Origin: an uncultured Candidatus Saccharibacteria bacterium
Lineage (GTDB): Bacteria; Patescibacteriota; Minisyncoccia; Phycocordibacterales; Zambryskibacteraceae
Length of the DNA: 64,000 nt
Direction: 5' to 3'
Assembly (NCBI GenBank): GCA_964582295.1
Contig: CAZOQP010000001.1
Coordinates: forward strand, 148,754-212,753
The notes beneath the pieces were generated by a model. The model searched no databases. It was not told the DNA's origin and saw only the letters and a program-made list of their open reading frames with translations. This document shows, piece by piece, positions 1-64,000 of this stretch. Numbering within the stretch: position 1 is the first letter of the stretch; each line of letters starts with the position of its first letter. Position numbers and translations under genes: made by a program.

Positions 1-395
1 GCCGAACCAAGTTCGTTCTCATGTTTCTTGCGGTTTCTCTGTCTGGGGCGTGTGCTACCAGTGCAACGTTCCAGATCACGCCGCCCGGACAGGTCGTGGC
101 GGGGATTCTCGGGTCGAGCCAACTTTACGTGGTCAACAATGTAAAGGACGGCTCGGTAGCGTTTGTCGACATCGTCGATCAATGCCGGAAGATCCACGCG
201 CGTCTTACTATCGGCGCAGATGCATCGATAAGCCCCGGAAGCGTTCCGTGTGTGTATCCGCGCGCGGGAGGCCAGTTCATTTTCACGGCGAAGGGGTACA
301 CTGTGCGGGGGAGCGACACGGTCTACGTCGGCCTCAGTACCAGACACTTCTCCTCGGGCTACAGCGAGTCGTGGGAGATAAATAGTCTTCGTTAA
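1..395 (+). CDS. hypothetical protein, GC-rich, probably 5'-truncated by window edge
   Basis: Open frame runs from base 3 with no upstream stop in window; listed ORF 21..395; GC-rich codon usage unlike neighbours; followed by strong terminator. Confidence 0.3.
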   Translation, partial: RTKFVLMFLAVSLSGACATSATFQITPPGQVVAGILGSSQLYVVNNVKDGSVAFVDIVDQCRKIHARLTIGADASISPGSVPCVYPRAGGQFIFTAKGYTVRGSDTVYVGLSTRHFSSGYSESWEINSLR

Positions 396-405
396 CCCAC
401 AAGAA

Positions 406-454
406 GCAAAAAGTGCGCGAGTTCCTTCAGGAACTCGCGCACTTTTCTTTTTGC
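406..454 (+). terminator. rho-independent terminator-like palindrome
   Basis: gcaaaaagtgcgcgagttcc-ttcag-gaactcgcgcacttttctttttgc, ~20-bp stem followed by T-run. Confidence 0.6.
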
Positions 455-499
455 TGTTTTTTCCTGGCAGCTTGGAGCTTTTGGCTATAAGCTATTCTC

Positions 500-940
500 A
501 TGCCCGCCTTTCTCTCCCGCACCCCGGAAGATCTTCAGAAAATCGCCTCAATGCTCCTTGAGCGCGCTCTAAAGAATGACTCCTCGGAGGCAGCACTCCT
601 CGCTCTTTCCGGTAACTTGGGTGCAGGTAAAACTACTCTCACCCAAGCCCTTGCCCGTGAGCTTCAGATAAAAGATCCTGTGAAAAGCCCCACTTTTCTT
701 ATAATGGAATCGTACCCGGTGAATTACGGCCGTTTCCACCGCTTCATTCATATTGATGCTTACCGCCTGGAGCACCCAAGCGAGCTTGGGAATCTTGGCT
801 TTATGGATCTCCTGAAAGAGGGCGGCAATCTGATAGTTCTTGAGTGGCCGGAAAAAGTTTTGGAGCTGGTGCCGGAATCGGCGGTGCGCGTATCCCTCAC
901 TTTCATAGATGAAAAAACCCGCGAAATAATATGGCACTGA
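500..940 (+). CDS. tsaE: tRNA threonylcarbamoyladenosine biosynthesis ATPase TsaE (YjeE)
   Basis: P-loop GNLGAGKTTLTQALAREL followed by conserved TsaE-like region; stop overlaps polA start. Confidence 0.75.
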   Translation: MPAFLSRTPEDLQKIASMLLERALKNDSSEAALLALSGNLGAGKTTLTQALARELQIKDPVKSPTFLIMESYPVNYGRFHRFIHIDAYRLEHPSELGNLGFMDLLKEGGNLIVLEWPEKVLELVPESAVRVSLTFIDEKTREIIWH

Positions 941-3315
941 AAAAGAAAAGAATAGTTCTTCTGGATACGCATGCGATCATCCACCGCGCTTATCACGCTT
1001 TGCCTGAATTCGCCAATTCAAAAGGCGAACCGACAGGAGCACTTTACGGCCTTATCACAATGCTTATGAAGATCGCGGCCGATCTCAAACCCGATTATAT
1101 TTTGGCTGCGACCGATCTGCCGGACAAAACATATCGCCACGAAGCATACGAGGAATACAAAGCTAAGCGGCCGAAAACTGATGATGCTCTTGTTTCGCAG
1201 ATCGCCCGCGCAAAAGATGTTTTAGAAGCTTTGTGCATTCCCGTTTATTCCGAGCCGGGTTTTGAAGCCGACGACATTCTAGGCACCATGGTTGAAAAGT
1301 TGGAAGATGATAAGTCGCTTGAAATAATCATCGCCTCGGGCGACATGGACACTCTTCAGTTGGTGGAAGGGGAAAGAGTGCGGGTTTTCACTTTGAAAAA
1401 GGGCCTCAATGACACCGTGATGTATGACGAAGAAGGGGTTTTGAAACGCTTCGGATTTTTACCAAAACTCCTGCCTGATTACAAAGGGCTTCGGGGAGAC
1501 CCTTCAGACAACATCATAGGTATCGCCGGTATCGGTGAAAAAACCGCGACCACCCTTATCACCACTTTCGGTTCACTCGAATCTATTTATAAAGTGCTTG
1601 GAAAAGGAGAGGAGAAATTTAGGGCGGCAGGATTGTCTGAGCGCATAGTGAAGCTTTTGAAGGAAGGAAAAGAAGAAGCGGAATTCTCTAAATTGCTTGC
1701 AACTATAAGGAAAGATGCGCCGGTTGATATTCAAATTCCTGAAAAGACCTGGAGAGAGACGCTTAACGTGGGGGTGTTACTGGAATTTTTAAGAAAGATT
1801 GAATTCAGAAGTCTCATACCGCGCGTGGAAAAAGCTTTCGGCGTCTCGCCTCTTTTTGCTGAAGAAAATGAAGAGGAAAGCAAAACTATTGCTCCTCCAT
1901 CAAACATTTCTCCTCAGCTTCTCAAAGAAACGGCTCTGGCTTTATGGATAGTAGATTCAAACATCACCAATCCGAAACTTGAAGACATCCTGGCTTTTGC
2001 GAAAACCGGCTCTTTTGAAGTGGCGCGCGAAAAAATATTTCAGGATCTTAAAAAAATAAACGGAACATTTGTTTTTGAAGAAATGGAAAAGCCGCTCATT
2101 CCGATCGTTGACGAAATGCACACTCACGGCATCCTTATTGATAAAAAAGCTCTTGAAAAACTTTCAGCGGAATATGGGAAAGAAATAAAAGCTCTGGAAA
2201 AAAGAATAATCGCTCTTGCCGGAGAAACATTTAATGTAGCTTCACCCAAACAGCTCGGTATCATTCTTTTTGAAAAGCTCAAGCTGACGCTTCCCCGCAT
2301 CAAAAAAACAGCTACGGGGGCATACAATACCCGCGAGGAGGAGCTGGCGAAACTCGCCGATCAGCATGAAATAATCCCCCTCATACTTGAATACCGCGGG
2401 CTTCAGAAGCTTGTTTCCACATACATTGATGCTATACCGCCTCTTCTTGATAAAGACAATCGCCTGCATGCCACTTTTCTTCAGGCAGGCACCACCACTG
2501 GCCGCATGTCTTCCCAAAATCCTAATCTCCAGAATATTCCTATCAAAAGCGAGCAGGGCAGGCGTATCAGGGAGGCCTTTATTGCCGGAAAGGGGATGAA
2601 ATTACTTTCCTTTGATTACTCGCAAATAGAGCTTCGCATCGCGGCTTTCCTTTCAAAAGATGAGATATTAATGGATGCTTTCCGCCGGGGGGAAGATATT
2701 CATAAAGCCGTTGCGAGCGCGGTCTTTGAAGTGCCACCCGAAAAAGTGGACAAAGAAATGCGCCGCAAGGCCAAGGTCATAAACTTCGGCATTCTTTACG
2801 GCATGGGGGTAAACGCTTTGAAAGCTAATCTCGGCACTTCGCGCGCCGATGCAGAGAAATTTTACAACGAATATTTCGGTAAATTCACAGGTCTTGCGGA
2901 ATATATAGAAAATGCGAAGAAAGAAGCTGCACGCAAAGGTTACACGGAAACTTTGTATGGCAGAAGGCGCAATTTTGAAGGCTTGCGCTCTAAGCTCCCC
3001 TATATTCGTGCAGCTGCCGAACGTATGGCGGTGAATGCGCCTATCCAGGGAACACAATCAGACATTATGAAGCTCGCAATGGTCAGGGTGAACGAGTTTT
3101 TGAAAAAAGAAAAGCTGTCAGACAAAGTGCATTTAATGCTTCAAATACACGATGATCTTGTATTTGAAGCTGATGAAAAGGTGATAGCCGAAGTTGCGCC
3201 TAAAATACGTTCAATAATGGAAAACATAGTTCCTGAAGAAAAACGAGGGAGTGTCCCCATTCCTGTGAATGCATATGAAGGGAAGCATTGGGATGGGATG
3301 GAAGAAATCAAATGA
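931..3315 (+). CDS. polA: DNA polymerase I (5'-3' exonuclease + polymerase domains)
   Basis: N-terminal 5'-3' exo motifs (IVLLDTHAIIHRAYHALP; GIAGIGEKTA), C-terminal Pol A motifs (RRKAKVINFGILYGMG; QIHDDLVFE). Confidence 0.9.
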   Translation: MALKKKRIVLLDTHAIIHRAYHALPEFANSKGEPTGALYGLITMLMKIAADLKPDYILAATDLPDKTYRHEAYEEYKAKRPKTDDALVSQIARAKDVLEALCIPVYSEPGFEADDILGTMVEKLEDDKSLEIIIASGDMDTLQLVEGERVRVFTLKKGLNDTVMYDEEGVLKRFGFLPKLLPDYKGLRGDPSDNIIGIAGIGEKTATTLITTFGSLESIYKVLGKGEEKFRAAGLSERIVKLLKEGKEEAEFSKLLATIRKDAPVDIQIPEKTWRETLNVGVLLEFLRKIEFRSLIPRVEKAFGVSPLFAEENEEESKTIAPPSNISPQLLKETALALWIVDSNITNPKLEDILAFAKTGSFEVAREKIFQDLKKINGTFVFEEMEKPLIPIVDEMHTHGILIDKKALEKLSAEYGKEIKALEKRIIALAGETFNVASPKQLGIILFEKLKLTLPRIKKTATGAYNTREEELAKLADQHEIIPLILEYRGLQKLVSTYIDAIPPLLDKDNRLHATFLQAGTTTGRMSSQNPNLQNIPIKSEQGRRIREAFIAGKGMKLLSFDYSQIELRIAAFLSKDEILMDAFRRGEDIHKAVASAVFEVPPEKVDKEMRRKAKVINFGILYGMGVNALKANLGTSRADAEKFYNEYFGKFTGLAEYIENAKKEAARKGYTETLYGRRRNFEGLRSKLPYIRAAAERMAVNAPIQGTQSDIMKLAMVRVNEFLKKEKLSDKVHLMLQIHDDLVFEADEKVIAEVAPKIRSIMENIVPEEKRGSVPIPVNAYEGKHWDGMEEIK

Positions 3316-4007
3316 TAATCATTTCTTACGGACATACGCGGGGCGAAGTGAGGAAACTTCTGGAAGGAAAAAAACTTCTGAATGTTTCAAATGAAATAAG
3401 GAATATAGACGCCGCTTCATGGGCTCCGGAATCAGTTGATGAAGTAGTAGCTTCGCAAGGACTTTTTTCTTCAGGCGAGGTGTTTTTTGTTGAGCGCGTT
3501 CTTTCGGAGATAGAACCGGCAGAGATAAAAGAAAGAGTAAAAGAGCTTGAAGACTCTCCCAATGTAATAGTTTTCATAGAAGGTGCGCCTCTCAAATCTT
3601 ATGCATTTTTGGAAAAACATTCAGCGCATGTTTTCAAAGCGCCCAAGAAGACCGAGGAGAAAACTTTCAATATTTTTTCTCTTACCGACGCCTTGTTTGA
3701 AAAAGACAGAAAAAAATTGTGGATCTTGTATGAACGCGCGCTGGGGGATATGGCCGATCCTGAAGAAGAAGTGCACCGCATTCTTTTCTGGGGCGTGAAG
3801 ATGCTTGCTCTTGCGAGGGAATATCCGTCGGCAGAAAGTGCCGGCATGAGCCCCTTCGTATACGGAAAAGCTAAAAAAGGTGTCGCTAAATATAAAGAAG
3901 GGGAATTGGAAAAAGTGGCACAGGACCTTACGGAAATGGTCGTGCGTGCCCGCCAAGGAGGCGAAGAATGGGAAATCCTTCTGGAGCAGTTTATTTTGAA
4001 AATTTGA
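3312..4007 (+). CDS. holA: DNA polymerase III delta subunit-like (short HolA)
   Basis: ATG overlaps polA stop (ATGA); C-terminal region IFSLTDALFEKDRKKLWILYERAL resembles delta-subunit C-domain; listed ORF starts at upstream TTG 3288. Confidence 0.5.
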   Translation: MIIISYGHTRGEVRKLLEGKKLLNVSNEIRNIDAASWAPESVDEVVASQGLFSSGEVFFVERVLSEIEPAEIKERVKELEDSPNVIVFIEGAPLKSYAFLEKHSAHVFKAPKKTEEKTFNIFSLTDALFEKDRKKLWILYERALGDMADPEEEVHRILFWGVKMLALAREYPSAESAGMSPFVYGKAKKGVAKYKEGELEKVAQDLTEMVVRARQGGEEWEILLEQFILKI

Positions 4008-4014
4008 TAAGACG

Positions 4015-4038
4015 AAAGGCCGACAATTGTCGGCCTTT
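4015..4038. terminator. perfect palindrome aaaggccgacaattgtcggccttt between convergent genes
   Basis: 24-nt perfect inverted repeat flanked by A/T runs; likely bidirectional terminator. Confidence 0.55.
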
Positions 4039-4046
4039 GTGCGCCT

Positions 4047-4520
4047 TTAGCCCAAAGCGAGATGGATTTGCCCGTCGCGATCTGGAGCCAGTCCAACCGC
4101 CACCAGATCATTGAAGGCCGTAGGTTCAAGACGAATCCGCTTGATCGGTTCTTCGCACTGCAGAACCAAAGCAAGTATTCTTTGGCAGATCATGTTGAAG
4201 ATCCTCTCTTCTTCTCCTGGTATGGCGACCTCGTAGATTGTGAGTGGTCTTCCGTACAAATAGCCATTAATCGTTCTGTTGGTTGCGAAGAGCACATCTT
4301 CCAGGCTCCTCGGAATCTCTCCACGGGTCTGCCCGTTAGTAAAATTGAATTGGAACGAGAGTCCGGTCTTCTTGTCAGTCATCACTCCACTCCCTCGCCA
4401 CTGCCGATAGGTATGCGTGTAATCGTAGTAGTGGTCACTTGTTCCTGACACGTCCCATGAATGGATTGAACCTTCGAGGTACAACTCGTAATCCTCATTT
4501 TCTTGATGAAATGTCTGCAC
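4047..4520 (-). CDS. hypothetical protein (GTG start)
   Basis: 157-aa ORF, GTG start, no recognisable motifs; moderately GC-rich. Confidence 0.35.
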   Translation of the reverse strand: MQTFHQENEDYELYLEGSIHSWDVSGTSDHYYDYTHTYRQWRGSGVMTDKKTGLSFQFNFTNGQTRGEIPRSLEDVLFATNRTINGYLYGRPLTIYEVAIPGEEERIFNMICQRILALVLQCEEPIKRIRLEPTAFNDLVAVGLAPDRDGQIHLALG

Positions 4521-4676
4521 AGGACTGTCCTCCCTTTGGTTTTTAGAAATGAACTATCCCTGATGATTATATCAAAAATACCGTATAAATGTCTGTGCTC
4601 CCGAGAGGAGTAGGTCACAAGTTTAGTTTGTAGCATACTCAATTTATGAAAATTACAATAGTTTTACAAAAAACGA

Positions 4677-4711
4677 GAGCCCCTTGTAGAAGTGAATTCT
4701 ACAAGGGGCTC
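4677..4711 (-). terminator. terminator hairpin downstream of small membrane protein gene
   Basis: gagccccttgtagaa-gtgaa-ttctacaaggggctc with T-run on minus strand. Confidence 0.55.
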
Positions 4712-4729
4712 GTGGTGACGGATTGTCCG

Positions 4730-5002
4730 TCACATGAACAGTTGAACAACCCAGCCGACAGCGATGAATATCATTGGATTGAGGACTCCGGAAGCGAACA
4801 TTTCCTTTTTCTCGTCCTCGTCCCGAGGAATGTGCTGTAGTGTCAGTAAACCGACGGTGATCCCAATGCCAATAGCCTGTACCAGCGAGATTACTGGAAG
4901 GCCGAGCGTAGGGACCATGAACCACCCCCACAACAGCTTCAGTGCCACACCGTTAAGTAAGGCCGACACGATCATCAAGCCAAACAAGCCGAGAGCGACC
5001 AT
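4730..5002 (-). CDS. small hydrophobic membrane protein
   Basis: ATG at 5002 preceded by strong RBS GAGGAGGTG; two to three predicted TM helices; listed ORF extends to TTG at 5041. Confidence 0.5.
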   Translation of the reverse strand: MVALGLFGLMIVSALLNGVALKLLWGWFMVPTLGLPVISLVQAIGIGITVGLLTLQHIPRDEDEKKEMFASGVLNPMIFIAVGWVVQLFM

Positions 5003-5187
5003 CTTGCACCTCCTCAAGGTACTGTGTTTTCTACGGCACAATTACCGCAGAGATTATCGGTTTTTCAGGATTTCGATAATATAGCAAGTATAGCATATTA
5101 TGGTCTGGAAGTCAAGATAAACAAAAAATCAGCATTTCTGCTGTTTTTACCTCAAATCTGCAGTGTGCGCGCTTCGGGAGCGTTCAG

Positions 5188-5228
5188 ATAATATTCATCG
5201 GCAGAATAAATCTGCCGATGAATATTAT
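5188..5228 (-). terminator. terminator hairpin 3' of tRNA-Arg/tRNA-Lys cluster
   Basis: ataatattcatcggcaga-ataaa-tctgccgatgaatattat, 18-bp perfect stem. Confidence 0.5.
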
Positions 5229-5230
5229 AG

Positions 5231-5302
5231 TGCTCCCGAGAGGAATTGAACCTCTATTACAAGCTTCGGAAGCTTGCGTCCTATCCTTTGAACGACGGAA
5301 GC
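5231..5302 (-). tRNA. tRNA-Arg (anticodon CCG)
   Basis: Cloverleaf folded by hand: acceptor GCTTCCG/CGGGAGC, anticodon loop TTCCGAA, T-loop TTCAATT; no encoded CCA. Confidence 0.7.
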
Positions 5303-5312
5303 GGATTGAATG

Positions 5313-5383
5313 TGCCCCCACTAGGAATCGGACCTAGATCAATTGCTTAAAAGGCAACTGCTCTACCATTGAGCTATGAGGGC
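5313..5383 (-). tRNA. tRNA-Lys (anticodon TTT)
   Basis: GCCCTCATAGCTCAATGGTAGAGC...; anticodon loop CTTTTAA; T-arm CTAGG-TCCGATT-CCTAG. Confidence 0.7.
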
Positions 5384-5613
5384 AAAATCTTTTCAAGAAA
5401 CCTTCTCCCCGCTGCTGTTTTAAAGTATTTTTCTCTGTTGCGGGCAGTGTCAAAAGTATCATATTCCTCTTTATATACAACCTTCCACTCCCTCCCGTTT
5501 CTTGTAGAGCGGGTATGTCCACCCTGATGCTCTTTAAGTCTTCTTACGATGTTATTACTAACTCCTTTGTAAAGTTTTCCGTCGCGATTTTTGATTACAT
5601 ATACGGTGTACAT
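5374..5613 (-). CDS. GIY-YIG nuclease domain protein (UPF0213/YhbQ-like)
   Basis: MYTVYVIKNRDGKLYKGVSNN...RRLKEH is a classic GIY-YIG core; C-terminus overlaps tRNA-Lys 5' end by ~10 nt. Confidence 0.7.
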   Translation of the reverse strand: MYTVYVIKNRDGKLYKGVSNNIVRRLKEHQGGHTRSTRNGREWKVVYKEEYDTFDTARNREKYFKTAAGRRFLEKILPS

Positions 5614-5671
5614 TTAGAAGATCTACCATTGAGCCCCGCCTGAATGACTTCAGTCGGGCAGGTATGAGGGC
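5614..5671 (-). repeat. partial duplicate of tRNA-Lys 5' end (positions 1-22) interrupted by a 28-nt hairpin insert
   Basis: GCCCTCATA + [28 nt] + GCTCAATGGTAGA matches tRNA-Lys 5' half, then diverges into GIY-YIG start codon. Confidence 0.6.
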
Positions 5672-5714
5672 GTGCGCTCCAGCTTATAGCTTGAAGCGTA
5701 AAGCTTCAAGGTGT

Positions 5715-6119
5715 TTAAAGCGGCAGGTCAAAGGCCAGGAAGCCGGCACCTGTCAGGAGGAGGGAAATAAGAATGGCGATAATGAGGGTGTAAAAAGTGA
5801 TGTCCCGGGACACGAGCACATCTTCTTTGTATTCCACCAGCCACTCTTTTGCTGTAAGCAGAAGAAGACCTAAGGCGGCGTACTGTGTGAAAAGACCGAG
5901 GATTAAAAGAACGCCGCCGATTATTTCTGCCAGACCGAGCGCCATCGTCCATTCTCTGGCAGGAGCGAAACGGATAGCCCGCATGAATATCATCCATCTT
6001 TCGCGCTCTCGGGTGAGCTTCAAATATCCGGTATTCAGAAATATAAAACCTACCACCAGGCGGAGAAGCAGGGGTGTCAGAAGGCCAAAAGACAGCAGTT
6101 CGGGAAAAGGATTAAGCAT
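5715..6119 (-). CDS. DoxX family membrane protein
   Basis: Four TM helices, DoxX-like hydrophobic pattern. Confidence 0.6.
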   Translation of the reverse strand: MLNPFPELLSFGLLTPLLLRLVVGFIFLNTGYLKLTRERERWMIFMRAIRFAPAREWTMALGLAEIIGGVLLILGLFTQYAALGLLLLTAKEWLVEYKEDVLVSRDITFYTLIIAILISLLLTGAGFLAFDLPL

Positions 6120-6140
6120 TGGTGTATTCTAACATGCACT

Positions 6141-6638
6141 ATGAAACTGGCAGTAATTTTGCTCGATATCAGGAGCTCCGAGAATGCAGGAGCCATTTGC
6201 CGCACGGCTGAATGCGCCGGATTTGCCGAAATGTATTGTGTTGGCACCACGCCTGGTCCCAAAGATCGTTTCGGAAGGGAGAACAAAGCTTTTACAAAAG
6301 CATCTCTCGGTGCTGAGAAAAATATTTTGGTGGAGCACTTCAAAGATTTTTATCCGCTTCTAAAAAAACTCAAAAAACCTGCCCGCCCTGGCGGGCGTTC
6401 GGGCGGGGAGAAGTTCACTGTTGTTGCTCTTGAGCAAAGTAAGAAGGCAATTGATTACAGAAAATTAAAAGTTAAGGGGAATACGGCCGTGATACTCGGC
6501 AACGAAGTTTCAGGCATTCCCGCCGCAGTTCTTTCAAAGGCGGATTATATTGCCCAAATACCTTTGAAAGGTAAAAAGGAATCTCTTAATGTTTCAGTTG
6601 CATTCGGTATTGCCGCTTTTTCTTTGAACGACCGCTAG
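6141..6638 (+). CDS. SpoU-family tRNA/rRNA 2'-O-methyltransferase (TrmH/TrmL-like) carrying in-frame palindromic insert
   Basis: LDIRSSENAGAICRTAECAGF, AVILGNEVSGIP and SLNVSVAFGIA SPOUT motifs; residues KKPARPGGRSGGE encoded by repeat at 6370-6409. Confidence 0.75.
   Translation: MKLAVILLDIRSSENAGAICRTAECAGFAEMYCVGTTPGPKDRFGRENKAFTKASLGAEKNILVEHFKDFYPLLKKLKKPARPGGRSGGEKFTVVALEQSKKAIDYRKLKVKGNTAVILGNEVSGIPAAVLSKADYIAQIPLKGKKESLNVSVAFGIAAFSLNDR
6370..6409 (+). repeat. 40-nt GC-rich palindromic repeat, copy A (in frame within SpoU MTase)
   Basis: tcaaaaaacctgcccgccctggcgggcgttcgggcgggga; identical to reverse complement of 7606-7645. Confidence 0.9.
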
Positions 6639-7204
6639 TCCTTTTTATTATCTTCCGTGATATCTGAAAAACGGTCTCGGGCGAATCGCATACCCACGAT
6701 GTTCACCGCCACAAAAAGAAGAGCGAATACTATGAAGCCGATCTTTATATCTGCCACATGATTTTCAAGTATGGAGAGTGAGCCGACGCTTCGTGCAAGA
6801 AGGAACACAATGATCGCCCACAAGCATGAGCCGAGGAGACTGGCGGCTGCCGCTTTAGGCCAAGGCATTTTGAACATTCCTGCGGCGAGCTGGCTTACCA
6901 TGCCGGTGCCATGAATGAACTTGGACCAAAAAATTATCTTGAATTCGTGCCGTTTGATAGCCCGACCTATTTTATGTAAACGCTCAGGGTCTTTACTTAC
7001 AATCCATAGTTTCTCTACACGTTTTTCTCCCAAGAATCGGGCGGTGAAGAACCAGATAGCATCTGTAATAACGATACCCAGTGTTGATGCGGAAAATATC
7101 CACGGAAGTGATGCTTGTCCGTGGACGCCCAGGTACATTATCGGGATAAGCGCTCCGCTTCCCATAAAACAAATAGTTGCGATGATGATTAGGGGTGAGA
7201 GCAT
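6635..7204 (-). CDS. DedA/SNARE-associated family membrane protein
   Basis: Hydrophobic profile and conserved DedA-like motifs. Confidence 0.6.
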   Translation of the reverse strand: MLSPLIIIATICFMGSGALIPIMYLGVHGQASLPWIFSASTLGIVITDAIWFFTARFLGEKRVEKLWIVSKDPERLHKIGRAIKRHEFKIIFWSKFIHGTGMVSQLAAGMFKMPWPKAAAASLLGSCLWAIIVFLLARSVGSLSILENHVADIKIGFIVFALLFVAVNIVGMRFARDRFSDITEDNKKD

Positions 7205-7229
7205 ATGTTTATAAGCTCATTTTATCCCA

Positions 7230-8168
7230 CTAACTGTATTTTTTCTGGTGAGCGGGACAGAAGTGTCCGCTCCGTTGTCCGAAAAGGCCGCGGGTGATCG
7301 TACCGAAGCATAGACGCTTAGAGCACCGGCTTCCTGTCTTCTGATAAGCATTATGTTTTTCCTGGAATTTCCCGCGTTCGCCTTTTATATTCCTGTAATC
7401 GGACATTGAGTCTCCACCGAAATCTATCCCCGCACGCAGAACTTTTTTCATGGCAGCGTAGAGATTTTTAAGCGCGAGGAGGGGGATGCGGGAGGGGATG
7501 GAGCTTGGGTGAATAGAAGAGAGCCACAGCATCTCATCTGAATAAATATTTCCAACTCCTGCAATGAGTTCCTGGTCCATAAGTGCCTGCTTTATGGGAC
7601 GCGTTTCCCCGCCCGAACGCCCGCCAGGGCGGGCAGGTTTTTTGATTATTTCCGAGAATTTTTGGAAAGAAATCTCCAGCGCATCTGGCCCCAGGTGGGC
7701 AAGCTCCTTATCTTCTCCGAATTCTCCCGTATCAATAAGAGTTACTGTTGCGAATTTGCGCATATCCGAGAAAGCCAGGTGTTTTCCGCCAGATAGAATG
7801 AACACAAGATGAAGAAAGCGATTGAAAGGATCGGCGAGAGGCCCTTTTTCCATTGGCGCCCATGTATTTTCGGATCTTTTGAATTTGAATTTTCCGAAAA
7901 GCAGATGCCCTGTCATTTTCATATGTATGAGGATGGTTTTCTTGCCTGCCAATTCCACTAGAATGTTCTTGCCTCGGCGTCTGGCACGAAGAATTTTTTG
8001 GCCGGATATTTCTTTTTTGAATTTTTTGAAAAAGAGGGGATTTTTTACATTGTCTTTGCCTATATAAAACGGGCTGTTGTAATCTGTCCAGACATCCAAT
8101 ATCCGCCGACCCTTAACGGTTTCGTTTAGTCCATCCACGGTCGTCTGCACTTCAGGAAGTTCGGGCAT
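7230..8168 (-). CDS. fpg: formamidopyrimidine-DNA glycosylase (Fpg/MutM) carrying in-frame palindromic insert
   Basis: N-terminal MPELPEVQT, H2TH region, C-terminal zinc finger; residues KKPARPGGRSGGE encoded by repeat at 7606-7645. Confidence 0.8.
   Translation of the reverse strand: MPELPEVQTTVDGLNETVKGRRILDVWTDYNSPFYIGKDNVKNPLFFKKFKKEISGQKILRARRRGKNILVELAGKKTILIHMKMTGHLLFGKFKFKRSENTWAPMEKGPLADPFNRFLHLVFILSGGKHLAFSDMRKFATVTLIDTGEFGEDKELAHLGPDALEISFQKFSEIIKKPARPGGRSGGETRPIKQALMDQELIAGVGNIYSDEMLWLSSIHPSSIPSRIPLLALKNLYAAMKKVLRAGIDFGGDSMSDYRNIKGERGKFQEKHNAYQKTGSRCSKRLCFGTITRGLFGQRSGHFCPAHQKKYS
7606..7645 (-). repeat. 40-nt GC-rich palindromic repeat, copy B (in frame within Fpg)
   Basis: Reverse complement identical to 6370-6409. 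Confidence 0.9.
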
Positions 8169-8194
8169 TTTTGGGGTCTTTAAATTGGCCTACG

Positions 8195-9442
8195 TTAGCC
8201 ATTCTTGAGGATATTTTGCAATTCTTCACGCGCTACCTCTTCATCGCTCCAGGGGATCTTTTTGCCGTTCGCACCCATGATATAAGGATCGGTGCCCTTG
8301 CCTGTAATAAGAACAATCGTGTTCTTATTACAGGCAAGGGCATGTCGAAGGGCTTGCGCGATAGCTTCACGGCGATCCATTATTATTCGCGGCTCCTTTT
8401 TCATATCACTCGTCATGTCACGCAGGATTTTTTCCGGCTCTTCATCATATGGGTCTTCGTTGGTGAGAATTATCTCGTCGCAATATTCATCGGCGATCTT
8501 TCCCATGACCGGACGCTTCCATGTGTCGCGCCCTCCGCCTGTATTTCCGAGAACGCATATCAATTTCCTTTTAGAAATTGACTCCGACATATTCGGAGGA
8601 GTAAATGCTTTATAAAGCGCTTCAAGCGAACCGGGTGTATGAGCGTAGTCCACCACTACATCAAATTTCTGTTCATCCGATATTTTTACGAATTTCACTC
8701 GGCCAGGGATTGACGTAAGTGATGAAATACCTTTTGTGATAATTTCCCCGGAAATTCCCTGGCTTTTTGCGAATGCTTCAGCAAGCCCTGCATTTATTTT
8801 CATAAAATCTCCTGGTATCGGGGGATTTAGATGGGTATCGGCAAGGTGGAAGGCAATCTTATTTTCCGCCTCGTACTGAAGGAACTTTTCTCCGTGTTCG
8901 TTGTCACAATTTGAAATGATCGTTCGCGGCCTCTTGGATGAACGTGCTAAAAGCTTTGGCAACTCAAGCTTCGCTTCAAGGTATTTTTCAAATGAACCAT
9001 GGGATTCTATGTGCTCCGGCTCAAGCCCTGTGAATATAACGGCATTAAGCTCTAAAAAACGGTGACGTGATTGCTTGATACCTTCGGATGTCATCTCCAT
9101 TACCACCCAGTCGCATTTTGCTTCCACTGCATCTCCTAGGAACTTCTGGACGAAAAATCGGCCTGGCACGGACATTTTGAAAAGATTGGGTCGAGATTCG
9201 CTCCCTATTTTGAAACGGATGGTATTTAGGACTGCTGTTTTAAGACCTGCCGCTTCCAAAACAGCATTTACGAATTCGGTGGTTGAGCTTTTGCCTTTTG
9301 TGCCCGTTATGGCAAGCACTTTTATATTGCTAGAAGGAAAACCGAAGGCAATCGCAGAAAGAAAAGCCCAAAGGAAGTGATATAACGGTCGGAAAATATC
9401 CGCTATTTGCTTGGGAATGATTTTTTTCGCGAGTTGTAGCAT
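8195..9442 (-). CDS. murE: UDP-N-acetylmuramoyl-tripeptide synthetase (Mur ligase, MurE-like)
   Basis: Mur ligase P-loop ITGTKGKSSTT, DYAHTP, C-terminal Mur ligase domain. Confidence 0.75.
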   Translation of the reverse strand: MLQLAKKIIPKQIADIFRPLYHFLWAFLSAIAFGFPSSNIKVLAITGTKGKSSTTEFVNAVLEAAGLKTAVLNTIRFKIGSESRPNLFKMSVPGRFFVQKFLGDAVEAKCDWVVMEMTSEGIKQSRHRFLELNAVIFTGLEPEHIESHGSFEKYLEAKLELPKLLARSSKRPRTIISNCDNEHGEKFLQYEAENKIAFHLADTHLNPPIPGDFMKINAGLAEAFAKSQGISGEIITKGISSLTSIPGRVKFVKISDEQKFDVVVDYAHTPGSLEALYKAFTPPNMSESISKRKLICVLGNTGGGRDTWKRPVMGKIADEYCDEIILTNEDPYDEEPEKILRDMTSDMKKEPRIIMDRREAIAQALRHALACNKNTIVLITGKGTDPYIMGANGKKIPWSDEEVAREELQNILKNG

Positions 9443-9445
9443 TTC

Positions 9446-10015
9446 CTATTTCTTATTGAGATTCTTAAGAGCCGATTTTATTTTTTCGTTCGTTCCTGAA
9501 ATATTTTTGGGCAGATCGCGCACTGCTTCGCGGGCTTCTCTTTGTGAATACCCAAGAGAGACGAGAGCTTCCACTACATCCGTTTCCGCATCGGCGGAAG
9601 ATTCGTCGCGTGAAGAGGCGAGCATTTTACCCTTCAGTTCAAGCACTATTTTTTCCGAGATCTTTTTTCCCACACCAGCCACTTTGGTGAGGTAAGAGGC
9701 ATTTTGCTCGACCACCGCTTTTTCTATTTGGGTTGGTGAAGCAGTGTTCAGTACGGAAAGAGCGGTTTTAGGGCCAATGCCGGAAACTGTCAGAAGAAGC
9801 TCAAAGAGCCCGCGCTCGGAGGAATTGGTGAATCCATATAGATCCAGGGCGTTTTCCCTCACTGCCAGGTAGGTAAAAAGTCTGACCCCTTTTCCATCGT
9901 GTAGCGTTTCCAGAACAGAAAGGGGAATGGATACGCGATAGCCAACCCCGCCCACAAGAATAGTGGCCTGGCCGCCCCGTTTTTCTATCACCTTTCCTTC
10001 GAGAAAACCTATCAT
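9446..10015 (-). CDS. ruvA: Holliday junction branch-migration protein RuvA
   Basis: MIGFLEGKV...GVGYRV N-term, HhH motifs LLTVSGIGPKTAL. Confidence 0.85.
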   Translation of the reverse strand: MIGFLEGKVIEKRGGQATILVGGVGYRVSIPLSVLETLHDGKGVRLFTYLAVRENALDLYGFTNSSERGLFELLLTVSGIGPKTALSVLNTASPTQIEKAVVEQNASYLTKVAGVGKKISEKIVLELKGKMLASSRDESSADAETDVVEALVSLGYSQREAREAVRDLPKNISGTNEKIKSALKNLNKK

Positions 10016-10071
10016 GCGATTATGATAGCAGTCAGCTTGCTTTTTTGCCCGTTCAGGGTAAAGTGTCGCTT

Positions 10072-10338
10072 ATGCCAATAACTACATCAGCCAAAAAAGC
10101 CCTTCGCGTTTCGGCGCGTAAAAAGCTCGTGAACGACCGCCGAAGCGACGCTTTGAAGAATGCTGCCAAAAAATTGAAGAAGCTTGTGGCTGAAAAGAAA
10201 GCGAAAGAAGCAAAAGCTTTTTTCCCTACAGTCCAAAAAGCCATTGATAAGGCAGCTAAAAAGGGGATCATTAAGCCAAACGCCGCTTCCCGCACTAAAT
10301 CACGTCTTTCCGCTCTTGTTAAAAAAGCTGGAAGCTAA
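10072..10338 (+). CDS. rpsT: 30S ribosomal protein S20
   Basis: MPITTSAKKALRVSARKK...; lysine/alanine-rich S20 profile. Confidence 0.8.
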   Translation: MPITTSAKKALRVSARKKLVNDRRSDALKNAAKKLKKLVAEKKAKEAKAFFPTVQKAIDKAAKKGIIKPNAASRTKSRLSALVKKAGS

Positions 10339-10364
10339 AAGCGAAAAGCTGTAAGCTTGAGCCA

Positions 10365-10436
10365 CTCCTCGTCGTTCAATGGATAGGACATAAGATTGCG
10401 GATCTTAAAATTGAGGTTCGATTCCTCACGGGGGGA
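10365..10436 (+). tRNA. tRNA-Arg (anticodon GCG?), unusual C1-G72 acceptor with two G-U pairs
   Basis: D-arm TCGTCGTTCAATGGATAGGAC nearly identical to tRNA-Arg(CCG); anticodon stem-loop TAAGA-TTGCGGA-TCTTA; T-arm TGAGG-TTCGATT-CCTCA. Confidence 0.5.
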
Positions 10437-10446
10437 CAAGTAATTT

Positions 10447-10905
10447 CTAAAATCCTACGTGCTCCATCAGCTTTTCAAAAAAGGATTCCTCTATTTCCTC
10501 TTCAGGTAAAACCTCGGCCAAAGATTTCCTTATCGCATCTGGGTGGGCACTTTCTATGTGAATTACGAGAAGCGGCATGAAAAGTTTTTTGGTGCGTATG
10601 AAAAGCCGTCCTTCGTGCTCATTTACGAAAAATGAGCGAAGAGTTTCAAATGGATAAATAAGTGTATCCACCATAATGCCTTTTTCCAAAATACGAACGG
10701 TTATTTCCTTTGGGATCCGGGCGGCGTATAAAAGAAGGGAAGCACCGCCGACCACTATAAGCACTGCGAACATGTAATTGCCGAGTATTACGGCCGCCAC
10801 AGCTATTGCAAAAGAGACAATGGCAACGGATATAAACCAATCAGTACCCCTTTCTCGGAAGGGATATTCAAGCGTCTGCCACTCCAAAAAAGAGCCTTTC
10901 TTCAT
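10447..10905 (-). CDS. hypothetical membrane protein
   Basis: Two N-terminal TM helices, soluble C-domain; ATG at 10905 (listed ORF begins GTG 10908). Confidence 0.45.
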   Translation of the reverse strand: MKKGSFLEWQTLEYPFRERGTDWFISVAIVSFAIAVAAVILGNYMFAVLIVVGGASLLLYAARIPKEITVRILEKGIMVDTLIYPFETLRSFFVNEHEGRLFIRTKKLFMPLLVIHIESAHPDAIRKSLAEVLPEEEIEESFFEKLMEHVGF

Positions 10906-10948
10906 CACTTTTAGTGTAACACGCCCGAGTTTTTGCTAATATGCGGTT

Positions 10949-11182
10949 ATGATCACTACCGGCTCATTTGAAGCATTTATCGCCGCGCACCCGCTGGTGT
11001 TCGTAGCTATTCTGGTGTGGTCCCTTGCATGGAAGGCGCTTGCCTTATGGAAAGCGGCACGCATAGGCCACAAAACCTGGTTTACCGCTCTTCTTATTGT
11101 GAACCTTTTAGGTGTTCCTGAAATTATCTATCTTTTATTCGTGGCGCGTAAATTCAAAGTAGAAAGCAGCGAGGCATCATAA
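10949..11182 (+). CDS. small membrane protein (two TM helices)
   Basis: 77-aa ORF, WKALALWKAA motif, ATG start. Confidence 0.45.
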   Translation: MITTGSFEAFIAAHPLVFVAILVWSLAWKALALWKAARIGHKTWFTALLIVNLLGVPEIIYLLFVARKFKVESSEAS

Positions 11183-11225
11183 GTTATTTTGAGAAAAGTG
11201 TAAGAAGTGTTAGTTTGATTGTCAC

Positions 11226-11312
<87 letters not shown>

Positions 11313-11320
11313 CAAAAATT

Positions 11321-11355
11321 AACAGCCTAATCTAAATAAAAAAGATTAGGCTGTT
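11321..11355. terminator. bidirectional terminator hairpin
   Basis: aacagcctaatct-aaataaaaa-agattaggctgtt between tRNA-Ser (+) and convergent CDS (-). Confidence 0.55.
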
Positions 11356-11360
11356 ATTGA

Positions 11361-11921
11361 TTACATTGTCGCAAGGGCAGGCAGATGGCACACTTCTCGC
11401 AACCGATCTACCACGCGCGTGACGTCACCATTGTGATGAACCTCTCTGCAGAGACCCTTCACATAGATGATATCAGGGCGTCCTGGGACGTAAGGCATTG
11501 TGTCCAAGTAGGACACAACCCTGATCAAAACGGGAATGTTCTGTTGACTGAAGAAATTTTCCCATTGAATCAAGGTGTCGAGATCTTTGCTTACCACCAG
11601 AGCGCCTGTGGCTTCGCTCACCAAACGCACCAGAAGCCCATCAATGATTCCTGGTAAATCTCCGAGGACGACTTGATGAGGATCGTCGGCAAACTCTTTC
11701 AACCGAACATCGATGAGAGGATCTTTCCAGTTTCCGGCCGGGCGCTTTTTTCTTTCCGACCACGGCTTGACTCCCAGAATGCAGGGCAGTGTGTCGGAGA
11801 AAGTATCGATCTCATAAATACCGATCCTTTCTCCTGATGTCTCGAGCTGCCTGAATATTGAGGCAGCGAGGGTGGACTTACCACAGTTGGTAGTACCACC
11901 CACGACGATGCGGTGTGACAT
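11361..11921 (-). CDS. P-loop NTPase (kinase-like), function unknown
   Basis: Walker A GGTTNCGKSTLA at N-terminus; no further confident family assignment. Confidence 0.4.
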   Translation of the reverse strand: MSHRIVVGGTTNCGKSTLAASIFRQLETSGERIGIYEIDTFSDTLPCILGVKPWSERKKRPAGNWKDPLIDVRLKEFADDPHQVVLGDLPGIIDGLLVRLVSEATGALVVSKDLDTLIQWENFFSQQNIPVLIRVVSYLDTMPYVPGRPDIIYVKGLCREVHHNGDVTRVVDRLREVCHLPALATM

Positions 11922-12018
11922 TGTGTGTCTCCATGTAAAATTGCAGTCCTATGCATATTAAATCTCATATTATTTCGAAAGACCAGTGGATTAGTCTCTG
12001 TATGGTATAGTCTGGCCA

Positions 12019-12606
12019 ATGTCAATTAAAAAACACTTAAAAATCGGGCTGGATTTCGATGGTGTCATATCGGACTGCGGAAAATTAAAGTCCGATGCAG
12101 CAAGAAAACTTTATGGGTTAGATATTCCAGCGGATAAGTTCAAAAAAGAAATTGTAATCGGAGAGGGCCATTTGACCGCTGATGAATATCGCAGTCTCCA
12201 GAAAATAATATATGGTACACGGGAAGTCGGGTTTCTTATGGAACCTGTGGCGGGGGCGCTTCACTTCGTCTCTCAACTACTTGATTTGGGTCATGCTATT
12301 ACTATTGTTACCTCGCGGGAAGAAACTGAGCTTGAAATTGCAAAAGAATGGAGTGTTGCACAAGGTCTTTCCCTTAATTTTATCGGAGTAGGGTATGGGG
12401 TGAGTAAAGCTAATGCATGTACTGGTCTTGATATTTATATTGATGATGATCTAGATAAACTAGAACCGCTCATTGATATAGTGCCCCATCGGTTTCTATT
12501 TTCGTGGGGTTATAACAGTCACATAGATACAGGGACCGTTGCTAGACGTATAGGATCATGGGAAGAATTTTTTCGCACCGTTACATCGATAAAGAATATT
12601 CCCTAA
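12019..12606 (+). CDS. HAD-superfamily 5'(3')-deoxyribonucleotidase-like hydrolase
   Basis: DFDGV motif 1, T/S motif 2, IDDD motif 4. Confidence 0.55.
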   Translation: MSIKKHLKIGLDFDGVISDCGKLKSDAARKLYGLDIPADKFKKEIVIGEGHLTADEYRSLQKIIYGTREVGFLMEPVAGALHFVSQLLDLGHAITIVTSREETELEIAKEWSVAQGLSLNFIGVGYGVSKANACTGLDIYIDDDLDKLEPLIDIVPHRFLFSWGYNSHIDTGTVARRIGSWEEFFRTVTSIKNIP

Positions 12607-12622
12607 GATAGGGTTTTTAAAA

Positions 12623-12850
12623 GTGGAAACATTATTACGGTGTATAATTATTTGTATGCATGAAGGTTTTAGACAGCCGCAAGAGTCTCCTGATGAATCA
12701 AATATTGAAGATGCCGCTGAACGTGCTGCCCAATTTGTATACGATGAAAGAGAGGAGGATTACATTCCTCTTAATGAAGTTTTGAAAAAGGTCAAAGGTG
12801 AAGAAGATCCGCCGGCCGGAGGAGAAAAGGGTTTGGAGAAAGCTGCATAA
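12623..12850 (+). CDS. small acidic hypothetical protein
   Basis: 75-aa ORF between HAD gene and ruvX; no motifs. Confidence 0.25.
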   Translation: METLLRCIIICMHEGFRQPQESPDESNIEDAAERAAQFVYDEREEDYIPLNEVLKKVKGEEDPPAGGEKGLEKAA

Positions 12851-12854
12851 GAAT

Positions 12855-13298
12855 ATGAGGCTCCTTGGTATTGATTTCGGATTAAGGCGTATTGGCATCG
12901 CCATTTCGGATGAAGAAGGGCGCATAGCTTTTCCGCGTTCTGTAATCGCAAATACTACCAATGCCGGCCAGCAGATAGCTGACGTGGTTCGTGAGGAAGG
13001 GGTTGGAAAGGTAGTGTGCGGGCTTTCGACCGATTCAAGCGGGGAAGACAATCCTGTCATGGAAAAAGCCAGGATTTTTACAGAGGAATTGGCGAGAATG
13101 ATATCCGTGCCAATAGTTTTCCAAGGCGAATCTTTTTCCACCTCTCATGCCGCTCAAGAAAAGATGTCGGCTCTTTCTGAAGATGGCAGAGTTTTGTCGC
13201 CTGAAAAGAAAGCTCTCGCAGAAGAAGACATTGACGCTTCGGCTGCAGCGCTTATTCTTCAGAGATATATAGAGCAAAACAGCCATGGCAACAATTGA
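12855..13298 (+). CDS. ruvX: Holliday junction resolvase-like / pre-16S rRNA nuclease RuvX (YqgF)
   Basis: MRLLGIDFGLRRIGIAISD RNase H-like motif. Confidence 0.75.
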   Translation: MRLLGIDFGLRRIGIAISDEEGRIAFPRSVIANTTNAGQQIADVVREEGVGKVVCGLSTDSSGEDNPVMEKARIFTEELARMISVPIVFQGESFSTSHAAQEKMSALSEDGRVLSPEKKALAEEDIDASAAALILQRYIEQNSHGNN

Positions 13299-13611
13299 GG
13301 ACTTTTCAAAAATAGAGATGAAGATAGGAAAGATCCTCTCTGTTGAGGATATTGAAGGCAGCGAAAAACTTCTGAAACTTTCTGTTTCATTCGGCGAAGA
13401 AAATTCCCGGCAAGTTCTTTCAGGAATTAAAAAATACTTTCCTGATTCGCAAACTTTGGTAGGGAAAAAATGCGTTTTTGTCACAAATTTAGAGCCGCGG
13501 CAGATGATGGGGCTTGAAAGCCAAGCTATGTTACTTGCCGCAAGTACCGACGAGACAATCGCACTTTTTGAAGTAACAGAAAATATCCCTGAAGGAACCA
13601 AGATTCGTTAA
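13285..13611 (+). CDS. tRNA-binding domain protein (CsaA/Trbp111/MetRS C-terminal-like)
   Basis: IEDFSKIEMKIGKILSVE...GKKCVFVTNLEPRQMMG pattern of OB-fold tRNA-binding domain. Confidence 0.65.
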   Translation: MATIEDFSKIEMKIGKILSVEDIEGSEKLLKLSVSFGEENSRQVLSGIKKYFPDSQTLVGKKCVFVTNLEPRQMMGLESQAMLLAASTDETIALFEVTENIPEGTKIR

Positions 13612-13616
13612 TTTTT

Positions 13617-13691
13617 TGGTGCTCCCACCAGGAATCGAACCTAGAACTGCTCCTTAGAAGGGAGCCGTTATATCCATTTAACTATGGGAGC
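13617..13691 (-). tRNA. tRNA-Arg (anticodon TCT), CCA encoded
   Basis: GCTCCCATAGTTAAATGGATA...; anticodon loop CTTCTAA; T-arm CTAGG-TTCGATT-CCTGG. Confidence 0.75.
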
Positions 13692-13702
13692 ATTTTCAAA
13701 TA

Positions 13703-14017
13703 TTACCCCAGATTTGCAGTTTTACCCCAACCCTTCAGAGTTTTATAGGTTTTTCTTCTATGACAATTCGCACACCTTACATCGCACTTCGCTATCTCTC
13801 TTTTTACAGATTCCCATGAATAATGCCCAGACAGTAACCTAGAGACTGATTTGAATTTTATTTTTGGATTTTTGTGATCGAAGTCTAAAACAACAGGATC
13901 TTTTTCTCCACAATCAATACAAGATTTTTTTATCAAAAAACCTAACACGGCGGTGCGTACTTTTACGCGGTGCCTCTTTTGTGCTTCGTATAATTTTTCT
14001 CTTTCTTTATAGGGCAT
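13703..14017 (-). CDS. HNH endonuclease
   Basis: CIDCG...DHKNP...CANCH HNH zinc-finger signature. Confidence 0.7.
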   Translation of the reverse strand: MPYKEREKLYEAQKRHRVKVRTAVLGFLIKKSCIDCGEKDPVVLDFDHKNPKIKFKSVSRLLSGHYSWESVKREIAKCDVRCANCHRRKTYKTLKGWGKTANLG

Positions 14018-14069
14018 GTAGGGATTATATCACGCAGTTCTAACCCCATCTTTTCATATACAATTAATT

Positions 14070-14151
14070 GTGGGCATGGAGAGATTTGAACTCTCAACCC
14101 TTGCGGGATACGCTTCTGAGGCGTACGCGTATACCAATTCCGCCACATGCC
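14070..14151 (-). tRNA. tRNA-Leu (anticodon CAG)
   Basis: GGGCATGTGGCGGAATTGGTATACGC...; anticodon loop CTCAGAA; long variable arm; T-arm GAGAG-TTCAAAT-CTCTC. Confidence 0.7.
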
Positions 14152-14620
14152 CGGCACCCTACAAGAATACAACAATCTTACCTCGTTCAATTGTGCTGGG
14201 TATTATACTCCACTTGAACTTTTTGACACTATCACAAACAACTATGAAGTGATAGCTAGATGGAACGCTGAAATTAAGGATTTCTTAGCTAAAGAGCGTG
14301 TAAAACCAGCTTTTGAGGTTATTTTATAAGTGGTATAGTTAAGTTAAGAGATTATAGGGAGATTATAGGTTTATTAGCTTTAAGATAAGCAAATGAACCA
14401 AAAAGATAACCTGACAGATGTAGTAGAGGTGCTTCCTGCTTCTAGCTCCTCCGACACACCTATTGCTCCACAGGCATCAAAGCCGAACGACCAAGTTGTT
14501 GTAGATTCAGGAGGAAATCCAGTAACTTTGGGCAATAAACTAGGCGACAATAGGCGATTCTAGTAATAAGGGTAATTTAGTTGAACTTATTACTGGGTTA
14601 AGTGTCTAAACACTTGAACT

Positions 14621-14986
14621 ATGTCTGCATCTACAGGAAACACTTATGCCAAAGGAAATAAGGGTGGTGGAAGGAAGTCCGCCTACACAGAGAAGGCAGA
14701 TGCTCAATTCTGCTTGGATTTGTGGAATGGAAGAATCCGAAAACAGAAACTCCAAAAGAAGATAGCTTTAGGAAAACAGGGAGCTAAAGACCTATTTGCT
14801 TTAAAGATTTTGGACGGAAACGAGAGATTACTAAGTAAGCTCTTTGATAAGTTATACCCGACCATCTACTCTGATGATGAAAAAGAAGGTCTAGAGATTA
14901 AAGGAGCAAGAGAGTTAGCAGATATGTTGCAAAAAATTCTAGAGGAAGGAGATGGGATAGTAGAAGAAGTTAGTAAATTGCCTTAA
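14621..14986 (+). CDS. hypothetical protein (island cargo)
   Basis: 121-aa ORF with ATG start inside AT-rich island. Confidence 0.4.
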   Translation: MSASTGNTYAKGNKGGGRKSAYTEKADAQFCLDLWNGRIRKQKLQKKIALGKQGAKDLFALKILDGNERLLSKLFDKLYPTIYSDDEKEGLEIKGARELADMLQKILEEGDGIVEEVSKLP

Positions 14987-15936
14987 GAGGAACTAAAATT
15001 GGCTTCCGGAAACGCCTTGTGTCTTACAGCAAATCTAACAGGAAAACCCTTGTCTCTTTTGTCTATGGGAATTTCAAGAATCATTAGGTCGTCAGGTAGT
15101 TTAAGCCCAGCTAGAATAACTATTGTTTCTTCACAAAAACCAGTCATATTATGCCAGCAAACATTAAGAATTTCCTCAATCGTAAGCCCGTGAATTTTGG
15201 GGTAATTAACCCCGACCTTATTCCCAGCTATCGGAGAATAAACAATCTTAGGAAGTTTCCAGCCGTGATGAATTATTTGAACCCTTAACTCTCTAAACAC
15301 CCTATACCAATTTTTCTGATGACCCTCAATATATTTAAAGAATTGAGCTTTACGGGGGTCGCTATCAGGAATTGGAAATTCTGCCACAGCTTGTTTCCGC
15401 TTCTTTTCTTTATCGGAGAACAATCCAGATATAGGGTAGCCCATATAAGCGCAGTGCCTAAACAGGGCATCAGAAGCCATCACGCCTCTTATAAAGAAAT
15501 CTTTAAAGAAAAGATTTAGGTCGTCTGTGATGGGAGCATCAACAGTTATTTGACGGTTTGTAATGTAAGCACCCTTGCCATTTGCTACATCTTGGTTATG
15601 TTGCGATATTGCTTCTAAACAACGCTCTCTTGCGATTTTTGCCTCGTATAAATTTTCAAAGATGGTTGAATAGAAGTGGTCATAGGTTAATCTCTCCTCC
15701 CTTGGGGAGATACAATCCCTGATTTGACACATCTGAAAAATGAAACGACCAAAGAAATCATCCCCCTCCTTAATGTCATAGGATTTTGTTAGAACACCTC
15801 TTATGTTCCTATTTGCCTCATCTTTGGATAGACAACACTTTTTATATTTTCTATTACTACCGCAAGGGCATTTATGGTTTCTACCAACAGCATTCATTGT
15901 GCTGATAGTGTATGGTAGAACCCGACTATTTGGCAA
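14983..15936 (-). CDS. SEC-C motif domain protein (island cargo)
   Basis: N-terminal HKCPCGSNRKYKKCC SEC-C metal-binding motif; alternative ATG at 15897. Confidence 0.5.
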   Translation of the reverse strand: MPNSRVLPYTISTMNAVGRNHKCPCGSNRKYKKCCLSKDEANRNIRGVLTKSYDIKEGDDFFGRFIFQMCQIRDCISPREERLTYDHFYSTIFENLYEAKIARERCLEAISQHNQDVANGKGAYITNRQITVDAPITDDLNLFFKDFFIRGVMASDALFRHCAYMGYPISGLFSDKEKKRKQAVAEFPIPDSDPRKAQFFKYIEGHQKNWYRVFRELRVQIIHHGWKLPKIVYSPIAGNKVGVNYPKIHGLTIEEILNVCWHNMTGFCEETIVILAGLKLPDDLMILEIPIDKRDKGFPVRFAVRHKAFPEANFSSS

Positions 15937-15938
15937 TT

Positions 15939-16148
15939 TTACCTAAGCAACTCCCAAGCTTCTACCCCCAAAGCCCCTGCTATATCCTCTAGTTTTGAGA
16001 CAGTTATGTTTCTTTCTGCCCTTTCTAACATACCTATAAAATTACGGCTTAACTTAGCTCTTTCAGCTAGAGTTTCTTGGGACAGATTACGCCTTAGGCG
16101 TTCCTCCTTCAATCTATGACTAAACTTTTTAACTATTTTATGAGACAT
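15939..16148 (-). CDS. XRE-family helix-turn-helix transcriptional regulator
   Basis: LRRNLSQETLAERAKLSRNFIGMLERAERNITVSKLEDIA HTH_XRE pattern; listed ORF extends to TTG at 16178. Confidence 0.65.
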   Translation of the reverse strand: MSHKIVKKFSHRLKEERLRRNLSQETLAERAKLSRNFIGMLERAERNITVSKLEDIAGALGVEAWELLR

Positions 16149-16239
16149 ACCTACACTAATAGCGTAGGCGTTTGACAACTATAGTTCTACCCACTATAGT
16201 TGGTATGTTAAACACATCCTTTTTAACTAGTAAATCCCT

Positions 16240-16857
16240 ATGGCAGACCTATTTCTTGTTTTATTTTTTCTCTCCCTTTTGGGATTAGTTGTTGGAATGA
16301 TTAATCCCTCTGTTTTTACCCGCATTACCAAGAAAGAACTTACAAGGAAAAGAATTGGACTAACTTCTTTCGGGGCAATGTTCGTTTTCCTCGTTCTCGT
16401 AGGCATAACTCATAACACTAATACCCAAGCCCCAACGCCAGCACAAAGTGCATCTACTCCGGTAGCAACACAAGTGTTTGATATTCCTAACTTAATTGGA
16501 AAAAATCTGGAAGAAATTAGGGCTATTTTTGGCACACCAAGCTATGATGGCGAACCAACCGCAACTCGTGTTCAATTTAGCGACGATAGAACTTGGGACA
16601 AAACTTGGAGCAAAGAAGGATACTCATTAACAGCCACATACAACATAGACAATGGGAAAGTAACTGAGCTTTTTCTTGGGTCAGATAGTGATGCTTCTTT
16701 GGTTGTCTTTAGAAATAAGGAAAATATTCTGAAAGTAGGCAATCTTTCTGAAAATGACAACAAATACTCTCTGGAATTCGTAAAACTTAAAGCCATTTTA
16801 GGCAATCCAAACAAACCTCCTGAAGGTTATACAGGGGTTATTGTAAGAGCAAGATAG
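16240..16857 (+). CDS. membrane-anchored hypothetical protein (island cargo)
   Basis: Two N-terminal TM helices then Thr/Pro-rich linker and soluble domain. Confidence 0.45.
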   Translation: MADLFLVLFFLSLLGLVVGMINPSVFTRITKKELTRKRIGLTSFGAMFVFLVLVGITHNTNTQAPTPAQSASTPVATQVFDIPNLIGKNLEEIRAIFGTPSYDGEPTATRVQFSDDRTWDKTWSKEGYSLTATYNIDNGKVTELFLGSDSDASLVVFRNKENILKVGNLSENDNKYSLEFVKLKAILGNPNKPPEGYTGVIVRAR

Positions 16858-16911
16858 GGCTTCTAAATAAGCAGGGCTGATTTAGTGTAGAATCCAAGTT
16901 AAACTGGACTT

Positions 16912-18555
16912 ATGTCAGGTAGCATAAGAACAGCAGAAGACCTCCAAGAAGCCCTAAAATCGCTTTCAGAGAGCGTAGAGGACTACAATCCTCAAGAGTA
17001 TAGATATATTCTCTATGCCCGTAAATCTACAGACGAAGCCACTAAGCAAGTCCAATCCCTTCCAGACCAACTAAGAGAGTGCAAAGAATACGCCGAGAGA
17101 AATAACTTAAAGATAGGAAAGATATTTCAAGAAGCCGAATCTGCTAAAGAGGCGGGAATAAGACCAATATTTAGAGAAATGATAGGACTTCTTGAAGCAG
17201 GAAAGTATGATGCAATTTTGGCTTGGCATCCAGATAGATTAGCTAGGAATATGCGAGATGCAGGAGAAATTATTGATTTGGTTGATAAGAGAACTATCAA
17301 AGACCTTAAATTTGTTAGCTTTGATTTTAATAATTCCGCATCAGGGAAAATGCACTTGGGAATTACCTTTGTTTTGTCCAAGCATTATTCAGACCATTTG
17401 AGCGAGAGTGTCAGTAGAGGCAACCGCAATAGAGTTGCCGAAGGGAAATATATCAATAAGCCCAAACACGGTTACATAAAAGACCCGAACCAGTATTTGA
17501 TACCTGACATCCATAACGATAACTTCATACTCATTAAAAACGCTTTTAAATTGAGATTAGAAGGTAAAACTCTTGAAGAAATTGCTGACTATCTAAGTGA
17601 AAATAACTACAGCATTACGAGAAAAAATAAGATAAAAGGGCTAGTAAGAAGTGCTTACAGAATGACCAAGCAGAGAGTGAGTAATTTTATGAAAGACCCT
17701 GTTTATACAGGCATATTGCAGTATGGAAAAAGCGGAGTGGTCAATCTGATTGAGCTTTATGGATTCCAACCAATGTTAAACGTGGAGGAGTTTATGAAGA
17801 TAAATAAGTTGGTTCATAATAAGGAGCTAATTAAGCTGGCTAGGAGCTTCCGCAAGGGAGAAGGCGTCATAGCAAACCTGATGAGAGAAATGGTTATTTG
17901 TGCAGATTGTGGCGAGACAATGACCCCTAATATTCCAAGAAACAGATATAACGATAGATATTTTTACTTCCGTTGTGATAATAGCGATTGCATTAGGAAG
18001 GGTAAATCTATAAGGGCAAAGGTAATTACCAGTTATATTTATGATTATCTTAATACCCAACCTTTTTCCTCTCCTGCTTCTTACGCTCATTATAAAGACG
18101 AGATGCGAAGGGTGTCAGAACAACGCCTAATAGAAGCCAAAAGAAATTTACGCTCCCTACAAACCCAAAAACTAAAGCTGGAGGAGAAAGTTGAAACGAT
18201 AAAGAATATGCTCGCTGGGAATGAAAGGGATGATATTAAGAATCTTTACAGAGAAGATTTGAAGCCGACCCAAGCAGAATTGAGGCAGATTGAGGAGAAA
18301 GTAGACAAAGTAAAGACCTATATAGAGGCAGGAAAGGACAGTATCTTAACTTATGAGGAATTTATTGAACTTATGGAAAATATGCCTAAGGTTATGAAGA
18401 AAATGAGAAATATGAATGAGCTGGACTATATTATCAGAAAAATCTTCTTGAACTTTACTGTAGCTCCTAAAAAGGTAATGAAATCAACGCTAAATACACC
18501 TTTTGATGCCTTAGAAGTCCAAAAAGTATCACTTGGTGCGCGGGAGAGGACTTGA
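16912..18555 (+). CDS. large serine recombinase (resolvase/invertase N-domain + recombinase domain + zinc ribbon)
   Basis: YARKSTDEATKQVQSLPDQ (catalytic Ser region), LAWHPDRLARN, zinc ribbon CADCGETM...FYFRCDNSDC, coiled-coil C-terminus; stop lies inside tRNA-Leu(GAG). Confidence 0.8.
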   Translation: MSGSIRTAEDLQEALKSLSESVEDYNPQEYRYILYARKSTDEATKQVQSLPDQLRECKEYAERNNLKIGKIFQEAESAKEAGIRPIFREMIGLLEAGKYDAILAWHPDRLARNMRDAGEIIDLVDKRTIKDLKFVSFDFNNSASGKMHLGITFVLSKHYSDHLSESVSRGNRNRVAEGKYINKPKHGYIKDPNQYLIPDIHNDNFILIKNAFKLRLEGKTLEEIADYLSENNYSITRKNKIKGLVRSAYRMTKQRVSNFMKDPVYTGILQYGKSGVVNLIELYGFQPMLNVEEFMKINKLVHNKELIKLARSFRKGEGVIANLMREMVICADCGETMTPNIPRNRYNDRYFYFRCDNSDCIRKGKSIRAKVITSYIYDYLNTQPFSSPASYAHYKDEMRRVSEQRLIEAKRNLRSLQTQKLKLEEKVETIKNMLAGNERDDIKNLYREDLKPTQAELRQIEEKVDKVKTYIEAGKDSILTYEEFIELMENMPKVMKKMRNMNELDYIIRKIFLNFTVAPKKVMKSTLNTPFDALEVQKVSLGARERT

Positions 18556-18618
18556 ACCTCCACGCCTTGCGGCATAAGAACCTCAATCTTACGTGTATAC
18601 CAATTTCACCACCCGCGC
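18534..18618 (-). tRNA. tRNA-Leu (anticodon GAG), CCA encoded
   Basis: GCGCGGGTGGTGAAATTGGTATACACG...; anticodon loop TTGAGGT; long variable arm; T-arm GGAGG-TTCAAGT-CCTCT. Confidence 0.75.
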
Positions 18619-18663
18619 GTCGCGTCATTATGCTCAATTACCGGCTCTTTTTCAAACAGGAGA

Positions 18664-19083
18664 TTATTCTTTTGCTACAGCTGCTTCTTCCGCAACTTCA
18701 GGAGCTTCGGGCACCACCTCCTCTTTGATTATTCTCACATTTCTCATCTGACGGCGGACTTCCTTAGCTGCCTTTTCACGAATGTGATAAAGCTTGGCGC
18801 GGCGTACTTTTGCACGCTTCACTATCTCTATCTTGTCTATCATGGGCGAGTAAAGAGGAAATATTTTTTCCACTCCCACGCCGGAGGCCACCTTTCTCAC
18901 AGTGAAGGTTCCGCCCGGAGTACTTCCATGTTTTACAGCGAGGATAAGACCTTCAAATGCCTGAAGGCGGATCTTTCCCTTTTCTTTGATCTTCTGCCAC
19001 ACACGCACGCTGTCGCCGCCTCTTAATCCGAGGCTGATGCGCTCATCCATGGGCGCCGAAGAGACTACGTACGTTGTTTTCAT
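18664..19083 (-). CDS. rplS: 50S ribosomal protein L19
   Basis: L19 family pattern (…FEGLILAVKHGS…RKVASGVGVEKIFPLYSP…). Confidence 0.8.
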   Translation of the reverse strand: MKTTYVVSSAPMDERISLGLRGGDSVRVWQKIKEKGKIRLQAFEGLILAVKHGSTPGGTFTVRKVASGVGVEKIFPLYSPMIDKIEIVKRAKVRRAKLYHIREKAAKEVRRQMRNVRIIKEEVVPEAPEVAEEAAVAKE

Positions 19084-19091
19084 AATGGGCG

Positions 19092-19850
19092 CTACTCTAA
19101 CACATTTGGGAGACTTTCTGCAATGCTTTGCCTGAAAGAGGTAAGAGCTGTTTCAAAATCATCAGGGTATGGCGCGATGACGCTTTTTTCCTTGCCGTCT
19201 CGGCCCGGCCAGGTGAGCTTATAGGCATGAAGAGCGGGGCGGTTCAATCCGAAAAGGCAGGGTTTACCTGATGCATAAAGGGAGTCACATACTATCGGAT
19301 GATGAACAGCTTTCAGGTGCACGCGTATCTGGTGTGTGCGGCCGGTGATAGGGAAGACATGCAGGAATGAAGCGTCGCTCCCTTTTTCACGCACTACGAA
19401 TTGAGTGGTGGCCTCGCGAAGCTCGCCGCGCGCGCCGCGCTGGGCGGAGAACTGGCGGAAATCACTAGAACTTCTTCCGATAGGGCGTTTTATGACGCCG
19501 CGTTCGTCTTTTACTGGTCCGTATACCAAAGCGTGGTATTCCTTGTGTATCTTCCTGTTCTGAAAAGCTCTTTTGAAGTATGTGTGGGAGCCCTTTGTCT
19601 TGCATAAAAGAAGAACACCCGAAGTTTCTTTATCCAGGCGGTGAACGATGCCAGGACGGAATATGGCCGTGCCATTTTTAAGCACCTCTTCTTCGCCCAC
19701 ATCTTTCATTTGCGGATAATGCTTAAGCGCCCAATCGGCGAGTGTCTCTTCCTTATGAACACCATCCGCATGCACCAGGATTCCCGCCGGCTTGTTCACT
19801 ACTACCACGTCATCATCTTCATAAAGAACGGTTATTTTTTCTTTTTTCAT
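19092..19850 (-). CDS. RluA-family pseudouridine synthase
   Basis: HRLDKETSGVLLL catalytic Asp motif; ATGA overlap with uppS stop. Confidence 0.75.
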   Translation of the reverse strand: MKKEKITVLYEDDDVVVVNKPAGILVHADGVHKEETLADWALKHYPQMKDVGEEEVLKNGTAIFRPGIVHRLDKETSGVLLLCKTKGSHTYFKRAFQNRKIHKEYHALVYGPVKDERGVIKRPIGRSSSDFRQFSAQRGARGELREATTQFVVREKGSDASFLHVFPITGRTHQIRVHLKAVHHPIVCDSLYASGKPCLFGLNRPALHAYKLTWPGRDGKEKSVIAPYPDDFETALTSFRQSIAESLPNVLE

Positions 19851-20524
19851 TTTCCGTTCCGCTTTTCGCGCTTAGCGTAATTTTCTAGCATTAAAAAGAA
19901 TTCTTCTTTTGAGAAATCCGGCCATAGTGTATCGGAGAACATAAGCTCGCTGTATGATGATTGCCATAAAAGAAAATTGGAGAGACGCATTTCTCCTCCG
20001 GTTCGGATAACAAGCTCTGGATCGGGGATGGAGGCGGTATCAAGAAAAGATGAGAATTTTTCTTCTGTGAGAGTCGCTACATCTTTAGTGGGGATATTTT
20101 TAATAGCCCTTATTATTTCGTCCCGACCTCCGTATGAAAGTGCGATAGTAAGCTTTATTTTTTCTTCGTCCGGTGCGGTACTCTTAGTTTTTTCAATTAA
20201 TTTTTGGATGTCTTCCTGAAAATCTGAAGGGTTCCCAATGAAATGCACCGAAACACCTTTCTTTTTTATTTCGCCCACCCTTTCTGTAAGTGCCCAGGTG
20301 AAAATCTTCAAGAGGCCACCCACTTCCTCTTCGGTGCGCTTCCAATTCTCGGTGGAGAAAGCATAGGCGATTACATTTTTCACTCCCTTCTCAATAGCCC
20401 AATCCACCACCTCTTCAAGTTTTTTATATCCGGCTTCGTGTCCTGTAAAAGTAGTCAGTCCGTGCTTTTTAGCGAAACGGCGGTTGCCGTCCATGATGAT
20501 GCCTAGAGTTTGGGGAATTGACAT
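19847..20524 (-). CDS. uppS: undecaprenyl diphosphate synthase (cis-prenyltransferase)
   Basis: IIMDGNRRFAKK, AFSTENWKR, RTGGEMRLSNFLLWQ. Confidence 0.85.
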   Translation of the reverse strand: MSIPQTLGIIMDGNRRFAKKHGLTTFTGHEAGYKKLEEVVDWAIEKGVKNVIAYAFSTENWKRTEEEVGGLLKIFTWALTERVGEIKKKGVSVHFIGNPSDFQEDIQKLIEKTKSTAPDEEKIKLTIALSYGGRDEIIRAIKNIPTKDVATLTEEKFSSFLDTASIPDPELVIRTGGEMRLSNFLLWQSSYSELMFSDTLWPDFSKEEFFLMLENYAKREKRNGK

Positions 20525-20530
20525 ATTTAG

Positions 20531-20603
20531 TGCGCGCTGAGGGACTTGAACCCCCGACCTTCCCGGTGTAAACGGGTTGCTCTACCAACTGAGCTAAGCG
20601 CGC
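20531..20603 (-). tRNA. tRNA-Val (anticodon TAC)
   Basis: GCGCGCTTAGCTCAGTTGGTAGAGC...; anticodon loop TTTACAC; T-arm GGGGG-TTCAAGT-CCCTC. Confidence 0.75.
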
Positions 20604-20686
20604 GTACAGAGTATCGAAATATACGTTAGCAGAAAAGTGTGTCCTTGTCGCTTATTAACTTTGTACATATACCTCATTGAATTAGG

Positions 20687-21325
20687 ATGTTCACAGTAGT
20701 CCTTTTCAATGGAGGTTATGTGCGTAACGCGATCATATTGCCGGCAGCCCCTGCTGGTGCATCCGATCTCGCCGCTTTGCTTGTGGTAGTGGCGTACCGC
20801 TTCAGTTTTTATCTCGACGAGGAAGCTTGTAGAGATAGATCAGATTTTGAGATAGATTTCACAAGGCGGGTAGAGGATTTTCTATCCACCTTACAAGTGG
20901 CACCAAAAGATTCTACCCAGATGGAGTTCCATGGATTTTCGGAAGAAGGTGTTCGGAATCAGTATGGTGCCTTATGCCGGAATTGTCCGACATGGAGCCG
21001 TAGTGCAAAACCTCGGCCGAGACGCGACCGGGGAGAGGTGCTCTCATTTGACGACATCGATGAGCTGACGTACGCCTTCGCCTGCATCATTGCTCACACT
21101 GGATACCGTAATGCAATGCGGTATCAGGAAACCCTTTCAGTGCTTCGGCGGAATGTGGTCGTCTGGTATCTGACGAATCTCGGGTATCGTTTACCCATAG
21201 GTCCTTGGCCTCATGAAGATTGGACGGCCCACCGATGCTGGCCCTGGCTTGCAGGGTTTGATGGGGCCCGGAGCGACGAAGTGGGGGCTGTTCTTTCCCA
21301 TCGTGTTCGTCGCATGAGTGCGTGA
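20687..21325 (+). CDS. hypothetical protein, markedly GC-rich
   Basis: 212-aa ORF with ATG start, Arg/Trp-rich, GC content far above local background. Confidence 0.4.
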   Translation: MFTVVLFNGGYVRNAIILPAAPAGASDLAALLVVVAYRFSFYLDEEACRDRSDFEIDFTRRVEDFLSTLQVAPKDSTQMEFHGFSEEGVRNQYGALCRNCPTWSRSAKPRPRRDRGEVLSFDDIDELTYAFACIIAHTGYRNAMRYQETLSVLRRNVVVWYLTNLGYRLPIGPWPHEDWTAHRCWPWLAGFDGARSDEVGAVLSHRVRRMSA

Positions 21326-21347
21326 GGTTTGTGAAAAGTGTGCAGTG

Positions 21348-21914
21348 TTACTTGCGGTTCCGACGTTTCGTCGGAACCGCTTTCTTTTTTGCAGGTGTTG
21401 TAAGTACGAAGCGGTAAGGTTTTTTTGCCCACACAGGCCCCGCGTAATTTACTCCGATGCGGGGAGTGGCCGAGATGTTTCGTGGCGAAACATCTCGGCC
21501 CCGATCTTCAAACCACAATCCCGTTCTCTTGTTTGCAGGTGCACCGTTCAGGATTTTATCAATTGAAAATGCACGGGTGAGGCGCCCCGGCCCGCTCCAT
21601 TTTTCGGTGCCCCGTATCAAAACCGCGGCGGGGTAATCTTTCTCTCCCGTCACCACATTCAGCATCCAGTGCATGCCGTACACGAAATAAACATATAAAG
21701 TACCTCCTTCGCAAAACATTACTTCCGTACGCTTTGTCCTGCCTTTGGCGGCATGGCAGGCGAGGTCATGCGGCCCTACATAAGCTTCAGCTTCTGTGAT
21801 CTTGTCCGCGATAATTTCTCCGTTCACTTTTCTCACTAGGTGCATCCCGATGAGATCTTTCGCCACTTTCACAGCGGGGCGGTTGAAAAAATCGGGGCCT
21901 AAAACTTTTCTCAT
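21348..21914 (-). CDS. DNA-3-methyladenine glycosylase (Mpg/AAG family)
   Basis: FFNRPAVKVAKDLIGMHLVRK, AEAYVGPHDLACHA, ATPRIGVNYAG...PYRF; listed 295-aa ORF extends upstream through tRNA-His and is probably spurious beyond M108. Confidence 0.7.
   Translation of the reverse strand: MRKVLGPDFFNRPAVKVAKDLIGMHLVRKVNGEIIADKITEAEAYVGPHDLACHAAKGRTKRTEVMFCEGGTLYVYFVYGMHWMLNVVTGEKDYPAAVLIRGTEKWSGPGRLTRAFSIDKILNGAPANKRTGLWFEDRGRDVSPRNISATPRIGVNYAGPVWAKKPYRFVLTTPAKKKAVPTKRRNRK
21354..21390. terminator. terminator hairpin gcggttccgacg-ttt-cgtcggaaccgc plus T-run
   Basis: 12-bp perfect stem followed by tttcttttttg; lies over the 3' end of the minus-strand mpg ORF. Confidence 0.6.
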
Positions 21915-21962
21915 TTTGTTAGGATACCCGAAGAGTGGTATAAATGGGAACGAACGTCTTAT

Positions 21963-22035
21963 GGTGCCTATGGTGTAAAGGTTAACACTGAAGTTTGTGG
22001 AACTTCCAATCTGGGTTCGATTCCCAGTAGGCACC
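21963..22035 (+). tRNA. tRNA-His (anticodon GTG) with encoded G-1
   Basis: G-1 + GTGCCTA acceptor pairing with discriminator C; anticodon loop TTGTGGA; T-arm CTGGG-TTCGATT-CCCAG. Confidence 0.75.
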
Positions 22036-22139
22036 CAAAAATAAGGAAACGATCCGGCGACTATATTTTTGGAGTGTCCTGAGCTTGCCGAAGGGCACCC
22101 ATTAATAAAAGTTTTTTTAGTGTGCGGTATAATTAAGGT

Positions 22140-22877
22140 ATGAAAAACATCATTGCGGCGATTGCCGGAGTTTTGGTGGTTGGGGGTGCTGTCTGGTGGG
22201 GAGTGAGCCATAGGGAAACTTCTCCTGCCGCCCAAGTGCCTGTTTCTATGCCGGATATCTCTACACCCTCTATAGCAGTTGGTGAACCTTCGTCAACATC
22301 TCCAGATGCAAAGGTCATCGCAGAACTTCAGGGTGTCTGGAAAAAATACATTGCAGCAGTAAAGGCACACGACATAACCACTGTCAGAGCCATGTCTTTC
22401 AGACAATCAACTGTTTGTGGTAATCCTTCTCTTCAAAAAGAATGTTTTGAGCTTATGGATGCTCTGGCAGAGAACGTGAGTGATTTTAAAGCCGAAGATC
22501 TCACTTTGGTGTGGTACGACGAAAAACAGGCAGTTCTCCGCAGTCCTCTTCGCCACATCGTAAATACGGACAATGAAGGATATGCCCAGTCGCGTGTATT
22601 TTTTGCAAAATCTGAGAACAGCGACGAATACAAAGTGCTTGCAGTAATGCCAGATTGGGGAAGATTTACCGGCACGATGGGCGCTACCAAAGAAGCCGTT
22701 GCCGCCCTTTTGGAAAAAGGTATTTTGGATACAGATAAGGATGGCCTCACAGATATGGAAGAGCGATGCGAAACAGGAAATGGAGAGGTGGTAGAGACAG
22801 GATGTTCCACTACCGACCAGGAAAAACGCGACACAGATGGTGACGAATGGTGGGACGGGATTGAAATATATTTTTAA
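22140..22877 (+). CDS. membrane-anchored secreted hypothetical protein with C-terminal acidic Ca-binding-like repeats
   Basis: N-terminal TM/signal, DTDKDGLTD and DTDGDEWWDG repeats; -10-like TATAAT 8 nt upstream. Confidence 0.5.
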   Translation: MKNIIAAIAGVLVVGGAVWWGVSHRETSPAAQVPVSMPDISTPSIAVGEPSSTSPDAKVIAELQGVWKKYIAAVKAHDITTVRAMSFRQSTVCGNPSLQKECFELMDALAENVSDFKAEDLTLVWYDEKQAVLRSPLRHIVNTDNEGYAQSRVFFAKSENSDEYKVLAVMPDWGRFTGTMGATKEAVAALLEKGILDTDKDGLTDMEERCETGNGEVVETGCSTTDQEKRDTDGDEWWDGIEIYF

Positions 22878-22882
22878 AAACC

Positions 22883-23353
22883 ATGAATACTCACGAAACA
22901 AATCAGCACACACCGCCCCCTCTTTCCGAGGTCAAAAAAATGCGCCCGCCGGTGCATAACGCCATATTGAAATACAAAAAAGATTTCACTTCTGTGGAAA
23001 AATTTGCCGTATGGATAACGGAAGGTATCGGGAGTATGGGTTTTTTCTGTATCATCTTTATCTGGACGCTCATTTGGCTTTCGTGGAATCTTTTCGCTCC
23101 GTCCCAATTCCAATTCGATCCGTATCCCGCTTTCGTGTTATGGCTTTTCATTTCAAACGTGATACAGATGTTCTTTTTGCCTCTTATTATGGTCGGGCAG
23201 AACCTTCAGGGCCGATACGCAGAAGCACGCGCAGAGGAGGATTTCAAGATAAATACTAAAGCCGAAAGGGAAGTGGAGGTAATACTTATGCATCTGGAGA
23301 AGCAGGAGAAAGTTTTGAACCAGATAATTTCGCGTCTTGAGAGCCGAGGATAA
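22883..23353 (+). CDS. DUF1003-family membrane protein
   Basis: Two TM helices followed by coiled-coil, typical DUF1003 layout. Confidence 0.5.
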   Translation: MNTHETNQHTPPPLSEVKKMRPPVHNAILKYKKDFTSVEKFAVWITEGIGSMGFFCIIFIWTLIWLSWNLFAPSQFQFDPYPAFVLWLFISNVIQMFFLPLIMVGQNLQGRYAEARAEEDFKINTKAEREVEVILMHLEKQEKVLNQIISRLESRG

Positions 23354-23357
23354 AGGT

Positions 23358-23843
23358 ATGGGCGAACACGCCGTATTTGCCGCTGGGTGTTTCTGGGGAG
23401 TGGAGGATGCTTTCCGTCTTACGGACGGTGTTTTGGAAACAGAAGTCGGCTACACGGGAGGTGCGGTGGAAAATCCCACATACGAAAATGTGTGTAATGG
23501 TAAAACGGGGCATGCAGAAGCCGTGCGGTTAAAATTCGATCCGGCAAAAGTTTCATATGAAGACCTTGTGAGAAAATTTTTCTCCATTCACAATCCGACC
23601 ACTAAAAATATGCAGGGCCCGGATGTAGGAGAGCAATATCGTTCGGTCATTTTTTACGCGGATGAAAAGCAAAAAGATATTGCGGAAAAAGTGAAGGCGG
23701 AATTAGAACGGTCCGCCAGCTGGCGGAATACCTGGCCAGCTCCGATAGTAACGGAGATAATCCTCGAAAAAACCTTTTATCGGGCTGAAGAATATCATCA
23801 GAAATATTTCCTGAAGAATGGCGGAGGAGTGTGTCATTCCTAG
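23358..23843 (+). CDS. msrA: peptide methionine sulfoxide reductase MsrA
   Basis: AVFAAGCFWGVE catalytic Cys motif, GYTGG, HNPTT. Confidence 0.85.
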   Translation: MGEHAVFAAGCFWGVEDAFRLTDGVLETEVGYTGGAVENPTYENVCNGKTGHAEAVRLKFDPAKVSYEDLVRKFFSIHNPTTKNMQGPDVGEQYRSVIFYADEKQKDIAEKVKAELERSASWRNTWPAPIVTEIILEKTFYRAEEYHQKYFLKNGGGVCHS

Positions 23844-23875
23844 AAGAGGCGGACTTTAAGCTGTAAGCTATAAGC

Positions 23876-24748
23876 ATGCCCTGGTATATATATGCACTTC
23901 TCGCAGCCGTTTTCTTTTCTCTAACCTCGCTGGTAGAAAAGAAAGCTCTTAATAAAGTTCATTCTTTAAGTTTTTCTTCCACTTACGCAGTTATTACATT
24001 TCTTTTTTCCCTGCCGCTCCTATTTTTCGTAGATTTCAGTGTCTTGAACCAGCAGGTTATCATCCTCATGCTCGTTACAGCTGCTTTCGGCTCTATTGCT
24101 ATCCGCTTGGCCGCGAAAGGTATGAGACATTTGGATATTTCAACAGCTGCCCCTCTTATGGCACTCAATCCTGGTGCTGCCGCCATAACCGGCTTGGTAT
24201 TTTTGGGTGAGCATCTACAGCAAAAAGATATATTAGGAATATTTTTCATGATAGTTGGGTCTTATGTTCTTTCGGTAGCGCCGCATCTCAAAATATTGGA
24301 ATCCATAAAAAAATTCTTCGGCTCAAAATACGTTATCTTCATACTTATGTCCGTGGTTTTTTACGCTCTCGGCGTAGCGGTGGACAGAACGCTTATGTCC
24401 CGCCACGCGGTTGACGTATTTTCGTACATATTTTTCGTGAATCTTTTCATGGCAGTCATGTTCTTGTTCGTGAACTCCGGCTGGGGGAGAGGTGTGCGCG
24501 GAATATCCGAGGCATTGAAAACGGATGGCGGCACTATTGCACTCGCATCTATTTTCACGGTGGCCTTCAACTTCTTTGAACTGAAAGCTCTTCAGCTAGC
24601 TTTCGTGGGTCTTGTCTCCACCATTAAGCGCTCATCTTCTTTTTTCACTACGATCATAGGGGGTGAGATATTCCACGAGAGCCGGCTTCTTCGCAAATCC
24701 ATCTCATCACTCATCATTATTTTGGGGTGTGTCTTAGTCGTATTGTAG
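23876..24748 (+). CDS. EamA/DMT-family transporter
   Basis: Ten predicted TM helices with duplicated EamA pattern. Confidence 0.6.
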   Translation: MPWYIYALLAAVFFSLTSLVEKKALNKVHSLSFSSTYAVITFLFSLPLLFFVDFSVLNQQVIILMLVTAAFGSIAIRLAAKGMRHLDISTAAPLMALNPGAAAITGLVFLGEHLQQKDILGIFFMIVGSYVLSVAPHLKILESIKKFFGSKYVIFILMSVVFYALGVAVDRTLMSRHAVDVFSYIFFVNLFMAVMFLFVNSGWGRGVRGISEALKTDGGTIALASIFTVAFNFFELKALQLAFVGLVSTIKRSSSFFTTIIGGEIFHESRLLRKSISSLIIILGCVLVVL

Positions 24749-24777
24749 GGCTTGACCTCACTTGGAGAGAGTATAAG

Positions 24778-25308
24778 ATGGACAGCGGCTGTTCTTTGTT
24801 GTACGTTCCAGCAGTTCCTTTATCAATCCCAACGAAGGGAGATACCGCAATGACCCTACCCCACGCTGGCCGCCTTTCCGCCTTTCACTTTGAACGGGCG
24901 CGAGGAAACACTTCGGCAAGCAGTGGCAGTACTACCGAACGAGGAGCCAGGGTCACACCTGCACAAGAAGTCATCACGCCTCAGGAGGCAGAGGACAGGT
25001 GCAGGGCCTGGGCGGTGCGCGTCATGATGAGGGAGCGCATCCGCAACGAACCCTGGAATACAAGCTCGGGCGTCCAGCTCGTGTTCACGGGGAGAAAGAT
25101 GGAGCTCAAAAGCCATGGGAGACACGTCAAAGACGTGGATGTCCTAGCGTTGGCTCAGATCAGGTTTGGTGATGCCGAGATGCGCATCGCCAAATATTCC
25201 ACGGAAGAAGCTTCCGTGGCCGCCGTTGGTTTGCCGGTGCAAGTGCCGGCAGAGATGGCCGAGCTTCTCGCCAATATGGTGAATCAGGTGGGAAGAAGGG
25301 TGCACTAA
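24778..25308 (+). CDS. hypothetical protein, markedly GC-rich
   Basis: ATG at 24778 just after EamA stop; Arg/Ala-rich; GC well above local background. Confidence 0.35.
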   Translation: MDSGCSLLYVPAVPLSIPTKGDTAMTLPHAGRLSAFHFERARGNTSASSGSTTERGARVTPAQEVITPQEAEDRCRAWAVRVMMRERIRNEPWNTSSGVQLVFTGRKMELKSHGRHVKDVDVLALAQIRFGDAEMRIAKYSTEEASVAAVGLPVQVPAEMAELLANMVNQVGRRVH

Positions 25309-25356
25309 AGCGACGTACGAACAAAAAAATTGAAAGACCAGAACGGTAAAAGAACG

Positions 25357-25392
25357 GGGCTGCGCAAAATAGCGCAGCCCTTTATGTTTTTT
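25357..25392 (+). terminator. rho-independent terminator
   Basis: gggctgcgc-aaaata-gcgcagccc followed by tttatgttttttg. Confidence 0.65.
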
Positions 25393-25410
25393 GAGTTAAT
25401 ATGAAGACTT

Positions 25411-26298
25411 ATGGATTTTATTACTCGCAAGGAAAAAGGATATTCCCTAGTGGATTCGGGGGATCTGCAAAGATTGGAGCGTTTCGGAGAGACTTTTTTG
25501 GTGCGTCCTGAGCCCCAGGCGCTTTGGCCTAAAAGTAATCCTTCTGCATGGCTCAAGTCTGACGGCATTTTAGGTAAGAACGGATGGTCGTTCTCAAAAA
25601 ATAGCTCGCAATCTTTTGAATGTGTAATTTCAGATATTTCAGCGAAAGTGGAAATAGGAAAAGGTAGAAATATAGGTATTTTTCCTGAACATGCGAAGCA
25701 GTGGAAAGCCCTGGAGAATTTGTGCGTATCAAGAACCGCTCGCCGAAGTAAAGTAAAAGTTATGAATCTTTTTGCACACACTGGTTTAGCATCCATCGCT
25801 TGCGCTAAAGGTGGAGCGGAGGTGACGCATGTAGATAGTTCGCGTATGGCAAGCAGTGCGGCCAAAGAGGCGGCGGCAGAGAACGGTGTTTCCGATTCCA
25901 TCCGCTTCATCACGGACGACGCACTTTCATTCCTTAAGCGCGAAGCGCGTCGCGGCAATCAATACGACCTCATCATTCTTGACCCTCCTGTTTTCGGACG
26001 GGGAAGCCAGGGGCAGGTTTTCAAAATTGAAGAAAAGATAGAGGTGCTTTTGCAGGGGGCAACTGCTCTACTCTCCCAAAAACCCCTTGGCATTCTCTTG
26101 AATGGCTATGCTTCGGAGTATTCCCATATCTCGTATGCAAATCTCCTTTCGGCCGCCACGGGTATGGAAACCCTTTCGGGAATACTTGGAATTGAAGAGG
26201 AAAATGGACGTTTTGTATTGCCTTTGGGCATATGGGCTTTCGCTGCTTTCTCTTCTGAAGCAAAAGAGGTTATAATGCGTCGGCAAAAAGTGAAATAG
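25411..26298 (+). CDS. class I SAM-dependent methyltransferase (RlmI/RlmK-like rRNA methyltransferase)
   Basis: Rossmann fold FAHTGLASIACA, DLIILDPP motif. Confidence 0.6.
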   Translation: MDFITRKEKGYSLVDSGDLQRLERFGETFLVRPEPQALWPKSNPSAWLKSDGILGKNGWSFSKNSSQSFECVISDISAKVEIGKGRNIGIFPEHAKQWKALENLCVSRTARRSKVKVMNLFAHTGLASIACAKGGAEVTHVDSSRMASSAAKEAAAENGVSDSIRFITDDALSFLKREARRGNQYDLIILDPPVFGRGSQGQVFKIEEKIEVLLQGATALLSQKPLGILLNGYASEYSHISYANLLSAATGMETLSGILGIEEENGRFVLPLGIWAFAAFSSEAKEVIMRRQKVK

Positions 26299-26341
26299 GG
26301 ATAAAACATTATTATCTTATAAATAAACGACATACACATTT

Positions 26342-27118
26342 ATGGAAAACAATCCGACATGGAGCAAAGCTCACACTTGGAGATTTTGGGTGATATTGGC
26401 AGTAGTTGTATTTCTGGTGGTGTCTTGCGTAGGTGGACGTGACGGAGTGGCTGCAAACAGAAAAGTCATTACTGTTCAGGGAACCGGTGAAGTGAGCACC
26501 GTTCAGGATACTATGCGTATTTCCTTCACCGTTACCCGCACAGCAGGGGATGTAACATCCGCGCAGAACGAAATGAACAAGTCTGTCACGAATATCATAA
26601 ATGCCGTGAAGGAGCTAGGTATTTCGGAGAAAGATATAAAAACTACCAGCTACAGTGTGTATCCCCACTACACTCAAGTGCCTGTTCCTTGCTCGGGTCT
26701 TTATTGCCCGCTCTCATATGAAAGCCGTCCGGACGGATTTGATGCTACCCAGACCGTTGAGATCCGCACAAAAGATCTTTCAAAGTCAGGTGATCTTGTA
26801 ACGGCTATTGGAAGGAATAATCCTACAAACGTTTCCGGTCTTGAATTCATCGTTGAGAACGACGAAGAAGTGAAAAGGCAGGCAAGGCAAATGGCGATTG
26901 AAGATGCCAGAAAGAAAGCCAAGGAACTCGCAAAGGATTTGGGAGTTCGCATAAAAGGCGTAGTTTCCTTTGATGAGTCCTCTGGCGGCGGATACCCCTA
27001 TTTTCTCAAAGCTGAAGTGGCAGATGGCCGCGGAGGCACAGGACAGGTACCACCCTCTCTCCCTACAGGCGAGCAGAAGATCACATCAAATGTGACGGTT
27101 GTTTACGAGATCAGATAA
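26342..27118 (+). CDS. SIMPL-domain (DUF541) secreted protein
   Basis: Signal anchor, ITVQGTGEV start of SIMPL domain, overall SIMPL pattern. Confidence 0.6.
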   Translation: MENNPTWSKAHTWRFWVILAVVVFLVVSCVGGRDGVAANRKVITVQGTGEVSTVQDTMRISFTVTRTAGDVTSAQNEMNKSVTNIINAVKELGISEKDIKTTSYSVYPHYTQVPVPCSGLYCPLSYESRPDGFDATQTVEIRTKDLSKSGDLVTAIGRNNPTNVSGLEFIVENDEEVKRQARQMAIEDARKKAKELAKDLGVRIKGVVSFDESSGGGYPYFLKAEVADGRGGTGQVPPSLPTGEQKITSNVTVVYEIR

Positions 27119-27124
27119 AGATGT

Positions 27125-27264
27125 CGCTCGGGGTATTCTCTGAAAATTGGAAGCACGCACTCAGACACAAAAAGAGACCACTCCGGGGCGTGCCCCGGGT
27201 CTTAGTCTCTTTTCGTGTCTGAGTGCTTTACTCAAAAAACATTTTCAGAGAATACCCCTCGCTC
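27125..27264. repeat. long nested palindromic repeat, copy 1 (TIR-A plus conserved core B)
   Basis: ~140-nt near-perfect palindrome centred on ccggggcgtgccccgg; contains core aaaaagagaccactccggggcg...gtcttagtctctttt. Confidence 0.8.
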
Positions 27265-27354
27265 TTTAAATATTTGACCTTTTGGGGGGTAGTGATAGAA
27301 TAGGGGGGTGTTAGAGCCCTCGGGGCTTTTTTTATTAACCCACATTTCTTATAT

Positions 27355-27534
27355 ATGAAAATCGGAGAATACATAAAGGAAACCAGAAGCGAGCTTTCTC
27401 ATGTAAGCTGGCCCACCCGCAAACAGGCTATTAGCTACTCTGCGATCGTTATCGGTCTTTCACTTGCCATCGCTATTTACCTCGGTGCAGCGGATTTCAT
27501 ATTGTCCCGACTGTTGTCTCTCATCATCTCCTAA
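27355..27534 (+). CDS. secE: preprotein translocase subunit SecE (59 aa)
   Basis: MKIGEYIKETRSELSHVSWPTRKQAISYSAIVIGLSLAIAIYLGAADFIL; directly upstream of nusG; too short for the ORF track. Confidence 0.75.
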   Translation: MKIGEYIKETRSELSHVSWPTRKQAISYSAIVIGLSLAIAIYLGAADFILSRLLSLIIS

Positions 27535-27570
27535 AGTTACTGTTTATCAGCCATTAGTTATTTTTATTCC

Positions 27571-28116
27571 ATGTCCAAACAAAAAATAGAAGTCGGGAGA
27601 AATTGGTACGTCATCCACACATACGCTGGATATGAAAACGCTGTTATGCGCAATTTGAAACAGCGTATTGAATCTCTCGGTATGGAAGACAGGATATTCC
27701 AGGTCATCGTTCCAACGGAAAAAAAGATAAAGATAAAAGGCGGAAAGCGTGTGGAAGAAGAGGAGAAGATATACCCCGGCTATATCTTGGTGGATATGAT
27801 AGTTACCGACGATTCATGGTACGTGGTTAGAAATACTCCTAGAGTGACGGGCTTCGTGGGTTCCGGCGTGTACCCCGTGCCTCTGGATAAAAAAGAAGTT
27901 GATTCTCTCTTTGCTCGCATGAGTGCAGACAAGGTGATGCACAATGTTGACCTCTCTGTTGAAGATTCCGTTCTTATTGTTGACGGGCCTTTCAAGGACC
28001 TTGAAGGTAAGGTTAAAGAAGTTGACGAGGAAAGAGGTAAGGTGCGGGTGCTGGTTTCCATGTTCGGTCGCGCTACCCCTGTGGAATTGGATTTCTTGCA
28101 GATAAAGAAGATCTAA
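27571..28116 (+). CDS. nusG: transcription termination/antitermination factor NusG
   Basis: NGN domain [14 protein letters not shown] and C-terminal KOW motif. Confidence 0.85.
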
Positions 28117-28138
28117 GGTAGTCTGTCGCAACATTATT

Positions 28139-28561
28139 ATGGCAAAAGCAATAGCTAAAAAACTCAAAGTAGTGCTCCCAGGTGGAAAGGCCACTCCGGC
28201 GCCGCCTGTGGGTCCTATTCTTGGCCAGGCTGGCATCAATATTGGCGAGTTCATAAAGCAGTTCAATGACGCCACCCGCGACAAAATGGGGGACACTATT
28301 CCTGCGGAAATAACCGTTTATGACGACAGAACTTTCACTTTCATATTAAAAACCCCGCCCGCCTCGGCTCTTATTTTAAAAGCACTCGGACAGGAAAAAG
28401 GTTCAGGTCACGCTCCTGCCACCAAAATAGGAACTCTGAATGATAAACAATTGACAGATATCGCGGAAATGAAAATGCCGGATCTTAATGCCGGAGATAT
28501 TGATGCTGCAAAGAAAATCATTGCTGGCACGGCACGTTCAATGGGGGTTGACGTTAAGTAG
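28139..28561 (+). CDS. rplK: 50S ribosomal protein L11
   Basis: [31 protein letters not shown]... Confidence 0.9.
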
Positions 28562-28605
28562 AAAAGCTTATATTCTTCGGGCAGAACCCATTTCGGAGGA
28601 GCGTT

Positions 28606-28989
28606 ATGAAAATCGTTCTTTCCGATCTGTCGGAAAGTTCACCTAAGGAAAAGAGAGCGCTCGTTCAGAAGATCTACGAGTATCTCAAATCCAAGCCGGG
28701 CAACCGAGCGGCGCTGGCCAAAAATTTCCTCAAAGTAGAGGGATTGCTGGCCAGCTCCGATGTCGCCATCCTTTTTCCGGAATTTCCGTCTGACACGGCA
28801 AAGGAAATCCGATGGCTAGTCCGCACATCCGCTCACCCCATTCTTTTGATACATATCGGGGGTGGTGAGGAAAATGTGTACATGCAAATGTCGCTATCAG
28901 TGCAGAGTGCCAGCATGGAGGTGAAGGGTGAGGGGGATTTTCACAAGATTGACAAAGCCCTCCGACAGATCAAGAAAAATGCCTCGTGA
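28606..28989 (+). CDS. hypothetical protein (occupies position normally held by rplA)
   Basis: 127-aa ORF with strong RBS GGAGGA; no L1 similarity. Confidence 0.45.
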   Translation: MKIVLSDLSESSPKEKRALVQKIYEYLKSKPGNRAALAKNFLKVEGLLASSDVAILFPEFPSDTAKEIRWLVRTSAHPILLIHIGGGEENVYMQMSLSVQSASMEVKGEGDFHKIDKALRQIKKNAS

Positions 28990-29108
28990 GCCGTATGCAC
29001 TTCCGCATACCCCACGAGGCATTTTTGTTTTTTTGACAACTAAGAGTAAACAGGTAATCTTTGAGGTGGACCGTTCTTCAAAGTTACCTATGCCAAAGGG
29101 GTGTTCTC

Positions 29109-29741
29109 ATGACCATTGTCACGACTGTTCCACAAGAACCTCTTACGCCCATGCTAAGGGTGGGGAAGGTTCTTGAGCCAAAGATGAACTTTCGACACCG
29201 TTTCATTCCGAATTATGGGGAATTGAAAGAGGTGGTGGCCGCATTGCGTTCTATGGGTAAGCGCATTGTCCTGACCAAAGGGGTCTATGACCTCATCCAT
29301 GTCGGGCATGCCCGTTACATTTCCCAAGCGAAAGCAGAGGGAGATATTCTCATCGTATCGATCGATACCGATGCTCTTACTCGGAAACGAAAAGGGCCCA
29401 CTCGTCCTATCGTCTCCGAAGATGAGCGTGTTGAGATGATCCTTCATCTTCGGTATGTCGATATCGTCACGATACGCGACACACACCACGGTGAGGAAGA
29501 TGACATTGAGGTGATCCGTCCTGATGTTCTCATCACCTCGGAGACGACTGCTGATTACACGGAGGAGAAAAAAGTATTCCTCCGTGATAAGTATGGTCTG
29601 ACAGTTCATACTCTCAAGCCTCAGGCGGAGACATCCACGACGGCAACTATTCGAAATCTCATGATCGATGGACGAGCGGAACTTATCGCAAAACTTCAAG
29701 CTGTTCTGGATGAGTTCAATTCACACCTGCAGGGCCTATGA
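29109..29741 (+). CDS. cytidylyltransferase-like nucleotidyltransferase (RfaE domain II / TagD family)
   Basis: IVLTKGVYDLIHVGHARYI (H-x-G-H motif), LIVSIDTDA..RKRKGPTRPI; alternative TTG start 29061. Confidence 0.6.
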   Translation: MTIVTTVPQEPLTPMLRVGKVLEPKMNFRHRFIPNYGELKEVVAALRSMGKRIVLTKGVYDLIHVGHARYISQAKAEGDILIVSIDTDALTRKRKGPTRPIVSEDERVEMILHLRYVDIVTIRDTHHGEEDDIEVIRPDVLITSETTADYTEEKKVFLRDKYGLTVHTLKPQAETSTTATIRNLMIDGRAELIAKLQAVLDEFNSHLQGL

Positions 29742-30595
29742 GAAACTTCGCCATCGTGGCCTATGTCCCTGTACTTCACTCGGGATATCTGGGATTTTTG
29801 AAACGCCATCCGGGTGATATCCATCTCCTAGATCCAAAAGAATTTCCTATGCTCGATTATCTCGCAAGAGATATGAGAGCATTGCCGCCAGCTTTGATGG
29901 TAAATATCATCAAAGCTGCGCTGTCTAAGGAAAAGGATGAAAGAGAGGTGGGGGTGGCAAATGAAGATACGCTTCGTATTTTAGGTCAGGATGGAACATC
30001 AATTATTCTTCCTGATGAAGATGTATCTCGTGCCGCAGCGGAGAAGTTTCTCGGGGAAGCGAATGCATCCTTCGATCCGATAGTGTTGCGATGGGATTGG
30101 GGGAATGTCCAAAAGGCCGTTGCTGTAGAATCTGATCGCGAAATATCCACCGATGCTCTTCTTGTTGAATTGATGGGGCGTGCGTATGCAGAAGCATCTC
30201 GCAGTCCTGATTGGTGGAGGCAAGTCGGAGCTTTGCTCGTACGGGATGGGAAAGTGATCACTAGTGGATTCAATGTCCATATGCCGACCGAACATTCATG
30301 CTCGGTCATGGGCGATCCGCGCTCTCCTTTCAAACCTGGACAGCAAATTGAACTTTCATCGGCTCATCATGCTGAGAAAGAGATAATCTGCTGGGCAGCA
30401 CGAAAGGGGGTATCGACCGAAGGCGCAAGTCTCATGGTAACTACCTTCCCATGCCCTGTATGTGCAATGGATATTGTTCGTTCGGGGATTTGCAAGGTGT
30501 ATTACTCCGAAGGGTATTCCCTTGTAGCAGCACAAGATATTCTTCGTTCAGGTAACGTCGAGATCGTAAAGGTCTCAAAGCCTCCTCTATCGTGA
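29738..30595 (+). CDS. deoxycytidylate (dCMP) deaminase-like protein with ~170-aa N-terminal extension
   Basis: C-terminal CDA zinc motifs HAEKEII...PCPVCAMDI; N-terminal domain of unknown function. Confidence 0.6.
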   Translation: MRNFAIVAYVPVLHSGYLGFLKRHPGDIHLLDPKEFPMLDYLARDMRALPPALMVNIIKAALSKEKDEREVGVANEDTLRILGQDGTSIILPDEDVSRAAAEKFLGEANASFDPIVLRWDWGNVQKAVAVESDREISTDALLVELMGRAYAEASRSPDWWRQVGALLVRDGKVITSGFNVHMPTEHSCSVMGDPRSPFKPGQQIELSSAHHAEKEIICWAARKGVSTEGASLMVTTFPCPVCAMDIVRSGICKVYYSEGYSLVAAQDILRSGNVEIVKVSKPPLS

Positions 30596-30608
30596 GGGGG
30601 CTTTCGTT

Positions 30609-31070
30609 TTATATTTTGTAGCCGAGTTGAACCATAAGAGGATCAGTTTTTTTTGTTTTCCTCTTGCCTCCTTGTATCACATGGGCGTGAAGGTGGGTAA
30701 CGGAGGCCCCGGTAATATCCCCGTCTCCAAAGCGAATAAAAAAACTCCCGCCGTTTTTAACTGAAGGGAAAGTAGTTTTTTTAATTAATAATAAAAGTTC
30801 CTGCCACTCATCTGGTTTAATTTTAGAAAGGTGTTCAATGTGGCGTTTATGAACGAAAAGAAAGTGGTGGGATGTTCCTTGGTATGGCCAGGCATTTTCT
30901 GTAACGATCCAGTATTTCCCCTTCTTAAGGATGGGGTTTTTATGATATTTTGTAAAATATTTCCAGCAAAAAGGACAAACTCCGTCTTTAATGATCTTTT
31001 TATGAATCGCACGTTGGTCATCTGTACGGGAGTGGTGCATCACCACATGCTTTTTCCTCATCAAAATCAT
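30609..31070 (-). CDS. HIT-family (histidine triad) nucleotide hydrolase/transferase
   Basis: GASVTHLHAHVI histidine triad; ATG at 31070 (listed ORF starts TTG 31097). Confidence 0.6.
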   Translation of the reverse strand: MILMRKKHVVMHHSRTDDQRAIHKKIIKDGVCPFCWKYFTKYHKNPILKKGKYWIVTENAWPYQGTSHHFLFVHKRHIEHLSKIKPDEWQELLLLIKKTTFPSVKNGGSFFIRFGDGDITGASVTHLHAHVIQGGKRKTKKTDPLMVQLGYKI

Positions 31071-31104
31071 CCTAGCCGCTTTTCTTTCTGAATACAAGAA
31101 CCGC

Positions 31105-31629
31105 CTACGCTTGTCGCGTAGGCGGTGGACTGATCCTGTGATACCACAGAAACTCGGATGTCGGTTGACCTTCAGGGGGCGGTGGGTCAGGTGTTCCTAA
31201 TACCAGCCACCATTCTTTCGGATCACATCCAAGCACTTCATGAAAGAACGTATCACCCAGCGGCTCACAATGCACAAGGGTAATAAGGAGACGGTCCGCA
31301 TATTGCAAACCTTGTTTGTATACACGTTCGCCTCCTATCAAGAACACCCCCTTTTCATTACCAGCACGATTGAGGGCTTCCTCAAGATTTTGAACTGTTT
31401 CAGCCCCCTCAGCTCGGTAGGAGTGATTACTGGTGATGACAATATTCCTCCGGCCAGGCAACGGTCTCCATTTTGGTGGCAAGGATTCCCACGTAGATCG
31501 TCCCATGATACCCACTCCTCCTAAAGTGAGTCTCTTGAAACGTTCCATATCGTGGGGAAGGCGCCAGGGAACTTTCCCTCCGTTCCCAATAACACCGTTC
31601 TTGGCTACCGCCGCGATAATTGTGGCCAT
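31105..31629 (-). CDS. folA: dihydrofolate reductase
   Basis: IIAAVAKNGVIGNGGKVPWRLPHDMERFKRLT...IMGRSTWESL. Confidence 0.8.
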   Translation of the reverse strand: MATIIAAVAKNGVIGNGGKVPWRLPHDMERFKRLTLGGVGIMGRSTWESLPPKWRPLPGRRNIVITSNHSYRAEGAETVQNLEEALNRAGNEKGVFLIGGERVYKQGLQYADRLLITLVHCEPLGDTFFHEVLGCDPKEWWLVLGTPDPPPPEGQPTSEFLWYHRISPPPTRQA

Positions 31630-31638
31630 TCGCTTTCC

Positions 31639-32508
31639 TCAGGTTGCGACCGGAATTCTCATTCCGGGATGCGGATTGTAGTCCTCAAGCTCAAACCAAC
31701 TCGAATCGACCTTGAAGATGTCCGTAACGGGCCGAATAAGTCTTACAGTTGGAAATGTTCTCGGTTCCCGTTTGATGAGGATGTTCACATTTTCGACCTG
31801 ATTCTCGTAAATGTGAGCATCAGAGAATGAGTGGACATACTGCCAGGGCTTGAGCCCGAGTTGACTTGCAAATGCCTGAGTAAACGCGGCGTATTGGATG
31901 ATGTTTGATGGAACACCAACTGGAAAATCGCATGATCGCTGGAACATATGAATTACCAGCTTGCCGTTGACATTCCGGGCATGTATCCATCCGTGGCACG
32001 GTGCAACAACTGCTTGTTGATTTTCTCCACGCACGAGCCAGAAAGGTATCCATGGCGTGATGAAATGAGTTCGCGCTTCAGGAAATTTTTCCATCTGCTT
32101 AACGAGATTCTGGAACTGATTGAACGTGCTCCCGTCAGGCATGGGGAAATCGTGGAAGGCGCCACCATAAGAGGCCTTGCCGAGCGTGTCGCCAAGTTGC
32201 ATTCCTTCCGCATTTTCTCGCCACTGATCCCACCAACCGCATCCGGCTTCCCTTAAGCCATCGAAAGTTATCTCTCCTCGAACGAACGAAAAGAGTTCAT
32301 CGATGGCTTTTCTCCAGAAGCTTGCGGCATTTCTTTCCGTAATGATCGGAAATCCATTGTCGAGGTCGTACCAGATCTTGGGAGCCGTGAAATCCGTTAT
32401 TGCTCCCACACCTTGCGGAGTAGTTTTGATAACCTCTCCGTTTTTCAAGATGTACTCAAGGCATGAGAGATACTGCCGGTCTGGGGTTCGTTCTTCAGGT
32501 CGTCGCAT
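31639..32508 (-). CDS. thyA: thymidylate synthase (ThyA family, somewhat divergent)
   Basis: YLSCLEYIL, APCHGWIHA (catalytic Cys), FQRSCDFPVGVPSNI; canonical RTGTGT folate-binding motif not conserved. Confidence 0.75.
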   Translation of the reverse strand: MRRPEERTPDRQYLSCLEYILKNGEVIKTTPQGVGAITDFTAPKIWYDLDNGFPIITERNAASFWRKAIDELFSFVRGEITFDGLREAGCGWWDQWRENAEGMQLGDTLGKASYGGAFHDFPMPDGSTFNQFQNLVKQMEKFPEARTHFITPWIPFWLVRGENQQAVVAPCHGWIHARNVNGKLVIHMFQRSCDFPVGVPSNIIQYAAFTQAFASQLGLKPWQYVHSFSDAHIYENQVENVNILIKREPRTFPTVRLIRPVTDIFKVDSSWFELEDYNPHPGMRIPVAT

Positions 32509-32584
32509 TGGTTCCTCAAAGGGCTAGGGTCTTTTGACATCCTAGTGTTTTTTGAAGCAATGTCAAAAGTGATATAGTTTCTTC

Positions 32585-33010
32585 ATGTTGACCTTGAAAG
32601 TTAAGAAACTTCACCCCGATGCAAAGTTGCCTGTGTATGCCAAAACAGGTGATGCGGGATGTGACCTTTTTTCGCTTGAAAATACGGAAATAAAATCCGG
32701 AGAGAGGGTGCAGGTGAGGACTGGCATTGCTGTGGAATTCCCGGAAGGGTATTTCGGAGCGATCTGGGACAAAAGCGGTCTTTCACACAAACACGGACTG
32801 AAAACCATGGGGGGTGTTGTAGACTCGGGATACAGAGGAGAGATAATGGTGGGGGTCATTAATCTTTCTCAGGAAACATATAAACTGGAAGCAGGACACA
32901 AGGTGGCCCAGATGATAATTCAGAAAATAGAAAATGTTCATATAGAGGAGTCTCACGAACTTTCTTCTACTGAAAGAGGAGAAGGAGGATTTGGAAGTAC
33001 TGGAAAATAA
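32585..33010 (+). CDS. dut: dUTP diphosphatase
   Basis: GDAGCDL, RSGL-like, GVVDSGYRGEI, ERGEGGFGSTG motifs. Confidence 0.85.
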   Translation: MLTLKVKKLHPDAKLPVYAKTGDAGCDLFSLENTEIKSGERVQVRTGIAVEFPEGYFGAIWDKSGLSHKHGLKTMGGVVDSGYRGEIMVGVINLSQETYKLEAGHKVAQMIIQKIENVHIEESHELSSTERGEGGFGSTGK

Positions 33011-34653
33011 TGAAAAATACGATACTCCAAAAAGTTGAAAGCTGGCTCAAAGAAGTTCTTCCTGAAGCGGGGAGTGTTTCGTTTGTGGAAAATATTTCTT
33101 TCGGAGATATCACGACGAATGCTGCACTTGCAATTGCTGCTAGGGAAAAAAGGAAACCCTTGGATGTGGCGAAAGAAATTGCGCAAAAATTGAGAGTTGA
33201 AAAACCTGATTTTATTTCAGACATAAGTGTTGCGGGGCCCGGGTTCATCAACTTCACTCTAAGCGATCCATTCCTCCTCTCTCAAATAAAACATACCAAC
33301 ATACTTGAGAATGTTGGTATGTTGTCGGGGAAAAAGGTGATAGTTGAATACACGGATCCCAATCCTTTCAAGGAATTTCATATAGGGCATCTGATGTCTA
33401 ACGCCGTAGGTGAAGCTATTTCCCGCCTCGTGGCTTCCCAAGGGGCTGAAGTTAAAAGAGCATGCTACCAAGGAGATGTGGGGCTTCATGTGGCAAAAGC
33501 TGTCTGGGGGAAAATCCAAGATCAAGCCCTTTCATGGGGTGAGGCATATGTTTTCGGTGAAAGGGAGTATGAGAACAATAAAGAAGCTATCCAGATAATA
33601 AACAAGGCAATATACGAAAGGAGCGATGAAAAGGTGAATACGCTTTATGATGCCGGCAGGAAAACATCTCTTGAATATTTTGACGATATGTATGAAAAGC
33701 TCGGCACGAAATTCAATTATTTATTTTTTGAGAGCGAGACGGCGCCCATTGGCACCGCATTGGTAAAAGAATTTTTGGGAAAAGTTTTTGAAGAGAGCGA
33801 TGGAGCGATTGTTTTTCATGGAGAGAAATATGACCCGGCGCTTCACACACGTGTTTTCATCAGTTCCCAGGGTTTGCCCACATACGAAGCAAAAGAATTA
33901 GGCCTTGCGAAACTGAAGTGGGATAAAAATCCTTACGACGCTTCCATTGTGGTGACGGGAAATGAAGTGAATGATTATTTCAAGGTGGTTCTCAAAGCAT
34001 CCGAACTTGTGATGCCAGAGCTTGCAGGAAAAACGGTTCACATTTCACACGGAATGCTTCGTTTGCCGAGCGGGAAAATGTCTTCGCGTACCGGAGATGT
34101 GATATCTGCCGAGTCTCTAATTAAAGAGGTGAAAGAAAAAGCTCTTGAGGTAATGAAAGCTTCCGGCCGCGCAGGGGAAGACGAGGCATTGGCGGAAAAA
34201 GTGGCTGTGGGGGCTATCAAATTTTCAATTCTCAAACAGTCTCCGGGAAAAGATGTGATATTTGATATGAACAGGTCAGTTTCTTTTGAAGGTGATTCGG
34301 GCCCGTATTTGATGTACACCCACGCGCGACTTTGTTCAGTAATTGAAAAAGCTCGCGCAGAAGGAATTGAACCAGCGGCAGACATAGTGCCGGCACAAGG
34401 AAGAGATGTGGCGCGTATTATTGCAAGATTTCCTGATGTTGTAGCGCGAGCTGCAGAGGAATTCGCCCCGAATCATATCGTTGAATATTTGCTCGTACTT
34501 GCATCTACTGTGAACTCTTATTATGCAAAAGAGCAGATAGTGGTGGCGGGTGATGCAGGTTCACCAGCCCGTCTAGGGCTCATTTTTGCTGCTCGGGAAA
34601 CTCTCTCTAAAGGCCTCTCTCTTCTTGCTATGGCTGCGCCGGAGAAAATGTAA
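33010..34653 (+). CDS. argS: arginine--tRNA ligase
   Basis: HIGH-class motif PNPFKEFHIGHLMS, KMSSR, C-terminal DALR anticodon-binding domain; ATGA overlap with dut. Confidence 0.85.
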   Translation: MKNTILQKVESWLKEVLPEAGSVSFVENISFGDITTNAALAIAAREKRKPLDVAKEIAQKLRVEKPDFISDISVAGPGFINFTLSDPFLLSQIKHTNILENVGMLSGKKVIVEYTDPNPFKEFHIGHLMSNAVGEAISRLVASQGAEVKRACYQGDVGLHVAKAVWGKIQDQALSWGEAYVFGEREYENNKEAIQIINKAIYERSDEKVNTLYDAGRKTSLEYFDDMYEKLGTKFNYLFFESETAPIGTALVKEFLGKVFEESDGAIVFHGEKYDPALHTRVFISSQGLPTYEAKELGLAKLKWDKNPYDASIVVTGNEVNDYFKVVLKASELVMPELAGKTVHISHGMLRLPSGKMSSRTGDVISAESLIKEVKEKALEVMKASGRAGEDEALAEKVAVGAIKFSILKQSPGKDVIFDMNRSVSFEGDSGPYLMYTHARLCSVIEKARAEGIEPAADIVPAQGRDVARIIARFPDVVARAAEEFAPNHIVEYLLVLASTVNSYYAKEQIVVAGDAGSPARLGLIFAARETLSKGLSLLAMAAPEKM

Positions 34654-34778
34654 TGCCCCAAGCCATAATATGGCTATTCGGTTTTTTTGTTTTTAAATAT
34701 TCATACTTGCGGTAATTTTCTCATAGTGATTATATGGGGTGAGAAGCACACACCCCACATCCTTTCCGAGGGCTTGCC

Positions 34779-35423
34779 ATGAGATCTAGTGCAGCGGTGC
34801 AGGTGGCAGGAGGGACACTAAACGTCCCGAAGTCTTCCCAATCTCGCTACGAGGGCATCACTGACGAGAAATTGGTAGAGATGTTCCTCTCAGGAGAGGA
34901 AAGTGCCATGGGGGAGATATACAGACGTTACTCCAGGCGCCTAAGGTTTTTCGTGTTCAAGAGCGTGGATGATTGGGAGCGGTCGGAAGATCTCGTGCAG
35001 GAGACTTTCGCACGAGTTAGCAAACATCTGGAGAGGTTCGATAATGGCCGTAAGTTCTCAACATGGATACACACCATCGCGGCGAACCTGGCCAAAAACG
35101 AACTAAGGAACCGACGCCGTAGACCAATAGTTCTGTTCCAGGAACTTGAAAGAGATGGAGGCGAAGATTCGCGTGCGGTGGAGTTTGAGGACAAGAGGCA
35201 AGATCTGGACCGCCTACTTGAACAGAGGCGTCTGCGGAAACTCGTCAGAGAGTGTATGGATAAACTGCCAACACACCACCGCGTGATTTTCTTTATGAGA
35301 GAGATGGAAGGGCGGACATACGCGGAGATGGCAAAGATCCTTCGGTGCCATGAGGGCACTGTAAAATCACGCCTCAATCGGGCCAGACAGTCATTCAGTC
35401 TGTTGATAGCCCCGCATCGCTGA
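34779..35423 (+). CDS. ECF-type sigma-70 family RNA polymerase sigma factor, GC-rich
   Basis: Region 2 (LVQETFARV...WIHTIAANLAKNELR) and region 4 HTH (RTYAEMAKILRCHEGTVKSRLNRARQ). Confidence 0.7.
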   Translation: MRSSAAVQVAGGTLNVPKSSQSRYEGITDEKLVEMFLSGEESAMGEIYRRYSRRLRFFVFKSVDDWERSEDLVQETFARVSKHLERFDNGRKFSTWIHTIAANLAKNELRNRRRRPIVLFQELERDGGEDSRAVEFEDKRQDLDRLLEQRRLRKLVRECMDKLPTHHRVIFFMREMEGRTYAEMAKILRCHEGTVKSRLNRARQSFSLLIAPHR

Positions 35424-35506
35424 GGACAGACAATAAGCATCAAACGGCCCCGAGATTTGAATAACTCCGGGCCGTTTTTCTATTTCAGATAAGTTATAAT
35501 AGGAGC

Positions 35507-38500
35507 ATGAGCGAAAAGGCGGGAGAAGATAAATCTCTCCTTTCGAAGCCGCTTCCGAGCGGACTCCTGAAGGAAAGCTTGCCCACCGCCGAAGAGGCGG
35601 TTCTTTCATTTTGGAAAGAAAATGGGATTTTTGAGAAGTCTCTTGCGAAAAATGCCGGTAAACGTCGCGGCCTCTTCGGCGGTAAAAAAGAATTCGTATT
35701 TTACGAAGGTCCGCCTACAGCGAACGCCCGCCCTGGCATTCACCACCTCATATCTCGGGCTTTCAAGGATGTGATCCTGCGCTACAAAACCATGCAGGGT
35801 TTTCATGTTCCTCGCCGGGGCGGCTGGGATACGCACGGCTTGCCGGTAGAGCTTGAAGTGGAAAAAAAGCTTGGTTTTTCATCCAAAAAAGATATAGAAA
35901 ATTACGGCATCGCACGTTTCAATGAAGAATGCAGAAAAAATGTCGGCACCTATATAGATGAGTGGCGGAAATTCACGGACAGGATCGGATATTGGCTTGA
36001 TCAGGATAATGCTTACTTCACTTACACTCCTCAATACATTGAGTCTGTCTGGAACATAATTTCGCAAGCCCATAAAAAAGATCTTTTGTATAAAGACTAT
36101 AAGGTGGTGCCGTGGTGCCCTCGCTGTGGCACCGGTCTTTCTTCGCACGAATTGGCACAGGGTTATAAAGATGTAAAAGACTTGTCTGTATACGTTAAGT
36201 TTCCGGTTGTCGGGGAACCGAATACTTTTTTCCTGGCGTGGACGACGACACCCTGGACTCTTGTCGGTCACTTGGCTCTTGCGGTGGGAGAAAATATTGA
36301 TTATGTGAAAGTAAAGTCGGGAGAAGATTTTTTCATCCTGGCCGAAGCGCGTCTTTCAGTTCTCGGGGACGGTTATGAAATTATTAAAAAAAGTATAAAA
36401 GGAAAAGAACTTATAGGCACTAAATATCTGCCACCGTATACATATTTGGAAACAGAGATTCCGAGAGCAGAAAGTGGGAAATTAGAAAAAGCTTTCAAAG
36501 TTTATTCTGCCGATTTCGTGAATACGGAAGACGGTACGGGAATTGTTCACACAGCCGTTATGTATGGCCAGGATGATTTTGAGCTAGGCACAAAAATAGG
36601 CCTGCCAAAACATCATATGGTGGATGAAACGGGCCACTTCGTGAAAGGCACCGGGTTTTTGGAGGGAAGGTTCGTAAAAGATGAAGAAACTGATGTGGAG
36701 ATAATAAAAGATCTTGCCCACAGAAATCTCCTTTTCAAAAAAGAGAAGTACGAACATTCATATCCTCACTGCTGGCGCTGTGGCACACCTCTCATTTATT
36801 ACGCGCGTGATTCATGGTATGTCAGGATGAGCAAGCTTCGCGACGCACTCGTTTCTGAAAATAAAAAAATACACTGGGAGCCGGAACATATCCGCGACGG
36901 CCGCTTCGGAGAATGGCTGGCAGATGTAAAAGACTGGGCTATTTCCCGTGAGCGCTACTGGGGTACACCTCTTCCTGTGTGGGAATCAGCAGATGGCGAC
37001 AGAATAGTGGTGGATTCAATAGAAACTCTTAAAAAATATTCAAAAAAATCCGGCAATCGCTACATGGTGATGCGTCATGGTGGAACGGAAGGCAATGCTC
37101 ATGAAAAAGTTAGTTTTGCGGGGCAGGAGAAAGACCATCTGACGGACGTTGGCCAGAAGCAGGCAGAAAAAGCCGCTCGCGACCTTAAAGGAAAAAACGT
37201 GGAACTCATTTTCGTATCACCTTTCGCCCGCACCAAGGAGACAGCGGAGATAGTGAGGAAAGGGCTCGGCCTTGCGGAGGAGAACGTTATTGAGGATGCG
37301 CGGCTTATTGAAATAAATCCCGGTATTTTTGACGGAAAGAATTGGAACGAATATCACAATTTCGTGTACAGGCAGGGCGATGGCTGGTTCACCGAGCCCA
37401 TCCCGCAAGGTGAATCTTTTGTGGAAGTGCGAAAGCGTGTAGGCGAATTTCTTTACGAGCTTGAAAGGAAATACAAAGATAAGAACATACTCATAGTTAC
37501 TCACGGTGCGCCCGCATGGCTTTGCTTTGTGAACGCAGGGCTTTTTACTCCGACAGGCAAGGAATATCAGCCGGCTGATACCCGGGCGTTCATTAAAGAA
37601 TTCAAACGTTTTGATAATGCAGAGGTGAGGGAATTGCCTTTCGTACCTCTTCCGCATGACGAAAATTTTTCCTTAGATCTTCATAAGCCGTATATAGATG
37701 AAATAGTTTTGGAAAAAGACAATAAAGAATACAGGAGAGTGAAGGAGGTGATGGATGTGTGGTTGGACGCCGGTTCCATGCCTTTTGCACAAGTGCATTT
37801 TCCATTTGATACAAAAAATATCGCATACCCGGCGGATTATATATGCGAAGGTGTGGATCAAACACGAGGATGGTTTTATACATTGCATGCGGTGGGAATG
37901 CTTATGGACCGGGGCCGTGCCTACAAAAATGTAATATGCCTCGGGCACATTCTGGATAAGGAAGGAAAAAAGATGTCCAAATCCATCGGTAACACCATTG
38001 ATCCATGGGAAGCTGCCAAAGATTTCGGGGTGGACGCCTTGCGCTTCTGGATGTTCGCGGTAAAAGAACCGGGAGAACCCAAGAATTTTGATCCTGAATC
38101 CGTGCGTGATATGTCGCGTAAAGTTTTTGGCTTGGCGACCAACGTACTCTCTTTTTATGAGATGTACAAAGTGAATGATGAAGCCGAGTGTGATTCAGAG
38201 AATGTTTTGGACAGGTGGATAATGGTGCGCCTTGCTGAATTAAGCGAAACAGCTCAAAAAAATATGGATGAGTACCGCATTTTGGAGGCGGCGCGCGCGG
38301 TGAGGGATTTCATAGGGGATCTCTCCCAGTGGTATGTCCGTCGTTCAAGGGAGCGTTTCAAAGGAGAAGGAGATGACGCGCGCGCCGCCTCCCGAACTAC
38401 CCGCTACGTGCTCCACGCACTTGCCCGCATTATGGCTCCCATGACACCTTTCTATGCCGAGGCACTTTGGGCGAGTGTGAAGGGTGCCGCAGATCCTGAA

Positions 38501-39016
38501 AGCGTCCATCTGGCGGACTGGCCGGCGGTTCCTAAAGCAGATATGCGCCTTATCCAGCAAATGAGAGAATTGCGGGAGATAGTTTCCCACGCACTTCTAC
38601 TCCGTTCGCGTGCAGGCATAAAGATACGCCAGCCGCTAAAAGAACTTCGTATAAAAGATAAAACTATCGGCTCAAACAAAGAACTCGTCCTGCTTATAAA
38701 AGATGAACTGAACGTAAAAAATATTGCCGTTGATGAAACACTTACGGAAAAAACTTTTCTGGTACTGGAAATAACCCCGGAGCTTAAAGCTGAAGGGGAA
38801 ATGAGGGAACTTTTGAGAAATATTCAGGAAAAAAGAAAAGAGGCGGGGTTTTCTCCGAAAGATGAAGCGAAAGTGGTCGTATCCGCATCTTCATCCGCAA
38901 AAAATATTCTCATGCCATTTGAGGAGCTGATAAAAAAACAGGGGAATATAAAAGAACTTGTGTGGGAAGATTCGCAAAATGATGAAGCGCAGGTGGTGAG
39001 CGTAGAAAAATCATAA
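35507..39016 (+). CDS. ileS: isoleucine--tRNA ligase (type 2) with inserted histidine-phosphatase (PGAM-like) domain
   Basis: PPTANARPGIHH (HIGH), CP1 editing domain, KMSKSIGN; ~200-aa segment 37055-37665 has RHG...N and LIVTHG histidine-phosphatase motifs. Confidence 0.85.
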   Translation: MSEKAGEDKSLLSKPLPSGLLKESLPTAEEAVLSFWKENGIFEKSLAKNAGKRRGLFGGKKEFVFYEGPPTANARPGIHHLISRAFKDVILRYKTMQGFHVPRRGGWDTHGLPVELEVEKKLGFSSKKDIENYGIARFNEECRKNVGTYIDEWRKFTDRIGYWLDQDNAYFTYTPQYIESVWNIISQAHKKDLLYKDYKVVPWCPRCGTGLSSHELAQGYKDVKDLSVYVKFPVVGEPNTFFLAWTTTPWTLVGHLALAVGENIDYVKVKSGEDFFILAEARLSVLGDGYEIIKKSIKGKELIGTKYLPPYTYLETEIPRAESGKLEKAFKVYSADFVNTEDGTGIVHTAVMYGQDDFELGTKIGLPKHHMVDETGHFVKGTGFLEGRFVKDEETDVEIIKDLAHRNLLFKKEKYEHSYPHCWRCGTPLIYYARDSWYVRMSKLRDALVSENKKIHWEPEHIRDGRFGEWLADVKDWAISRERYWGTPLPVWESADGDRIVVDSIETLKKYSKKSGNRYMVMRHGGTEGNAHEKVSFAGQEKDHLTDVGQKQAEKAARDLKGKNVELIFVSPFARTKETAEIVRKGLGLAEENVIEDARLIEINPGIFDGKNWNEYHNFVYRQGDGWFTEPIPQGESFVEVRKRVGEFLYELERKYKDKNILIVTHGAPAWLCFVNAGLFTPTGKEYQPADTRAFIKEFKRFDNAEVRELPFVPLPHDENFSLDLHKPYIDEIVLEKDNKEYRRVKEVMDVWLDAGSMPFAQVHFPFDTKNIAYPADYICEGVDQTRGWFYTLHAVGMLMDRGRAYKNVICLGHILDKEGKKMSKSIGNTIDPWEAAKDFGVDALRFWMFAVKEPGEPKNFDPESVRDMSRKVFGLATNVLSFYEMYKVNDEAECDSENVLDRWIMVRLAELSETAQKNMDEYRILEAARAVRDFIGDLSQWYVRRSRERFKGEGDDARAASRTTRYVLHALARIMAPMTPFYAEALWASVKGAADPESVHLADWPAVPKADMRLIQQMRELREIVSHALLLRSRAGIKIRQPLKELRIKDKTIGSNKELVLLIKDELNVKNIAVDETLTEKTFLVLEITPELKAEGEMRELLRNIQEKRKEAGFSPKDEAKVVVSASSSAKNILMPFEELIKKQGNIKELVWEDSQNDEAQVVSVEKS

Positions 39017-39020
39017 GAAT

Positions 39021-39611
39021 ATGCATAGAATCTACTCATCGCCTGCTGTAGTACTTTCCTGCCGAGGAGCGGGGGAGGGAAACATGCTTGTTACTTTTCT
39101 TTCTCGAGATTTGGGCCTTATACGTGCCAAAGCTATTTCATCTCGTAAAGCGGAGGCCAAACTCAAGGGCCACATCGTCCCTTACACCCTTGGAACTTAC
39201 GGCTTCGTGCGTGGCAAGAACGGCTGGCGGCTGGTGCACGCGGATGCCTCGGAGAACATCTTCTTTTCTTTGGGCGAAATTCCATTGTCTCTAGCACGTC
39301 GCACTCTTATGGGCCGTGTACTTTCACTTGTGGGAAGGGTTTCAGAAGAACAGAAGAACCATGAACTTTTTGAATGTATCACTTCAGGGCTTAAATTTTT
39401 GAAAGTTGCGGACGAGGAGAATCTCAAGGCCTATGAAATAATTTTTGTAGGTAGGGTGATGGCTCTTTTGGGATACGTTTCCTTTGATGACATGCCGGAG
39501 CCGTTCAAAGAATGGAAAACTTTCAGTCGCGGTCTCATAGAAAGCTCTCTTCCTCACACTAAAATGATACTTTCGCGCATAAATGAGGGGCTCAAGGAAA
39601 GTCATCTTTAA
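39021..39611 (+). CDS. recO: DNA repair protein RecO (short form)
   Basis: N-terminal OB-fold pattern AVVLSCRGAGEGNMLVTFLSRDLGLIRAKA. Confidence 0.6.
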   Translation: MHRIYSSPAVVLSCRGAGEGNMLVTFLSRDLGLIRAKAISSRKAEAKLKGHIVPYTLGTYGFVRGKNGWRLVHADASENIFFSLGEIPLSLARRTLMGRVLSLVGRVSEEQKNHELFECITSGLKFLKVADEENLKAYEIIFVGRVMALLGYVSFDDMPEPFKEWKTFSRGLIESSLPHTKMILSRINEGLKESHL

Positions 39612-39624
39612 CATCATACGCTCC

Positions 39625-39693
39625 GCAACCTGGCTAAAAAGAGACCACTCCGGGGCGTTTGCCCAAGTCTTAGTCTCTTTTTAGCCAGGTTGC
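39625..39693. repeat. nested palindromic repeat, copy 2 (core B with different outer arms)
   Basis: gcaacctggctaaaaagagaccactccggggcgtttgcccaagtcttagtctctttttagccaggttgc. Confidence 0.8.
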
Positions 39694-39729
39694 TTCCGCT
39701 ATAATTTTTTACTACAGGGTATAATAATA

Positions 39730-41637
39730 ATGAATATGGATCAGAAAAAAGACGGCCGCCTGGATAGATTGGAGGAAGCTCTGTATTCCCGTGATGAGAA
39801 CCGTTTACCAAAGACAGAACGTTCCCAAATCCCGCTTTCAGAGGCGGTGGACGTGCCGGAGGAGAATGCTTTTTCTGACACCCCTCTTTCCGAGCTTGTT
39901 TCAGCTGACAAGGAGCATCCTCACAGAAAAATTTTTGAGAAAATTTTTCTGGTTTCTCTCGGATTTGCAGCGATTGCCCTGCTCTTTGCCGGCTATCGCT
40001 TTTTCCTTGGCGGTCCTTCTGTCTCGGAAAAAAATATAGATATCATCATCGCCGGGCCATCCATTGTTCCTGCTGCAACGCCGCTTTCGCTTGATGTGCG
40101 GGTGGAGAACAGAAATGCCCGTGCCATAGAAGATGCGGTCCTGAAAATAACATATCCGCGGGATGCGCGGGCGGTAGAAAGCCGTGAGCGGGTTCTTGAA
40201 TCTGAAGAATTGGAAATCGGCTCTCTTGGCTCTGGAAAATCGGCAGGCAAGCAGGTTTCAATGGTGCTTTACGGGGAAAAGGATGACGTTGCTGTTTTTT
40301 CTACACGTCTTGAATATCACATTCCCGGCTCGCAGGCCACTTTTGTGAAAGAATCGTCTTTTTCTCTTGCCATCGGCTCTGCCCCGGTCATTCTCCATGT
40401 TTCTATGCCAACGAGGGTTGTTGCCAAGCAGCCGTTTGATATGAGCATCTCTGTTGAATCAAATTCTGCGGATACTATCGGCAATGTAACACTCACCGCA
40501 GAATATCCTTTCGGATTTATCCTAGATTCATCAACACCAAAACCTTTCACAGATGACAATGTGTGGCGTCTGGGTGATATGCCGACCGGAAACAAGAAAA
40601 CTATACGTATGCGCGGAACACTTGAAGCGGAAAACGATGAAGAGAGGACTTTCAGATTTTCTGTAGCTGTAGCGGGGGCGGACAGAAGCGCAACAACCCA
40701 AAGCGAGATCGCCTCGGCCCTTTCCACTGTTTCCGTATCACGGCCATTCCTTTCTTTGAGCGTGGGAGTGCCCGGAGGAAGCACTAGTGCGGCACCTGGC
40801 GATCGTATTCCCGTTGAAATAAACTGGACCAACAATCTTTCCGTTCCTGTTACAAACGCGGTCGTGGAGGCATCACTTTCGGGCGTTTATGACGAGACCA
40901 GTCTCGCCCCCCAGCAAGGAGGATTTTATAATTCACAGAACAGAACCATTTCCTGGAGCCAGTCCGGAAATGGAGATCTCGCCTCCATTTCGCCAGGTGA
41001 GAGGGGGCGTGTGCGATTTACTCTTGCGATCCCTAGAACTTTGCCTGCGGGTGTACAAAATCAAGGAGCTTCCGTTCACGTGATAATGAGAGGTGTTACT
41101 GTTGACCAAAATGTGGCGGGGAATGTTTCAAGTAGTGCAGATCTTTCTTTCAAATTCAGAGCAAGCCCGACAGGAGGCGGCTTTGCTACACGTTCATCAG
41201 CAGTATTTTCACAGAAAGGCCCTATTCCTCCGCAAGCAAATGTTGAAACCACTTACTCTGTGGTGCTTTCCGCGGCCAGTTCTTTTGCGGATGTCAGAGA
41301 CGCTTCAATGACCGCTACTCTTCCCCAGAATGTTTCCTGGAATAACCTGATCTCGCCCGGAAGCGAAAGAATGACATTTGATGATAGAACGCGAGTGCTC
41401 ACATGGAATATCGGCAATCTCGCGGCTGGCGCAGGGCAGCGCAATGCGACCATTGGAGTATTCATAATCCCAAGTGTTTCGCAAATAGGAGCCGCTCCAG
41501 CCCTTCTTTCAAACCTGACGCTTCAGGGAACAGATAGTATTACGGGGGAAAATATTTCAGCCAATCTTTCAGATGTTACGACCGACATACCAAATGATGC
41601 GGGGGCAGTGCAGAATGCGGGAGTGGTAGGAGAGTAA
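39730..41637 (+). CDS. membrane-anchored large extracellular protein (repeated beta-sandwich-like domains)
   Basis: Single TM after acidic N-terminus, then ~550 aa Ser/Thr/Asn/Val-rich extracellular region. Confidence 0.5.
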   Translation: MNMDQKKDGRLDRLEEALYSRDENRLPKTERSQIPLSEAVDVPEENAFSDTPLSELVSADKEHPHRKIFEKIFLVSLGFAAIALLFAGYRFFLGGPSVSEKNIDIIIAGPSIVPAATPLSLDVRVENRNARAIEDAVLKITYPRDARAVESRERVLESEELEIGSLGSGKSAGKQVSMVLYGEKDDVAVFSTRLEYHIPGSQATFVKESSFSLAIGSAPVILHVSMPTRVVAKQPFDMSISVESNSADTIGNVTLTAEYPFGFILDSSTPKPFTDDNVWRLGDMPTGNKKTIRMRGTLEAENDEERTFRFSVAVAGADRSATTQSEIASALSTVSVSRPFLSLSVGVPGGSTSAAPGDRIPVEINWTNNLSVPVTNAVVEASLSGVYDETSLAPQQGGFYNSQNRTISWSQSGNGDLASISPGERGRVRFTLAIPRTLPAGVQNQGASVHVIMRGVTVDQNVAGNVSSSADLSFKFRASPTGGGFATRSSAVFSQKGPIPPQANVETTYSVVLSAASSFADVRDASMTATLPQNVSWNNLISPGSERMTFDDRTRVLTWNIGNLAAGAGQRNATIGVFIIPSVSQIGAAPALLSNLTLQGTDSITGENISANLSDVTTDIPNDAGAVQNAGVVGE

Positions 41638-41642
41638 ACTTC

Positions 41643-41745
41643 GCTCGGGGTATTCCCTGAAAATGCACGAAAATTTTCTGCTGAAAATTTTCTCCGTCCG
41701 TCGCCGACCGCTCCTCCCAAGGCATTTTCAGGAAACACCCCGAGC
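41643..41745. repeat. palindromic repeat, copy 4 (TIR-A arms with different interior)
   Basis: gctcggggtattccctgaaaatg ... cattttcaggaaacaccccgagc; interior has gaaaattttc direct repeat. Confidence 0.7.
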
Positions 41746-41807
41746 TTCGCAGGGAAAATAGGAATAAACAGTATGCTAGGATTACTTTTATGAAAGAGGA
41801 GGGGAAG

Positions 41808-43001
41808 ATGGAAAAACTGGTCTCTTTGGCGAAGCGTCGCGGTTTTATATATCCGGGTTCTGAGATCTATGGCGGCCTTGCCGGCTCATGGGATTACGGT
41901 CCTTTGGGCGCTATTTTGAAAGAGAAAATCGCCTGCTTGTGGAAGCAGATGTTCATTTTTGATAGGGAGGATATGTATCCTTTAGACAGTTCCATCATCA
42001 TGAATCCGAAGGTCTGGGAGGCGAGTGGCCATGTGGCTGGGTTTGCGGATCCTCTTGAGAACGGAGGAATGTTCAACACCATGTTCAAGACACAGGTGGG
42101 GGCGGGCGAGGAAGCTGTCACTAGTTATTTGCGCCCCGAAACTGCTCAGGGAATTTTTGCTAATTTCAAGAATGTTATTGATTCATTCCATCCGAAACTT
42201 CCTTTCGGCATCGCCCAAATAGGTAAGGCATTCAGGAATGAGATAGCGCCGCGGGATTTTCTTTTCCGCAAGCGCGAATTTGAGCAGATGGAAGTGGAAT
42301 ATTTCGTGAATGAAAAAGATTGGGAGAAATATTTTGAGGAGTGGAGAAAAATAATGCATTCTTTCGCCGGAGCAGTGGGTATAAAAGAGGTACACGAGCT
42401 TGAAGTGCCGGATAAAGATCGTGCGCACTATTCAAAACGCACTATTGATTTTGAATTTGAATATCCTTTCGGCCGAAAAGAATTATGGGGCCTTGCTTAT
42501 CGCACAGATTTTGACCTTAAGAGCCACCAGGTATCTTCCGGCGCGAAGCTTGAATATTTTGATGAGGATACAAAAAATTCCTTTACTCCGCATGTAATAG
42601 AGCCGTCTCTTGGTTTAGACAGAACAGTCCTCGCAGTGCTCCTTTCTGCATACGCAGAAGATGCACTCGGAGAAGAGAAGCGTATATATCTGAAACTTCC
42701 AAAAAATATTGCACCTGTGCCACTTGCAGTTTTTCCTCTTCTTAAAAATAAGCCGGAACTTGTTTCAAAAGCCCGCGAAGTTTATATGATGCTTCGTAAA
42801 ATTTTCCCCGGAGCTCTATTTGATGACAACGGAAACATAGGCAAGCGCTATCGTAGACAAGATGAAATAGGGACACCATTCTGTATCACTGTTGATTTTG
42901 ACACTCTTGAAGACAGCACAGTGACAGTACGCGACCGCGACACGGGGGAGCAGAAAAGAGTGAAAATAGAAGAACTACAGGAGTCCCTAATGGCGGCTTA
43001 A
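41808..43001 (+). CDS. glyQS: glycine--tRNA ligase (alpha2 homodimeric type)
   Basis: LAKRRGFIYPGSEIYGGLAGSWDYGPLG; class II motifs; RBS GAGGAGGGG before ATG 41808 (listed ORF from 41790). Confidence 0.8.
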   Translation: MEKLVSLAKRRGFIYPGSEIYGGLAGSWDYGPLGAILKEKIACLWKQMFIFDREDMYPLDSSIIMNPKVWEASGHVAGFADPLENGGMFNTMFKTQVGAGEEAVTSYLRPETAQGIFANFKNVIDSFHPKLPFGIAQIGKAFRNEIAPRDFLFRKREFEQMEVEYFVNEKDWEKYFEEWRKIMHSFAGAVGIKEVHELEVPDKDRAHYSKRTIDFEFEYPFGRKELWGLAYRTDFDLKSHQVSSGAKLEYFDEDTKNSFTPHVIEPSLGLDRTVLAVLLSAYAEDALGEEKRIYLKLPKNIAPVPLAVFPLLKNKPELVSKAREVYMMLRKIFPGALFDDNGNIGKRYRRQDEIGTPFCITVDFDTLEDSTVTVRDRDTGEQKRVKIEELQESLMAA

Positions 43002-43068
43002 AGATACAGAGGGCTGCCTTATCCGTATCAATTTGCCCAGGATTGGGTGAAAGTGTAATATTCCTCAA

Positions 43069-44355
43069 ATGCTAAAACCTCAAAAACACGTTTTCCCGAG
43101 CGGCCTCACCCTTATTACCGTGCCTATGAAAAATTCTCCTACGGTTACGGCGGAGGTGATGGTTGAAACCGGTTCTAAATATGAGAAGAAAGAGCAGGGT
43201 GGCCTTTCCCATTTTTTGGAGCATATGTGCTTCAAGGGCACTCCTACACGCCCCACCTCAGAAATTCTTGCCAGGGAACTTGATGAACTTGGCGCGCAAT
43301 ACAACGCCTATACGTCAACGGAGATGACGGCCTACTTTGCCAAAGGCAGACCCGAGCATGTAAATAAACTTTTGGACGTTGTTTCGGATATGTATATCAA
43401 TTCTGTTTTTAATCCGATGGATCTCAAAAAAGAAAAGGGTGTGATACTCCAGGAAATAAATCTTTCTGAAGACAAGCCGGAACGGATAGCCAACCGACTT
43501 TTTGATAAAACTGCACATGGTGATCAGCCGGCCGGCCGTTCTGTTCTGGGTACAAAAAACACCACTCAATCTTTCACTTCGGAAGATTTCAGGAAGTACA
43601 GGGACTCTCATTACAAGACAAAAGCCACTACTGTCATCGTGGCGGGGGATGTGAACCCCAAAGACATACAAAAATCTGTGGCAAAATTTTTTGCTGCCAT
43701 GCCGCGCGGCTCTAAACCCGGAAAAGAAAAAGTCATGATAAAAAGGACCGGGCCGCGCATAGGCGTTCACCCGAAAGAAACAGATCAGGTGCATTTCCTT
43801 TTCGGCACCCGCACTTTCCCTTACGGAAACAAGAATAATGCCGCTCTCTCTGCCATGACCTCTGTATTATCTTCCGGCTTCAGCTCGCGTCTTCTTATAA
43901 AAATGCGCGAAGAGCTAGGCATCTGCTATTACGTAACAGCTCACAATGATCCCTCTACCGATCACGGCGAATTCGCTGTTTCTACAGGAGTAGACCCGAA
44001 GCGTTTGGACATTGCCATAGAAGCGGTGGCAGAAGAATTCAAAAGATTGGCCAATGAAAAGGTGCCTGTTAAAGAACTTTCAAAATCTATAGAGAAGCGT
44101 GTATCCAATATGTATATGAGTTTGGAATCTTCAGACGATGTGGCAGATTATTTCGGCCACCGATGGCTTTTCAACCGGGACATAAAAACCCCAAAAGAGG
44201 TAGAAAAAGAAATACGCTCCGTTACACCTGAAAGCATACAGCGGGTGGCACGGACAATTTTCACCCCGGAGAACGTCATCTTTTCCGTGGTCGGCAGGGG
44301 GCTTACCAAAGAAGGCATCTCTAAACTGGTGAACAAACACGTCAAGAATTGGTGA
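43069..44355 (+). CDS. M16-family zinc metallopeptidase (pitrilysin-like)
   Basis: Inverted zinc-binding motif HFLEHM...E. Confidence 0.7.
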   Translation: MLKPQKHVFPSGLTLITVPMKNSPTVTAEVMVETGSKYEKKEQGGLSHFLEHMCFKGTPTRPTSEILARELDELGAQYNAYTSTEMTAYFAKGRPEHVNKLLDVVSDMYINSVFNPMDLKKEKGVILQEINLSEDKPERIANRLFDKTAHGDQPAGRSVLGTKNTTQSFTSEDFRKYRDSHYKTKATTVIVAGDVNPKDIQKSVAKFFAAMPRGSKPGKEKVMIKRTGPRIGVHPKETDQVHFLFGTRTFPYGNKNNAALSAMTSVLSSGFSSRLLIKMREELGICYYVTAHNDPSTDHGEFAVSTGVDPKRLDIAIEAVAEEFKRLANEKVPVKELSKSIEKRVSNMYMSLESSDDVADYFGHRWLFNRDIKTPKEVEKEIRSVTPESIQRVARTIFTPENVIFSVVGRGLTKEGISKLVNKHVKNW

Positions 44356-44374
44356 TAGTATATATATCAATATC

Positions 44375-45430
44375 ATGAATAACGGCCATACGCGCCTATC
44401 CATAGACAGTCGCTCTGTCATAAAAGTGATAGCCATCCTCGCAGTAGCTTTCATGGTTTTCCTGGTGCGGGATATCCTGCTCGTCATTCTTACTGCCATC
44501 GTCATCGCATCTGCCATAGAGCCGGGTGCGCGTTTATCCAAGAAACTTCACCTGCCGCGCACCCTTGTGGTTCTGGGTATTTACGTTCTCACCGCCTTAC
44601 TTTTTCTTGGCACACTTTATTTCCTTCTGGTGCCGCTTCTTTCGGAATCAGCTTCTTTCCTTTCAAGTATTCCTGAATACACCGAATCCTTTGCTGCCGC
44701 GACCACCACCCCTGCCTTCTTCGGGTCGCAATTCATCCAAGGCATCACCTCTACTGTTTCTCTGCCAAACCTCATAGAACAGATAAACGGCGCCATCGTG
44801 CACATTTCAAGCGGTGTCTTTGGCACCATTGATGTCATCTTCGGTGGCGTCCTCTCCTTTGTTCTCATAATCGTACTTTCCTTTTATCTTGCGGTGCAGG
44901 AAGACGGTATCACCAAATTTTTGCGCATCATAACCCCGGCAAGTAAAGAGAAACACATTATTTCTATATGGCGCCGCTCTCAGGAAAAGATCGGCCTTTG
45001 GATGCAGGGTCAGCTCTTGCTTGCCGTTATCGTGGGTGTGCTTACATTCTTAGGCCTCACGCTTCTCGGTGTGCCAAATGCTCTCCTTCTGGCTTTCATT
45101 ACGGGAATGCTTGAGATCATCCCTCTTTTCGGTCCCATTCTTGCCGCCGTGCCGGCTGTCATCATTTCGTTTGCGTCCGGAGGATTCGGCCTTGCCGCAT
45201 TGGTAACAGCTCTCTTCGTTATCATTCAGCAATTTGAAAGCCATCTTATATATCCGCTGGTGGTGCGCAAAGTGGTTGGGGTGCCTCCTATCATTTCCAT
45301 CATCGCTCTCGTTATCGGCGCCAAACTCGCCGGCTTCTTAGGCATTCTCCTTGCTGTTCCCTTGGCGACTGTCATCATGGTCCTTCTTGAGGACATGGAA
45401 AAGGCCAAGCACGCTCCTGCTGTCGAATAA
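44375..45430 (+). CDS. AI-2E family transporter (PerM/UPF0118)
   Basis: Eight TM helices, conserved AI-2E pattern. Confidence 0.6.
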   Translation: MNNGHTRLSIDSRSVIKVIAILAVAFMVFLVRDILLVILTAIVIASAIEPGARLSKKLHLPRTLVVLGIYVLTALLFLGTLYFLLVPLLSESASFLSSIPEYTESFAAATTTPAFFGSQFIQGITSTVSLPNLIEQINGAIVHISSGVFGTIDVIFGGVLSFVLIIVLSFYLAVQEDGITKFLRIITPASKEKHIISIWRRSQEKIGLWMQGQLLLAVIVGVLTFLGLTLLGVPNALLLAFITGMLEIIPLFGPILAAVPAVIISFASGGFGLAALVTALFVIIQQFESHLIYPLVVRKVVGVPPIISIIALVIGAKLAGFLGILLAVPLATVIMVLLEDMEKAKHAPAVE

Positions 45431-45445
45431 TCTGCCGCCCGAATA

Positions 45446-46891
45446 ATGGCGAAAAAACCTGTTTACATCACCACCACTCTGCCCTATGTGAATGCGGAGC
45501 CCCATGTGGGGCACGCCATGGAATTCGTGCGGGCGGATGTTATTGCCCGCTTCAGGAAAATGGAGGGAGATGAAGTTTTTTTCAACACCGGCACAGATGA
45601 GCACGGCATAAAAATATATAAAGCTGCCCAGGATGCCGGGCGCGACGTGAAGGATTTTGTAGATGAATATGCGGCGCGCTTTCGCGAGATATTGAAACTT
45701 TTGAACGTGAGCGAGGACATTCATTTTGTGCGTACAACGGATGAAAAGCATGTGCGCGCGGCAGAAAGCTTTTGGAAAAAGTGCGAAGAAAACGGGTTTA
45801 TATACAAAGGCCAGTACACCGTGAAATATTGCACCGGCTGTGAACTGGAAAAAACAGATTCGGAACTTGAAGACGGCCGCTGCCCGCTTCACTCCACACT
45901 TGAGATAGAGCTCATAGACGAAGAAAATTATTTTTTCAAATTCTCGGCTTTTGCAGAAAAATTATCTAATCTTTATGAAACCGAGGAAAATTTTGTGGTG
46001 CCAGAAGTACGATTGAATGAGATACGCTCTTTCGTAAAGCAGGGGCTTCAGGATTTCAGCATCTCGCGCTTGGCTTCAAAAATGCCGTGGGGTGTGCCAG
46101 TTCCTGGTGCGCCGGAGCACGTGATGTATGTGTGGTTTGACGCCTTAGTTTCATACATTTCCACTTTGGGTTGGCCCGACTCGGCCGAAACAGGAGATTT
46201 TAATAAGTTCTGGGCGGAGGGGGAAACCATTCAATATGCAGGGAAAGACAATCTGCGTCAGCAGTCGGCAATGTGGCAGGCCATGCTTATGGCGGCGGGC
46301 CTTCCTAATACGAATCATGTAGTGATAAACGGATTCATCACAGGGGAGGGAGGAGTGAAAATGTCTAAAACTTTGGGCAATACTATTGACCCGAAGGAAA
46401 TCGTGGAAACATTCGGCGCGGATGCTTTCAGATATTTCGTGTGCCGCGAACTCTCAACATTTGAAGATTCTCCCTTCACAACGGATGCTTTCAAAAATGC
46501 TTACAATGCCAACCTCGCGAATGGCCTCGGCAATTTAGTGTCGCGGGTGATGGCTTTAGCTTCCAAATACTGCAATCCGATTTCTGAGACTCCGGAATTG
46601 CCGGGAGAATTCGTATCATTTTTAAATGAATTCAAAATACATGCAGCGGCTAATATGGTGTGGAGGCACATAGGGGAGGCAGATAAAATGATGCAGGAAA
46701 AGGAGCCGTTCAAGGTGGTGAAGACCGATCCTGAAGCTGGAAAAATGGTCCTTATGGAGCTTGTGAAGCGACTCTCTGTTATAGCCGAAATGCTTGTGCC
46801 GCTTATGCCTGAAACGGCGGAAAAAATAAAACTTCTCATAAAAGAGAATACCTCGCCCGTCTCGCCTCTTTTCCCGCGCTTTGAAAGCTAG
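45446..46891 (+). CDS. metG: methionine--tRNA ligase
   Basis: LPYVNAEPHVGHA (HIGH), zinc knuckle CTGCELE...CPLH, KMSKTLGN. Confidence 0.85.
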   Translation: MAKKPVYITTTLPYVNAEPHVGHAMEFVRADVIARFRKMEGDEVFFNTGTDEHGIKIYKAAQDAGRDVKDFVDEYAARFREILKLLNVSEDIHFVRTTDEKHVRAAESFWKKCEENGFIYKGQYTVKYCTGCELEKTDSELEDGRCPLHSTLEIELIDEENYFFKFSAFAEKLSNLYETEENFVVPEVRLNEIRSFVKQGLQDFSISRLASKMPWGVPVPGAPEHVMYVWFDALVSYISTLGWPDSAETGDFNKFWAEGETIQYAGKDNLRQQSAMWQAMLMAAGLPNTNHVVINGFITGEGGVKMSKTLGNTIDPKEIVETFGADAFRYFVCRELSTFEDSPFTTDAFKNAYNANLANGLGNLVSRVMALASKYCNPISETPELPGEFVSFLNEFKIHAAANMVWRHIGEADKMMQEKEPFKVVKTDPEAGKMVLMELVKRLSVIAEMLVPLMPETAEKIKLLIKENTSPVSPLFPRFES

Positions 46892-46918
46892 AATGAGAAA
46901 ATTGGGAAGAAATCATTT

Positions 46919-47707
46919 ATGGAAAATAAGGAATATAAATACATAGATGCACACTGCCATCTGCAGTTTGAGGATTACGATCGAGATAGGGAAGAGGAAA
47001 TAAGAAAAACGGCGGCGGAAGAAACGGCAGCCATTGTGGTGGGGGTTGATAGTGCAAGTTCTGCTGAAGCGGTGGCTCTTGCGAAAAACCACGAGCATAT
47101 TTTCGCCTGTGTCGGCATTCACCCCACATACGACGACCCTCATGCAAAAGAAATAGAGAAATTAGTATCTAGTCCGAAAGTGGTGGGAGTGGGTGAATGT
47201 GGCCTGGATTTTTTTAGGAATTCGCGTGATGAAAATGAGAAGCGCCAAAGAGATATTTTTGAATGGCAGATAGAGATTGCTTTGAAAAATAATAAGCCGC
47301 TCATGATACATGCACGAGATTCATACAAAGAGGTGGCGGATATTTTGACATCTAAAAAGAAGGAAGCGGGGGAGAAGCTTCGCGGCAATATGCATTTTTT
47401 CGCAGGAGATATGGATGACGCGAAAGTTTTTATTGATCTCGGCTTCACACTTTCTTTCACTGGCGTTATAACTTTTGCGAGAGATTATGACGATGTCATA
47501 CGCTTTGCGCCCATATCAAATCTTCTTTCGGAAACCGATGCACCTTACGTAACACCTGTTCCTTTCAGAGGCAAAAGAAATAATCCGCGTTTCGTGAGTG
47601 AAGTGATAAGGGCTTTGGCCAAGATCCGCGAGGAAAATGAAGAAGAAGTGAGAGCTGCCGTTTTTGAGAATGCCTGTAGGGTTTTTGGGTTGCCGTTGCA
47701 GAGCTAA
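46919..47707 (+). CDS. tatD: TatD-family metal-dependent hydrolase
   Basis: IDAHCHL, GECGLD, MIHARD, TDAPY motifs. Confidence 0.8.
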   Translation: MENKEYKYIDAHCHLQFEDYDRDREEEIRKTAAEETAAIVVGVDSASSAEAVALAKNHEHIFACVGIHPTYDDPHAKEIEKLVSSPKVVGVGECGLDFFRNSRDENEKRQRDIFEWQIEIALKNNKPLMIHARDSYKEVADILTSKKKEAGEKLRGNMHFFAGDMDDAKVFIDLGFTLSFTGVITFARDYDDVIRFAPISNLLSETDAPYVTPVPFRGKRNNPRFVSEVIRALAKIREENEEEVRAAVFENACRVFGLPLQS

Positions 47708-47799
47708 AAACTTCATGATAAAGTGCTCGGGTTCTTACAAATTATCGGAGTGTTAAGCCCCTCGCCTTTGGCTTCGGGGCGCAATGTGCCACACCACAT

Positions 47800-48261
47800 A
47801 TGAAAGAAGAAAATAAAGAGGGAAGCCGCATCTATGAAGCGAGCTTCCTCATCTCCCCAACCTTATCTCTCGGAGATGCCGCCTCAAAAGCGGAAGCTAT
47901 CCGTGCATCAATAGAGAAATCGGGGGGTTCTATCCTTGAAGGAGAAGAGCCCCGCCTTAGGAAAATTGCCTATCCTATATATAAAGTTATAGGAGGAAAC
48001 AAGATTGCGGCTACCACCGCTTATTTCGGCTGGAGCAAGTTTGAAGGAATTGCAGACCCTGCGCCCATCGCGGCAGAACTTCAGTCAATGGAGGAGGTTT
48101 TGAGGCACCTTATAATTGAAACGGTAAGAGAAAGGACATATATTCCCCGGGAACCAGAGCCCGTAGAAGAGGATGTTGTGGGGGGCGAGGATACAGCTAC
48201 CCTAGAAGAAGTGGTAGTACCGGCTGAAGGAGAGGTTGAAGCCGAGAAACCGAAGGAATAG
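47800..48261 (+). CDS. rpsF: 30S ribosomal protein S6
   Basis: RIYEASFLISPTLS...LRKIAYPIYK S6 pattern with acidic C-terminal tail. Confidence 0.75.
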   Translation: MKEENKEGSRIYEASFLISPTLSLGDAASKAEAIRASIEKSGGSILEGEEPRLRKIAYPIYKVIGGNKIAATTAYFGWSKFEGIADPAPIAAELQSMEEVLRHLIIETVRERTYIPREPEPVEEDVVGGEDTATLEEVVVPAEGEVEAEKPKE

Positions 48262-48308
48262 AATAAGGGGTGTTAAGAATAGTAGGTAACAGACGATAAT
48301 AAAACACG

Positions 48309-48767
48309 ATGTACATAAACAAAGCATTTCTCTTCGGAAACCTTACTCGCGATCCTGAAGTGCGTTCTCTGCCATCAGGTATTGCCGTAACTTCCTTCTC
48401 CATTGCCACTAATCGCACCTGGAAAGATAAAGAAGGTCGCAAGCAGGAATCCACGGATTACCACAACATAGTGGCTTTCGGAAAGCCGGGAGAGGTAGTG
48501 GCGCAGTATGCGCGCAAGGGCTCTTCGCTTTTCGTGGAAGGCAGGATACAGACGCGAAGCTGGGAAGCTGCGGATGGACAGAAAAAATATCGCACGGAAA
48601 TAGTGCTAGATAACTTCCAGTTCGGCCCCAGAAAAGAGGGGCAGGGCGGGGGCTCTTATGAAAAAGCCGCTGCATCTGCATCGGCACCAGCTGCAGCAGC
48701 GGCAGCGCAGGAAGAGGCGATAGAATACCCGACCGAAGAAACCTCTACTGAAGATATTCCGTTCTAA
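48309..48767 (+). CDS. ssb: single-stranded DNA-binding protein
   Basis: OB-fold [13 protein letters not shown]..., Gly-rich linker, C-terminal acidic tip EDIPF. Confidence 0.85.
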
Positions 48768-48789
48768 AAATTTAAGTTTTGCTAAAAAT

Positions 48790-48999
48790 ATGAAACCCAA
48801 CCAACAGGAAAACGAGAGGCAGGACATGCCCAAACACATTGATTACAAAGATACGGAGCTTTTGAAAAAGTTCCTGAATCCTCATGCGCGAATAATGTCG
48901 CGCCGCCGCACAGGGCTTGCTGCCGGTGAGCAGAGGAATTTGGCTATGGCAATAAAGCGCGCGCGCTTTATGGCGTTATTGCCGTTTGTTTCTAGGTAA
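48790..48999 (+). CDS. rpsR: 30S ribosomal protein S18
   Basis: [50 protein letters not shown]. Confidence 0.85.
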
Positions 49000-49002
49000 A
49001 AC

Positions 49003-49082
49003 GTCGCTCGGGAATTCTGTAAAAAGAGATCACTCCGGGGCGTTTGCCCAAGTCTTAGTCTCTTTTTACAGAATTCCCTCGC
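49003..49082. repeat. nested palindromic repeat, copy 3 (TIR-A variant plus core B)
   Basis: gtcgctcgggaattctgtaaaaagagatcactccggggcgtttgcccaagtcttagtctctttttacagaattccctcgc. Confidence 0.8.
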
Positions 49083-49113
49083 TTGTAAATAGGAATAAGA
49101 AAGTGCGCAAAAA

Positions 49114-49425
49114 ATGCCTCGGGTGAGTCATTTTTTGCGCTATACTTTTGCAATGTCCGTTCCTTTCTCCATAAGACTGGCTTTTTTTACTGTTGCTTTG
49201 CTTGTGCTCTCTTTTATTTTGAAAGCATTCTGCCCTATTGAAGAGGGATGCCTTACCGATCCCTTTGTGTCATTCTTTTTAGAGCCACTCTTTTTTCTGG
49301 AGAACAGCGGCCGGGCTTTTTTGGATGTTCAATATGAAGTTCTCTTCCTTCTCTGCTTCTGGTTTTTGGTCGGGGCTTTGCTCGGGTCAATCCTTGATCT
49401 CGCTCAACCCAAAAAAGTTTCTTAA
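49114..49425 (+). CDS. small hydrophobic hypothetical protein
   Basis: 103-aa ORF, three predicted TM helices; occupies position where rplI would be expected. Confidence 0.4.
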   Translation: MPRVSHFLRYTFAMSVPFSIRLAFFTVALLVLSFILKAFCPIEEGCLTDPFVSFFLEPLFFLENSGRAFLDVQYEVLFLLCFWFLVGALLGSILDLAQPKKVS

Positions 49426-49426
49426 C

Positions 49427-49996
49427 TTACGATACTCGGTCTGTATATTGGCCGGTTTCAGTATTGACACGCACGATGTCACCTTCGTTCACAAAAAGAG
49501 GAGCGTTTATGGTGGCGCCGGTTTCAAGAGTAATGACTTTGTTGCCGCCCTTAGCGGTGTCGCCCCTTACAGCAGGCGGCGCTTCCGTGACTTTGAGATC
49601 AACTTTGATAGGCAATTTCACGCCGATTATTTTTTCGTCAAAAAGAACGGCCCCCACTGTCGTATTATCCTTCAGGAAGCGCCCCGCTTCGCCTATTATG
49701 TCTTCCTCTATTTTGAAGCGTTTTGAAGGGTCTTTAGGATCTGCAAACCACCACTCGCCGCGGTTGTTATAAAGATACTTTACGTCTTTGCTCTCTATTT
49801 CCGCTTCTTCCACTTTGTCTGATACATGAAAAGAATGCTCCGTTACCTTTCCGGTGAGAAAATTCTTAAGTTTGGTGGCGTTCACCGGCTTCCTCTGTTG
49901 CTTGCGAAAGACATGGCTTGTTAGCACCTCGTAGGGAGTTCCATCAAGGATTATCACCTTGTGTTCCGTTATTTCGCTATATGAAAGTATGGCCAT
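49427..49996 (-). CDS. efp: elongation factor P
   Basis: Three-domain EF-P pattern incl. KPGKGxA-like loop region and C-terminal OB domains. Confidence 0.8.
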   Translation of the reverse strand: MAILSYSEITEHKVIILDGTPYEVLTSHVFRKQQRKPVNATKLKNFLTGKVTEHSFHVSDKVEEAEIESKDVKYLYNNRGEWWFADPKDPSKRFKIEEDIIGEAGRFLKDNTTVGAVLFDEKIIGVKLPIKVDLKVTEAPPAVRGDTAKGGNKVITLETGATINAPLFVNEGDIVRVNTETGQYTDRVS

Positions 49997-50035
49997 AAGA
50001 GGCCAGCCTATCAGAAAAACCCTCTTTAGCCAATC

Positions 50036-51085
50036 TTATAATTCTTTGAGACGTGAGCGGATCTCTTTAAGTAAAGTTTTTGAAATTTGGGGATTATCAC
50101 GGAGGAATTGGCGAGTAGCATCGTAGCCGCGGCCGAGTTTTGTTTCCGCATATTCATACACGGAGCCACTACTCTTCTTTACCAGGCCCAGTTTTTCTCC
50201 GAGCGCTATCAATTCTCCCTCTCTGGAAATTCCTTCGTTGTACATAAGGTCAAATTCTGTTTGTTTGAATGGCGCAGCCACTTTGTTTTTCACCACTTTC
50301 ACGCGCACGCGCCCGCCCATGACCTCTTCTCCTTTTTTAATTTGTGCGATACGGCGAATATCCAGGCGTACTGATGTATAAAATTTGAGTGCCTTGCCGC
50401 CCGGAGTGGTTTCCGGATTTCCGAACATCACTCCTATCTGCATGCGGATCTGATTGATAAAGATAACGATGGTTTTTGATTTTGCGACGATAGCCGTCAG
50501 TTTGCGAAGGGCTTGGGACATAAGGCGCGCCTGCTTGCCCACGTGATGTGCTCCCATGTCTCCCTCTATTTCGTCTCTTGGGGTGAGGGCGGCCACGGAG
50601 TCAATAACGATAACGTCCATTTTTCCGGAGCGCACCAGCGATTCCACTATTTCAAGCGCCTGTTCGCCGGTGTCCGGCTGAGAAATTAAAAGTTCGTCCA
50701 GTTTCACTCCCAAACGCTTTGTGTATTCTGGGTCAAGCGCATGCTCTGCATCTATGAATGCACACACTCCGCCAAGTTTTTGAGCTTCGGCGATGACATG
50801 CAAAGTGAGTGTGGTTTTTCCGGATGATTCCGGCCCGAATATTTCCACTATTCTTCCTCGCGGAAGCCCCCCTACACCTAGCGCTGCATCAAGACCGATA
50901 GAACCGGTAGGGACGGCGTTCACATCCACGCGTGGAGCGTCCCCGAGCATCATTATGGAATCGTCCCCGAATTTTGTTTTGATAGCTTGTATGGCTTCCT
51001 CAATATTCCTGTGTGAAGAAGCTTTCTCTGCGGGAGCTTCTTTAGCTGCCGGTTTGGCGGATTTCTTTTTTGATATCGGGCTCAT
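50036..51085 (-). CDS. recA: recombinase RecA
   Basis: Walker [20 protein letters not shown]2 loop, RecA-specific C-terminal region. Confidence 0.9.
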
Positions 51086-51489
51086 ATTTGTGTAGTGGTG
51101 GCCGTTGATGTGGCGGATGTGTTTTTTATAATATCGCTTTTTTCGGGCAAAGAAAAGAATTGTCTTTCCACTTGGGATTCTCTCCCGAAACGGTCTTTGC
51201 CTTTAAGGGTCAGTATAGCGAGGCCGACGGGCGAGAGCAATGTTTCGCTGAAATTCCCCTCGTCGTTCACAAATATCTGGCGGTCGTTGAGAGTAATAAA
51301 GGAGACATTTCGTGCTGTCCCCGTGACTTTTATGGTGTTGCCGGTGAGGGATTCTCCATTTCCCGGGCTTTGGATGGTGAGACGGGGGCCCAGGATGAAG
51401 TTACGCGCCTGAAAGGGGATATATATCGCAAGGATGATGAGAAAGGCGGAAAGAAAAACTTTTTTGGGGGTCCAGAAGCGTATGGTCAT
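51082..51489 (-). CDS. membrane-anchored hypothetical protein
   Basis: N-terminal TM; overlaps recA start and ftsK stop by 4 nt each (operon-like). Confidence 0.45.
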
Positions 51490-53741
51490 GAAGGGTAATT
51501 TTCTTTTGGCTCTTCTTCAGGAATTTCCTCTGCGATATCTGTATCGGTTTCTTCGGTCGGAAAATCTGCCACATCGCCGCCCGCCGGAATGAGAACTTCT
51601 CGGGGTTTAGCACCTGACCCTGCTCCAACCACCCCTCTTTCCTCAAGCATGTCCATGAGGCGGGCGGCACGTGCATAGCCCACTCCAAGTTTTCTTTGGA
51701 GGAACGACGTGGATGCTTTACCGGCCTGAATAACAGTCTCGCGAGCTTCTTCATACATATCATCCTCGTCCCCATCTGCCGTGAGATCAGTTGAGAAAAT
51801 ATTTCCTTCATTTTTCACTTCAGTGAAATTGATATCGGAAAGAGTGGGCTCGTAATTATCTGCCAGATATTTAGTAACCTTTTTCACTTCGTCTTCCGTA
51901 ATGTATGCAGACTGGATGCGTACGGGTTTCCCCATATCGCCAGACATATAAAGCATGTCGCCCGCACCCAAAAGCTTTTCCGCGCCTGCGGCATCCAAAA
52001 TCGTGCGTGAGTCTATTTGCGACGCCACCTGAAGGGCCACTCGCGCCGGAACATTTGCTTTGATGAGGCCGGTTATCACATTTACGGACGGTCTTTGGGT
52101 GGAAAGCATCAGGTGAATGCCCACCGCGCGGCTCATTTGTGCCAGGCGCACAATAGCCGATTCAAGTTCCCGAGGGTAGCTAGACATGATGTCTGCAAGC
52201 TCGTCTATGATAATGACGATGTAAGGCATTGGGTCGGGGCCCACAGCATCTTCGTCACTCTTTCCTTTGCGAGCTTTTTCTATGGCAGGTTCCAGAACAT
52301 TTTTATGATAGGAAGTGATGTCGCGAACCTGATGCTTTTGCAGAACGTCGTAGCGCCTTTCCATTTCTTTGGCTGCCCACTTAAGAGCAAGTATGGCTTT
52401 CTTGGCTTCAGTTATTACGGGGGTCAGAAGGTGGGGGATGGAATTGTATAAGGTAAGCTCCACCCGTTTCGGGTCTATCATTATGAATTTGAGGTTCTCC
52501 GGAGGGTTTCTGTAAAGAAGGGAAGTGATGAGTGCATGGATGGTCACAGATTTTCCAGAGCCGGTGGCGCCTGCAATAAGAAGGTGGGGCATTTTTGAGA
52601 CGTTCGCAAAGTGCGACGAGCCGGAAATATCCCGACCGAGGGATACCAGAAGGGGAGCAGATGATGCCCCATAAGCACTTTCTGAAAGAAGGGAGCCGAG
52701 GCCGATGGTCGTCTTCGCAGTGTTAGGCACCTCAATTCCAACCAGGGATTTTCCGGGGATAGGAGCTTCTATGCGCACCGGGTGGGCGGCGAGGGCAAGC
52801 TCCAGATTATTCTGAAGGCCCAGGATGCGGGAGAGCTTCACACCTTCCGCCGGTTTTAATGCGTAGCGCGTAACAGAAGGCCCTATAGAAACTTCATCCA
52901 TTTCAACAGCGATGCCGAAATTTTCAAGCGTCCTCTTTATAATATTTGCATTAGCTTTCACGTCTCCCACTCCCGGCTTTCCGCGGTCTCTTTCAAGAAG
53001 AGAGAGTGGCGGAGGCACGAATTCCTTTGCAGAAAGGAGCCGAGGCATAGAAGTAATGAATTCGGCTGGAGTGCCCCCCGCAGTTCTCTTTTTTTCTTTA
53101 GGAGCTTCTTCTTGCTCGCCATCCTCTTCATCTCCGTCAGCGGGCAGTTCTTCTTCCGTATCACCTGATCTTATTTTCACAATGACGTCCGCTTCGTCCT
53201 CGCTCTTTTTATTGCGATTGAATAAAGAAAACAGAAAACCCATGCGAAGGGTGGTGTCAAAAACAATTGAAAATGAGATAGCGGCAAGCGCCACCAGAAT
53301 GATAACTGTTACGTAAGTATCAAAGATGCGAAGCAGGGGATTTGCTATGAAGCCGCCCACAAGGCCAGCTTCGTTCAATGCCCCGATGTGTATGAGACCA
53401 AGCGCTGAAAAAAAGAAAACAAAAGCCCCTGCTGTTTGGGGTAGTGCAATGCGTTTTGATTCGCCGCGGAAAGCGCTCACTCCGAACGCGATAAGGAGAG
53501 CCGGGATTATGAAATAGCCGATGCCGAAGAGGTATGAAAAAAGCTTATAAAGATATTCACCAGCAACACCCCCTTTGTGAAGGGCTGCCATAATGAGTAT
53601 TAAGGTGAAAAGAAAATAAATAGTGCCCTTCACGGAGTGGCGTGTTTCATCCTTGAGATCTCCCCAGAAGCTTATCTTTTCAAAAATACCTTCCTCATCT
53701 GCATCATCTTTCCGCGGTCTTCCTCTTTTACGGCTTGCCAT
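51486..53741 (-). CDS. ftsK: DNA translocase FtsK/SpoIIIE
   Basis: N-terminal 4 TM helices, acidic linker, motor domain HLLIAGATGSGKS, C-terminal gamma (winged helix) domain. Confidence 0.85.
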   Translation of the reverse strand: MASRKRGRPRKDDADEEGIFEKISFWGDLKDETRHSVKGTIYFLFTLILIMAALHKGGVAGEYLYKLFSYLFGIGYFIIPALLIAFGVSAFRGESKRIALPQTAGAFVFFFSALGLIHIGALNEAGLVGGFIANPLLRIFDTYVTVIILVALAAISFSIVFDTTLRMGFLFSLFNRNKKSEDEADVIVKIRSGDTEEELPADGDEEDGEQEEAPKEKKRTAGGTPAEFITSMPRLLSAKEFVPPPLSLLERDRGKPGVGDVKANANIIKRTLENFGIAVEMDEVSIGPSVTRYALKPAEGVKLSRILGLQNNLELALAAHPVRIEAPIPGKSLVGIEVPNTAKTTIGLGSLLSESAYGASSAPLLVSLGRDISGSSHFANVSKMPHLLIAGATGSGKSVTIHALITSLLYRNPPENLKFIMIDPKRVELTLYNSIPHLLTPVITEAKKAILALKWAAKEMERRYDVLQKHQVRDITSYHKNVLEPAIEKARKGKSDEDAVGPDPMPYIVIIIDELADIMSSYPRELESAIVRLAQMSRAVGIHLMLSTQRPSVNVITGLIKANVPARVALQVASQIDSRTILDAAGAEKLLGAGDMLYMSGDMGKPVRIQSAYITEDEVKKVTKYLADNYEPTLSDINFTEVKNEGNIFSTDLTADGDEDDMYEEARETVIQAGKASTSFLQRKLGVGYARAARLMDMLEERGVVGAGSGAKPREVLIPAGGDVADFPTEETDTDIAEEIPEEEPKENYPS

Positions 53742-53787
53742 ACGGAGATTTTATCACGACGAAGCATGACTATATAGCTTGAATAGT

Positions 53788-53976
53788 AAACCCAGAAACC
53801 ACCTTTTTAAAGCGGGCTCAAAAGCCTCCGTCGGTCGAAAATAATAGTCACCTCGTTTAACGGAAAAGAGGCAACTCGTCCCGCCTTGGCGGGACTCAGA
53901 CACTCCTCTTTTCCTACTCGGCTCGTTATTTTCAGATCGACTTCGCTGATGCTTTAAAAAGGTGGTTTCTGGGTTT
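53788..53976. repeat. ~190-nt imperfect palindrome centred on gtcccgccttggcgggac, between divergent genes
   Basis: aaacccagaaaccacctttttaaagc ... gctttaaaaaggtggtttctgggttt outer arms; nested inner inverted repeats. Confidence 0.7.
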
Positions 53977-54053
53977 TGCAGGGCCGATAGGTAAATTAAA
54001 GGACAGGGCTTGCTTTTTATTTTTGTCCGTTATATAATATAAGACAAATTAAA

Positions 54054-54869
54054 ATGGACGATAGGAATATAAAGGACAATCCATCAAATAACGCCCAGAA
54101 ACAAGGGGATTTTGGGAATGGAGAAACATCGGTGCACCGCTCTGGCTATACCAAAAAGGCGGAAAAAATAGCGGCGGCTCTATTCTTGGTTTCAAATTTT
54201 CTATCGGATAACGAGCCCTTAAAATGGGATATCCGCCGTGCGGCATCTGGCATGGTAGGCCTCATATCTAGGGCTGATAAAGCCGATACTTCACGTAAAG
54301 ACGGTTTTACGGCAGACATCCGAGCTCTTCTGACCGAACTCTCGTCACTCATGGAAGTGGCGGCTCTTTCAGGCCTTATTTCAGGTATGAATAGCGAGAT
54401 ACTCATGAAGGAACTGGCTTCTCTTTTCTCGGCCCTGGAAAGAAGGGGAGAGAAGAACCATCGAATGGATTATGTGAAGATACCTAAGGACTTTTTCATT
54501 AAGGAAGAGCAAATACTTTTGAGCGAACCCAGTGTCCCGGCTAGGGAAAATTCCCATTCAAATATAAAGGACAAAAAAGGAATGTCTTATATAACTCAAT
54601 CCATTGAAGCAGATGAGCTTACTATACAAAAGGACAAAAAGAAGGAATATGGCTCTGTAGCTATGAAGAGAAATAGGCGCCAGACCTTCATAATCCAGAT
54701 CCTCAAGAAAAAGAAAGAGCTTACTATAAAAGACATATCCACTATTTTTCACGATTGCAGTGAAAAAACCATTCAGCGTGAGCTTATAGCCCTTATAAAG
54801 GAAGGAGTAGTGACACGCGACGGTGCCCGCAGGTGGACAAAGTACAGCTTGTCTCTTTTGGCTCAATAG
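54054..54869 (+). CDS. hypothetical protein with C-terminal winged-helix DNA-binding-like domain
   Basis: C-terminal TIKDISTIFHDCSEKTIQRELIALIKEGVV resembles wHTH; TATAAT-like box upstream. Confidence 0.45.
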   Translation: MDDRNIKDNPSNNAQKQGDFGNGETSVHRSGYTKKAEKIAAALFLVSNFLSDNEPLKWDIRRAASGMVGLISRADKADTSRKDGFTADIRALLTELSSLMEVAALSGLISGMNSEILMKELASLFSALERRGEKNHRMDYVKIPKDFFIKEEQILLSEPSVPARENSHSNIKDKKGMSYITQSIEADELTIQKDKKKEYGSVAMKRNRRQTFIIQILKKKKELTIKDISTIFHDCSEKTIQRELIALIKEGVVTRDGARRWTKYSLSLLAQ

Positions 54870-55348
54870 AGCCGTTATTTGTAGTATGTGTAACTTATTT
54901 CCCCCTATCTCATCCTTTACTTTTAACAACGGTTTTGCTATATTGATAGGGCTCACCAAAGGCGGTTGAGGGTGGTTTATCCACACAAAGCTGTCTTTTT
55001 GGGAATGAGCTTCAGATATAATTTGACTTAAGCAATTCATCTCTCCTTTAAGAGGGGAGATGAGAGCTTCAGTGAAGAAAGTTCTGAGGGATCATTGACA
55101 ACAAAATAGGCAATTACATTCAGAAACGGCTGCTTTGGCTATTCGTCTTTTATAGATGTGCTTTCGGGCACATATATAAGAGACATACCGGTTGCAAATG
55201 AAAGACATTCCATTCCCTTCTTGAAACTCTCCTCTTGTCCCTTAACGGGATAGGAGAGTTTAAAAATTATCAAGTTCGCTACTTAACCATCCCGTGCGCA
55301 CCATTAGTATCACAAGCCGCACGGGGTGCTACCAACAATTAATTACAA

Positions 55349-57322
55349 ATGAAAAAAATAGTTTTAGGTTTTGCAGGTTTTGCTATCGCCTTTGCCCTGG
55401 TTGCCACACCGGTACACGGACAGACGATTGCTGAACTTCAGGCCTTGATCGCTCAATTGACAGCGCAGCTTGCTGCGCTCTCTGGAGGTTCTGCCTCAAC
55501 AGGCGTTTCCTTCACACGAGATCTTACTGTGGGTTCAACGGGGGCTGACGTCACCGCACTCCAGCAGTCTCTCGTTGCTAAAGGTTTCCTTAACATTCCG
55601 GCAGGCGTTGCATACGGCTACTTCGGCAATTTGACGAGGTCAGCAGTTGCAGCTTGGCAGGCATCAGCAGGTGTTTCACCTGCAGTTGGCTACTTTGGTC
55701 CTATCTCCCGCGCAGCCTTTGGTGGCAGCGTAGGAACAGGCACTGGAGTTGGAACGGGAACTGGTACCACCGGCTCAACCGGCACTGGCATCACGACCAT
55801 TGGAAAGGAAGGAACTTTGACAGTTGAACTGAATCCTACACCGGGAACAGGTCTCACCCTTCGTGAGGGCGACACCCGCCAGGCATTCATCGGCGTTAAA
55901 GTTAGAGCTCAGCTTTCAGACCTCGCGGTCCAGAGAGTTAAGCTTCAGCTCGGTGCATCAGGCGACACAAATGGAGAGACTTCAGATTTCTACAACAAAG
56001 TCTTCCCTGTGGTGTACTTGATGGATGGCTCGACCGTTCTTGCATCGTCGGCTTTGAACAGCTCGACTGTTGTGAAGGAGGGCTCAAGCTACTTCATCAC
56101 CCTTTCAGGATTCAACTTCTTGGTCATGAAGGACACTACTCGCGTATTGACGGTCGCATTTGACCTCAACTCGTCAGTGGACTCAACCTTTGAAAGCAAC
56201 ACCTTCTCGGTTTCTGTTCCGGCTAACGGCGTTCGCGCTGTTGACGGTGCAGGCATCAACCAGGAGGGTCCTTCAACTGCTTTCTCACGATCGCAGACAG
56301 TTGACGCAACTTCTGAATCAGAAGACGCTTCTCTTCAGCTCTCTTTGAACACAGCTTCTCCGAAATCTTCGGAAGTTGTTGCTTCAATGGGTTCGGCTGA
56401 GAACGAAATTGACGGAGTTCACATTGGATCCTTCAATATTCGCGCAGAGGATGATTCTATCCTTCTCACCGATCTTCACATCGCAGTTGGAAAGACTGGT
56501 TCAGGAGCAGCAGATGCATCAACCGTATGGTTGTATGACGCGGCTAATCCTTCAACCGCTTTGGGCTCAGCATCCGTTGCAGGCAGTGCATACGGTGGAG
56601 CTAACTTCAGCGACATAGATGTGAACATTGCTAAGGACACTACCAAGACTTTCTTGGTAAAGGTTGACTTCCGCTCTGCCAACGGCACTGCAGAGGTCTT
56701 CACCTTCACTGCTTCCTCGACAGGTATCACTGCCGAGAACTCGGAAGGTTCCACACTCGCGGCGGGAGACAAGACTGGTTCCGCAACAGGCGAAACCTTT
56801 ACTGTCCGCAACGTAGGTCCGATCTTCACTCTTCTCTCAAAGAGCATTGTGAAGAGCGCAACACCTGTGCAGAACAACACATCAACTTCAACAGCTGAGG
56901 CCACCTTCACATTGAGGATCAAGGCAGTTGGAGGCGACATCTTGTTCGGTGCCAACGCTTCGACAACCTACGCAATGGTTTCGAACGCTGGTGGAGACGG
57001 TACGGACGCTCCTTCCTTCATCGTCTATCGTGGCGGTGCGGCGGTAGCAACAGCCGGCGCTTCAACAACTTCGTTTGACACACCGTCATCCGGAGTCGTT
57101 GCTTCAAGCGACAGCTTTACTCTTCAGGAGAACAACGAGATCACTCTTCCGGTATCCTTCCTTATTGAAGGTAGGGCAACCACGGGAGCTCTTGTAATCA
57201 CTGGTTCATACGCAATTGGTCTTGAAAAGATCAACTGGGTTGCTCCGGGCGGTGCTCTTGAAGCTTCAACCTTCATGTCTGGAAACACAGACTGGAGAAC
57301 TTCAACAGTTTCACTTCCGTAA
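55349..57322 (+). CDS. secreted surface protein: signal peptide, N-terminal peptidoglycan-binding domain, Gly/Thr/Ser-rich repeat region
   Basis: PG_binding_1-like LTVGSTGADVTALQQSLVAKGFL...GYFGNLTRSAVAAWQ; GTGTGVGTGTGTTGSTGTG linker. Confidence 0.6.
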   Translation: MKKIVLGFAGFAIAFALVATPVHGQTIAELQALIAQLTAQLAALSGGSASTGVSFTRDLTVGSTGADVTALQQSLVAKGFLNIPAGVAYGYFGNLTRSAVAAWQASAGVSPAVGYFGPISRAAFGGSVGTGTGVGTGTGTTGSTGTGITTIGKEGTLTVELNPTPGTGLTLREGDTRQAFIGVKVRAQLSDLAVQRVKLQLGASGDTNGETSDFYNKVFPVVYLMDGSTVLASSALNSSTVVKEGSSYFITLSGFNFLVMKDTTRVLTVAFDLNSSVDSTFESNTFSVSVPANGVRAVDGAGINQEGPSTAFSRSQTVDATSESEDASLQLSLNTASPKSSEVVASMGSAENEIDGVHIGSFNIRAEDDSILLTDLHIAVGKTGSGAADASTVWLYDAANPSTALGSASVAGSAYGGANFSDIDVNIAKDTTKTFLVKVDFRSANGTAEVFTFTASSTGITAENSEGSTLAAGDKTGSATGETFTVRNVGPIFTLLSKSIVKSATPVQNNTSTSTAEATFTLRIKAVGGDILFGANASTTYAMVSNAGGDGTDAPSFIVYRGGAAVATAGASTTSFDTPSSGVVASSDSFTLQENNEITLPVSFLIEGRATTGALVITGSYAIGLEKINWVAPGGALEASTFMSGNTDWRTSTVSLP

Positions 57323-57365
57323 GGAATTGCCACTGGCCTAGCCGAAACTTCGGTTAGTGAAGAAC

Positions 57366-57398
57366 AAAAAACCACTCGCTTCGGCGGGTGGTTTTTTG
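57366..57398 (+). terminator. rho-independent terminator
   Basis: aaaaaaccactcgc-ttcg-gcgggtggttttttgtttt. Confidence 0.7.
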
Positions 57399-57594
57399 TT
57401 TTGTCCCACCTTTAATAACGTCTATCAATGTTCTGAACATTCATACACCTTATAAAAATATTTTTGTGTTCTTTTATGGATGAGCTTCATTTGAGTGGGA
57501 TGCCTGTAAGCGTTCAATTTATAAGGCGTCTTTAGAAGAGTAAAGATCGGAGGAAAAACCGCCGATCCATTAATAAAAATTAATCGGTTAAAAC

Positions 57595-59871
57595 ATGAAA
57601 ATAAATTTACAGGCAATAAGAAAAGTGACAGCACTCGGATGCGCGTGCGCACTTTTCTTTTCCACCATACTGGTGGCACAGGCGGCGGCATTGACTACGC
57701 TCACCCTGACATCTCCAGCGGGCGGTGAGATGTGGAGCGGAACGCAAAGTGTTACCTGGACCAGTGACGGGGATGGCACATCTGGCGACATGGTAGAAAT
57801 AATGTATTCAGCAGACGGGGGCGCTTTTTTCAGCACTCTAACAACTGTTGAGGACGAAGGATCTTCCGGAAGTTCTTTCTCGGTTGATACAACTACGGTT
57901 TCAGACGGCACCGAATATCAAGTGAAAATAATTTCCGGACTACAGGAAAGTGTTTCGGCAAATTTCACTATTGATAACACAGTACCTGTCATTACTCTCA
58001 CCGGAAGTTCAACTGTGGACCTGACAGTTGGAGATTCCTACACGGATGAAGGAGCAACGGCAAACGACAACATTGACGGAGACATCACCGCGGACATCGT
58101 GGTAGGCGGCGATACTGTGGACACTTCGGCCGAAGGTACTTACATTGTTACTTACAATGTTTCCGACGGTTCCGGAAATGCGGCGGTTGAAGTGACAAGG
58201 ATGGTGAATGTAGCGACTGGTTCTTCTGGCAGTGTGTCCGTAAATCTTCTTGCGAACAGCACGGCAGACGAGCTCACGATTTCAGAGGGCACGGAATTTA
58301 CCCTTACTTGGGACTCTGAAAATGCCACTTCGTGTACCGGAGATATGAACGGCACATCAATGGGCGGGGTAGATACAGACGGCTCATCTGGCCCGTTTGG
58401 AAGTGGCCACTCTCTTTACCCGACAGCAACTACAAGCTCTACGTTCACTATCACCTGTACCGACGGCTCTGAAGAAGCTTCTGATTCAGTAGAAGTATCT
58501 CTTTCTTCGGCGGCTACAGGCACTGCTTCAACGACCATTTTTGCTAACGGTACATCCGAAGATATATCTATTTCAGATGGTACCGGGCTTACCATAAGCT
58601 GGGCATCCGAAGATGTAACTAGCTGTGAACTAGACGTAAACAATGGAGAAAATGTAAGCGGGGTGGCTACGACCGGAGAAGCAGGTCCTTTCACCACCGG
58701 CCATCCGTTCTATCCGACAGCTGAACAGGAATCCACATTCCTTATTACCTGTACGGACGGTTCAACAGTTGTCTCGGATTCTCTTAGTGTATTCCTCTCT
58801 ACCGGCGGTGGTGGAGGCGGAGGTGACGAAGCAACCAGCACGCTTACCTCTCTTACTCTCACGGCCCCCACGGGAGGAGAAGTGTGGAGCGGCAATCAGA
58901 ACATTACCTGGACAAGTAATGGCACCGGAACATCAAGTGATATGGTGAACATTTCTTACTCTTCTGACGGCGGTTCTTTCACAACTATCGGCACTGTGAC
59001 TGATGAAGGCACCGGAGGAAGCTCATTCAGTGTAGACACCACGACTGTTCCCAACGGAACGCAGTATGTGGTGAAGATATCTCTTGAAGGAGATGATTCA
59101 GTGAGTGACACTTCCGGAGTATTCACTATCAGCAATGCTTCAGGAGGGGACGGAGATGACGATGGCGATGATGGAGACGGCAGTGGCACAAGCACCACAA
59201 CCCTCACGGCACTAGACAGCGTTCTCATTGAGACCACAGTGAACACAGCAGTGACGTTCACTCTCAACACCTCTACTACATCAACGACCTCGCTCACGTA
59301 CATCATTGTTACCTTGCCAGCGCACGGAACATTGAGCGCGACGACCTCAACTACGACGAATGAGATCACCTACACACCGGGGCTAAATTACACCGGCCCA
59401 GATTCATTCACATTCAAGGTGAATGACGGCACAGGTGACACAAATGTGGCTACAGTGTCTCTGCAGGTTAATCCTGTAAATCCGGCACCGTCATCCTCAT
59501 CGGGCGGAGGTGGGGGCAGTCGGATATTGTCCACAACGCCTTTGTTCTTCTCTAACCAGTTCCAGTTCCCGTTCATTCCGAATACCGGACTGGCTCTTGG
59601 AACAGGCACAGGTATGGGTACGGGTTCGGCAGGCGGCCAGGTCCTTGGGACGTTCAGCTTCAGGTTCTTGAGCAATCTCGGCTTTGGAAACAGGAGCGAG
59701 TTTGTACTTGAGCTTCAGAAGAAGCTTGCGGCGCTCGGGTTCTTCCAGGTTCAGCCGACCGGATTCTTCGGCCCCATCACCCGTGCTGCGGTGAGGGCAT
59801 TCCAGGAATCCCGAGGTGTTATCTCTACAGGATTCGTGGGACCTTTGACTCGCGCAGAGCTCAACAGGTAG
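57595..59871 (+). CDS. secreted surface protein with duplicated Ig-like/DUF5011-type modules, Gly-rich linkers and C-terminal peptidoglycan-binding domain
   Basis: Two copies of LTLTSPAGGE(M/V)WSG...SFSVDTTTV module; C-terminal SNLGFGNRSEFVLELQKKLAALGFF...GFFGPITRAAVRAFQ. Confidence 0.6.
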   Translation: MKINLQAIRKVTALGCACALFFSTILVAQAAALTTLTLTSPAGGEMWSGTQSVTWTSDGDGTSGDMVEIMYSADGGAFFSTLTTVEDEGSSGSSFSVDTTTVSDGTEYQVKIISGLQESVSANFTIDNTVPVITLTGSSTVDLTVGDSYTDEGATANDNIDGDITADIVVGGDTVDTSAEGTYIVTYNVSDGSGNAAVEVTRMVNVATGSSGSVSVNLLANSTADELTISEGTEFTLTWDSENATSCTGDMNGTSMGGVDTDGSSGPFGSGHSLYPTATTSSTFTITCTDGSEEASDSVEVSLSSAATGTASTTIFANGTSEDISISDGTGLTISWASEDVTSCELDVNNGENVSGVATTGEAGPFTTGHPFYPTAEQESTFLITCTDGSTVVSDSLSVFLSTGGGGGGGDEATSTLTSLTLTAPTGGEVWSGNQNITWTSNGTGTSSDMVNISYSSDGGSFTTIGTVTDEGTGGSSFSVDTTTVPNGTQYVVKISLEGDDSVSDTSGVFTISNASGGDGDDDGDDGDGSGTSTTTLTALDSVLIETTVNTAVTFTLNTSTTSTTSLTYIIVTLPAHGTLSATTSTTTNEITYTPGLNYTGPDSFTFKVNDGTGDTNVATVSLQVNPVNPAPSSSSGGGGGSRILSTTPLFFSNQFQFPFIPNTGLALGTGTGMGTGSAGGQVLGTFSFRFLSNLGFGNRSEFVLELQKKLAALGFFQVQPTGFFGPITRAAVRAFQESRGVISTGFVGPLTRAELNR

Positions 59872-59895
59872 TTTCCTAGAAGAAAACACTTAAAA

Positions 59896-59931
59896 CCAAA
59901 AACCCCGCTGTTGATTGAGCGGGGTTTTTGG
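59896..59931 (+). terminator. rho-independent terminator
   Basis: ccaaaaaccccgc-tgttgattga-gcggggtttttgg. Confidence 0.7.
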
Positions 59932-59946
59932 TTTACTGTGAGTAAG

Positions 59947-60843
59947 ATGTTTTCCTGGATAAGGCGTCATTTTGTTCCTCATACAGTAAATGACAATCGT
60001 CCGCATTTTCTTCGCGGCAACGCTCTTCACCTGACACTTCTCGTTGCACTTCTTCTTGAATTTGCCGTGTTTGCAACACCTCTCGCCACAATGCTCGGGG
60101 GCTCCCGCTTCACAGCAGCTGTTTTGCCCGCGGTTTTATCCGATCTCACGAACCAAAAGCGTTCTCTTTCAAGTCTTCAGCCGCTAAAAGTAAATCCTAT
60201 TTTGCAGAGGGCTGCCCAATTAAAGGCGGATGATATGGCTAAAAAAGGGTATTTTGCCCACACCAGTCCTGAAGGGAAAACTCCGTGGAGCTTTCTCAAG
60301 CAAGTGGGCTACGAATACGAATATGCGGGGGAAAACCTGGCCGTAAATTTTTATGATTCACAGGATGTTACGAATGCCTGGATGAATTCGCCATCTCACC
60401 GTGCGAATATTGAAAGGGGTGTGTATCGGGAAGTGGGGAGTGCGGTGGCGGTAGGCAATTTCAGGGGTCAGCCGGCTATTTTCGCAGTGCAGATGTATGC
60501 GAGTCCTGCGGTATATGTGCCCATTTATCCCGCCTCTAATGTATCTGCCAATAGTAATTCCGCAGCCGCTTATAATTCCGTAGCACCGAAGTTTTTTGAA
60601 AGAATTCTTTCTTCTCCCCATCGCACCACGAATATTATTTTACTTTCTGTTGCCGCTCTCATTCTTCTGGCTATACTCCTGAAGCTTCTGGTGAAAACAA
60701 ACGTGAAGCATCCGCATCTTATTACGAACGGCCTGGTGGCCCTCGTTATCATATTCGGCATTTATATAGCAACCGACACCGTGGTAAGGGCAGGGGGCAA
60801 TATACAAACCTCGCACTTTGAAAGCTTCGAATCCAGCCGGTAG
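59947..60843 (+). CDS. CAP-domain (SCP/PR-1-like, YkwD-type) protein flanked by TM segments
   Basis: GENLA...TNAWMNSPSHRANI...G CAP motifs; ATG at 59947 (listed ORF starts at TTG 59911 inside the upstream terminator). Confidence 0.6.
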   Translation: MFSWIRRHFVPHTVNDNRPHFLRGNALHLTLLVALLLEFAVFATPLATMLGGSRFTAAVLPAVLSDLTNQKRSLSSLQPLKVNPILQRAAQLKADDMAKKGYFAHTSPEGKTPWSFLKQVGYEYEYAGENLAVNFYDSQDVTNAWMNSPSHRANIERGVYREVGSAVAVGNFRGQPAIFAVQMYASPAVYVPIYPASNVSANSNSAAAYNSVAPKFFERILSSPHRTTNIILLSVAALILLAILLKLLVKTNVKHPHLITNGLVALVIIFGIYIATDTVVRAGGNIQTSHFESFESSR

Positions 60844-60847
60844 TATT

Positions 60848-60879
60848 GCCGCACACCTGCCTTAAGGCAGGTGTGCGGC
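60848..60879 (+). terminator. rho-independent terminator
   Basis: gccgcacacctgcc-ttaa-ggcaggtgtgcggc then T-rich. Confidence 0.7.
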
Positions 60880-61066
60880 TTGATGTATTTTCTGTAGTTC
60901 TTATAATAAATGTATGGAGAAATACTTTGATAAAGATTTTTTTAAGGCACTCGCTGGTTTTCTATTTCTCCTTCTTATATCGGGGGCAATAGCTATTTCC
61001 GTAAGATTGTACGAAAAGCAGAACATCGCCTCTGCCCCGTGCGCAGATGATTCCTTGTGTTAATTT

Positions 61067-61444
61067 ATGGAAAATCCGGATGGTAACAAAATAGGGTGGT
61101 ACAAGAAAAAGAGATATATCATCCCGATCGGACTTCTAAGTCTATTTTTTCTTTCTAGCGATGATAGTTTGCCGGTCTCTAAAGTAGTTGAATCAACACA
61201 ATTTCAATCTGAAATTAATCTTCCTGTTTCAGCATCTATTACAGAAAACAGGACAATCCAAAGCTCCACGCAAACTTTAAAAAATTGCCACCCTAATTAT
61301 TCAGGATGTTTAAATCCGAATGCTAGTGATTACGATTGCGCAGGTGGATCGGGAAACGGTCCTTACTATACAGGGGCCGTTCGTGTTATTGGTTACGACG
61401 TATTTGACTTAGATAGAGATGGGGACGGATGGGGATGCGAGTAA
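61067..61444 (+). CDS. Excalibur calcium-binding domain protein (secreted)
   Basis: C-terminal DYDCAGGSGNGPYY...DLDRDGDGWGCE Excalibur signature; AT-rich gene. Confidence 0.65.
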   Translation: MENPDGNKIGWYKKKRYIIPIGLLSLFFLSSDDSLPVSKVVESTQFQSEINLPVSASITENRTIQSSTQTLKNCHPNYSGCLNPNASDYDCAGGSGNGPYYTGAVRVIGYDVFDLDRDGDGWGCE

Positions 61445-61602
61445 TCGTTCTTCAAATTTAATGCAGTAGGTGAATAAAGTAGCAAAACAAGGATCCTATC
61501 TGCTCTCTAATCCCTAGATCTGGCACCTGGTTCTTGATGTGAGCACTCAATTCTGTAGCACGAGTGGTGAAAAAGGTTTAAGAGTTTTATACTAGATTTA
61601 TA

Positions 61603-62934
61603 ATGAAGAAATTGGCCTTAATAGGGTTTCTGATCCCATCCCTCACCTTTGCAGCTTGGTGGAATCCATCCTCTTGGATATGGGTACAAAGAATATTCTA
61701 TCCAGTTTCTGATCAACAGATCCAAATTATAGACGAATTAAGTCAAAAAGTTTCAGATCTTGAAAAAAAATTAGAGGAAGATTCAAAAGGGGAAGATAAG
61801 AAAGTGACTAATCCAGCAGTAAGTAAATCTGCTGTTACAGAACCTAAAATTGTAAATGGGGGTAGTTCGGGAGTATCTTTAACTGCTTCAGAAATTTTTC
61901 AATTAGTTAGTTATGGTATTGTTTATATTGAGGTGGGGAATGGACACGGTTCCGGTTTTGTTATTTCTAATGACGGATTGATTTTGACCAATGCTCATGT
62001 TGTGGGGAAATATAAAATTGTAACTTTATATTTTGGAAATAAATCAGTGCAGGCCGACGTAATAGGAAGGGATGATTTTACTGACGTGGCCCTTTTAAAA
62101 GCCGTCGCTTTGCCATCTTCGGCGAAGGTATTAAATTTAGGGGACACTTCTAACCTTATGCAAGGAGATAGAGTGTATACTCTGGGTTTTCCGCAAAATA
62201 CTAATAAAGAAGTAAGTATAAAAGAGGGGATTTTTTCTAGAAAATCATCGATAGGATCTAATCCAACTCTCGAGGTTACCGCAGGAATATTTTTTGGCAA
62301 TAGCGGAGGCCCACTTGTAGACACAAAGGGTAATGCGGTGGGAATAAATTCTTGGGGAGAGGCATCTAAAGATAATAGAGGAGATACAGTTGGTGAATTA
62401 GGACATGCTCTGGATATAAATAAGGTCAAACAACTATTGCCAGAGTTAAAGAAAGGTTTAGTTTTAGAAAGAAATAAGATTTCCAGTGAGTCTGAATTTC
62501 TGATAAAAGGTATTTTACAAAAATTACAGACGAAAATTGGAAATAAAGAAATTACAGAATATTTATTAACTGATATAGGCGATGATATGTATTTCAGTAG
62601 ATATTTGAGTGGTTCCTTAAATGTGCTGAATTCTTTAAGACAAACAATATTGTCAATAGATGAGGATATTTCCACCAAATTCTTAGAGACAGATACAACC
62701 TTATCTAATTATCAGAGAGGTAAAATATCAGAATTTCACTTTTTTATAAGAAATAAGATTGGAGAGTATGATAGAAAATTGGTATACATAACTGAACTTT
62801 CTACAAATTTGAATTCTAATAAGGCAACAAATCAAGATCTTAATATGAAAACATCAATAACTGAACTAAAAAAATATATACAGACAGAAGTGAATACTAT
62901 TAATGAAAAACTTTGGATAGCCTCTATTTTTTAG
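61603..62934 (+). CDS. secreted trypsin-like serine protease (S1C/HtrA-like) with C-terminal domain of unknown function
   Basis: His TNAHVV, Asp DVALL, Ser GNSGGPL catalytic triad motifs; ~180-aa C-terminal extension without PDZ signature. Confidence 0.65.
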   Translation: MKKLALIGFLIPSLTFAAWWNPSSWIWVQRIFYPVSDQQIQIIDELSQKVSDLEKKLEEDSKGEDKKVTNPAVSKSAVTEPKIVNGGSSGVSLTASEIFQLVSYGIVYIEVGNGHGSGFVISNDGLILTNAHVVGKYKIVTLYFGNKSVQADVIGRDDFTDVALLKAVALPSSAKVLNLGDTSNLMQGDRVYTLGFPQNTNKEVSIKEGIFSRKSSIGSNPTLEVTAGIFFGNSGGPLVDTKGNAVGINSWGEASKDNRGDTVGELGHALDINKVKQLLPELKKGLVLERNKISSESEFLIKGILQKLQTKIGNKEITEYLLTDIGDDMYFSRYLSGSLNVLNSLRQTILSIDEDISTKFLETDTTLSNYQRGKISEFHFFIRNKIGEYDRKLVYITELSTNLNSNKATNQDLNMKTSITELKKYIQTEVNTINEKLWIASIF

Positions 62935-62968
62935 AAACTTAAAAAATATAAAAATCTTACAAAACACA

Positions 62969-63015
62969 AAACCCTAGTAATAATGCGTAGTAAACGCATT
63001 ATTACTAGGGTTTTT
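62969..63015. terminator. bidirectional terminator
   Basis: aaaccctagtaataatgcg-tagtaaa-cgcattattactagggttttt, 19-bp perfect stem between convergent genes. Confidence 0.7.
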
Positions 63016-63025
63016 GGCGGATTGC

Positions 63026-63325
63026 TTACGCCTTACGAAGCACCACCACATCTTCCGCTTGTATCCCTTTCTGCCCTTGTACCAGACCGAATTCTACCAG
63101 GTCTCCTTCTTTGAGGGATTTGAATCCGGTATCCCGGATTGCGGAGAAGTGGACGAAGACGTCCGGCCCGCCTTCCCGGGCGATGAAGCCGAAGCCCTTG
63201 GCATCATTGAACCACTTCACGGTGCCGGTCAGACGTCCCGGAGTGCTCACAGGAGTGGGATTTTGGCTCTCCCGATCTCTTGCACGGTCGTCATCCCCGT
63301 TGGCGGGTTTTCTCGTCTTGCCCAT
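63026..63325 (-). CDS. cspA: cold-shock protein (CspA family) with 33-aa N-terminal low-complexity extension, GC-rich
   Basis: [15 protein letters not shown] (RNP1), VFVHF (RNP2). Confidence 0.75.
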
Positions 63326-63444
63326 CTGGCTCTCCCTTGGTGGTGGTAAACCTACTACCCATTTAGGCAGTAGGGACGATCTTCTTCTTATTAAATCACT
63401 AACTGCATTTTTGTCAACAGTATACGCAACAGCTTTTTTAATTC

Positions 63445-63480
63445 ACCCATTCTGGTGTTCGTACGAACACCAGAATGGGT
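63445..63480. promoter_or_regulatory. perfect 17-bp-arm palindrome in divergent intergenic region (candidate operator or cold-shock 5'UTR element)
   Basis: acccattctggtgttcg-ta-cgaacaccagaatgggt between csp (-) and pyrD-like (+) starts. Confidence 0.35.
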
Positions 63481-63564
63481 TTCCTTGCTTTGGATTGTTT
63501 TATGTTTATCCTGTAGCGCAGAAGCTCTTAATAAAACTCAAGATACAGGAGATTCACTGTGCTA

Positions 63565-64000
63565 ATGAAAATCGTGGATTTCGGACGAGTGTGGGGAGCG
63601 AGCGGAGTGCAGGGATTTTTCGGTGAAGGATACTGGTTCCACCATTGGCTGAAACCAGTGGGTTTGGACTTCAGTTCGGCCACATTCGTGGCAAAAACAA
63701 CCACCCTTGGACCGCGGCTTGATCCGTCACAAGGTCTGGGGAATATGCCTCTGAAAGAGGATTGGACACCTTCCGAGATATTTCCGAAATGCATTGTGGT
63801 GAGGCCTCTTCAGGGGCTTGCGCTGAATGCGGTCGGGCTTAGCGGACCGGGAGCGAAAGCTCTTTTTGAGACTGGAAGATGGCAAAGTCTCAGAAAGCCA
63901 TTCTTCCTTTCTTTCATGTCCGTGGCCTCCACTCCACAGCACAGGATTGAAGAGTTACGAGAATTTGTGACTATGCTCAAATTCTTCATGTCGCACTTCA
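63565..64000 (+). CDS. dihydroorotate dehydrogenase-family (PyrD-like) flavoprotein, 5' fragment running off window
   Basis: MKIVDFGRVWGASGVQGFFG, VAKTTTLGPR...GN, LNAVGLSGPG match DHOD N-terminal motifs; no stop before window end. Confidence 0.5.
   Translation, partial: MKIVDFGRVWGASGVQGFFGEGYWFHHWLKPVGLDFSSATFVAKTTTLGPRLDPSQGLGNMPLKEDWTPSEIFPKCIVVRPLQGLALNAVGLSGPGAKALFETGRWQSLRKPFFLSFMSVASTPQHRIEELREFVTMLKFFMSHF

Follow-up and report, generated by a model that had tools for sequence, protein, structure and literature searches.

How does the same short, GC-rich DNA come to be read in the same frame within two unrelated genes, one for a SpoU-family methyltransferase and the other for the glycosylase Fpg? 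The window in which this occurs, the whole 64,000-nucleotide stretch analysed here, contains the 40-mer TCAAAAAACCTGCCCGCCCTGGCGGGCGTTCGGGCGGGGA at 6370-6409 (+) and its exact reverse complement at 7606-7645 (-), as a sequence-only reading of this DNA had reported. Even with three mismatches allowed these are the only two matches, there is none in 100 dinucleotide-preserving shuffles and the chance expectation is 0. The inverted repeat around the two copies extends to 46 nt at 96%. The claimed agreement in frame also stands, with both genes reading the 40-mer as KKPARPGGRSGGE, and the identities proposed for the hosts are borne out by Pfam (Table 1). The two inserts are probably members of a widespread, non-autonomous family of GC-rich hairpin repeats of Patescibacteria (CPR) that appears to owe its spread to mobility.

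Table 1. Coordinates of the inserts, their flanks, host genes and neighbouring features in the window
Feature	Position	Strand	Remarks
Host gene 1, SpoU/TrmH-family RNA 2'-O-methyltransferase, 165 aa	6141..6638	+	Pfam PF00588 SpoU_methylase, E=1.2e-27
5' flank TCAAAAAA of SpoU copy, Leu-Lys-Lys codons	6370..6377	+	Host-derived; KLKK and E conserved in SpoU orthologues
30-nt hairpin element CCTGCCCGCCCTGGCGGGCGTTCGGGCGGG in SpoU/TrmH gene	6378..6407	+	PARPGGRSGG, residues 80-89; exact repeat
Host gene 2, formamidopyrimidine-DNA glycosylase Fpg/MutM, 312 aa	7230..8168	-	Pfam PF01149 Fapy_DNA_glyco, PF06831 H2TH
Identical 30-nt hairpin element in fpg	7608..7637	-	PARPGGRSGG, residues 178-187; exact repeat
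5' flank TCAAAAAA of fpg copy, Ile-Lys-Lys codons	7638..7645	-	Host-derived; KK-E conserved in Fpg orthologues
GIY-YIG nuclease ORF, 79 aa	5374..5613	-	Pfam PF01541, E=2.6e-14
22-nt duplicate of tRNA-Lys(UUU) 5' end (nt 1-22), hairpin-split between nt 9 and 10	5622..5671	-	
Third family copy, 28 nt, CCTGCCCGACTGAAGTCATTCAGGCGGG, intergenic	5635..5662	-	Termini search without flank constraints

Extent of the inserts and the sites they occupy

Alignment with orthologues shortens the element. Of the 40 nt, or 13-14 residues, originally attributed to it, the inserted segment proper is the central 30 nt, CCTGCCCGCCCTGGCGGGCGTTCGGGCGGG, encoding 10 amino acids, and it lies between Lys-Lys and Glu codons that are ancestral in both genes. 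G or C occupies 26 of its 30 bases, as against ~46% for the window. In the SpoU gene the GA at 6408-6409 together with TCAAAAAA makes up a pre-insertion site, TCAAAAAA^GA; in fpg the GA at 7606-7607 is the start of the host Glu codon, and the same 10-nt context is common to both genes. Five TCAAAAAAGA and 27 AAAAAAGA sites in the window remain unoccupied. Because the 30-mer is free of stops in all six frames, the shared frame by itself would be expected by chance about 1 time in 6.

By name, the nearest homologues of the two host proteins belong to Parcubacteria, Paceibacterota, Minisyncoccia or Patescibacteria, and PDB Fpg chains match the host Fpg at E ~1e-30. The insert is absent from all 24 of the closest aligned Fpg orthologues, where the site reads KK-E..RPIKQ, and the fpg site is empty in the syntenic relative L001. 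Most SpoU orthologues read KLKK-E, also without the insert, and there is presence/absence polymorphism: P0122 has an insert at the same site and P0123, identical at 142/162 positions outside the gap, has none. Apart from the insert both ORFs are intact and collinear with their orthologues. At the SpoU position related peptides are encoded by divergent nucleotides in L001 (PARQKGCSGG) and L002 (PARNASAIVAGG), as might be expected if KKPAR...GGE were an ancestral or convergently selected protein motif and not inserted DNA. That interpretation is extremely improbable and effectively refuted, as the peptide is missing from the 24 Fpg orthologues and from the majority of those of SpoU, one of which is 88% identical to the L001 protein, the window copies are 40/40 nucleotide-identical in unrelated genes, the same DNA is found intergenically and in other frames, and one stem base pair covaries; the peptide, moreover, sits in low-confidence loops. 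The same-site SpoU insertion in three lineages could in principle reflect an ancient insertion followed by precise losses.

The expectation that the Fpg insertion would be tolerated in a loop agrees with the structural models, and the same applies to SpoU. In the AlphaFold model of Fpg (mean pLDDT 90.4) the insert is in a loop between helix 168-175 and helix 192-197, block 181-190 has a pLDDT of 59, and on alignment to PDB 1tdz the gap falls at the insert. In the SpoU model (mean 90.5) it is in a loop between helix 70-78 and strand 93-97, with a pLDDT of 64 for block 81-90.

Three empty/filled site pairs from the window and one from CTP synthase were compared, and none of the four has a target-site duplication. 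An exact search with the 24-mer core of this variant gave no hit in GTDB species-representative genomes or JGI metagenomes, which argues that the variant is private and its duplication recent. A lineage-private variant whose fpg and SpoU copies are identical points to a recent intragenomic copying event, most likely from SpoU to fpg, or to both from one master copy, at target sites that share TCAAAAAA^GA.

The two intragenic sites, inverted, 1.2 kb apart and with 8+2 nt of common flank, would also fit enzyme-free templated copying. Quasi-palindrome template-switch mutagenesis copies between nearby inverted sites via microhomology and yields perfect inverted repeats. During replication a nascent strand ending in TCAAAAAA at fpg might have annealed to the inverted SpoU site, copied the hairpin and returned via GA, or short-tract gene conversion might have had a part; for the fpg copy this is a possibility, though less likely than not. 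The copies are in inverse orientation only 1196 nt from each other, with both TCAAAAAA (8 nt) and GA (2 nt) shared, and a Mur-ligase ORF has a perfect 23+4+23 palindrome at 8293-8342, another hallmark of fold-back copying, one arm of which encodes the conserved IVLITGKG and the other replaces the orthologue's AKSGD with ALACNKNT. A-run/GA flanks on many family copies elsewhere suggest that suitable microhomology donors are common. The return step, however, rests on only 2 nt, the window's other five TCAAAAAAGA sites are unoccupied, the flanks of the third window copy are unrelated (CATA^GCTC), and most of the listed copies in a flank-unbiased sample lack A-run flanks. Template switching fits the fpg/SpoU pair and the Mur-ligase palindrome and would explain the spread of copies, but not the origin of the family termini nor their conservation across many classes and at hundreds of unrelated sites.

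The perfect inverted repeats flanking 6410-7605 could also be viewed as the 40-46-nt ends of an invertible 1.2-kb segment, a switch, or as an assembly artefact, and scarcely any probability attaches to either. Inversion would join SpoU and Fpg in frame, given that the two repeats share a reading frame, but both chimeras would destroy conserved domains. No recombinase gene is nearby, both ORFs are intact, and the recurrence of the family in hundreds of independent assemblies argues against an artefact; both readings were set aside.

A family of short hairpins and its reading frame

The palindromic core originally described, gcccgcc-ctg-gcgggc, is better drawn as an outer stem of 8 bp, CCTGCCCG/CGGGCGGG with one T.G pair, enclosing an inner hairpin, CCC-TGGC-GGG, and a 3' CGTT bulge. 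The RNA fold energy of the 30-mer is -19 kcal/mol. Support for the hairpin comes mainly from covariation at one pair of the family stem, 16-26, which is UA in 34 sequences, AU in 21 and GC in 3, with a covariation score reached by 0/500 shuffles. A fully nested register tried for subfamily A lacks covariation support, and it is the two-stem register that is supported.

Two termini, CCTGCCCG...GGCGGG (CCWGCCCG / GGCGGG), on either side of a variable inner hairpin define the family, whose members are 28-42 nt long; the 5' end is CCWG in sampled copies at positions that are fixed by the search patterns and not free to vary. Besides a third copy in the window, missed in the sequence-only reading, there are at least 240 public loci with these termini in the genome and metagenome scans, and most of those named by organism are Patescibacteria. 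The genome scan, with the flank-constrained pattern AAAARCCWGCCCG-N14-28-GGCGGGGA, gave at least 119 loci. Among those listed the largest named group is again Patescibacteria (Paceibacterota, Nomura-, Moran-, Saccharibacteria, Microgenomates), and the remainder include Bacteroidota MAGs in which copies are numerous, along with a scatter of other phyla. Several of these flank-constrained matches in unrelated phyla are probably due to chance, so the range of the family beyond Patescibacteria and the Bacteroidota MAGs is uncertain.

The interiors form recurring subfamilies that the pattern does not impose. The window element and subfamily B (L024, L044) have in common a 3' segment of 12 nt, CGTTCGGGCGGG, and the architecture of stem, inner hairpin and bulge. 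All three window copies have the termini, an inner hairpin and a length within 28-42 nt, and are inserted precisely without duplication. A fuzzy scan of the window, with 2+1 mismatches in the termini, gave nothing clearly separable from shuffles beyond these three, and a mis-spaced form of the core pattern, CCCGCCNNNGGCGGG, has no match in the window. Rfam has no family at the elements, either at the gathering threshold or at E up to 10, and no published description came up in full-text searches of the available papers, whether for the element itself, for its peptide strings or for palindromic or REP elements in CPR.

Hosts of in-frame copies include FtsK, TopA, PBP2, IleRS/ValRS, ArgRS, PolA, RecR, MurB, Pth, ScpB, CTP synthase and RpoB. 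There are three copies within one RpoB gene, and in CTP synthase (pyrG) the element is at two different sites in different lineages. A flank-unbiased metagenome sample (at least 123 copies, 696 kb) shows that 111 of the 123 copies listed are 36 nt long. ORFs of 150 aa or more hold 60 of the listed copies, of which 41 are read as PAR...GG, 40 of these with a length of 36 nt. With other ORF-length cut-offs, the number of listed copies (out of 123) that are in frame as PAR...GG in a long ORF ranges from 27 to 51. The lengths of ORF-hosted copies are nearly all multiples of 3, which argues for translation. Family DNA also occurs intergenically and in other frames, and sometimes as tandem copies (L171, L165).

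Family elements are probably inserted precisely, without target-site duplication, usually between A and G and often after an A-run. Intragenic copies would survive only where the length is a multiple of 3, the site is a surface loop and the frame gives PAR...GG, a tolerated hydrophilic peptide bounded by Pro...Gly-Gly. Purifying selection would then be the source of the frame bias, which could instead reflect a bias of insertion. Position -1 is A in 69 of the 123 listed flank-unbiased copies, and a run of at least four A precedes ~8% of them. Many genome-scan copies, retrieved with the flank-constrained pattern, have A-run/GA flanks.

On the antisense strand the intragenic elements have a GC stem, then AGG, then six T, and only on that strand are both predicted to resemble an intrinsic terminator (GC stem-loop followed by a T-run). 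A-run-flanked intragenic copies might be kept as putative antisense terminators of convergent read-through, a benefit in a genome with almost no intergenic space, and this seems quite unlikely. The SpoU gene and the VTT-fpg unit are convergent with a 4-nt overlap, the two elements, each antisense to its host, account for both of the terminator-like sites called in 5300-8300, and 26 of 77 in-frame hosts have a convergent downstream neighbour as against 17.5% of all adjacent gene pairs in the same loci, with crude gene calls. That enrichment is, though, equal for copies without A-runs, the share of listed flank-unbiased copies following a run of four or more A is low (the ~8% above), and the scan's two sites compare with a mean of 3.4 in shuffles. 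Lying ~1 kb past the SpoU stop, the fpg copy would be an inefficient terminator. The support is weak and non-specific.

The third copy, a tRNA duplicate and a GIY-YIG gene

The intergenic copy ends 22 nt upstream of the start codon of a small GIY-YIG gene; its length is not a multiple of 3 and it resembles family members L061 and L081. When it is removed in silico, the flanks match tRNA-Lys nt 1-24 at 23/24, and the intact tRNA-Lys gene (5312-5383) has its 5' end overlapped by the last GIY-YIG codons. The same arrangement, a tRNA 5' duplicate split by a hairpin, recurs in L150 (23/24), L241 (24/24) and, degenerate, L200 (14/24). In all four cases the split is at tRNA nt 9-12, with the hairpin in either orientation and from different subfamilies, and the duplicated ~22 nt come from the tRNA gene directly after the GIY-YIG ORF. 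In L232 the tRNA duplicate is uninterrupted. GIY-YIG homologues are directly upstream of tRNA-Gln, -Glu or -Lys in the element-bearing loci L143, L150, L185, L200, L232 and L241.

It is conceivable, and we think rather unlikely, that the hairpins are tied to these homing-type nucleases, which would cut and have a hairpin installed, or would themselves mobilise it. A nick or cut at nt 9-12 of the tRNA gene, with off-target events at A|G sites in ORFs, would leave a hairpin at the break that destroys the site. All eight homologues in the listed flank-unbiased 696 kb are within 361 nt of an element where ~1.1 would be expected, GIY-YIG is the most frequent Pfam family (five members) among 121 ORFs within 250 nt of elements, and the window's three copies are all within 2.3 kb of its sole GIY-YIG gene. 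The hairpin-split duplicates of the window, L150, L241 and L200 point the same way, but the uninterrupted one of L232 does not, and >90% of sampled loci have no GIY-YIG gene near the element. Both features may merely accumulate in the scarce neutral intergenic DNA beside tRNA genes. The 79-aa protein is without a recognisable DNA-binding domain, and we know of no mechanism by which a GIY-YIG cut would install a defined hairpin.

A broader version, unlikely as it stands, is that GIY-YIG homing-type nucleases by tRNA genes, together with templated 28-42-nt hairpins, remodel essential proteins of Patescibacteria. Breaks opened at nt 9-12 of tRNA genes and, within ORFs, at A|G would be sealed by a hairpin that destroys the target, and the PAR...GG loops in RpoB, PolA, TopA, aminoacyl-tRNA synthetases, Fpg and SpoU would be scars or immunity marks. 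If true, the class of mobile element would be new, with GIY-YIG in the role proposed for RAYTs with REPs.

For the hairpin family itself, the small GIY-YIG protein is the only recurrent nuclease neighbour, and no transposase family recurs (two or more Pfam matches) in the 121 ORFs neighbouring elements at sampled loci. This lack of a transposase counts against a mobile family, as does the fact that the 64 kb hold only three copies, clustered within 2 kb.

Relation to known repeats

The in-frame insertion had been taken as the mark of Rickettsia palindromic elements. Ten of these, RPE-1 to RPE-10, are attributed to Ogata et al. 2000 in the summaries given by PMC10969869 and PMC3184786, and their length is ~105-150 bp (PMC3184786, PMC10969869). 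The concept holds, as both are selfish palindromic repeats with many copies inside unrelated housekeeping ORFs and also intergenically, and both are read in frame as a family-specific peptide tolerated at surface positions. The assignment to the RPE family does not: RPEs are restricted to Rickettsia, whereas this family is in Patescibacteria with relatives in some Bacteroidota MAGs, its members are 28-42 nt with CCTGCCCG...GGCGGG termini and the peptide is only 10-14 aa. RPE membership was accordingly rejected for the window's 30-nt insert, palindromic and in frame with a conserved peptide as it is, its host homologues being from Patescibacteria; the size difference alone means that there is no homology over the full RPE length.

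In being GC-rich imperfect hairpins of ~20-40 nt with stem covariation and many copies, without target-site duplication and sometimes in tandem, the elements resemble REPs and BIMEs. REPs, however, are extragenic by definition with a conserved 5' tetranucleotide of GTAG type (PMC3184786). Here the 5' end is CCTG, at a position fixed by the search patterns, two of the three window copies are intragenic and a large share of the family is in frame. REPs go with RAYT transposases (IS200/IS605-like, HUH Y1), and no RAYT-like gene recurred among the 121 neighbouring ORFs at the sampled loci. Classification as a MITE was rejected, with no target-site duplication in the four empty/filled pairs and no parent IS found. 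Yeast mitochondrial GC clusters and their byp relatives are mobile, GC-rich and palindromic, 30-50 nt long and found inside protein-coding genes. Ribosomes skip byp elements, which leaves the length of these unconstrained. The likeness lies in palindromes compositionally distinct from the host DNA within protein-coding genes; those are organellar, whereas ORF-hosted copies here are nearly all multiples of 3 in length.

The GIY-YIG gene has its own parallel in the free-standing GIY-YIG homing endonucleases that occupy tRNA gene regions, SegB of phage T4 among them (PMC2988022, PMC13096335). A small GIY-YIG gene adjoining a tRNA gene, with a local duplication of the target, makes a homing-type cassette plausible, but here the gene is on a bacterial chromosome and encodes just 79 aa (the catalytic domain alone), and a repeatedly hairpin-split tRNA 5' duplicate is not mentioned in the abstracts of those papers.

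The genomes of Patescibacteria are tiny and densely packed with genes, and the group accounts for a large part of bacterial diversity. When a hairpin the size of a REP repeatedly lands in frame in their core genes, it brings innovation in protein loops and, equally, artefacts of annotation and alignment; the signature CCTGCCCG...GGCGGG with the peptide PAR...GG lets such inserts be masked or tracked. Selfish DNA inside protein-coding genes, known from Rickettsia, is extended to a much smaller element in a different phylum. How short hairpin repeats move is only partly answered for REP elements, and the combination that recurs here, a tRNA 5' duplicate with a hairpin followed by a GIY-YIG gene and a tRNA, is a concrete and testable candidate.

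A related core had also been pointed out at 53880. The sequence CCCGCCTTGGCGGG does exist at 53880-53893 and is not the same element; being without the family termini, the palindrome to which it belongs was rejected as a family member. It forms the apex of this separate, folded 190-nt intergenic palindrome (53788-53976).

Two inserts in unrelated genes of the window

The window contains two exact copies of the 40-mer TCAAAAAACCTGCCCGCCCTGGCGGGCGTTCGGGCGGGGA, on opposite strands, within a SpoU/TrmH methyltransferase gene and within fpg (see the table), and the frame of either gene reads it as KKPARPGGRSGGE; there is no further match in the window at up to three mismatches and none in 100 dinucleotide-preserving shuffles. 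The inverted repeat formed by the two 40-mers reaches 46 nt at 96%. As the GC-rich core is stop-free in all six frames, a shared frame in the two genes would by itself arise by chance about once in six. The nearest homologues of both proteins are from Patescibacteria (named Parcubacteria, Paceibacterota or Minisyncoccia). All 24 of the nearest Fpg orthologues read ...KK-E(x)RPIKQ..., the window protein only having ten extra residues, PARPGGRSGG; SpoU orthologues read KLKK-E, and the window SpoU carries the same ten residues inside that junction. Because the orthologues lack them, the inserted DNA is the central 30 nt, CCTGCCCGCCCTGGCGGGCGTTCGGGCGGG, and the flanking TCAAAAAA and GA, outside the insert, are codons of the host genes. 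Judged from these alignments, the pre-insertion site in both genes is TCAAAAAA^GA, and there is no duplication at the junctions of either insert. The 24-mer core has zero exact matches in GTDB representative genomes or JGI metagenomes, so the window variant is private to its lineage and its two identical copies must be recent.

Coordinates of the hairpin copies, their hosts and other repeats in the window
Feature	Position	Strand	Remarks
Whole module (22-nt duplicate of tRNA-Lys nt 1-22 split by hairpin, GIY-YIG ORF, tRNA-Lys)	5312-5671		
tRNA-Lys(UUU), intact	5312-5383		overlapped by last codons of GIY-YIG ORF
GIY-YIG ORF, 79 aa	5374-5613	-	Pfam E=2.6e-14
Third family copy, 28 nt, CCTGCCCGACTGAAGTCATTCAGGCGGG	5635-5662	-	intergenic
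SpoU/TrmH methyltransferase (host 1)	6141-6638	+	ORF
40-mer in SpoU	6370-6409	+	
30-nt insert in SpoU	6378-6407	+	from orthologue alignments
VTT/DedA-type membrane gene	6635-7204	-	between both hosts
Fpg (host 2)	7230-8168	-	ORF
40-mer in fpg	7606-7645	-	
30-nt insert in fpg	7608-7637	-	from orthologue alignments
Perfect palindrome in Mur-ligase ORF	8293-8342		23+4+23 nt
Second repeat family, shorter relative	about 27168-27212		intergenic
Second repeat family, copy	39635-39683		intergenic
Second repeat family, copy	49020-49068		intergenic
Large palindrome, 190 nt	53788-53976		intergenic, between divergent ORFs

The RNA fold of the 30-mer has an energy of -19 kcal/mol and comprises an outer 8-bp stem, CCTGCCCG/CGGGCGGG (including one T.G pair), an inner hairpin (CCC-TGGC-GGG) and, on the 3' side, a bulge (CGTT). 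In AlphaFold models computed from the orthologue alignments (mean pLDDT 90.4 for Fpg, 90.5 for SpoU) confidence drops around the inserts only. The Fpg insert (residues 178-187) lies between helices 168-175 and 192-197, and the SpoU insert (residues 80-89) between helix 70-78 and strand 93-97, the 10-residue blocks at these places having pLDDT 59 and 64, respectively; alignment with Lactococcus Fpg (PDB 1tdz) has a gap at the Fpg insert, immediately ahead of the xIKxxLxDQ helix. On this evidence both inserts are loop insertions. The sequence-only reading, which had put the Fpg insert in the loop between the H2TH region and the conserved IKxALxDQ motif, was roughly correct; the Pfam H2TH domain includes the site in its N-terminal portion. 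Fpg proteins of related CPR genomes have other lineage-specific insertions of 6-17 aa at three further positions (P0008, P0009, P0010, P0012, P0014, P0018 and P0051 of alignment A1), examples being NNPKSKKTGR, LNPKLASRVGRASKP and TPTTFSSKNLKGQ.

A hairpin family and its recurrence at shared sites

SpoU orthologues in two other loci have different hairpins at exactly the nucleotide position of the window insert: CCAGCCCGACAGAAAGGTTGTTCTGGCGGG in L001, a syntenic 4.8-kb contig, and CCTGCCCGCAACGCCAGCGCTATCGTGGCAGGCGGG in L002, from a Falkowbacteria genome. All three inserts fold as hairpins and have the termini CCWGCCCG...GGCGGG. Apart from a clean gap of 10 residues, the insert-bearing L001 protein, P0122, agrees with P0123 at 142 of 162 positions, so the L001 insertion is far more recent than the divergence from the window lineage (71% identity). 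On these comparisons, insertion at this same SpoU nucleotide position has apparently happened independently in three lineages or more. In the SpoU gene of L256 (1001-1507) the same loop carries, in frame, a different GC-rich hairpin, GTCCCGACGCAAGGTCGGGATCCCGACCGAAGCGTCGGGAC (GTCCCGAC...GTCGGGAC; -33 kcal/mol), giving the peptide VPTQGRDPDRSVGT, and P0137 (L255) has yet another insert there; more than one hairpin family has a hotspot in this loop. CTP synthase has different hairpin variants at one site (GKK^E) in L047 and L081, and the flanks of the L185 hairpin, ...YYGKK^EIIERHRHRYEVN, are by inspection the same site; L071 has its hairpin elsewhere, at FEK^DP, a site that is unoccupied in L047 and L081.

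A genome-collection search with the termini pattern plus A-run/GA flanks yielded at least 119 loci; here, as in the metagenome scan below, the counts are minima from non-random samples. Among the matches listed, Patescibacteria classes form the largest named group, the others including a few many-copy Bacteroidota MAGs and scattered single matches in other phyla, some of them probably due to chance; taxon labels are public-record titles, tallied by reading, and mis-binning may account for a few of them (Gammaproteobacteria, Planctomycetota). Interiors of the matches listed group into recurrent subfamilies, a grouping not dictated by the search pattern. The commonest is the 36-mer CCTGCCCGCAATGCTWCGCAWAGCGWTGCAGGCGGG. 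The window element has its final 12 nt and its architecture in common with subfamily B, exemplified by the Nomurabacteria pth gene of L044 (peptide PARPGDTSRSGG). In the Patescibacteria-titled loci listed nearly all matches are inside a long, mechanically called ORF, in the frame CCT GCC CGC, and so encode Pro-Ala-Arg ... Gly-Gly. Among the hosts are FtsK, topoisomerase I, DHH phosphoesterase, M50 protease, PBP2, RmlD, Pth, ScpB, Ile/Val- and Arg-tRNA synthetases, DNA polymerase I, RecR, MurB, CTP synthase (three loci) and RpoB, with three copies within one gene.

In the Bacteroidota MAGs JAZKBF01, JAZJZM01 and JAIOQD01, subfamily-B hairpins (CCTGCCCGAMTGA...TCRTTCGTTCGGGCGGG) are present in many copies per genome (L015, L017, L030, L038, L040, L041, L051, L063, L075, L077 and others), as part of a longer conserved repeat; these hairpins are mostly outside long ORFs and look terminator-like on the opposite strand. 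Thirteen IMG/VR loci on contigs classed as viral each have several subfamily-A copies (L243, L244, L247, L249, L251 and others), many of them bordered on both sides by TCTGTGTCC and outside long ORFs; such contigs are possibly a vehicle between CPR lineages, or misclassified CPR DNA.

Since the first pattern imposed flanks, a metagenome collection was scanned with the subfamily-A core alone, giving at least 120 loci and at least 123 copies, intergenic as well as intragenic among those listed. Of the 123 listed, 111 are exactly 36 nt, 69 are preceded by A and 80 are followed by C or G; neither a strict target nor a duplication is seen. L171 and L165 have tandem copies. Among the 60 listed copies whose best spanning ORF (called mechanically) is at least 150 aa, 41 are in the PAR...GG frame, 40 of these being 36 nt long, and every other frame has 1-5; nearly all the 37-nt variants listed are outside long ORFs in that frame. 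That intragenic copies are constrained in length argues for translation of the inserts, not for their removal. The PAR...GG frame gives a hydrophilic, Pro/Gly-bounded peptide; of the alternatives, two are hydrophobic and two have stop codons. Purifying selection acting on random insertions would be expected to leave such a pattern, insertion bias being the alternative. Across 63 distinct 36-mers the two-stem structure ....(((((...(((((((...)))))))..))))) has a covariation score matched in 0 of 500 shuffles, supported mainly at one pair, 16-26 (UA 34, AU 21, GC 3). The fully nested register of the 36-mer was without covariation support.

The GIY-YIG and tRNA module

A termini search of the window without flank constraints revealed a third copy, ending 22 nt upstream of a GIY-YIG ORF. 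With the hairpin removed its rejoined flanks match nt 1-24 of tRNA-Lys(UUU) at 23 of 24 positions, the hairpin lying between tRNA nt 9 and 10. The same order, hairpin-split tRNA 5' duplicate, GIY-YIG ORF, intact tRNA, occurs in unrelated loci: L150, where the hairpin follows nt 12 and 23/24 positions match; L241, where it follows nt 11 and 24/24 match; and, in degenerate form, L200 (14/24). These modules differ in tRNA and in hairpin subfamily, and both hairpin orientations are found. In six fetched loci (L143, L150, L185, L200, L232, L241) a GIY-YIG gene is directly upstream of tRNA-Gln, -Glu or -Lys.

Throughout the flank-unbiased 696 kb all eight GIY-YIG homologues are within 361 nt of an element, where about 1.1 would be expected by calculation. 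Of the Pfam families in the 121 ORFs that lie no more than 250 nt from an element, GIY-YIG is the commonest; among these ORFs there is no recurrent transposase family. The association is real; it may be mechanistic, or hairpins and GIY-YIG genes may both accumulate in the scarce neutral DNA beside tRNA genes. A GIY-YIG gene adjoining a tRNA gene recalls SegB of phage T4 (PMC2988022, PMC13096335).

Origin, possible function and relation to known elements

The best-supported reading is of a non-autonomous hairpin repeat of REP size, whose copies are placed with precision at new sites and then filtered by selection. The copying step itself we infer: the hairpin would enter a new site, preferably A^G and often following an A-run, and selection would leave, within genes, only in-frame, loop-located copies in a benign frame. 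In the window genome a lineage-private variant would recently have been copied from one TCAAAAAA^GA site to another at a distance of 1.2 kb. Candidate mechanisms are an enzyme acting on the hairpin, break-associated installation tied to the GIY-YIG nuclease, and microhomology-guided template switching between inverted sites. The last is made plausible by the perfect palindrome, 50 nt long, inside the Mur-ligase ORF, one arm of which encodes the conserved IVLITGKG motif; the other, its reverse complement, encodes ALACNKNT in place of the AKSGD of the syntenic L001 orthologue, and the whole looks like a fold-back template-switch conversion kept in frame.

Antisense termination is a possible secondary function of intragenic copies. 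The only terminator-like sites called in 5300-8300 are the two intragenic copies, both lying antisense to their host genes, and, with crude ORF calling, 26 of 77 in-frame-copy hosts have a convergent downstream neighbour, twice the baseline of 17.5% for adjacent pairs overall in those loci (L003-L241). The enrichment extends to copies that lack A-run flanks, and a long distance separates the fpg copy from the SpoU stop.

In behaviour the closest known elements are the Rickettsia palindromic elements (RPEs), which likewise colonize unrelated ORFs in frame with a family peptide. Membership of the RPEs, as first proposed, does not hold, given the Patescibacteria hosts and a 30-nt insert as against about 105-150 bp (PMC3184786, PMC10969869). 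REPs are similar in size and form, but the hairpin family has no GTAG-type head and is not extragenic; no RAYT-like gene was seen among the neighbours of the elements. Unlike MITEs, it has neither duplication nor IS ancestry. Full-text literature searches found no description of the element, its peptide strings, or palindromic or REP elements in CPR bacteria, by which novelty is not proven.

The large palindrome at the far end of the table (RNA fold -94.5 kcal/mol, z = -9.3; apex GUCCCGCCUUGGCGGGAC) has no Rfam match; a related core had been claimed at its centre (53880-53900), but the palindrome does not belong to the hairpin family. Another family of repeats, TAAAAAGAGAYCACTCCGGGGCGTTTGCCCAAGTCTTAGTCTCTTTTTA, of 49 nt, has two copies 98% identical and one shorter relative; around each of them is an inverted repeat of 10-12 nt that differs from locus to locus, as though the copy formed the apex of a local hairpin.

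Follow-up and report, generated by a model that had tools for sequence, protein, structure and literature searches.

An AT-rich element at the 3′ end of tRNA-Leu(GAG) with a large serine recombinase gene that crosses its own attachment site

Genes and features of the locus

We analysed a 64,000-nucleotide stretch of DNA (the window) from a tiny-genome Patescibacteria (Parcubacteria-type) bacterium, in which a block encoding a large serine recombinase (LSR) lies between two tRNA-Leu genes (Table 1). The GC content of the block is 38.2%, compared with 46.7% in the remaining window, and none of 252 same-size windows outside it was as low (mean 46.9%, sd 1.2, minimum 42.7). The original prediction, made from sequence alone, had described this GC drop together with a set of ORFs (a hypothetical protein, a SEC-C protein, an XRE regulator, a membrane protein and a 547-aa recombinase), and both claims held. 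It had also placed an HNH endonuclease gene just outside, between tRNA-Arg(TCT) and tRNA-Leu(CAG), which was confirmed with PHROGs. The span it proposed, 13617-18618, is narrowed here to the element itself, with tRNA-Arg, the HNH gene and tRNA-Leu(CAG) assigned to the host flank.

Table 1. Features of the locus, in window coordinates
Feature	Coordinates	Strand	Basis and remarks
tRNA-Arg(TCT)	13617-13691	-	ARAGORN; adjoins tRNA-Leu(CAG) in empty-site L003; host flank
HNH endonuclease gene, free-standing, 104 aa	13703-14017	-	phrog_2255, E = 1.3e-24; GC 35.4%
tRNA-Leu(CAG)	14070-14152	-	ARAGORN; host flank
Host spacer, 40 nt	14153-14192	.	Original tRNA-Leu(GAG) trailer; B arm of attL
Integrative element	14193-18539		4,347 bp, both core copies included; encodes LSR
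attL core GTGC	14193-14196	.	Sole in-register identity with attR
P′ half-site	14193-14238	+	T-loop-like motif CTTGAAC at 14213-14219
Split-off recombinase 3′ end	14197-14329	+	3 linker codons, 40-codon tail TPLELFDTITNNYEVIARWNAEIKDFLAKERVKPAFEVIL, stop
Tandem 11-12 nt repeat (A/G)GAGATTATAGG x2	14347-14369	+	5′ of small ORF; family D3
Conserved small ORF, 56 aa	14393-14563	+	Motif KDNLTD...VTLG; family backbone gene
Second T-loop-like motif ACTTGAACT	14612-14620	+	Just before 121-aa ORF start codon
Hypothetical protein, 121 aa	14621-14986	+	ORF; common to L083
SEC-C protein, 317 aa	14983-15936	-	N-terminal zinc-binding motif; PF02810, E = 1.2e-5; cargo
XRE-type HTH regulator, 79 aa	15939-16178	-	PF01381, E = 8e-13
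Promoter-like TTGACA-17-TATAGT	16172-16200	+	11/12 consensus positions; ahead of membrane-protein/LSR genes
Membrane protein, 205 aa	16240-16857	+	ORF with hydrophobic N-terminal segments; cargo
LSR, integrated truncated form, 547 aa	16912-18555	+	Pfam Resolvase + Recombinase + Zn_ribbon_recom
tRNA-Leu(GAG)	18534-18618	-	ARAGORN; intact; integration target
attR core GTGC	18536-18539	.	Reverse complement of tRNA C74, A73, C72, G71

The HNH gene matched nothing in Pfam and is variable in relatives, being missing in one (L003) and 61-69% identical in three others (L004, L043, L073). The host spacer is not common to L083, an independent copy of the element, and is A/T-rich after A73-C74, as are other host tRNA trailers. 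Within the element, the stretch 14160-14620 had been predicted to be non-coding; this failed, as a conserved 40-codon module (14207-14329) and the 56-aa ORF lie within it. The short direct repeat predicted for this end was borne out as the tandem repeat, which is not conserved in L083. The small ORF lies directly 3′ of the recombinase tail in nearly all related elements and in the circular contig L163, and it forms the largest accessory cluster of the family (23 loci).

All element ORFs are intact. No family match was found in Pfam and further family searches for the 121-aa protein or the 205-aa membrane protein, and for the SEC-C protein nothing in PDB, NCBIfam or PADLOC matched beyond the motif. 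The XRE gene is first in an operon with the SEC-C gene, and its product is similar to restriction-modification control proteins (PADLOC, E = 2e-16). The promoter-like site rests on a consensus match only. The element has no replication, transfer or virion genes, and a PHROGs comparison found no phage genes in it. Its cargo consists of the XRE/SEC-C gene pair and the membrane protein. Related elements carry defence genes, and CBASS and a type IIG restriction-modification enzyme are among their varied cargo.

The recombinase gene crosses its attachment site

The LSR retains the invariant catalytic residues R37, S39, R109 and R112, a nearly invariant D108 and four invariant zinc-ribbon cysteines. 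It matches the phrog_95 integrase (E = 9e-66), and the structure model of a homologue matches serine-integrase cryo-EM structures (E ~1e-18); identity to annotated LSRs of phages or plasmids does not exceed 26%. Codons through G542 come from the element, followed by ARERT and the stop codon (18538-18555) read from the antisense tRNA. The predicted placement of the recombinase end and stop inside the tRNA-Leu(GAG) 3′ end thus held, with an overlap of 22 nt (18534-18555) and the TGA within the T-loop. Among the 60 related loci with enough sequence past the LSR stop, 53 have the LSR running antisense into a tRNA, and about 20 different tRNAs are used. Such overlap is far beyond chance. At the junction of the other seven, which include the closest relative L083, no tRNA is recognisable.

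The remainder of the gene lies at the opposite end of the element. Tail HMM matches were found beside attL in at least 20 loci, and in all 17 reconstructions of attP the tail was in frame with the LSR, with no intervening stop. Of 20 tail copies, 18 have no start codon within element DNA, and in 9 no start codon whatsoever follows the nearest stop. Tails differ at third codon positions with roughly double the frequency seen at first or second positions, the length is almost always 40 codons, and the stop is at a constant position. Fused LSR-tail ORFs also exist (P0055, P0121, P0124 and the tandem arrays L089-L092). We conclude that the LSR gene crosses the attachment site and that the circular (attP) form would encode about 586 aa ending in the 40-aa tail. 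Since the gene spans its own attachment site, integration replaces the last 40 aa by a few tRNA-read residues. The tail helix has a pLDDT below 50 in an AlphaFold model, and any function for the tail is pure inference that has not been shown.

One fused gene (P0055) is carried by L163, a circular 4.9-kb contig that represents a related element and has no tRNA. Its circularity rests on a 30-nt, k-1 terminal overlap, and a tandem repeat could also give a circular de Bruijn contig. More than 20 loci keep the compact order of tail, small ORF, cargo and LSR within 2.8-7 kb, with varying cargo. More than 50 related elements share the design of a tRNA-end insertion with a recombinase gene that spans the attachment site, and all named homologues of the LSR are from Patescibacteria. 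These elements form a family specific to Patescibacteria, 3-7 kb in size, in which the recombinase gene of the LSR is split by integration.

Attachment sites, mechanism and rival explanations

The element is present elsewhere, in L083, in a different and unrelated flanking context, and homology between the two copies runs from 14189 to 18538, i.e. only between the two cores. An empty site is found in L003, where the order is L19, tRNA-Leu(GAG), a 5-nt spacer, tRNA-Leu(CAG) and tRNA-Arg(TCT), without the element or the HNH gene. It should be noted that L003 belongs to another species, with 80% identity in L19 and a tRNA spacer of 5 nt instead of 40 nt, and that the tRNA cluster is rearranged among relatives; L19 followed by tRNA-Leu(GAG) is kept in nearly all relatives scanned. 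Excision of this copy is not backed by read-level evidence. The block is nevertheless very probably a mobile AT-rich LSR element that was inserted at the very 3′ terminus of tRNA-Leu(GAG). The predicted integration is upheld by the GC drop, the empty site, L083 and the circular relative. The prediction would have been refuted by the same block in all relatives, with host-like composition and no att duplication; this test came out for mobility, given the empty L003 site and the low GC.

When attL and attR are placed in register, only GTGC is in common, the reverse complement of tRNA positions 74-71. A core of the form GT[GC][CG] was found in at least 16 related attL/attR pairs, and we infer that the invariant GT is likely to be the crossover dinucleotide. 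Dyad symmetry of the reconstructed attP (…CACTTG-GTGC-TGGGTATTATACTCCACTTGAAC…) and attB (…GTTCAATT-GTGC-GCGGGAGAGGACTTGAAC…) is weak, so the exact dinucleotide is not fixed. The acceptor and T arm of tRNA-Leu(GAG) constitute the B′ half-site. The tRNA body remains host-derived and intact, with C75-A76 of its encoded CCA supplied by the element; only 2 of the 9 tRNAs in the window encode CCA. No duplicate of the tRNA 3′ end was found in the element, and the target is not duplicated. The interpretation of the overlap as a classic tRNA-integration signature therefore failed, as the arrangement is not of the tyrosine-integrase type.

About 46 nt of the P′ half-site are identical to L083, whereas the whole tail-region alignment is just 73% identical. 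GAAC lies at +23 from the core G in 23/23 attL/attP sites and at +18 in 46/48 tRNA half-sites, so that attP-type half-sites have the T-loop motif 5 bp more distant from the core than the tRNA does. A 5-bp shift of the zinc-ribbon motif between attP and attB has been described for LSRs (PMC3783163), and the family offset agrees. In the present family the offset is demonstrated for one half-site only, and the +18 spacing of attB is fixed by tRNA geometry anyway. Two candidate repeats of the tRNA 3′ end had been proposed. The 'ccacttgaact' at 14208 is real, but it is the attP-type half-site motif and no decayed copy of the tRNA. The motif has a second copy, 'acacttgaact' at 14604, which is recurrent and lies 10-60 nt after the small ORF in 13/21 elements versus 8.5% of background windows.

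We propose that the LSR inserted the element at the tRNA-Leu(GAG) 3′ end by exchange at the GT core. Integration carries the tail and small ORF to the opposite element end and leaves an LSR ORF that stops after ARERT. The zinc-ribbon domain is inferred to read the tRNA T-loop motif CTYGAAC, which lies 5 bp nearer the core in the attB-type half-site (tRNA) than in the element's attP-type half-site; such recognition would account for the use of about 20 different tRNAs by sister enzymes. The two LSR isoforms, tailed and tailless, may act with state-dependent small-ORF expression to bias the reaction towards integration or excision.

A classic tRNA island, in which crossover occurred in the T-loop, a replacement 3′ end was brought in and the original decayed at 14186-14219, could account for ACTTGAAC at both 14212 and 18550, for the gapped alignment of 14186-14219 to the tRNA 3′ end and for the perfect 13-18-nt tRNA-Val 3′-end copies upstream in L107. 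We consider this very unlikely. Only ~11/21 positions of the attL segment agree with the tRNA 3′ end when the two are in register, the element ORFs are all intact, the motif offset is exactly 5 bp in 23/23 sites, and the tail-adjacent attL of L107 likewise has only GTGC in common. Moreover, the tRNA-like segment that fails to match is fully (100%) conserved in L083, an independent copy, and is therefore element DNA, not displaced host DNA. It is also improbable, though less so, that the tail is separate from the recombinase, being a small gene of its own or a site acting at the DNA level, with an in-frame layout of no consequence for the protein. Its first ~30 nt overlap the conserved P′ half-site, so part of the conservation (LELF) could be at the DNA level, and the low AlphaFold confidence fits this view. 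Against it stand the uninterrupted in-frame reconstructions, the missing start codons, the near-constant length with a fixed stop, and the fused ORFs in databases.

Returning to the block as a whole, a decayed prophage or satellite remnant, now immobile and with an integrase abutting the tRNA by chance, would fit the small size, the absence of transfer or replication genes and an XRE regulator typical of prophage immunity regions. This too is very doubtful, as the ORFs are intact, the catalytic residues are conserved, the architecture is shared by more than 20 loci, a circular copy exists, known phage LSRs are distant and the family has no relatives in 2.9 million viral contigs. An ancestral, immobile, fast-evolving tRNA-cluster spacer with a domesticated recombinase gains some support from the rearranged cluster and the variable HNH gene, but is virtually ruled out by the empty site, a GC content ~7 sd below the genome, the L083 copy in unrelated context and sister elements at ~20 different tRNAs.

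Comparison with known systems

We did not find the integration-split LSR design described for bacteria in the literature searched. The mobile LSR element resembles tyrosine-integrase tRNA islands and prophages in its tRNA 3′-end insertion, adjoining integrase gene and functional tRNA, but the enzyme family differs, and tyrosine systems have common cores of 25-76 bp that duplicate the 3′ part of the tRNA (PMC8092301), compared with 4 bp and no duplication here. With the large serine integrases of phages and ICEs (LI/A118, Bxb1, PhiC31, TP901-1, SPbeta SprA, SCCmec Ccr) it shares the catalytic and recombinase domains, a zinc ribbon with an inserted coiled coil, a very short common core and a zinc-ribbon motif that is displaced outwards by 5 bp in attP relative to attB. 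It differs in its low LSR identity (26% at most), an attP inside the LSR ORF and a 3-7 kb carrier without phage or conjugation genes. Sites of serine integrases are described as lying within ORFs (PMC8092301), whereas this family uses tRNA 3′ ends. The PhiRSM inovirus integrase is, like our enzyme, a serine recombinase, and uses a 13-bp site at a tRNA-Ser 3′ end (PMC4471427), but it is of the small resolvase/invertase type, without recombinase, zinc-ribbon or coiled-coil domains, and its attP lies between genes.

An attP inside a gene is known from mycobacteriophage integration-dependent immunity, where it lies in the repressor gene (mentioned in PMC8092301). Integration is reported to alter the C-terminus of the attP-spanning protein, coupling its form to the integration state (Broussard et al. 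2013). In that system the crossing gene is the repressor, the integrase is of the tyrosine type and what integration removes is a degradation tag, whereas no such tag is evident in the LSR tail. The 'suicidal' SSV-type integrases (SSV1, pTN3, pT26-2) resemble the element in having the recombination site inside the integrase gene, so that integration fragments the gene (PMC8371274). SSV-type integrases target tRNA. They are, in contrast, tyrosine recombinases from viruses and plasmids of archaea, a domain to which they are stated to be confined, and their split is thought likely to disable the enzyme, whereas the LSR swaps only its 40-aa C-terminal tail and keeps its known domains unbroken.

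The locus and its empty site

The 4.3-kb block at the 3′ end of tRNA-Leu(GAG), spanning 14193-18539, has a GC content of 38.2% compared with 46.7% in the rest of the window, and all equal-sized windows outside it are higher. Its large serine recombinase (LSR) gene ends in ...GGT GCG CGG GAG AGG ACT TGA, where the final 22 nt of the ORF are antisense to the 3′ end of tRNA-Leu(GAG), the stop codon falling within the T-loop. The original prediction, made from sequence alone, was of an AT-rich element with a serine recombinase at this tRNA, and both the observation and its main interpretation, a mobile LSR island, held. The relatives of its L19 gene place the genome in the Patescibacteria (Parcubacteria/Paceibacteria-like). 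The empty-site comparison that the prediction proposed was also run. We found that tRNA-Leu(GAG) follows L19 in nearly all relatives scanned, and that in the closest of them, locus L003 (L19 80% identical), the order is L19, tRNA-Leu(GAG), a 5-nt spacer (AGTGT after C74), tRNA-Leu(CAG), 104 nt and tRNA-Arg(TCT). The 4.3-kb block and the HNH gene are both absent between the L003 tRNAs, and L003 represents the empty site.

A contig break at tRNA-Leu(GAG) in the short-read assembly of the source sample was considered as a sign of strain heterogeneity or an empty-site variant. The Logan contigs concerned, L001 and L002, end at window positions 11287, 18545-18574 and 20597, which lie inside tRNA-Ser, tRNA-Leu(GAG) and tRNA-Val, respectively. 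Because contigs of the same sample also break in tRNA-Ser and tRNA-Val, breaks in tRNA genes are generic in that assembly and provide no evidence of an empty site, and this reading was rejected. CCA is encoded by two of the nine tRNA genes in the window (5230-22036); in most of the others an A/T-rich trailer comes after A73-C74. In tRNA-Leu(GAG) it is the P arm of the element that completes the CCA, and it is possible that this alters 3′-end processing of the tRNA.

The HNH gene in the same tRNA cluster did not match Pfam at E ≤ 0.01; matches to phrog_2255 (E = 1.3e-24) and phrog_3106 (E = 9e-22) in PHROGs indicate that the HNH nuclease motif is present. At 35.4%, its GC content is below even that of the element. 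A 69% identical HNH gene lies between tRNA-Leu(GAG) and tRNA-Arg(TCT) in the related locus L004 (2146-2397), while in L043 (9367-9663) and L073 (7599-7898) the gene sits elsewhere, with identities of 61-69% across these three loci. Absence from L003 together with presence at partly different positions in the others argues that the gene is gained and lost independently of the element, and it looks like a separate selfish gene of the tRNA cluster. Another low-GC stretch occurs at window 60000-64000 (35% at 61-63 kb), which carries several ORFs with hydrophobic N-termini and in which no recombinase or tail module was found.

Features of the integrated element and the flanking tRNA cluster, with the reconstructed junctions (window coordinates)
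Feature	Position	Strand	Basis or remark
tRNA-Arg(TCT)	13617-13691	-	ARAGORN
HNH endonuclease gene	13703-14017		PHROGs
tRNA-Leu(CAG)	14070-14152	-	ARAGORN
attL core GTGC	14193-14196		
Tail, 40-codon module TPLELFDTITNNYEVIARWNAEIKDFLAKERVKPAFEVIL, then stop	14207-14329		HMM; conserved among related loci
Tandem 11-12 nt repeat, (A/G)GAGATTATAGG x2	14347-14369		between tail stop and small ORF
Small ORF, motif KDNLTD...VTLG	14393-14563		directly after tail
Second T-loop-like motif	14612-14620		sequence motif C[TA][CT]GAACT
LSR, 547 aa	16912-18555		Pfam Resolvase, Recombinase, Zn_ribbon_recom
tRNA-Leu(GAG)	18534-18618	-	ARAGORN
attR core GTGC	18536-18539		
Predicted attP junction, GAAGTCCAAAAAGTATCACTTG-GTGC-TGGGTATTATACTCCACTTGAACTTTTTGAC			reconstructed
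Predicted attB junction, CTTACCTCGTTCAATT-GTGC-GCGGGAGAGGACTTGAACCTCCACGCC			reconstructed

The recombinase and its attachment sites

The LSR has a resolvase-type N-terminus with the serine nucleophile present (PF00239, E = 3.7e-26), and a PDB search matched the N-terminal domain of TP901-1. Across 40 homologues R37, S39, R109 and R112 are invariant and D108 nearly so; PF07508 and PF13408 are present, and four Cys are invariant. An AlphaFold model of the homologous protein P0055, in which the LSR and the tail (the split-off 3′ end of the gene) are fused, places in order the catalytic domain, a long helix, the recombinase domain, the zinc ribbon, a coiled coil (379-464, made of two long helices) and a small C-terminal subdomain. 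From there a linker of low confidence, for which the att core region codes, leads to a single helix (542-568) that corresponds to the tail; with a pLDDT below 50 for this helix, its docking cannot be judged from the model. Foldseek aligned the P0055 model over its full length with cryo-EM structures of serine integrases (E ~1e-18). The sequence and fold features show that the protein is an LSR, and its att sites follow the same logic, with recombination of attP and attB itself being inferred without an assay.

More than 1,000 homologues were found, the best 120 being 45-71% identical and ~545 aa long, and every one of these with a named source is from Parcubacteria or Patescibacteria. Identity to annotated phage and plasmid LSRs is at most 26%. 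A profile scan of 2.9 million viral contigs returned no relatives, and no PHROGs match to virion, packaging or lysis genes was found on the element, which leaves the criteria for a prophage unmet.

When attL and attR are compared in register, the common core is only GT[GC][CG], at times 6-9 nt, which corresponds to tRNA positions 74-71 read as reverse complement. In at least 16 related elements the cores are 4-9 nt with an invariant GT, and we infer that GT is the crossover point because it is the sole invariant dinucleotide. A scan of the sites for dyad symmetry gave only weak peaks (0.32-0.35 against a background of ~0.25) and did not fix the crossover point. Counted from the core G, the GAAC of the T-loop sits at +18 in 46 of 48 tRNA half-sites (B′) and at +23 in all 23 attL/attP half-sites (P′), and this spacing provides the most immediate tie to the mechanism of LSRs. 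For the LI integrase and other LSRs, the motif bound by the zinc-ribbon domain is 5 bp farther out in attP than in attB (PMC3783163), and the spacing found here fits that rule, as shown for the right half-sites only. From the +23 offset and this rule, it follows that the segment 14197-14212, which resembles a poor copy of the tRNA end, belongs to the element as its P′ arm instead of being displaced host DNA.

A crossover within the T-loop was weighed against a crossover at the core. The att duplication proposed in the original prediction would be a direct repeat of the tRNA 3′ end, and a search of the window yielded only 8-mers or shorter, with no in-register repeat beyond the 4-nt core; the duplication idea failed. 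One of the proposed repeat candidates, ccacttgaact, likewise failed as a copy of the tRNA and is instead the zinc-ribbon-type motif of the P′ arm. The independent copy of the element in L083, a related contig whose LSR is 78% identical, could be aligned only over 14189-14335, 14522-16216 and 16921-18538, so that homology ends at both cores. The two elements are identical over ~46 nt rightward of the left core, the alignment of the tail region as a whole being 73% identical. The missing direct repeat, the in-register match confined to the core, the limits of L083 homology and the GAAC offset each count against the T-loop-crossover model, and we rejected it in favor of an inferred exchange at the core.

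The split recombinase gene and its relatives

The left end of the element (14160-14620), at first taken to be non-coding, encodes the tail and the small ORF of 56 aa. A tail HMM gave same-strand matches in more than 20 loci, at distances of 1.3-7 kb upstream of the LSR, the tail almost always being 40 codons long with a constant stop position. Tail copies differ from each other at third codon positions about twice as often as at first or second positions. No start codon occurs within the element in 18 of 20 copies, and nine of the 20 lack one altogether downstream of the nearest in-frame stop. Joining the LSR up to the xGT codon with the left-end sequence past the xGT codon gave an ORF that remains open to the tail stop in all 17 elements (17/17). 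The fused protein P0055 (577 aa) is encoded on Logan contig L163, which has 4,929 nt, no tRNA and identical first and last 30 nt. Since neighboring contigs of the same assembler also overlap by k-1, as these ends do, L163 must be either a 4.9-kb circle or a tandem repeat. To count fused forms, the LSR C-terminus and the tail were searched as one profile; owing to the word-indexed tool, no more than 17 short proteins came back, among them two clear fused fragments, P0121 and P0124, and one fragment with a variant tail. We conclude from the 17 reconstructions and the fused gene on L163 that the attachment site lies inside the LSR ORF and that integration partitions the gene.

From tail to tRNA, related elements span 2.8-7 kb, and their order is attL, tail, small ORF, variable cargo, LSR and attR. 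The small ORF is the commonest accessory gene among them, and its start abuts the tail stop in several. The tandem repeat is not kept in L083, the closest copy of the element. A second T-loop-like motif occurs 10-60 nt past the small ORF in 13 of 21 elements compared with 8.5% of background windows; these are the window element and 12 others, including L163, where it lies ~60 nt from the contig start. Possible roles are an additional binding site for the recombinase and an operator ahead of the cargo genes.

The C-termini of nearly all homologues read KVS-x-[G/C]-[A/G]-R..T before the stop, or are extended as RTRTP... or RTCDL...LYQLS, and these are antisense translations of tRNA 3′ ends. The family profile identified 80 metagenomic loci, and among the 60 with at least 60 nt beyond the LSR stop, an antisense tRNA overlaps the LSR 3′ end in 53. 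The targets are tRNAs for Leu, Ala, Val, Gly, Lys, Pro, Asp, Glu, Gln, Ile and Arg, with several anticodons.

A few loci are more complex. Two LSR elements stand in tandem at tRNA-Ala(TGC) in L089-L092 (e.g. L091 5617-11668), where the upstream LSR, a different one of 560 aa, has the downstream element's tail fused to it in frame, implying a second integration into a pre-existing attR; L089 has an additional, inverted tRNA-Ala(TGC) at 5419-5494. Partial perfect copies of a tRNA-Val 3′ end (16, 13 and 18 nt) lie upstream of the tail-side attL in L107, at 3374, 4260 and 4417, with similar sequence after two of the three. These could be remnants of earlier insertions, perhaps by a different kind of element. 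No recognizable tRNA follows the LSR of L083 (5800-6252), and the GC-rich stretch beyond the core there might be a target other than a tRNA, an attP-like site that has degenerated or a chimeric contig.

All ORFs listed in the original prediction were recovered. The window element carries a 79-aa XRE-type HTH regulator that resembles restriction-modification control proteins, a 317-aa SEC-C-motif protein in the same operon, a 121-aa protein without a family match and a membrane protein. A promoter-like TTGACA-17-TATAGT (consensus match) precedes the membrane-protein and LSR genes. Beyond the SEC-C motif and the HTH motif of the XRE regulator, searches of Pfam, NCBIfam, PADLOC, PHROGs and the PDB with the SEC-C, membrane and 121-aa proteins and the small ORF assigned no function. 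Sister elements carry a CBASS cyclase with a 4TM effector, a ~1,000-aa type IIG restriction-modification enzyme, an AAA_15 ATPase, nucleases (including a staphylococcal type), hydrolases, an Ltp-type lipoprotein and small HTH proteins, with the assignment of cargo to L159, L100, L163 and other loci being inferred from ORF sizes. Save for weak small-terminase-like HTH matches, no replication, conjugation or virion families were found among cargo proteins >90 aa in 23 elements. Based on these annotations, we infer that the mini-elements act as carriers of defense genes.

Proposed mechanism and comparison with known systems

What is shown comprises the att sites, the element boundaries, the gene split, the relative in circular form and the repeated use of tRNAs as targets; the mechanism that follows is inferred. 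An LSR dimer would take the acceptor and T arm of the tRNA as the B′ half-site and exchange strands at GT, and the mature tRNA would remain host-derived as far as position 72. From the circular form, an LSR with its tail as a tethered 40-aa helix (~586 aa in all) would be expressed, perhaps co-translated with the small ORF directly downstream. The integrated form would express the 547-aa LSR with its tRNA-antisense end, which keeps the catalytic, recombinase, zinc-ribbon and coiled-coil domains and lacks the tail. Our proposal, which lacks experimental support, is that directionality is biased by the tail, by the small ORF or by the two together; their function is inferred, and they are no more than possible candidates for a directionality factor. 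A bolder reading, which is only possible at present, is that a DNA-state switch between two LSR forms provides built-in control of directionality, replacing or gating a separate directionality factor. If so, no earlier integrase from bacteria, and none among serine recombinases, would have had its attachment site in its own gene, and reading of the universal tRNA T-loop would make the family a natural set of recombinases retargeted to ~20 different tRNAs.

Serine integrases are leading tools for genome engineering. The inferred docking on the conserved T-loop, an apparently simple attP/attB rule and sister enzymes for many tRNAs allow specificity and directionality to be tested directly. In the Patescibacteria, genomes are tiny and few mobile elements have been described. 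Cassettes of 3-7 kb are abundant (>1,000 homologous proteins), some with CBASS, restriction-modification or other defense genes, and for these reasons they may serve as a main route by which genes are exchanged in this group. There is also a consequence for annotation: these recombinases end in residues translated from antisense tRNA sequence, and the tail and small ORF go uncalled or are miscalled. Taken together, it is very likely that this ordinary-looking island represents a large and distinctive family of Patescibacteria LSR mini-elements with a recombinase gene split by integration. No description of such a family was found in the open-access papers and preprints searched, and we cannot exclude that it has been described before.

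Sites of serine integrases have been described as having short cores and lying within ORFs, and tRNA targeting as a habit of tyrosine integrases (PMC8092301). The family differs from described LSRs in that it targets the ends of tRNA genes, has attP inside its own ORF and is carried on miniature non-viral elements. Unlike tRNA islands of tyrosine integrases, the enzyme here is a serine recombinase and there is no direct repeat of the tRNA 3′ end of at least 15 bp. A small serine recombinase is used by the PhiRSM phages at a tRNA-Ser end (PMC4471427). Integrases that split their own gene have been stated to be exclusive to archaea and to be tyrosine recombinases (PMC8371274). The window LSR resembles the "suicidal" integrases of the SSV type in gene splitting, with the attachment site within the integrase ORF, but it is not a member of that group, being a serine recombinase from Patescibacteria. 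We suggest that the family is a bacterial, serine-recombinase counterpart of the self-splitting integrases, and a milder one because only the tail is swapped.

Follow-up and report, generated by a model that had tools for sequence, protein, structure and literature searches.

A family of small hairpins with a nearly constant tip, probably mobile, in compact Patescibacteria genomes

The window, which is the whole 64-kb stretch of DNA analysed, belongs to a Parcubacteria-type genome and contains four long hairpin elements, each lying after a stop codon and ahead of the following promoter (Table 1). Copy 1 starts 5 nt past the TAA of a SIMPL/DUF541 gene, element 4 starts 3 nt past the stop codon of a DUF11 gene, and copy 3 starts 4 nt past the TAA of rpsR (S18) at the end of the rpsF-ssb-rpsR operon. 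A first-pass annotation had placed all of them within about 5 nt of a stop codon. This holds for these three elements and not for copy 2, whose GCTCC motif starts 8 nt and whose arm starts 13 nt past the stop codon of RecO. On its other side, copy 2 is flanked by a conserved GGTATAAT box 5' of the DUF11 gene. All four elements folded as long hairpins on either strand, with folding z-scores of -7 to -14.

Table 1. Positions of the hairpin elements of the window, their parts and adjoining features.
Feature	Position	Strand	Evidence
SIMPL/DUF541 gene, upstream neighbour of copy 1	26342-27118		
Copy 1, whole nested hairpin	27124-27264	+	sequence, folding
Copy 1, direct TCGCTC motifs	27124-27129 and 27259-27264	+	
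Copy 1, outer arms (TIR-A)	27130-27147 / 27241-27258	+	
Copy 1, inner private arms	27157-27178 / 27205-27226	+	
Copy 1, core (36 nt)	27174-27209	+	covariance model, 60.4 bits
Promoter TTGACC-16-TAGAAT, 3' of copy 1	27274-27301		
RecO stop codon	39609-39611		
Copy 2	39620-39699	+	sequence, folding
Copy 2, core (37 nt, consensus allele)	39641-39677	+	covariance model, 84.5 bits
Element 4, TIR-A hairpin without intact core	41641-41750	+	sequence, folding
Element 4, arms (92% complementary)	41643-41666 / 41722-41745		
rpsR (S18)	48790-48999		
Copy 3	49004-49083	+	sequence, folding
Copy 3, core (37 nt, one C-to-T change in GAGAC stem)	49026-49062	+	covariance model, 79.4 bits

Copies 1, 2 and 3 share a core, as the annotation had noticed. 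A 20-nt probe with at most one mismatch gave three matches in the window and none in 100 shuffles, and a covariance model scan of the 64-kb window revealed no core copies beyond these three. The core had been given as about 45 nt long, but the constant unit is a 37-nt GAGAC...GTCTC module, and the AAAAA/TTTTT tracts are limited to this genome. Copies 2 and 3 have 49 nt in common at 98% identity. In both, the core stands between A5 on its 5' side and T5 on its 3' side. In copy 2, GCTCC and then an 11-nt private arm precede A5, and T5 is followed by the second arm and then TTCCGC. In copy 3, TCGCTC and then a short TIR-A variant (GGGAATTCTGT) precede A5, and T5 is followed by the second arm and then TCGCT. 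The core of copy 1 has the variant centre GGGGCGTGCCCCGG, which gives a longer apical stem. Its centre CCGGGGCGTGCCCCGG had been called perfectly palindromic, which is incorrect, as the reverse complement is CCGGGGCACGCCCCGG and only 7 of the 8 pairs match. The inverted repeat TIR-A was found in copies 1 and 3 and in element 4, in agreement with the annotation; TCGCTCGGGGTATTC is exact at 27124 and 41641, and a shorter variant is present at 49004. TIR-A and core are combined differently across the window elements, which bears out the modular nesting described before. Inside element 4 are a small AT hairpin and what may be a remnant of the core, GACCGCTCC...T.CCCAAG, whose score was equalled in 16 of 2000 shuffles, a borderline value that is suggestive only. 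A 189-nt nested hairpin at 53788-53976 was considered as a homologue of the four elements and rejected, its score of 20 being not significant against shuffles (15.7 +/- 2.3).

The core, GAGAC-CACTCCGGGGCGTTTGCCCAAGTCTTA-GTCTC, always forms the tip of a long and nearly perfect hairpin, the arms of which vary among the copies. The core hairpin is asymmetric: a stem of 5-9 bp (GAGAC/GTCTC) leads through an internal loop (CACTCC / AAGTCTTA) to an apical stem-loop, GGGC-GTTT-GCCC. Whole elements span 70-190 nt. About 44 core copies were collected in total. They come from many metagenomes and from no fewer than 8 further Patescibacteria genomes, so the family extends beyond the window. The scan of 185,579 species genomes gave 16 matches in 8 other Patescibacteria MAGs, all hits being in Patescibacteria records; 23 metagenome loci were found, and the covariance model with which diverged cores were sought added 3 diverged copies. 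No match to the core was obtained in viral contigs, phage records or plasmid records. A second core allele, CGCTC[C/T]GGGGCGCTT, was found by model searches. The invariance of the core is partly a detection effect because both collection scans demanded exact matches to parts of the core. In the alignment of 35 copies (A1), the arms are 92% paired, every outer column shows all four Watson-Crick pair types, and 15 of the 17 stem pairs have changed on both sides. Short direct motifs of the GCTCC/TCGC type are present beside the hairpins. In the MAG Chersky_89, an 85-nt unit is common to at least 5 copies. TIR-A was absent from all loci fetched from other genomes. No description was found in the literature on the core sequence and on Patescibacteria repeats.

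The orthologous junctions were compared in three syntenic relatives of the window (L040, L042 and L053), in which GlyRS is 76-79% identical and the gene order is kept. Exact look-ups of the RecO and GlyRS proteins encoded in the window gave no record. The RecO-DUF11 spacer is 14-30 nt in these relatives against 118 nt in the window, and the DUF11-GlyRS spacer is 7-19 nt against 152 nt. The S18-EF-P spacer is 35 nt, with a plain terminator, in one relative (L040) and 427 nt in the window. The covariance model detected no core at the relatives' loci L040-L042. Homologous positions in these relatives lack the elements, which are insertions absent from the orthologous sites compared, the nearest comparison being at the above GlyRS identity. 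The annotation had named uniqueness to the window and filled homologous positions in all relatives as refuting conditions, and neither was observed. The tip can invert between its arms: loci L007 and L025, with 98.7% identity over 8 kb, possess the core in opposite orientations, with an adjacent 2-nt bubble inverted together with it. Turnover was observed in one orthologous spacer, where the versions of genomes with 91% identity in the aligned flank differ in arms, core allele and orientation.

The origin of the arms could be followed at the junction of HIT and PGK. The empty allele (L051) reads ...GCT CTG CAG TAG TTT / TTA..., and the filled alleles read ...CAG TAG TTT, the 45-nt element, AAACTACTGCAAAGCAGCTTT and TAT.... 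The insert consists of the 45-nt element and 21 nt copied, as the reverse complement, from the end of the neighbouring host gene. Gap placement by MAFFT is ambiguous here because of the palindrome, and the native arm was decided by the HIT reading frame; the left arm codes for K[AT]ALQ*, the conserved C-terminus of HIT, which is present in the empty allele too. The right arm of L043 agrees with the native sequence of L051 at 19 of 21 positions, closer than with its own left arm. Comparison of filled and empty alleles showed no direct duplication, the 21-nt duplication being inverted. At this single locus, one arm is sequence that the host already had, and the other arm duplicates it as the reverse complement. 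The stop codon of the flanking gene lies inside an arm at about 7 loci. The presence of TIR-A at three window loci and of the 85-nt unit in Chersky_89 indicates that those arms travelled with the core and were not locally copied.

Elements can also land in frame within genes. Four of the six reading frames of the core are open, and the peptide encoded by the in-frame copies is DHSGAFAQVLVS. In comparison with solved homologues and the window's own TsaE, the extra residues at these copies number about 48 in UvrB, about 28-32 in TsaE and about 35 in IscS. The in-frame copies carry arms of 14-18 bp. The homologues have no extra residues at these sites, which indicates that no hairpin pre-existed there.

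These two sets of sites bear on a two-step origin, which is possible and rather doubtful. According to it, plain long perfect terminator hairpins arose first, possibly by inverted duplication of gene ends, and a mobile core of 37-45 nt inserted later into their loops, so that the arms would be targets and not products. Gene ends of the window have 10 or more plain perfect hairpins with lengths of 15-23 bp, element 4 has TIR-A arms but no intact core, and copy 1 is a core-bearing hairpin nested in a TIR-A hairpin, all of which agree with such a history. Small GC-rich hairpins are inserted in the GTTT loop at the apex of the core in L032, L034 and L035, hence hairpin-in-hairpin insertion does occur. 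A precedent for loop-targeting mobile DNA is provided by IS1397 and ISKpn1, which insert into the loops of REP palindromes; these are full-size IS3-family elements with a transposase, in contrast to the non-coding unit of about 45 nt found here. However, none of the 5 lineages sampled at HIT/PGK has a plain-hairpin intermediate, and the copies in UvrB, TsaE and IscS brought their arms to sites where the homologues lack them.

The core could also be a putative protein-binding loop held by selection in a conserved functional RNA, such as an intrinsic terminator, an mRNA 3'-end stabiliser or a small ncRNA. The location at the ends of transcription units, the very stable hairpins and the strong conservation of the core fit this explanation. 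Core orientation is biased toward the strand of the upstream gene (about 17 co-oriented, 5 opposite and 4 between convergent genes, by crude ORF calls), a bias which could mirror a role at the RNA level. In L043, each of the three uncompensated arm differences is G-T when read on the sense strand of HIT, but across all copies such mismatches are about equally frequent on the core strand (9) and the other strand (10), which looks more like a palindrome in DNA than like a strand-specific RNA. In Rfam, the gathering score was reached by tRNAs only, and E<=10 gave generic miRNA-precursor hairpins on both strands. The first-pass annotation had suggested that the hairpins double as transcription terminators. 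This received no support: the terminator consensus scan called none of the four window elements, the T5 run is paired inside the stem with no T-tract after the outer stems, and some copies are inside essential genes. The empty orthologous sites and the flipping of the core between near-identical genomes also argue against a functional RNA, which is considered improbable. An artefact of library preparation, amplification chimeras or the assembler, with an adapter-like contaminant as core, is hardly credible: long perfect palindromes round a constant centre do resemble hairpin-adapter or MDA artefacts and one Logan contig terminates inside copy 3, but the core is restricted to Patescibacteria records and was recovered with many assemblers in studies independent of one another, orthologous copies evolve along with the genomes that carry them, arm changes following the flanks, and reading frames are open through three housekeeping genes.

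The surroundings of the elements were searched for an enzyme and a target site. No transposase was detected near the elements: the 135 ORFs by 30 elements matched 162 Pfam families, each of them in at most 3 ORFs. Similarly, no RAYT/Y1 transposase was present among the ORFs within 2.5 kb of 30 elements or among the 30 window ORFs scanned, and no parent IS matching the arms was seen among the 135 neighbouring ORFs. A gene between two copies in L014, taken as a candidate transposase, was found to encode ribosomal protein L9. No consistent target-site rule or fixed direct duplication was definable from the copies compared. TAAA at the flanks of the TIR-A elements was considered as their target-site duplication and rejected because the right-hand TAAA lies within a AAATAGGAATAA-type upstream motif, which is native and is also found 5' of an element-free gene at position 26293 of the window.

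Taken together, the elements are best explained as a family of non-autonomous mobile DNA specific to Patescibacteria (Parcubacteria/Paceibacteria lineage), and the probability of this joint reading of their origin is put at roughly three in four. The family is a previously undescribed small mobile hairpin, an element of the MITE/RPE kind, of which the nearly constant tip of 37-45 bases travels. The MITE/REP-like mobile family proposed in the annotation agrees with it in behaviour only, as the conserved part is the hairpin tip and not the terminal repeats. The arm duplicate may arise when the hairpin primes fold-back (template-switch) DNA synthesis, either during insertion or shortly afterwards. 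Composites of core, older arms and short direct GCTCC/TCGC-type motifs may be able to travel together and acquire a further outer layer, and this layering could produce nested 'onion' hairpins as well as subfamilies limited to one genome, such as TIR-A. The short direct motifs themselves (TCGCTC...TCGCTC, GCTCC...TCCGC) are not accounted for by fold-back copying. The core is probably kept constant because a trans-acting enzyme of the host or the element recognises it, and the placement after stop codons may reflect that spacers of 7-35 nt are almost the sole tolerated targets in compact genomes. More tentatively, the family may represent a new class of mobile DNA, in which a non-coding hairpin of about 45 nt spreads by hairpin-primed fold-back/template-switch synthesis or by a putative structure-specific/HUH-type host enzyme reading the invariant tip, the target flank being duplicated inverted and not direct. 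If so, repeated rounds would lead to onion-like nested palindromes and to remodelled gene 3' ends and protein loops, and terminator-like hairpins would arise de novo in compact Patescibacteria genomes.

Among known systems, Rickettsia palindromic elements (RPEs) are small palindromic repeats without their own transposase, which are scattered in a reduced genome and have repeatedly inserted in frame in housekeeping genes without destroying them (PMC10969869). The present family is also palindromic and in frame in UvrB, TsaE and IscS. Compared by description, RPEs are conserved over their whole length of about 150 bp and belong to Alphaproteobacteria, whereas here the 37-nt tip alone is conserved, the arms vary and, at the one testable locus, one arm was copied from the host flank. 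Membership in the RPEs is not claimed because the host phylum differs. Bacterial MITEs and terminator-like repeats (Correia/NEMIS, ERIC, BOX, RUP, SPRITE) are short, non-coding, hairpin-forming and mostly intergenic, and show presence/absence and mutual insertion (PMC10969869). The present family is likewise small, non-coding and multi-copy, with presence/absence between related genomes. MITEs possess conserved terminal inverted repeats matching an IS along with direct target-site duplications, whereas here the terminal arms are variable and the centre is conserved, no related IS or consistent direct duplication was observed, and the duplication at HIT/PGK is inverted. Integron attC sites have conserved R/L boxes at their ends and a variable centre, the reverse of the present arrangement, and the neighbours of the elements are housekeeping genes and not an integrase/cassette array.

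REP/REPIN-RAYT and IS200/IS605-type single-strand transposition depend on hairpin recognition with short conserved motifs in direct orientation beside the hairpin. Hairpin dependence, direct flanking motifs and orientation bias are shared by the present family. In contrast to REPs, it shows GCTCC/TCGC in place of the GTAG motif and 3 copies per 64 kb against hundreds, and REP stems are conserved within a genome, unlike the arms here. Inverted copying of neighbouring sequence and a tip in both orientations are also features of two other processes. In quasipalindrome template-switching, fold-back synthesis at a hairpin copies the adjoining sequence inverted and perfects palindromes, and parvovirus terminal repeats form flip/flop hairpins with an asymmetric tip in both orientations between identical arms. 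These processes act at fixed sites or at virus genome ends and are not known to build the arms of dispersed chromosomal repeats.

The ultra-small Patescibacteria represent a large share of bacterial diversity and have tiny genomes with few recognised mobile elements. The family shows that small selfish hairpins circulate in this group, where they alter housekeeping proteins (UvrB, TsaE, IscS and the C-terminus of HIT), break assemblies and add long palindromes at operon ends. The inverted duplication of the flank is an unusual insertion footprint. If general, it would point to a transposase-independent or structure-specific mechanism and would offer a route to long perfect hairpins at gene ends. 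The invariant 37-nt tip can be used as a probe for a census of the family, for finding its reader protein and for dating insertions in population metagenomes.

All four elements reported by the first-pass annotation, the three core-bearing hairpins (copies 1-3) and element 4, were found at the positions given there. A 20-nt probe of the core, the GAGAC...GTCTC module at the hairpin tip, gave three matches in the window and none in 100 shuffles. Copies 2 and 3 are 98% identical across 49 nt. The end of the outer terminal inverted repeat TIR-A, TCGCTCGGGGTATTC, matches exactly at 27124 and 41641 and occurs in shortened form at 49004. Folding predicted a long hairpin for all four elements on both strands, with z-scores of -7 to -14. 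When a covariance model was run on the window, cores were recovered in the three known copies only, and its other matches were plain hairpins. The variant centre of copy 1 had been described as a perfect palindrome, which is incorrect as 7 of its 8 pairs match. The start within 5 nt of a stop codon holds for all elements except copy 2, which begins 8-13 nt after its stop. Downstream of each stop codon comes the element, and after it a promoter-like box for the next gene, which reads TTGACC-16-TAGAAT 3' of copy 1 and GGTATAAT 3' of copy 2. Three genes are preceded, at a distance of 27-50 nt, by an AAATAGG(A/G)ATAA motif, in two cases directly downstream of an element. This motif is probably a native promoter-type box separate from the repeats. 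A separate Logan assembly of this strain stops within copy 3, and the repeat therefore breaks short-read assemblies.

Positions of the elements and of other features (positions in the window, or in loci L from other genomes or metagenomes where named)
Feature	Position	Gene context
Copy 1	27124-27264	Preceded by SIMPL/DUF541
Copy 2	39620-39699	Preceded by recO
Element 4	41641-41750	Preceded by DUF11 surface-protein gene
Copy 3	49004-49083	Preceded by rpsR, end of rpsF-ssb-rpsR
End of Logan contig in copy 3	L001 10923-10958 (window ~49039-49074)	
AAATAGG(A/G)ATAA motif	26293, 41756, 49087	
GlyRS start region	41790-41808	
Isoleucyl-tRNA synthetase	35507-39016	
103-aa ORF	49114-49425	Adjoins copy 3
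cysE	L003 620-1271	Adjoins L003 element
GC-rich hairpins in core loop	L032 ~995-1015; L034 ~4290-4310; L035 ~40-60	
40-nt repeat, + strand	6364-6409	SpoU rRNA methylase (6141-6638)
40-nt repeat, - strand	7606-7651	Fpg/MutM (7230-8168)
23-bp palindrome	8293-8342	3' part of Mur-ligase ORF (8195-9442, - strand)
Large serine recombinase	16912-18555	Adjoins tRNA-Leu (18534-18618)
189-nt nested hairpin	53788-53976	Between ftsK and next gene

By its sequence, the genome of the window is of the Parcubacteria/Paceibacteria type, and its GlyRS shows 74-79% identity to proteins named Minisyncoccota, Zambryskibacteria and Parcubacteria. Three relatives with GlyRS 76-79% identical to that of the window have the same gene order, IleRS-RecO-DUF11-GlyRS-...-S6-SSB-S18-EF-P (the distal S6-SSB-S18-EF-P part coming from L040 alone), and the elements are absent from them. 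The RecO/DUF11 spacer is 14-30 nt in the relatives and 118 nt in the window, the DUF11/GlyRS spacer 7-19 nt and 152 nt, and the S18/EF-P spacer 35 nt with a plain terminator (L040 only) and 427 nt. The covariance model found no core in the relatives' loci L040-L042. As anticipated for mobile elements, the orthologous junctions are empty in relatives while copies exist beyond the window, and the elements are insertions. Since the spacers are so short, tolerated intergenic insertions begin a few bases from a stop codon, and the placement after stop codons is thus explained without any function. Because homologues of GlyRS have their start at the second ATG (atggaaaaact...), 41808 is the probable start of the gene, which would lengthen the spacer holding element 4 from 152 nt to 170 nt. 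In the same region, the isoleucyl-tRNA synthetase of the window and of relatives L040, L042 and L053 carries a His_Phos_1 histidine-phosphatase domain inside its class I catalytic domain. Gene content also differs directly beside elements. The 103-aa ORF has no Pfam match and is missing from L040. Similarly, cysE is missing from L028 and L031, the flanks being 95-97% identical.

Housekeeping genes host three family members, and the frame stays open in each. Compared with solved structures, UvrB (L029, core strand) gains about 48 residues from its copy. By the same comparison, an IscS-type cysteine desulfurase (L002) gains about 35 from a copy on the opposite strand. In TsaE (L013, core strand) the copy adds 28-32 residues over both solved TsaE and the TsaE of the window itself. 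Stop codons are absent from four of the six reading frames of the core, and a further copy provides the final 9 codons and stop of TsaE. The same in-frame insertion into housekeeping genes has been described for Rickettsia palindromic elements, RPEs (PMC10969869).

Scanning one genome per prokaryotic species gave 16 occurrences of the core, spread over 8 MAGs exclusively of Patescibacteria, with 7 copies in the permafrost MAG Chersky_89. A metagenome scan added 23 core loci and the covariance model three more, diverged, copies. No core was found in viral contigs, phage records or plasmid records. Across an alignment of arms and core in 35 distinct copies, the GAGAC-CACTCCGGGGCGTTTGCCCAAGTCTTA-GTCTC module is near-invariant, partly as a product of sampling because both collection scans needed exact matches to core parts; each core half, left free in one scan, still hardly varied. 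Compensated changes are seen now and then in the GAGAC/GTCTC stem (GTGAC/GTCAC, CAGAC/GTCTG and GAGCC/GCCTC), and the sole new core allele from the model searches is CGCTC[C/T]GGGGCGCTT. The flanking arms of 14-47 bp are 92% paired, yet their sequence is unrelated between most copies, and the outer arm columns contain all four Watson-Crick pair types. Short direct motifs lie beside the arms, TCGCTC...TCGCTC in the window and GCTCC...TCCGC elsewhere. The apical GTTT loop of the core holds small GC-rich hairpins (CCTGCCTGCC..GGCAGGCAGG) at three loci, and hairpins are therefore nested within the core too, not just around it. L018, L020 and L032 also carry a degenerate second core, in tandem after the first hairpin.

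The origin of the arms was traced at the convergent HIT/PGK junction, where protein search identified close relatives with and without the element. In the empty allele L051, 3 nt separate the two stop codons (...AAA ACC GCT CTG CAG TAG TTT|TTA...), and in the other empty alleles, L045-L049, L050 and L052, HIT and PGK overlap. The filled alleles L025, L007 and L043 read ...AAA GCT GCT TTG CAG TAG TTT, followed by a 45-nt element (G NN GGAGAC-27 nt-GTCTCC NN C), AAACTACTGCAAAGCAGCTTT and the PGK end. The left arm counts as native because it encodes K[AT]ALQ*, as does the empty allele. Judged from these alleles, the left arm is the native HIT 3' end and the right arm its 21-nt reverse-complement copy. 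The right arm of L043 agrees with the native L051 sequence at 19 of 21 positions, closer than with its own left arm, as would be expected of a fossil copy from the common ancestor. At about seven loci the stop codon of the flanking gene lies inside an arm. In Chersky_89, the copies built on a common 85-nt unit are each enclosed by an outer inverted repeat of their own, 7-13 bp long, which in the copy inside TsaE is GAGGTGG/CCACCTC.

Two genomes that are 98.7% identical across 8 kb carry the core reversed between identical arms, and a 2-nt bubble beside the core is reversed along with it, so the breakpoints fall within the arms. Another orthologous spacer, with aligned flank 91% identical, exists in two versions differing in arms, core allele and orientation. 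Compensated arm changes separate both paralogous and orthologous copies.

The minimal inserted unit is thus a hairpin of about 45 nt, and at the single testable locus its insertion was accompanied by inverted duplication of neighbouring host DNA. Bigger composites move too, as three loci of the window share TIR-A and at least 5 copies of the Chersky_89 unit exist. The tip also flips. The duplicate arm may be made by fold-back or template-switch synthesis with the hairpin as primer, and successive moves, each adding a layer, would produce the nested structures. A trans-acting factor may recognise the invariant tip; the ORFs neighbouring the elements showed no recurrent gene family and no transposase. 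The chief alternative is a history in two steps, where a plain hairpin arises first and the core later inserts into its loop. Such a history gains from the richness of the window in plain perfect hairpins and from the GC hairpins seated in the core's own apical loop, but it is weakened by the coding-region copies and by HIT/PGK, where no plain-hairpin allele was found. A terminator role is not favoured by the sequence features, as a terminator scan called none of the four elements terminator-like, no T-tract lies 3' of the outer stems at the window elements and the core-adjacent T5 run pairs with A5. Copies are more often oriented with the upstream gene than against it, roughly 17:5 on crude ORF calls. 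A curated RNA family is rejected, with no match among Rfam families, and the balance of G-T mismatches between strands in the aligned copies (9 vs 10) is more consistent with a palindrome in DNA than with an RNA read from a single strand.

Other repeats were also observed in the window. Two unrelated genes contain, in frame, one and the same GC-rich hairpin-forming sequence of 40 nt, TCAAAAAACCTGCCCGCCCTGGCGGGCGTTCGGGCGGGGA, and both copies encode KKPARPGGRSGGE; on this basis it is regarded as a second RPE-like in-frame repeat family. The 189-nt nested hairpin has 26-bp perfect terminal inverted repeats (-94.5 kcal/mol) and the same architecture as the four elements, with no significant sequence similarity to them. 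The 23-bp palindrome is perfect with a 4-nt loop, spans roughly codons 367-383, where the Mur_ligase_C match stops, and may be a gene end with its own inverted copy, core-less. The serine recombinase (Resolvase, Recombinase and Zn ribbon) may be the mark of an element integrated between the two tRNA-Leu genes (14070 and 18534).

In behaviour, RPEs and terminator-like MITEs are nearest to the core-hairpin family. It differs from MITEs as defined in having no conserved terminal repeats, parent IS or direct duplication, and the motif and copy-number tests for REP sequences likewise set it apart from that class. The family belongs with the small palindromic mobile elements and is apparently undescribed in the literature.
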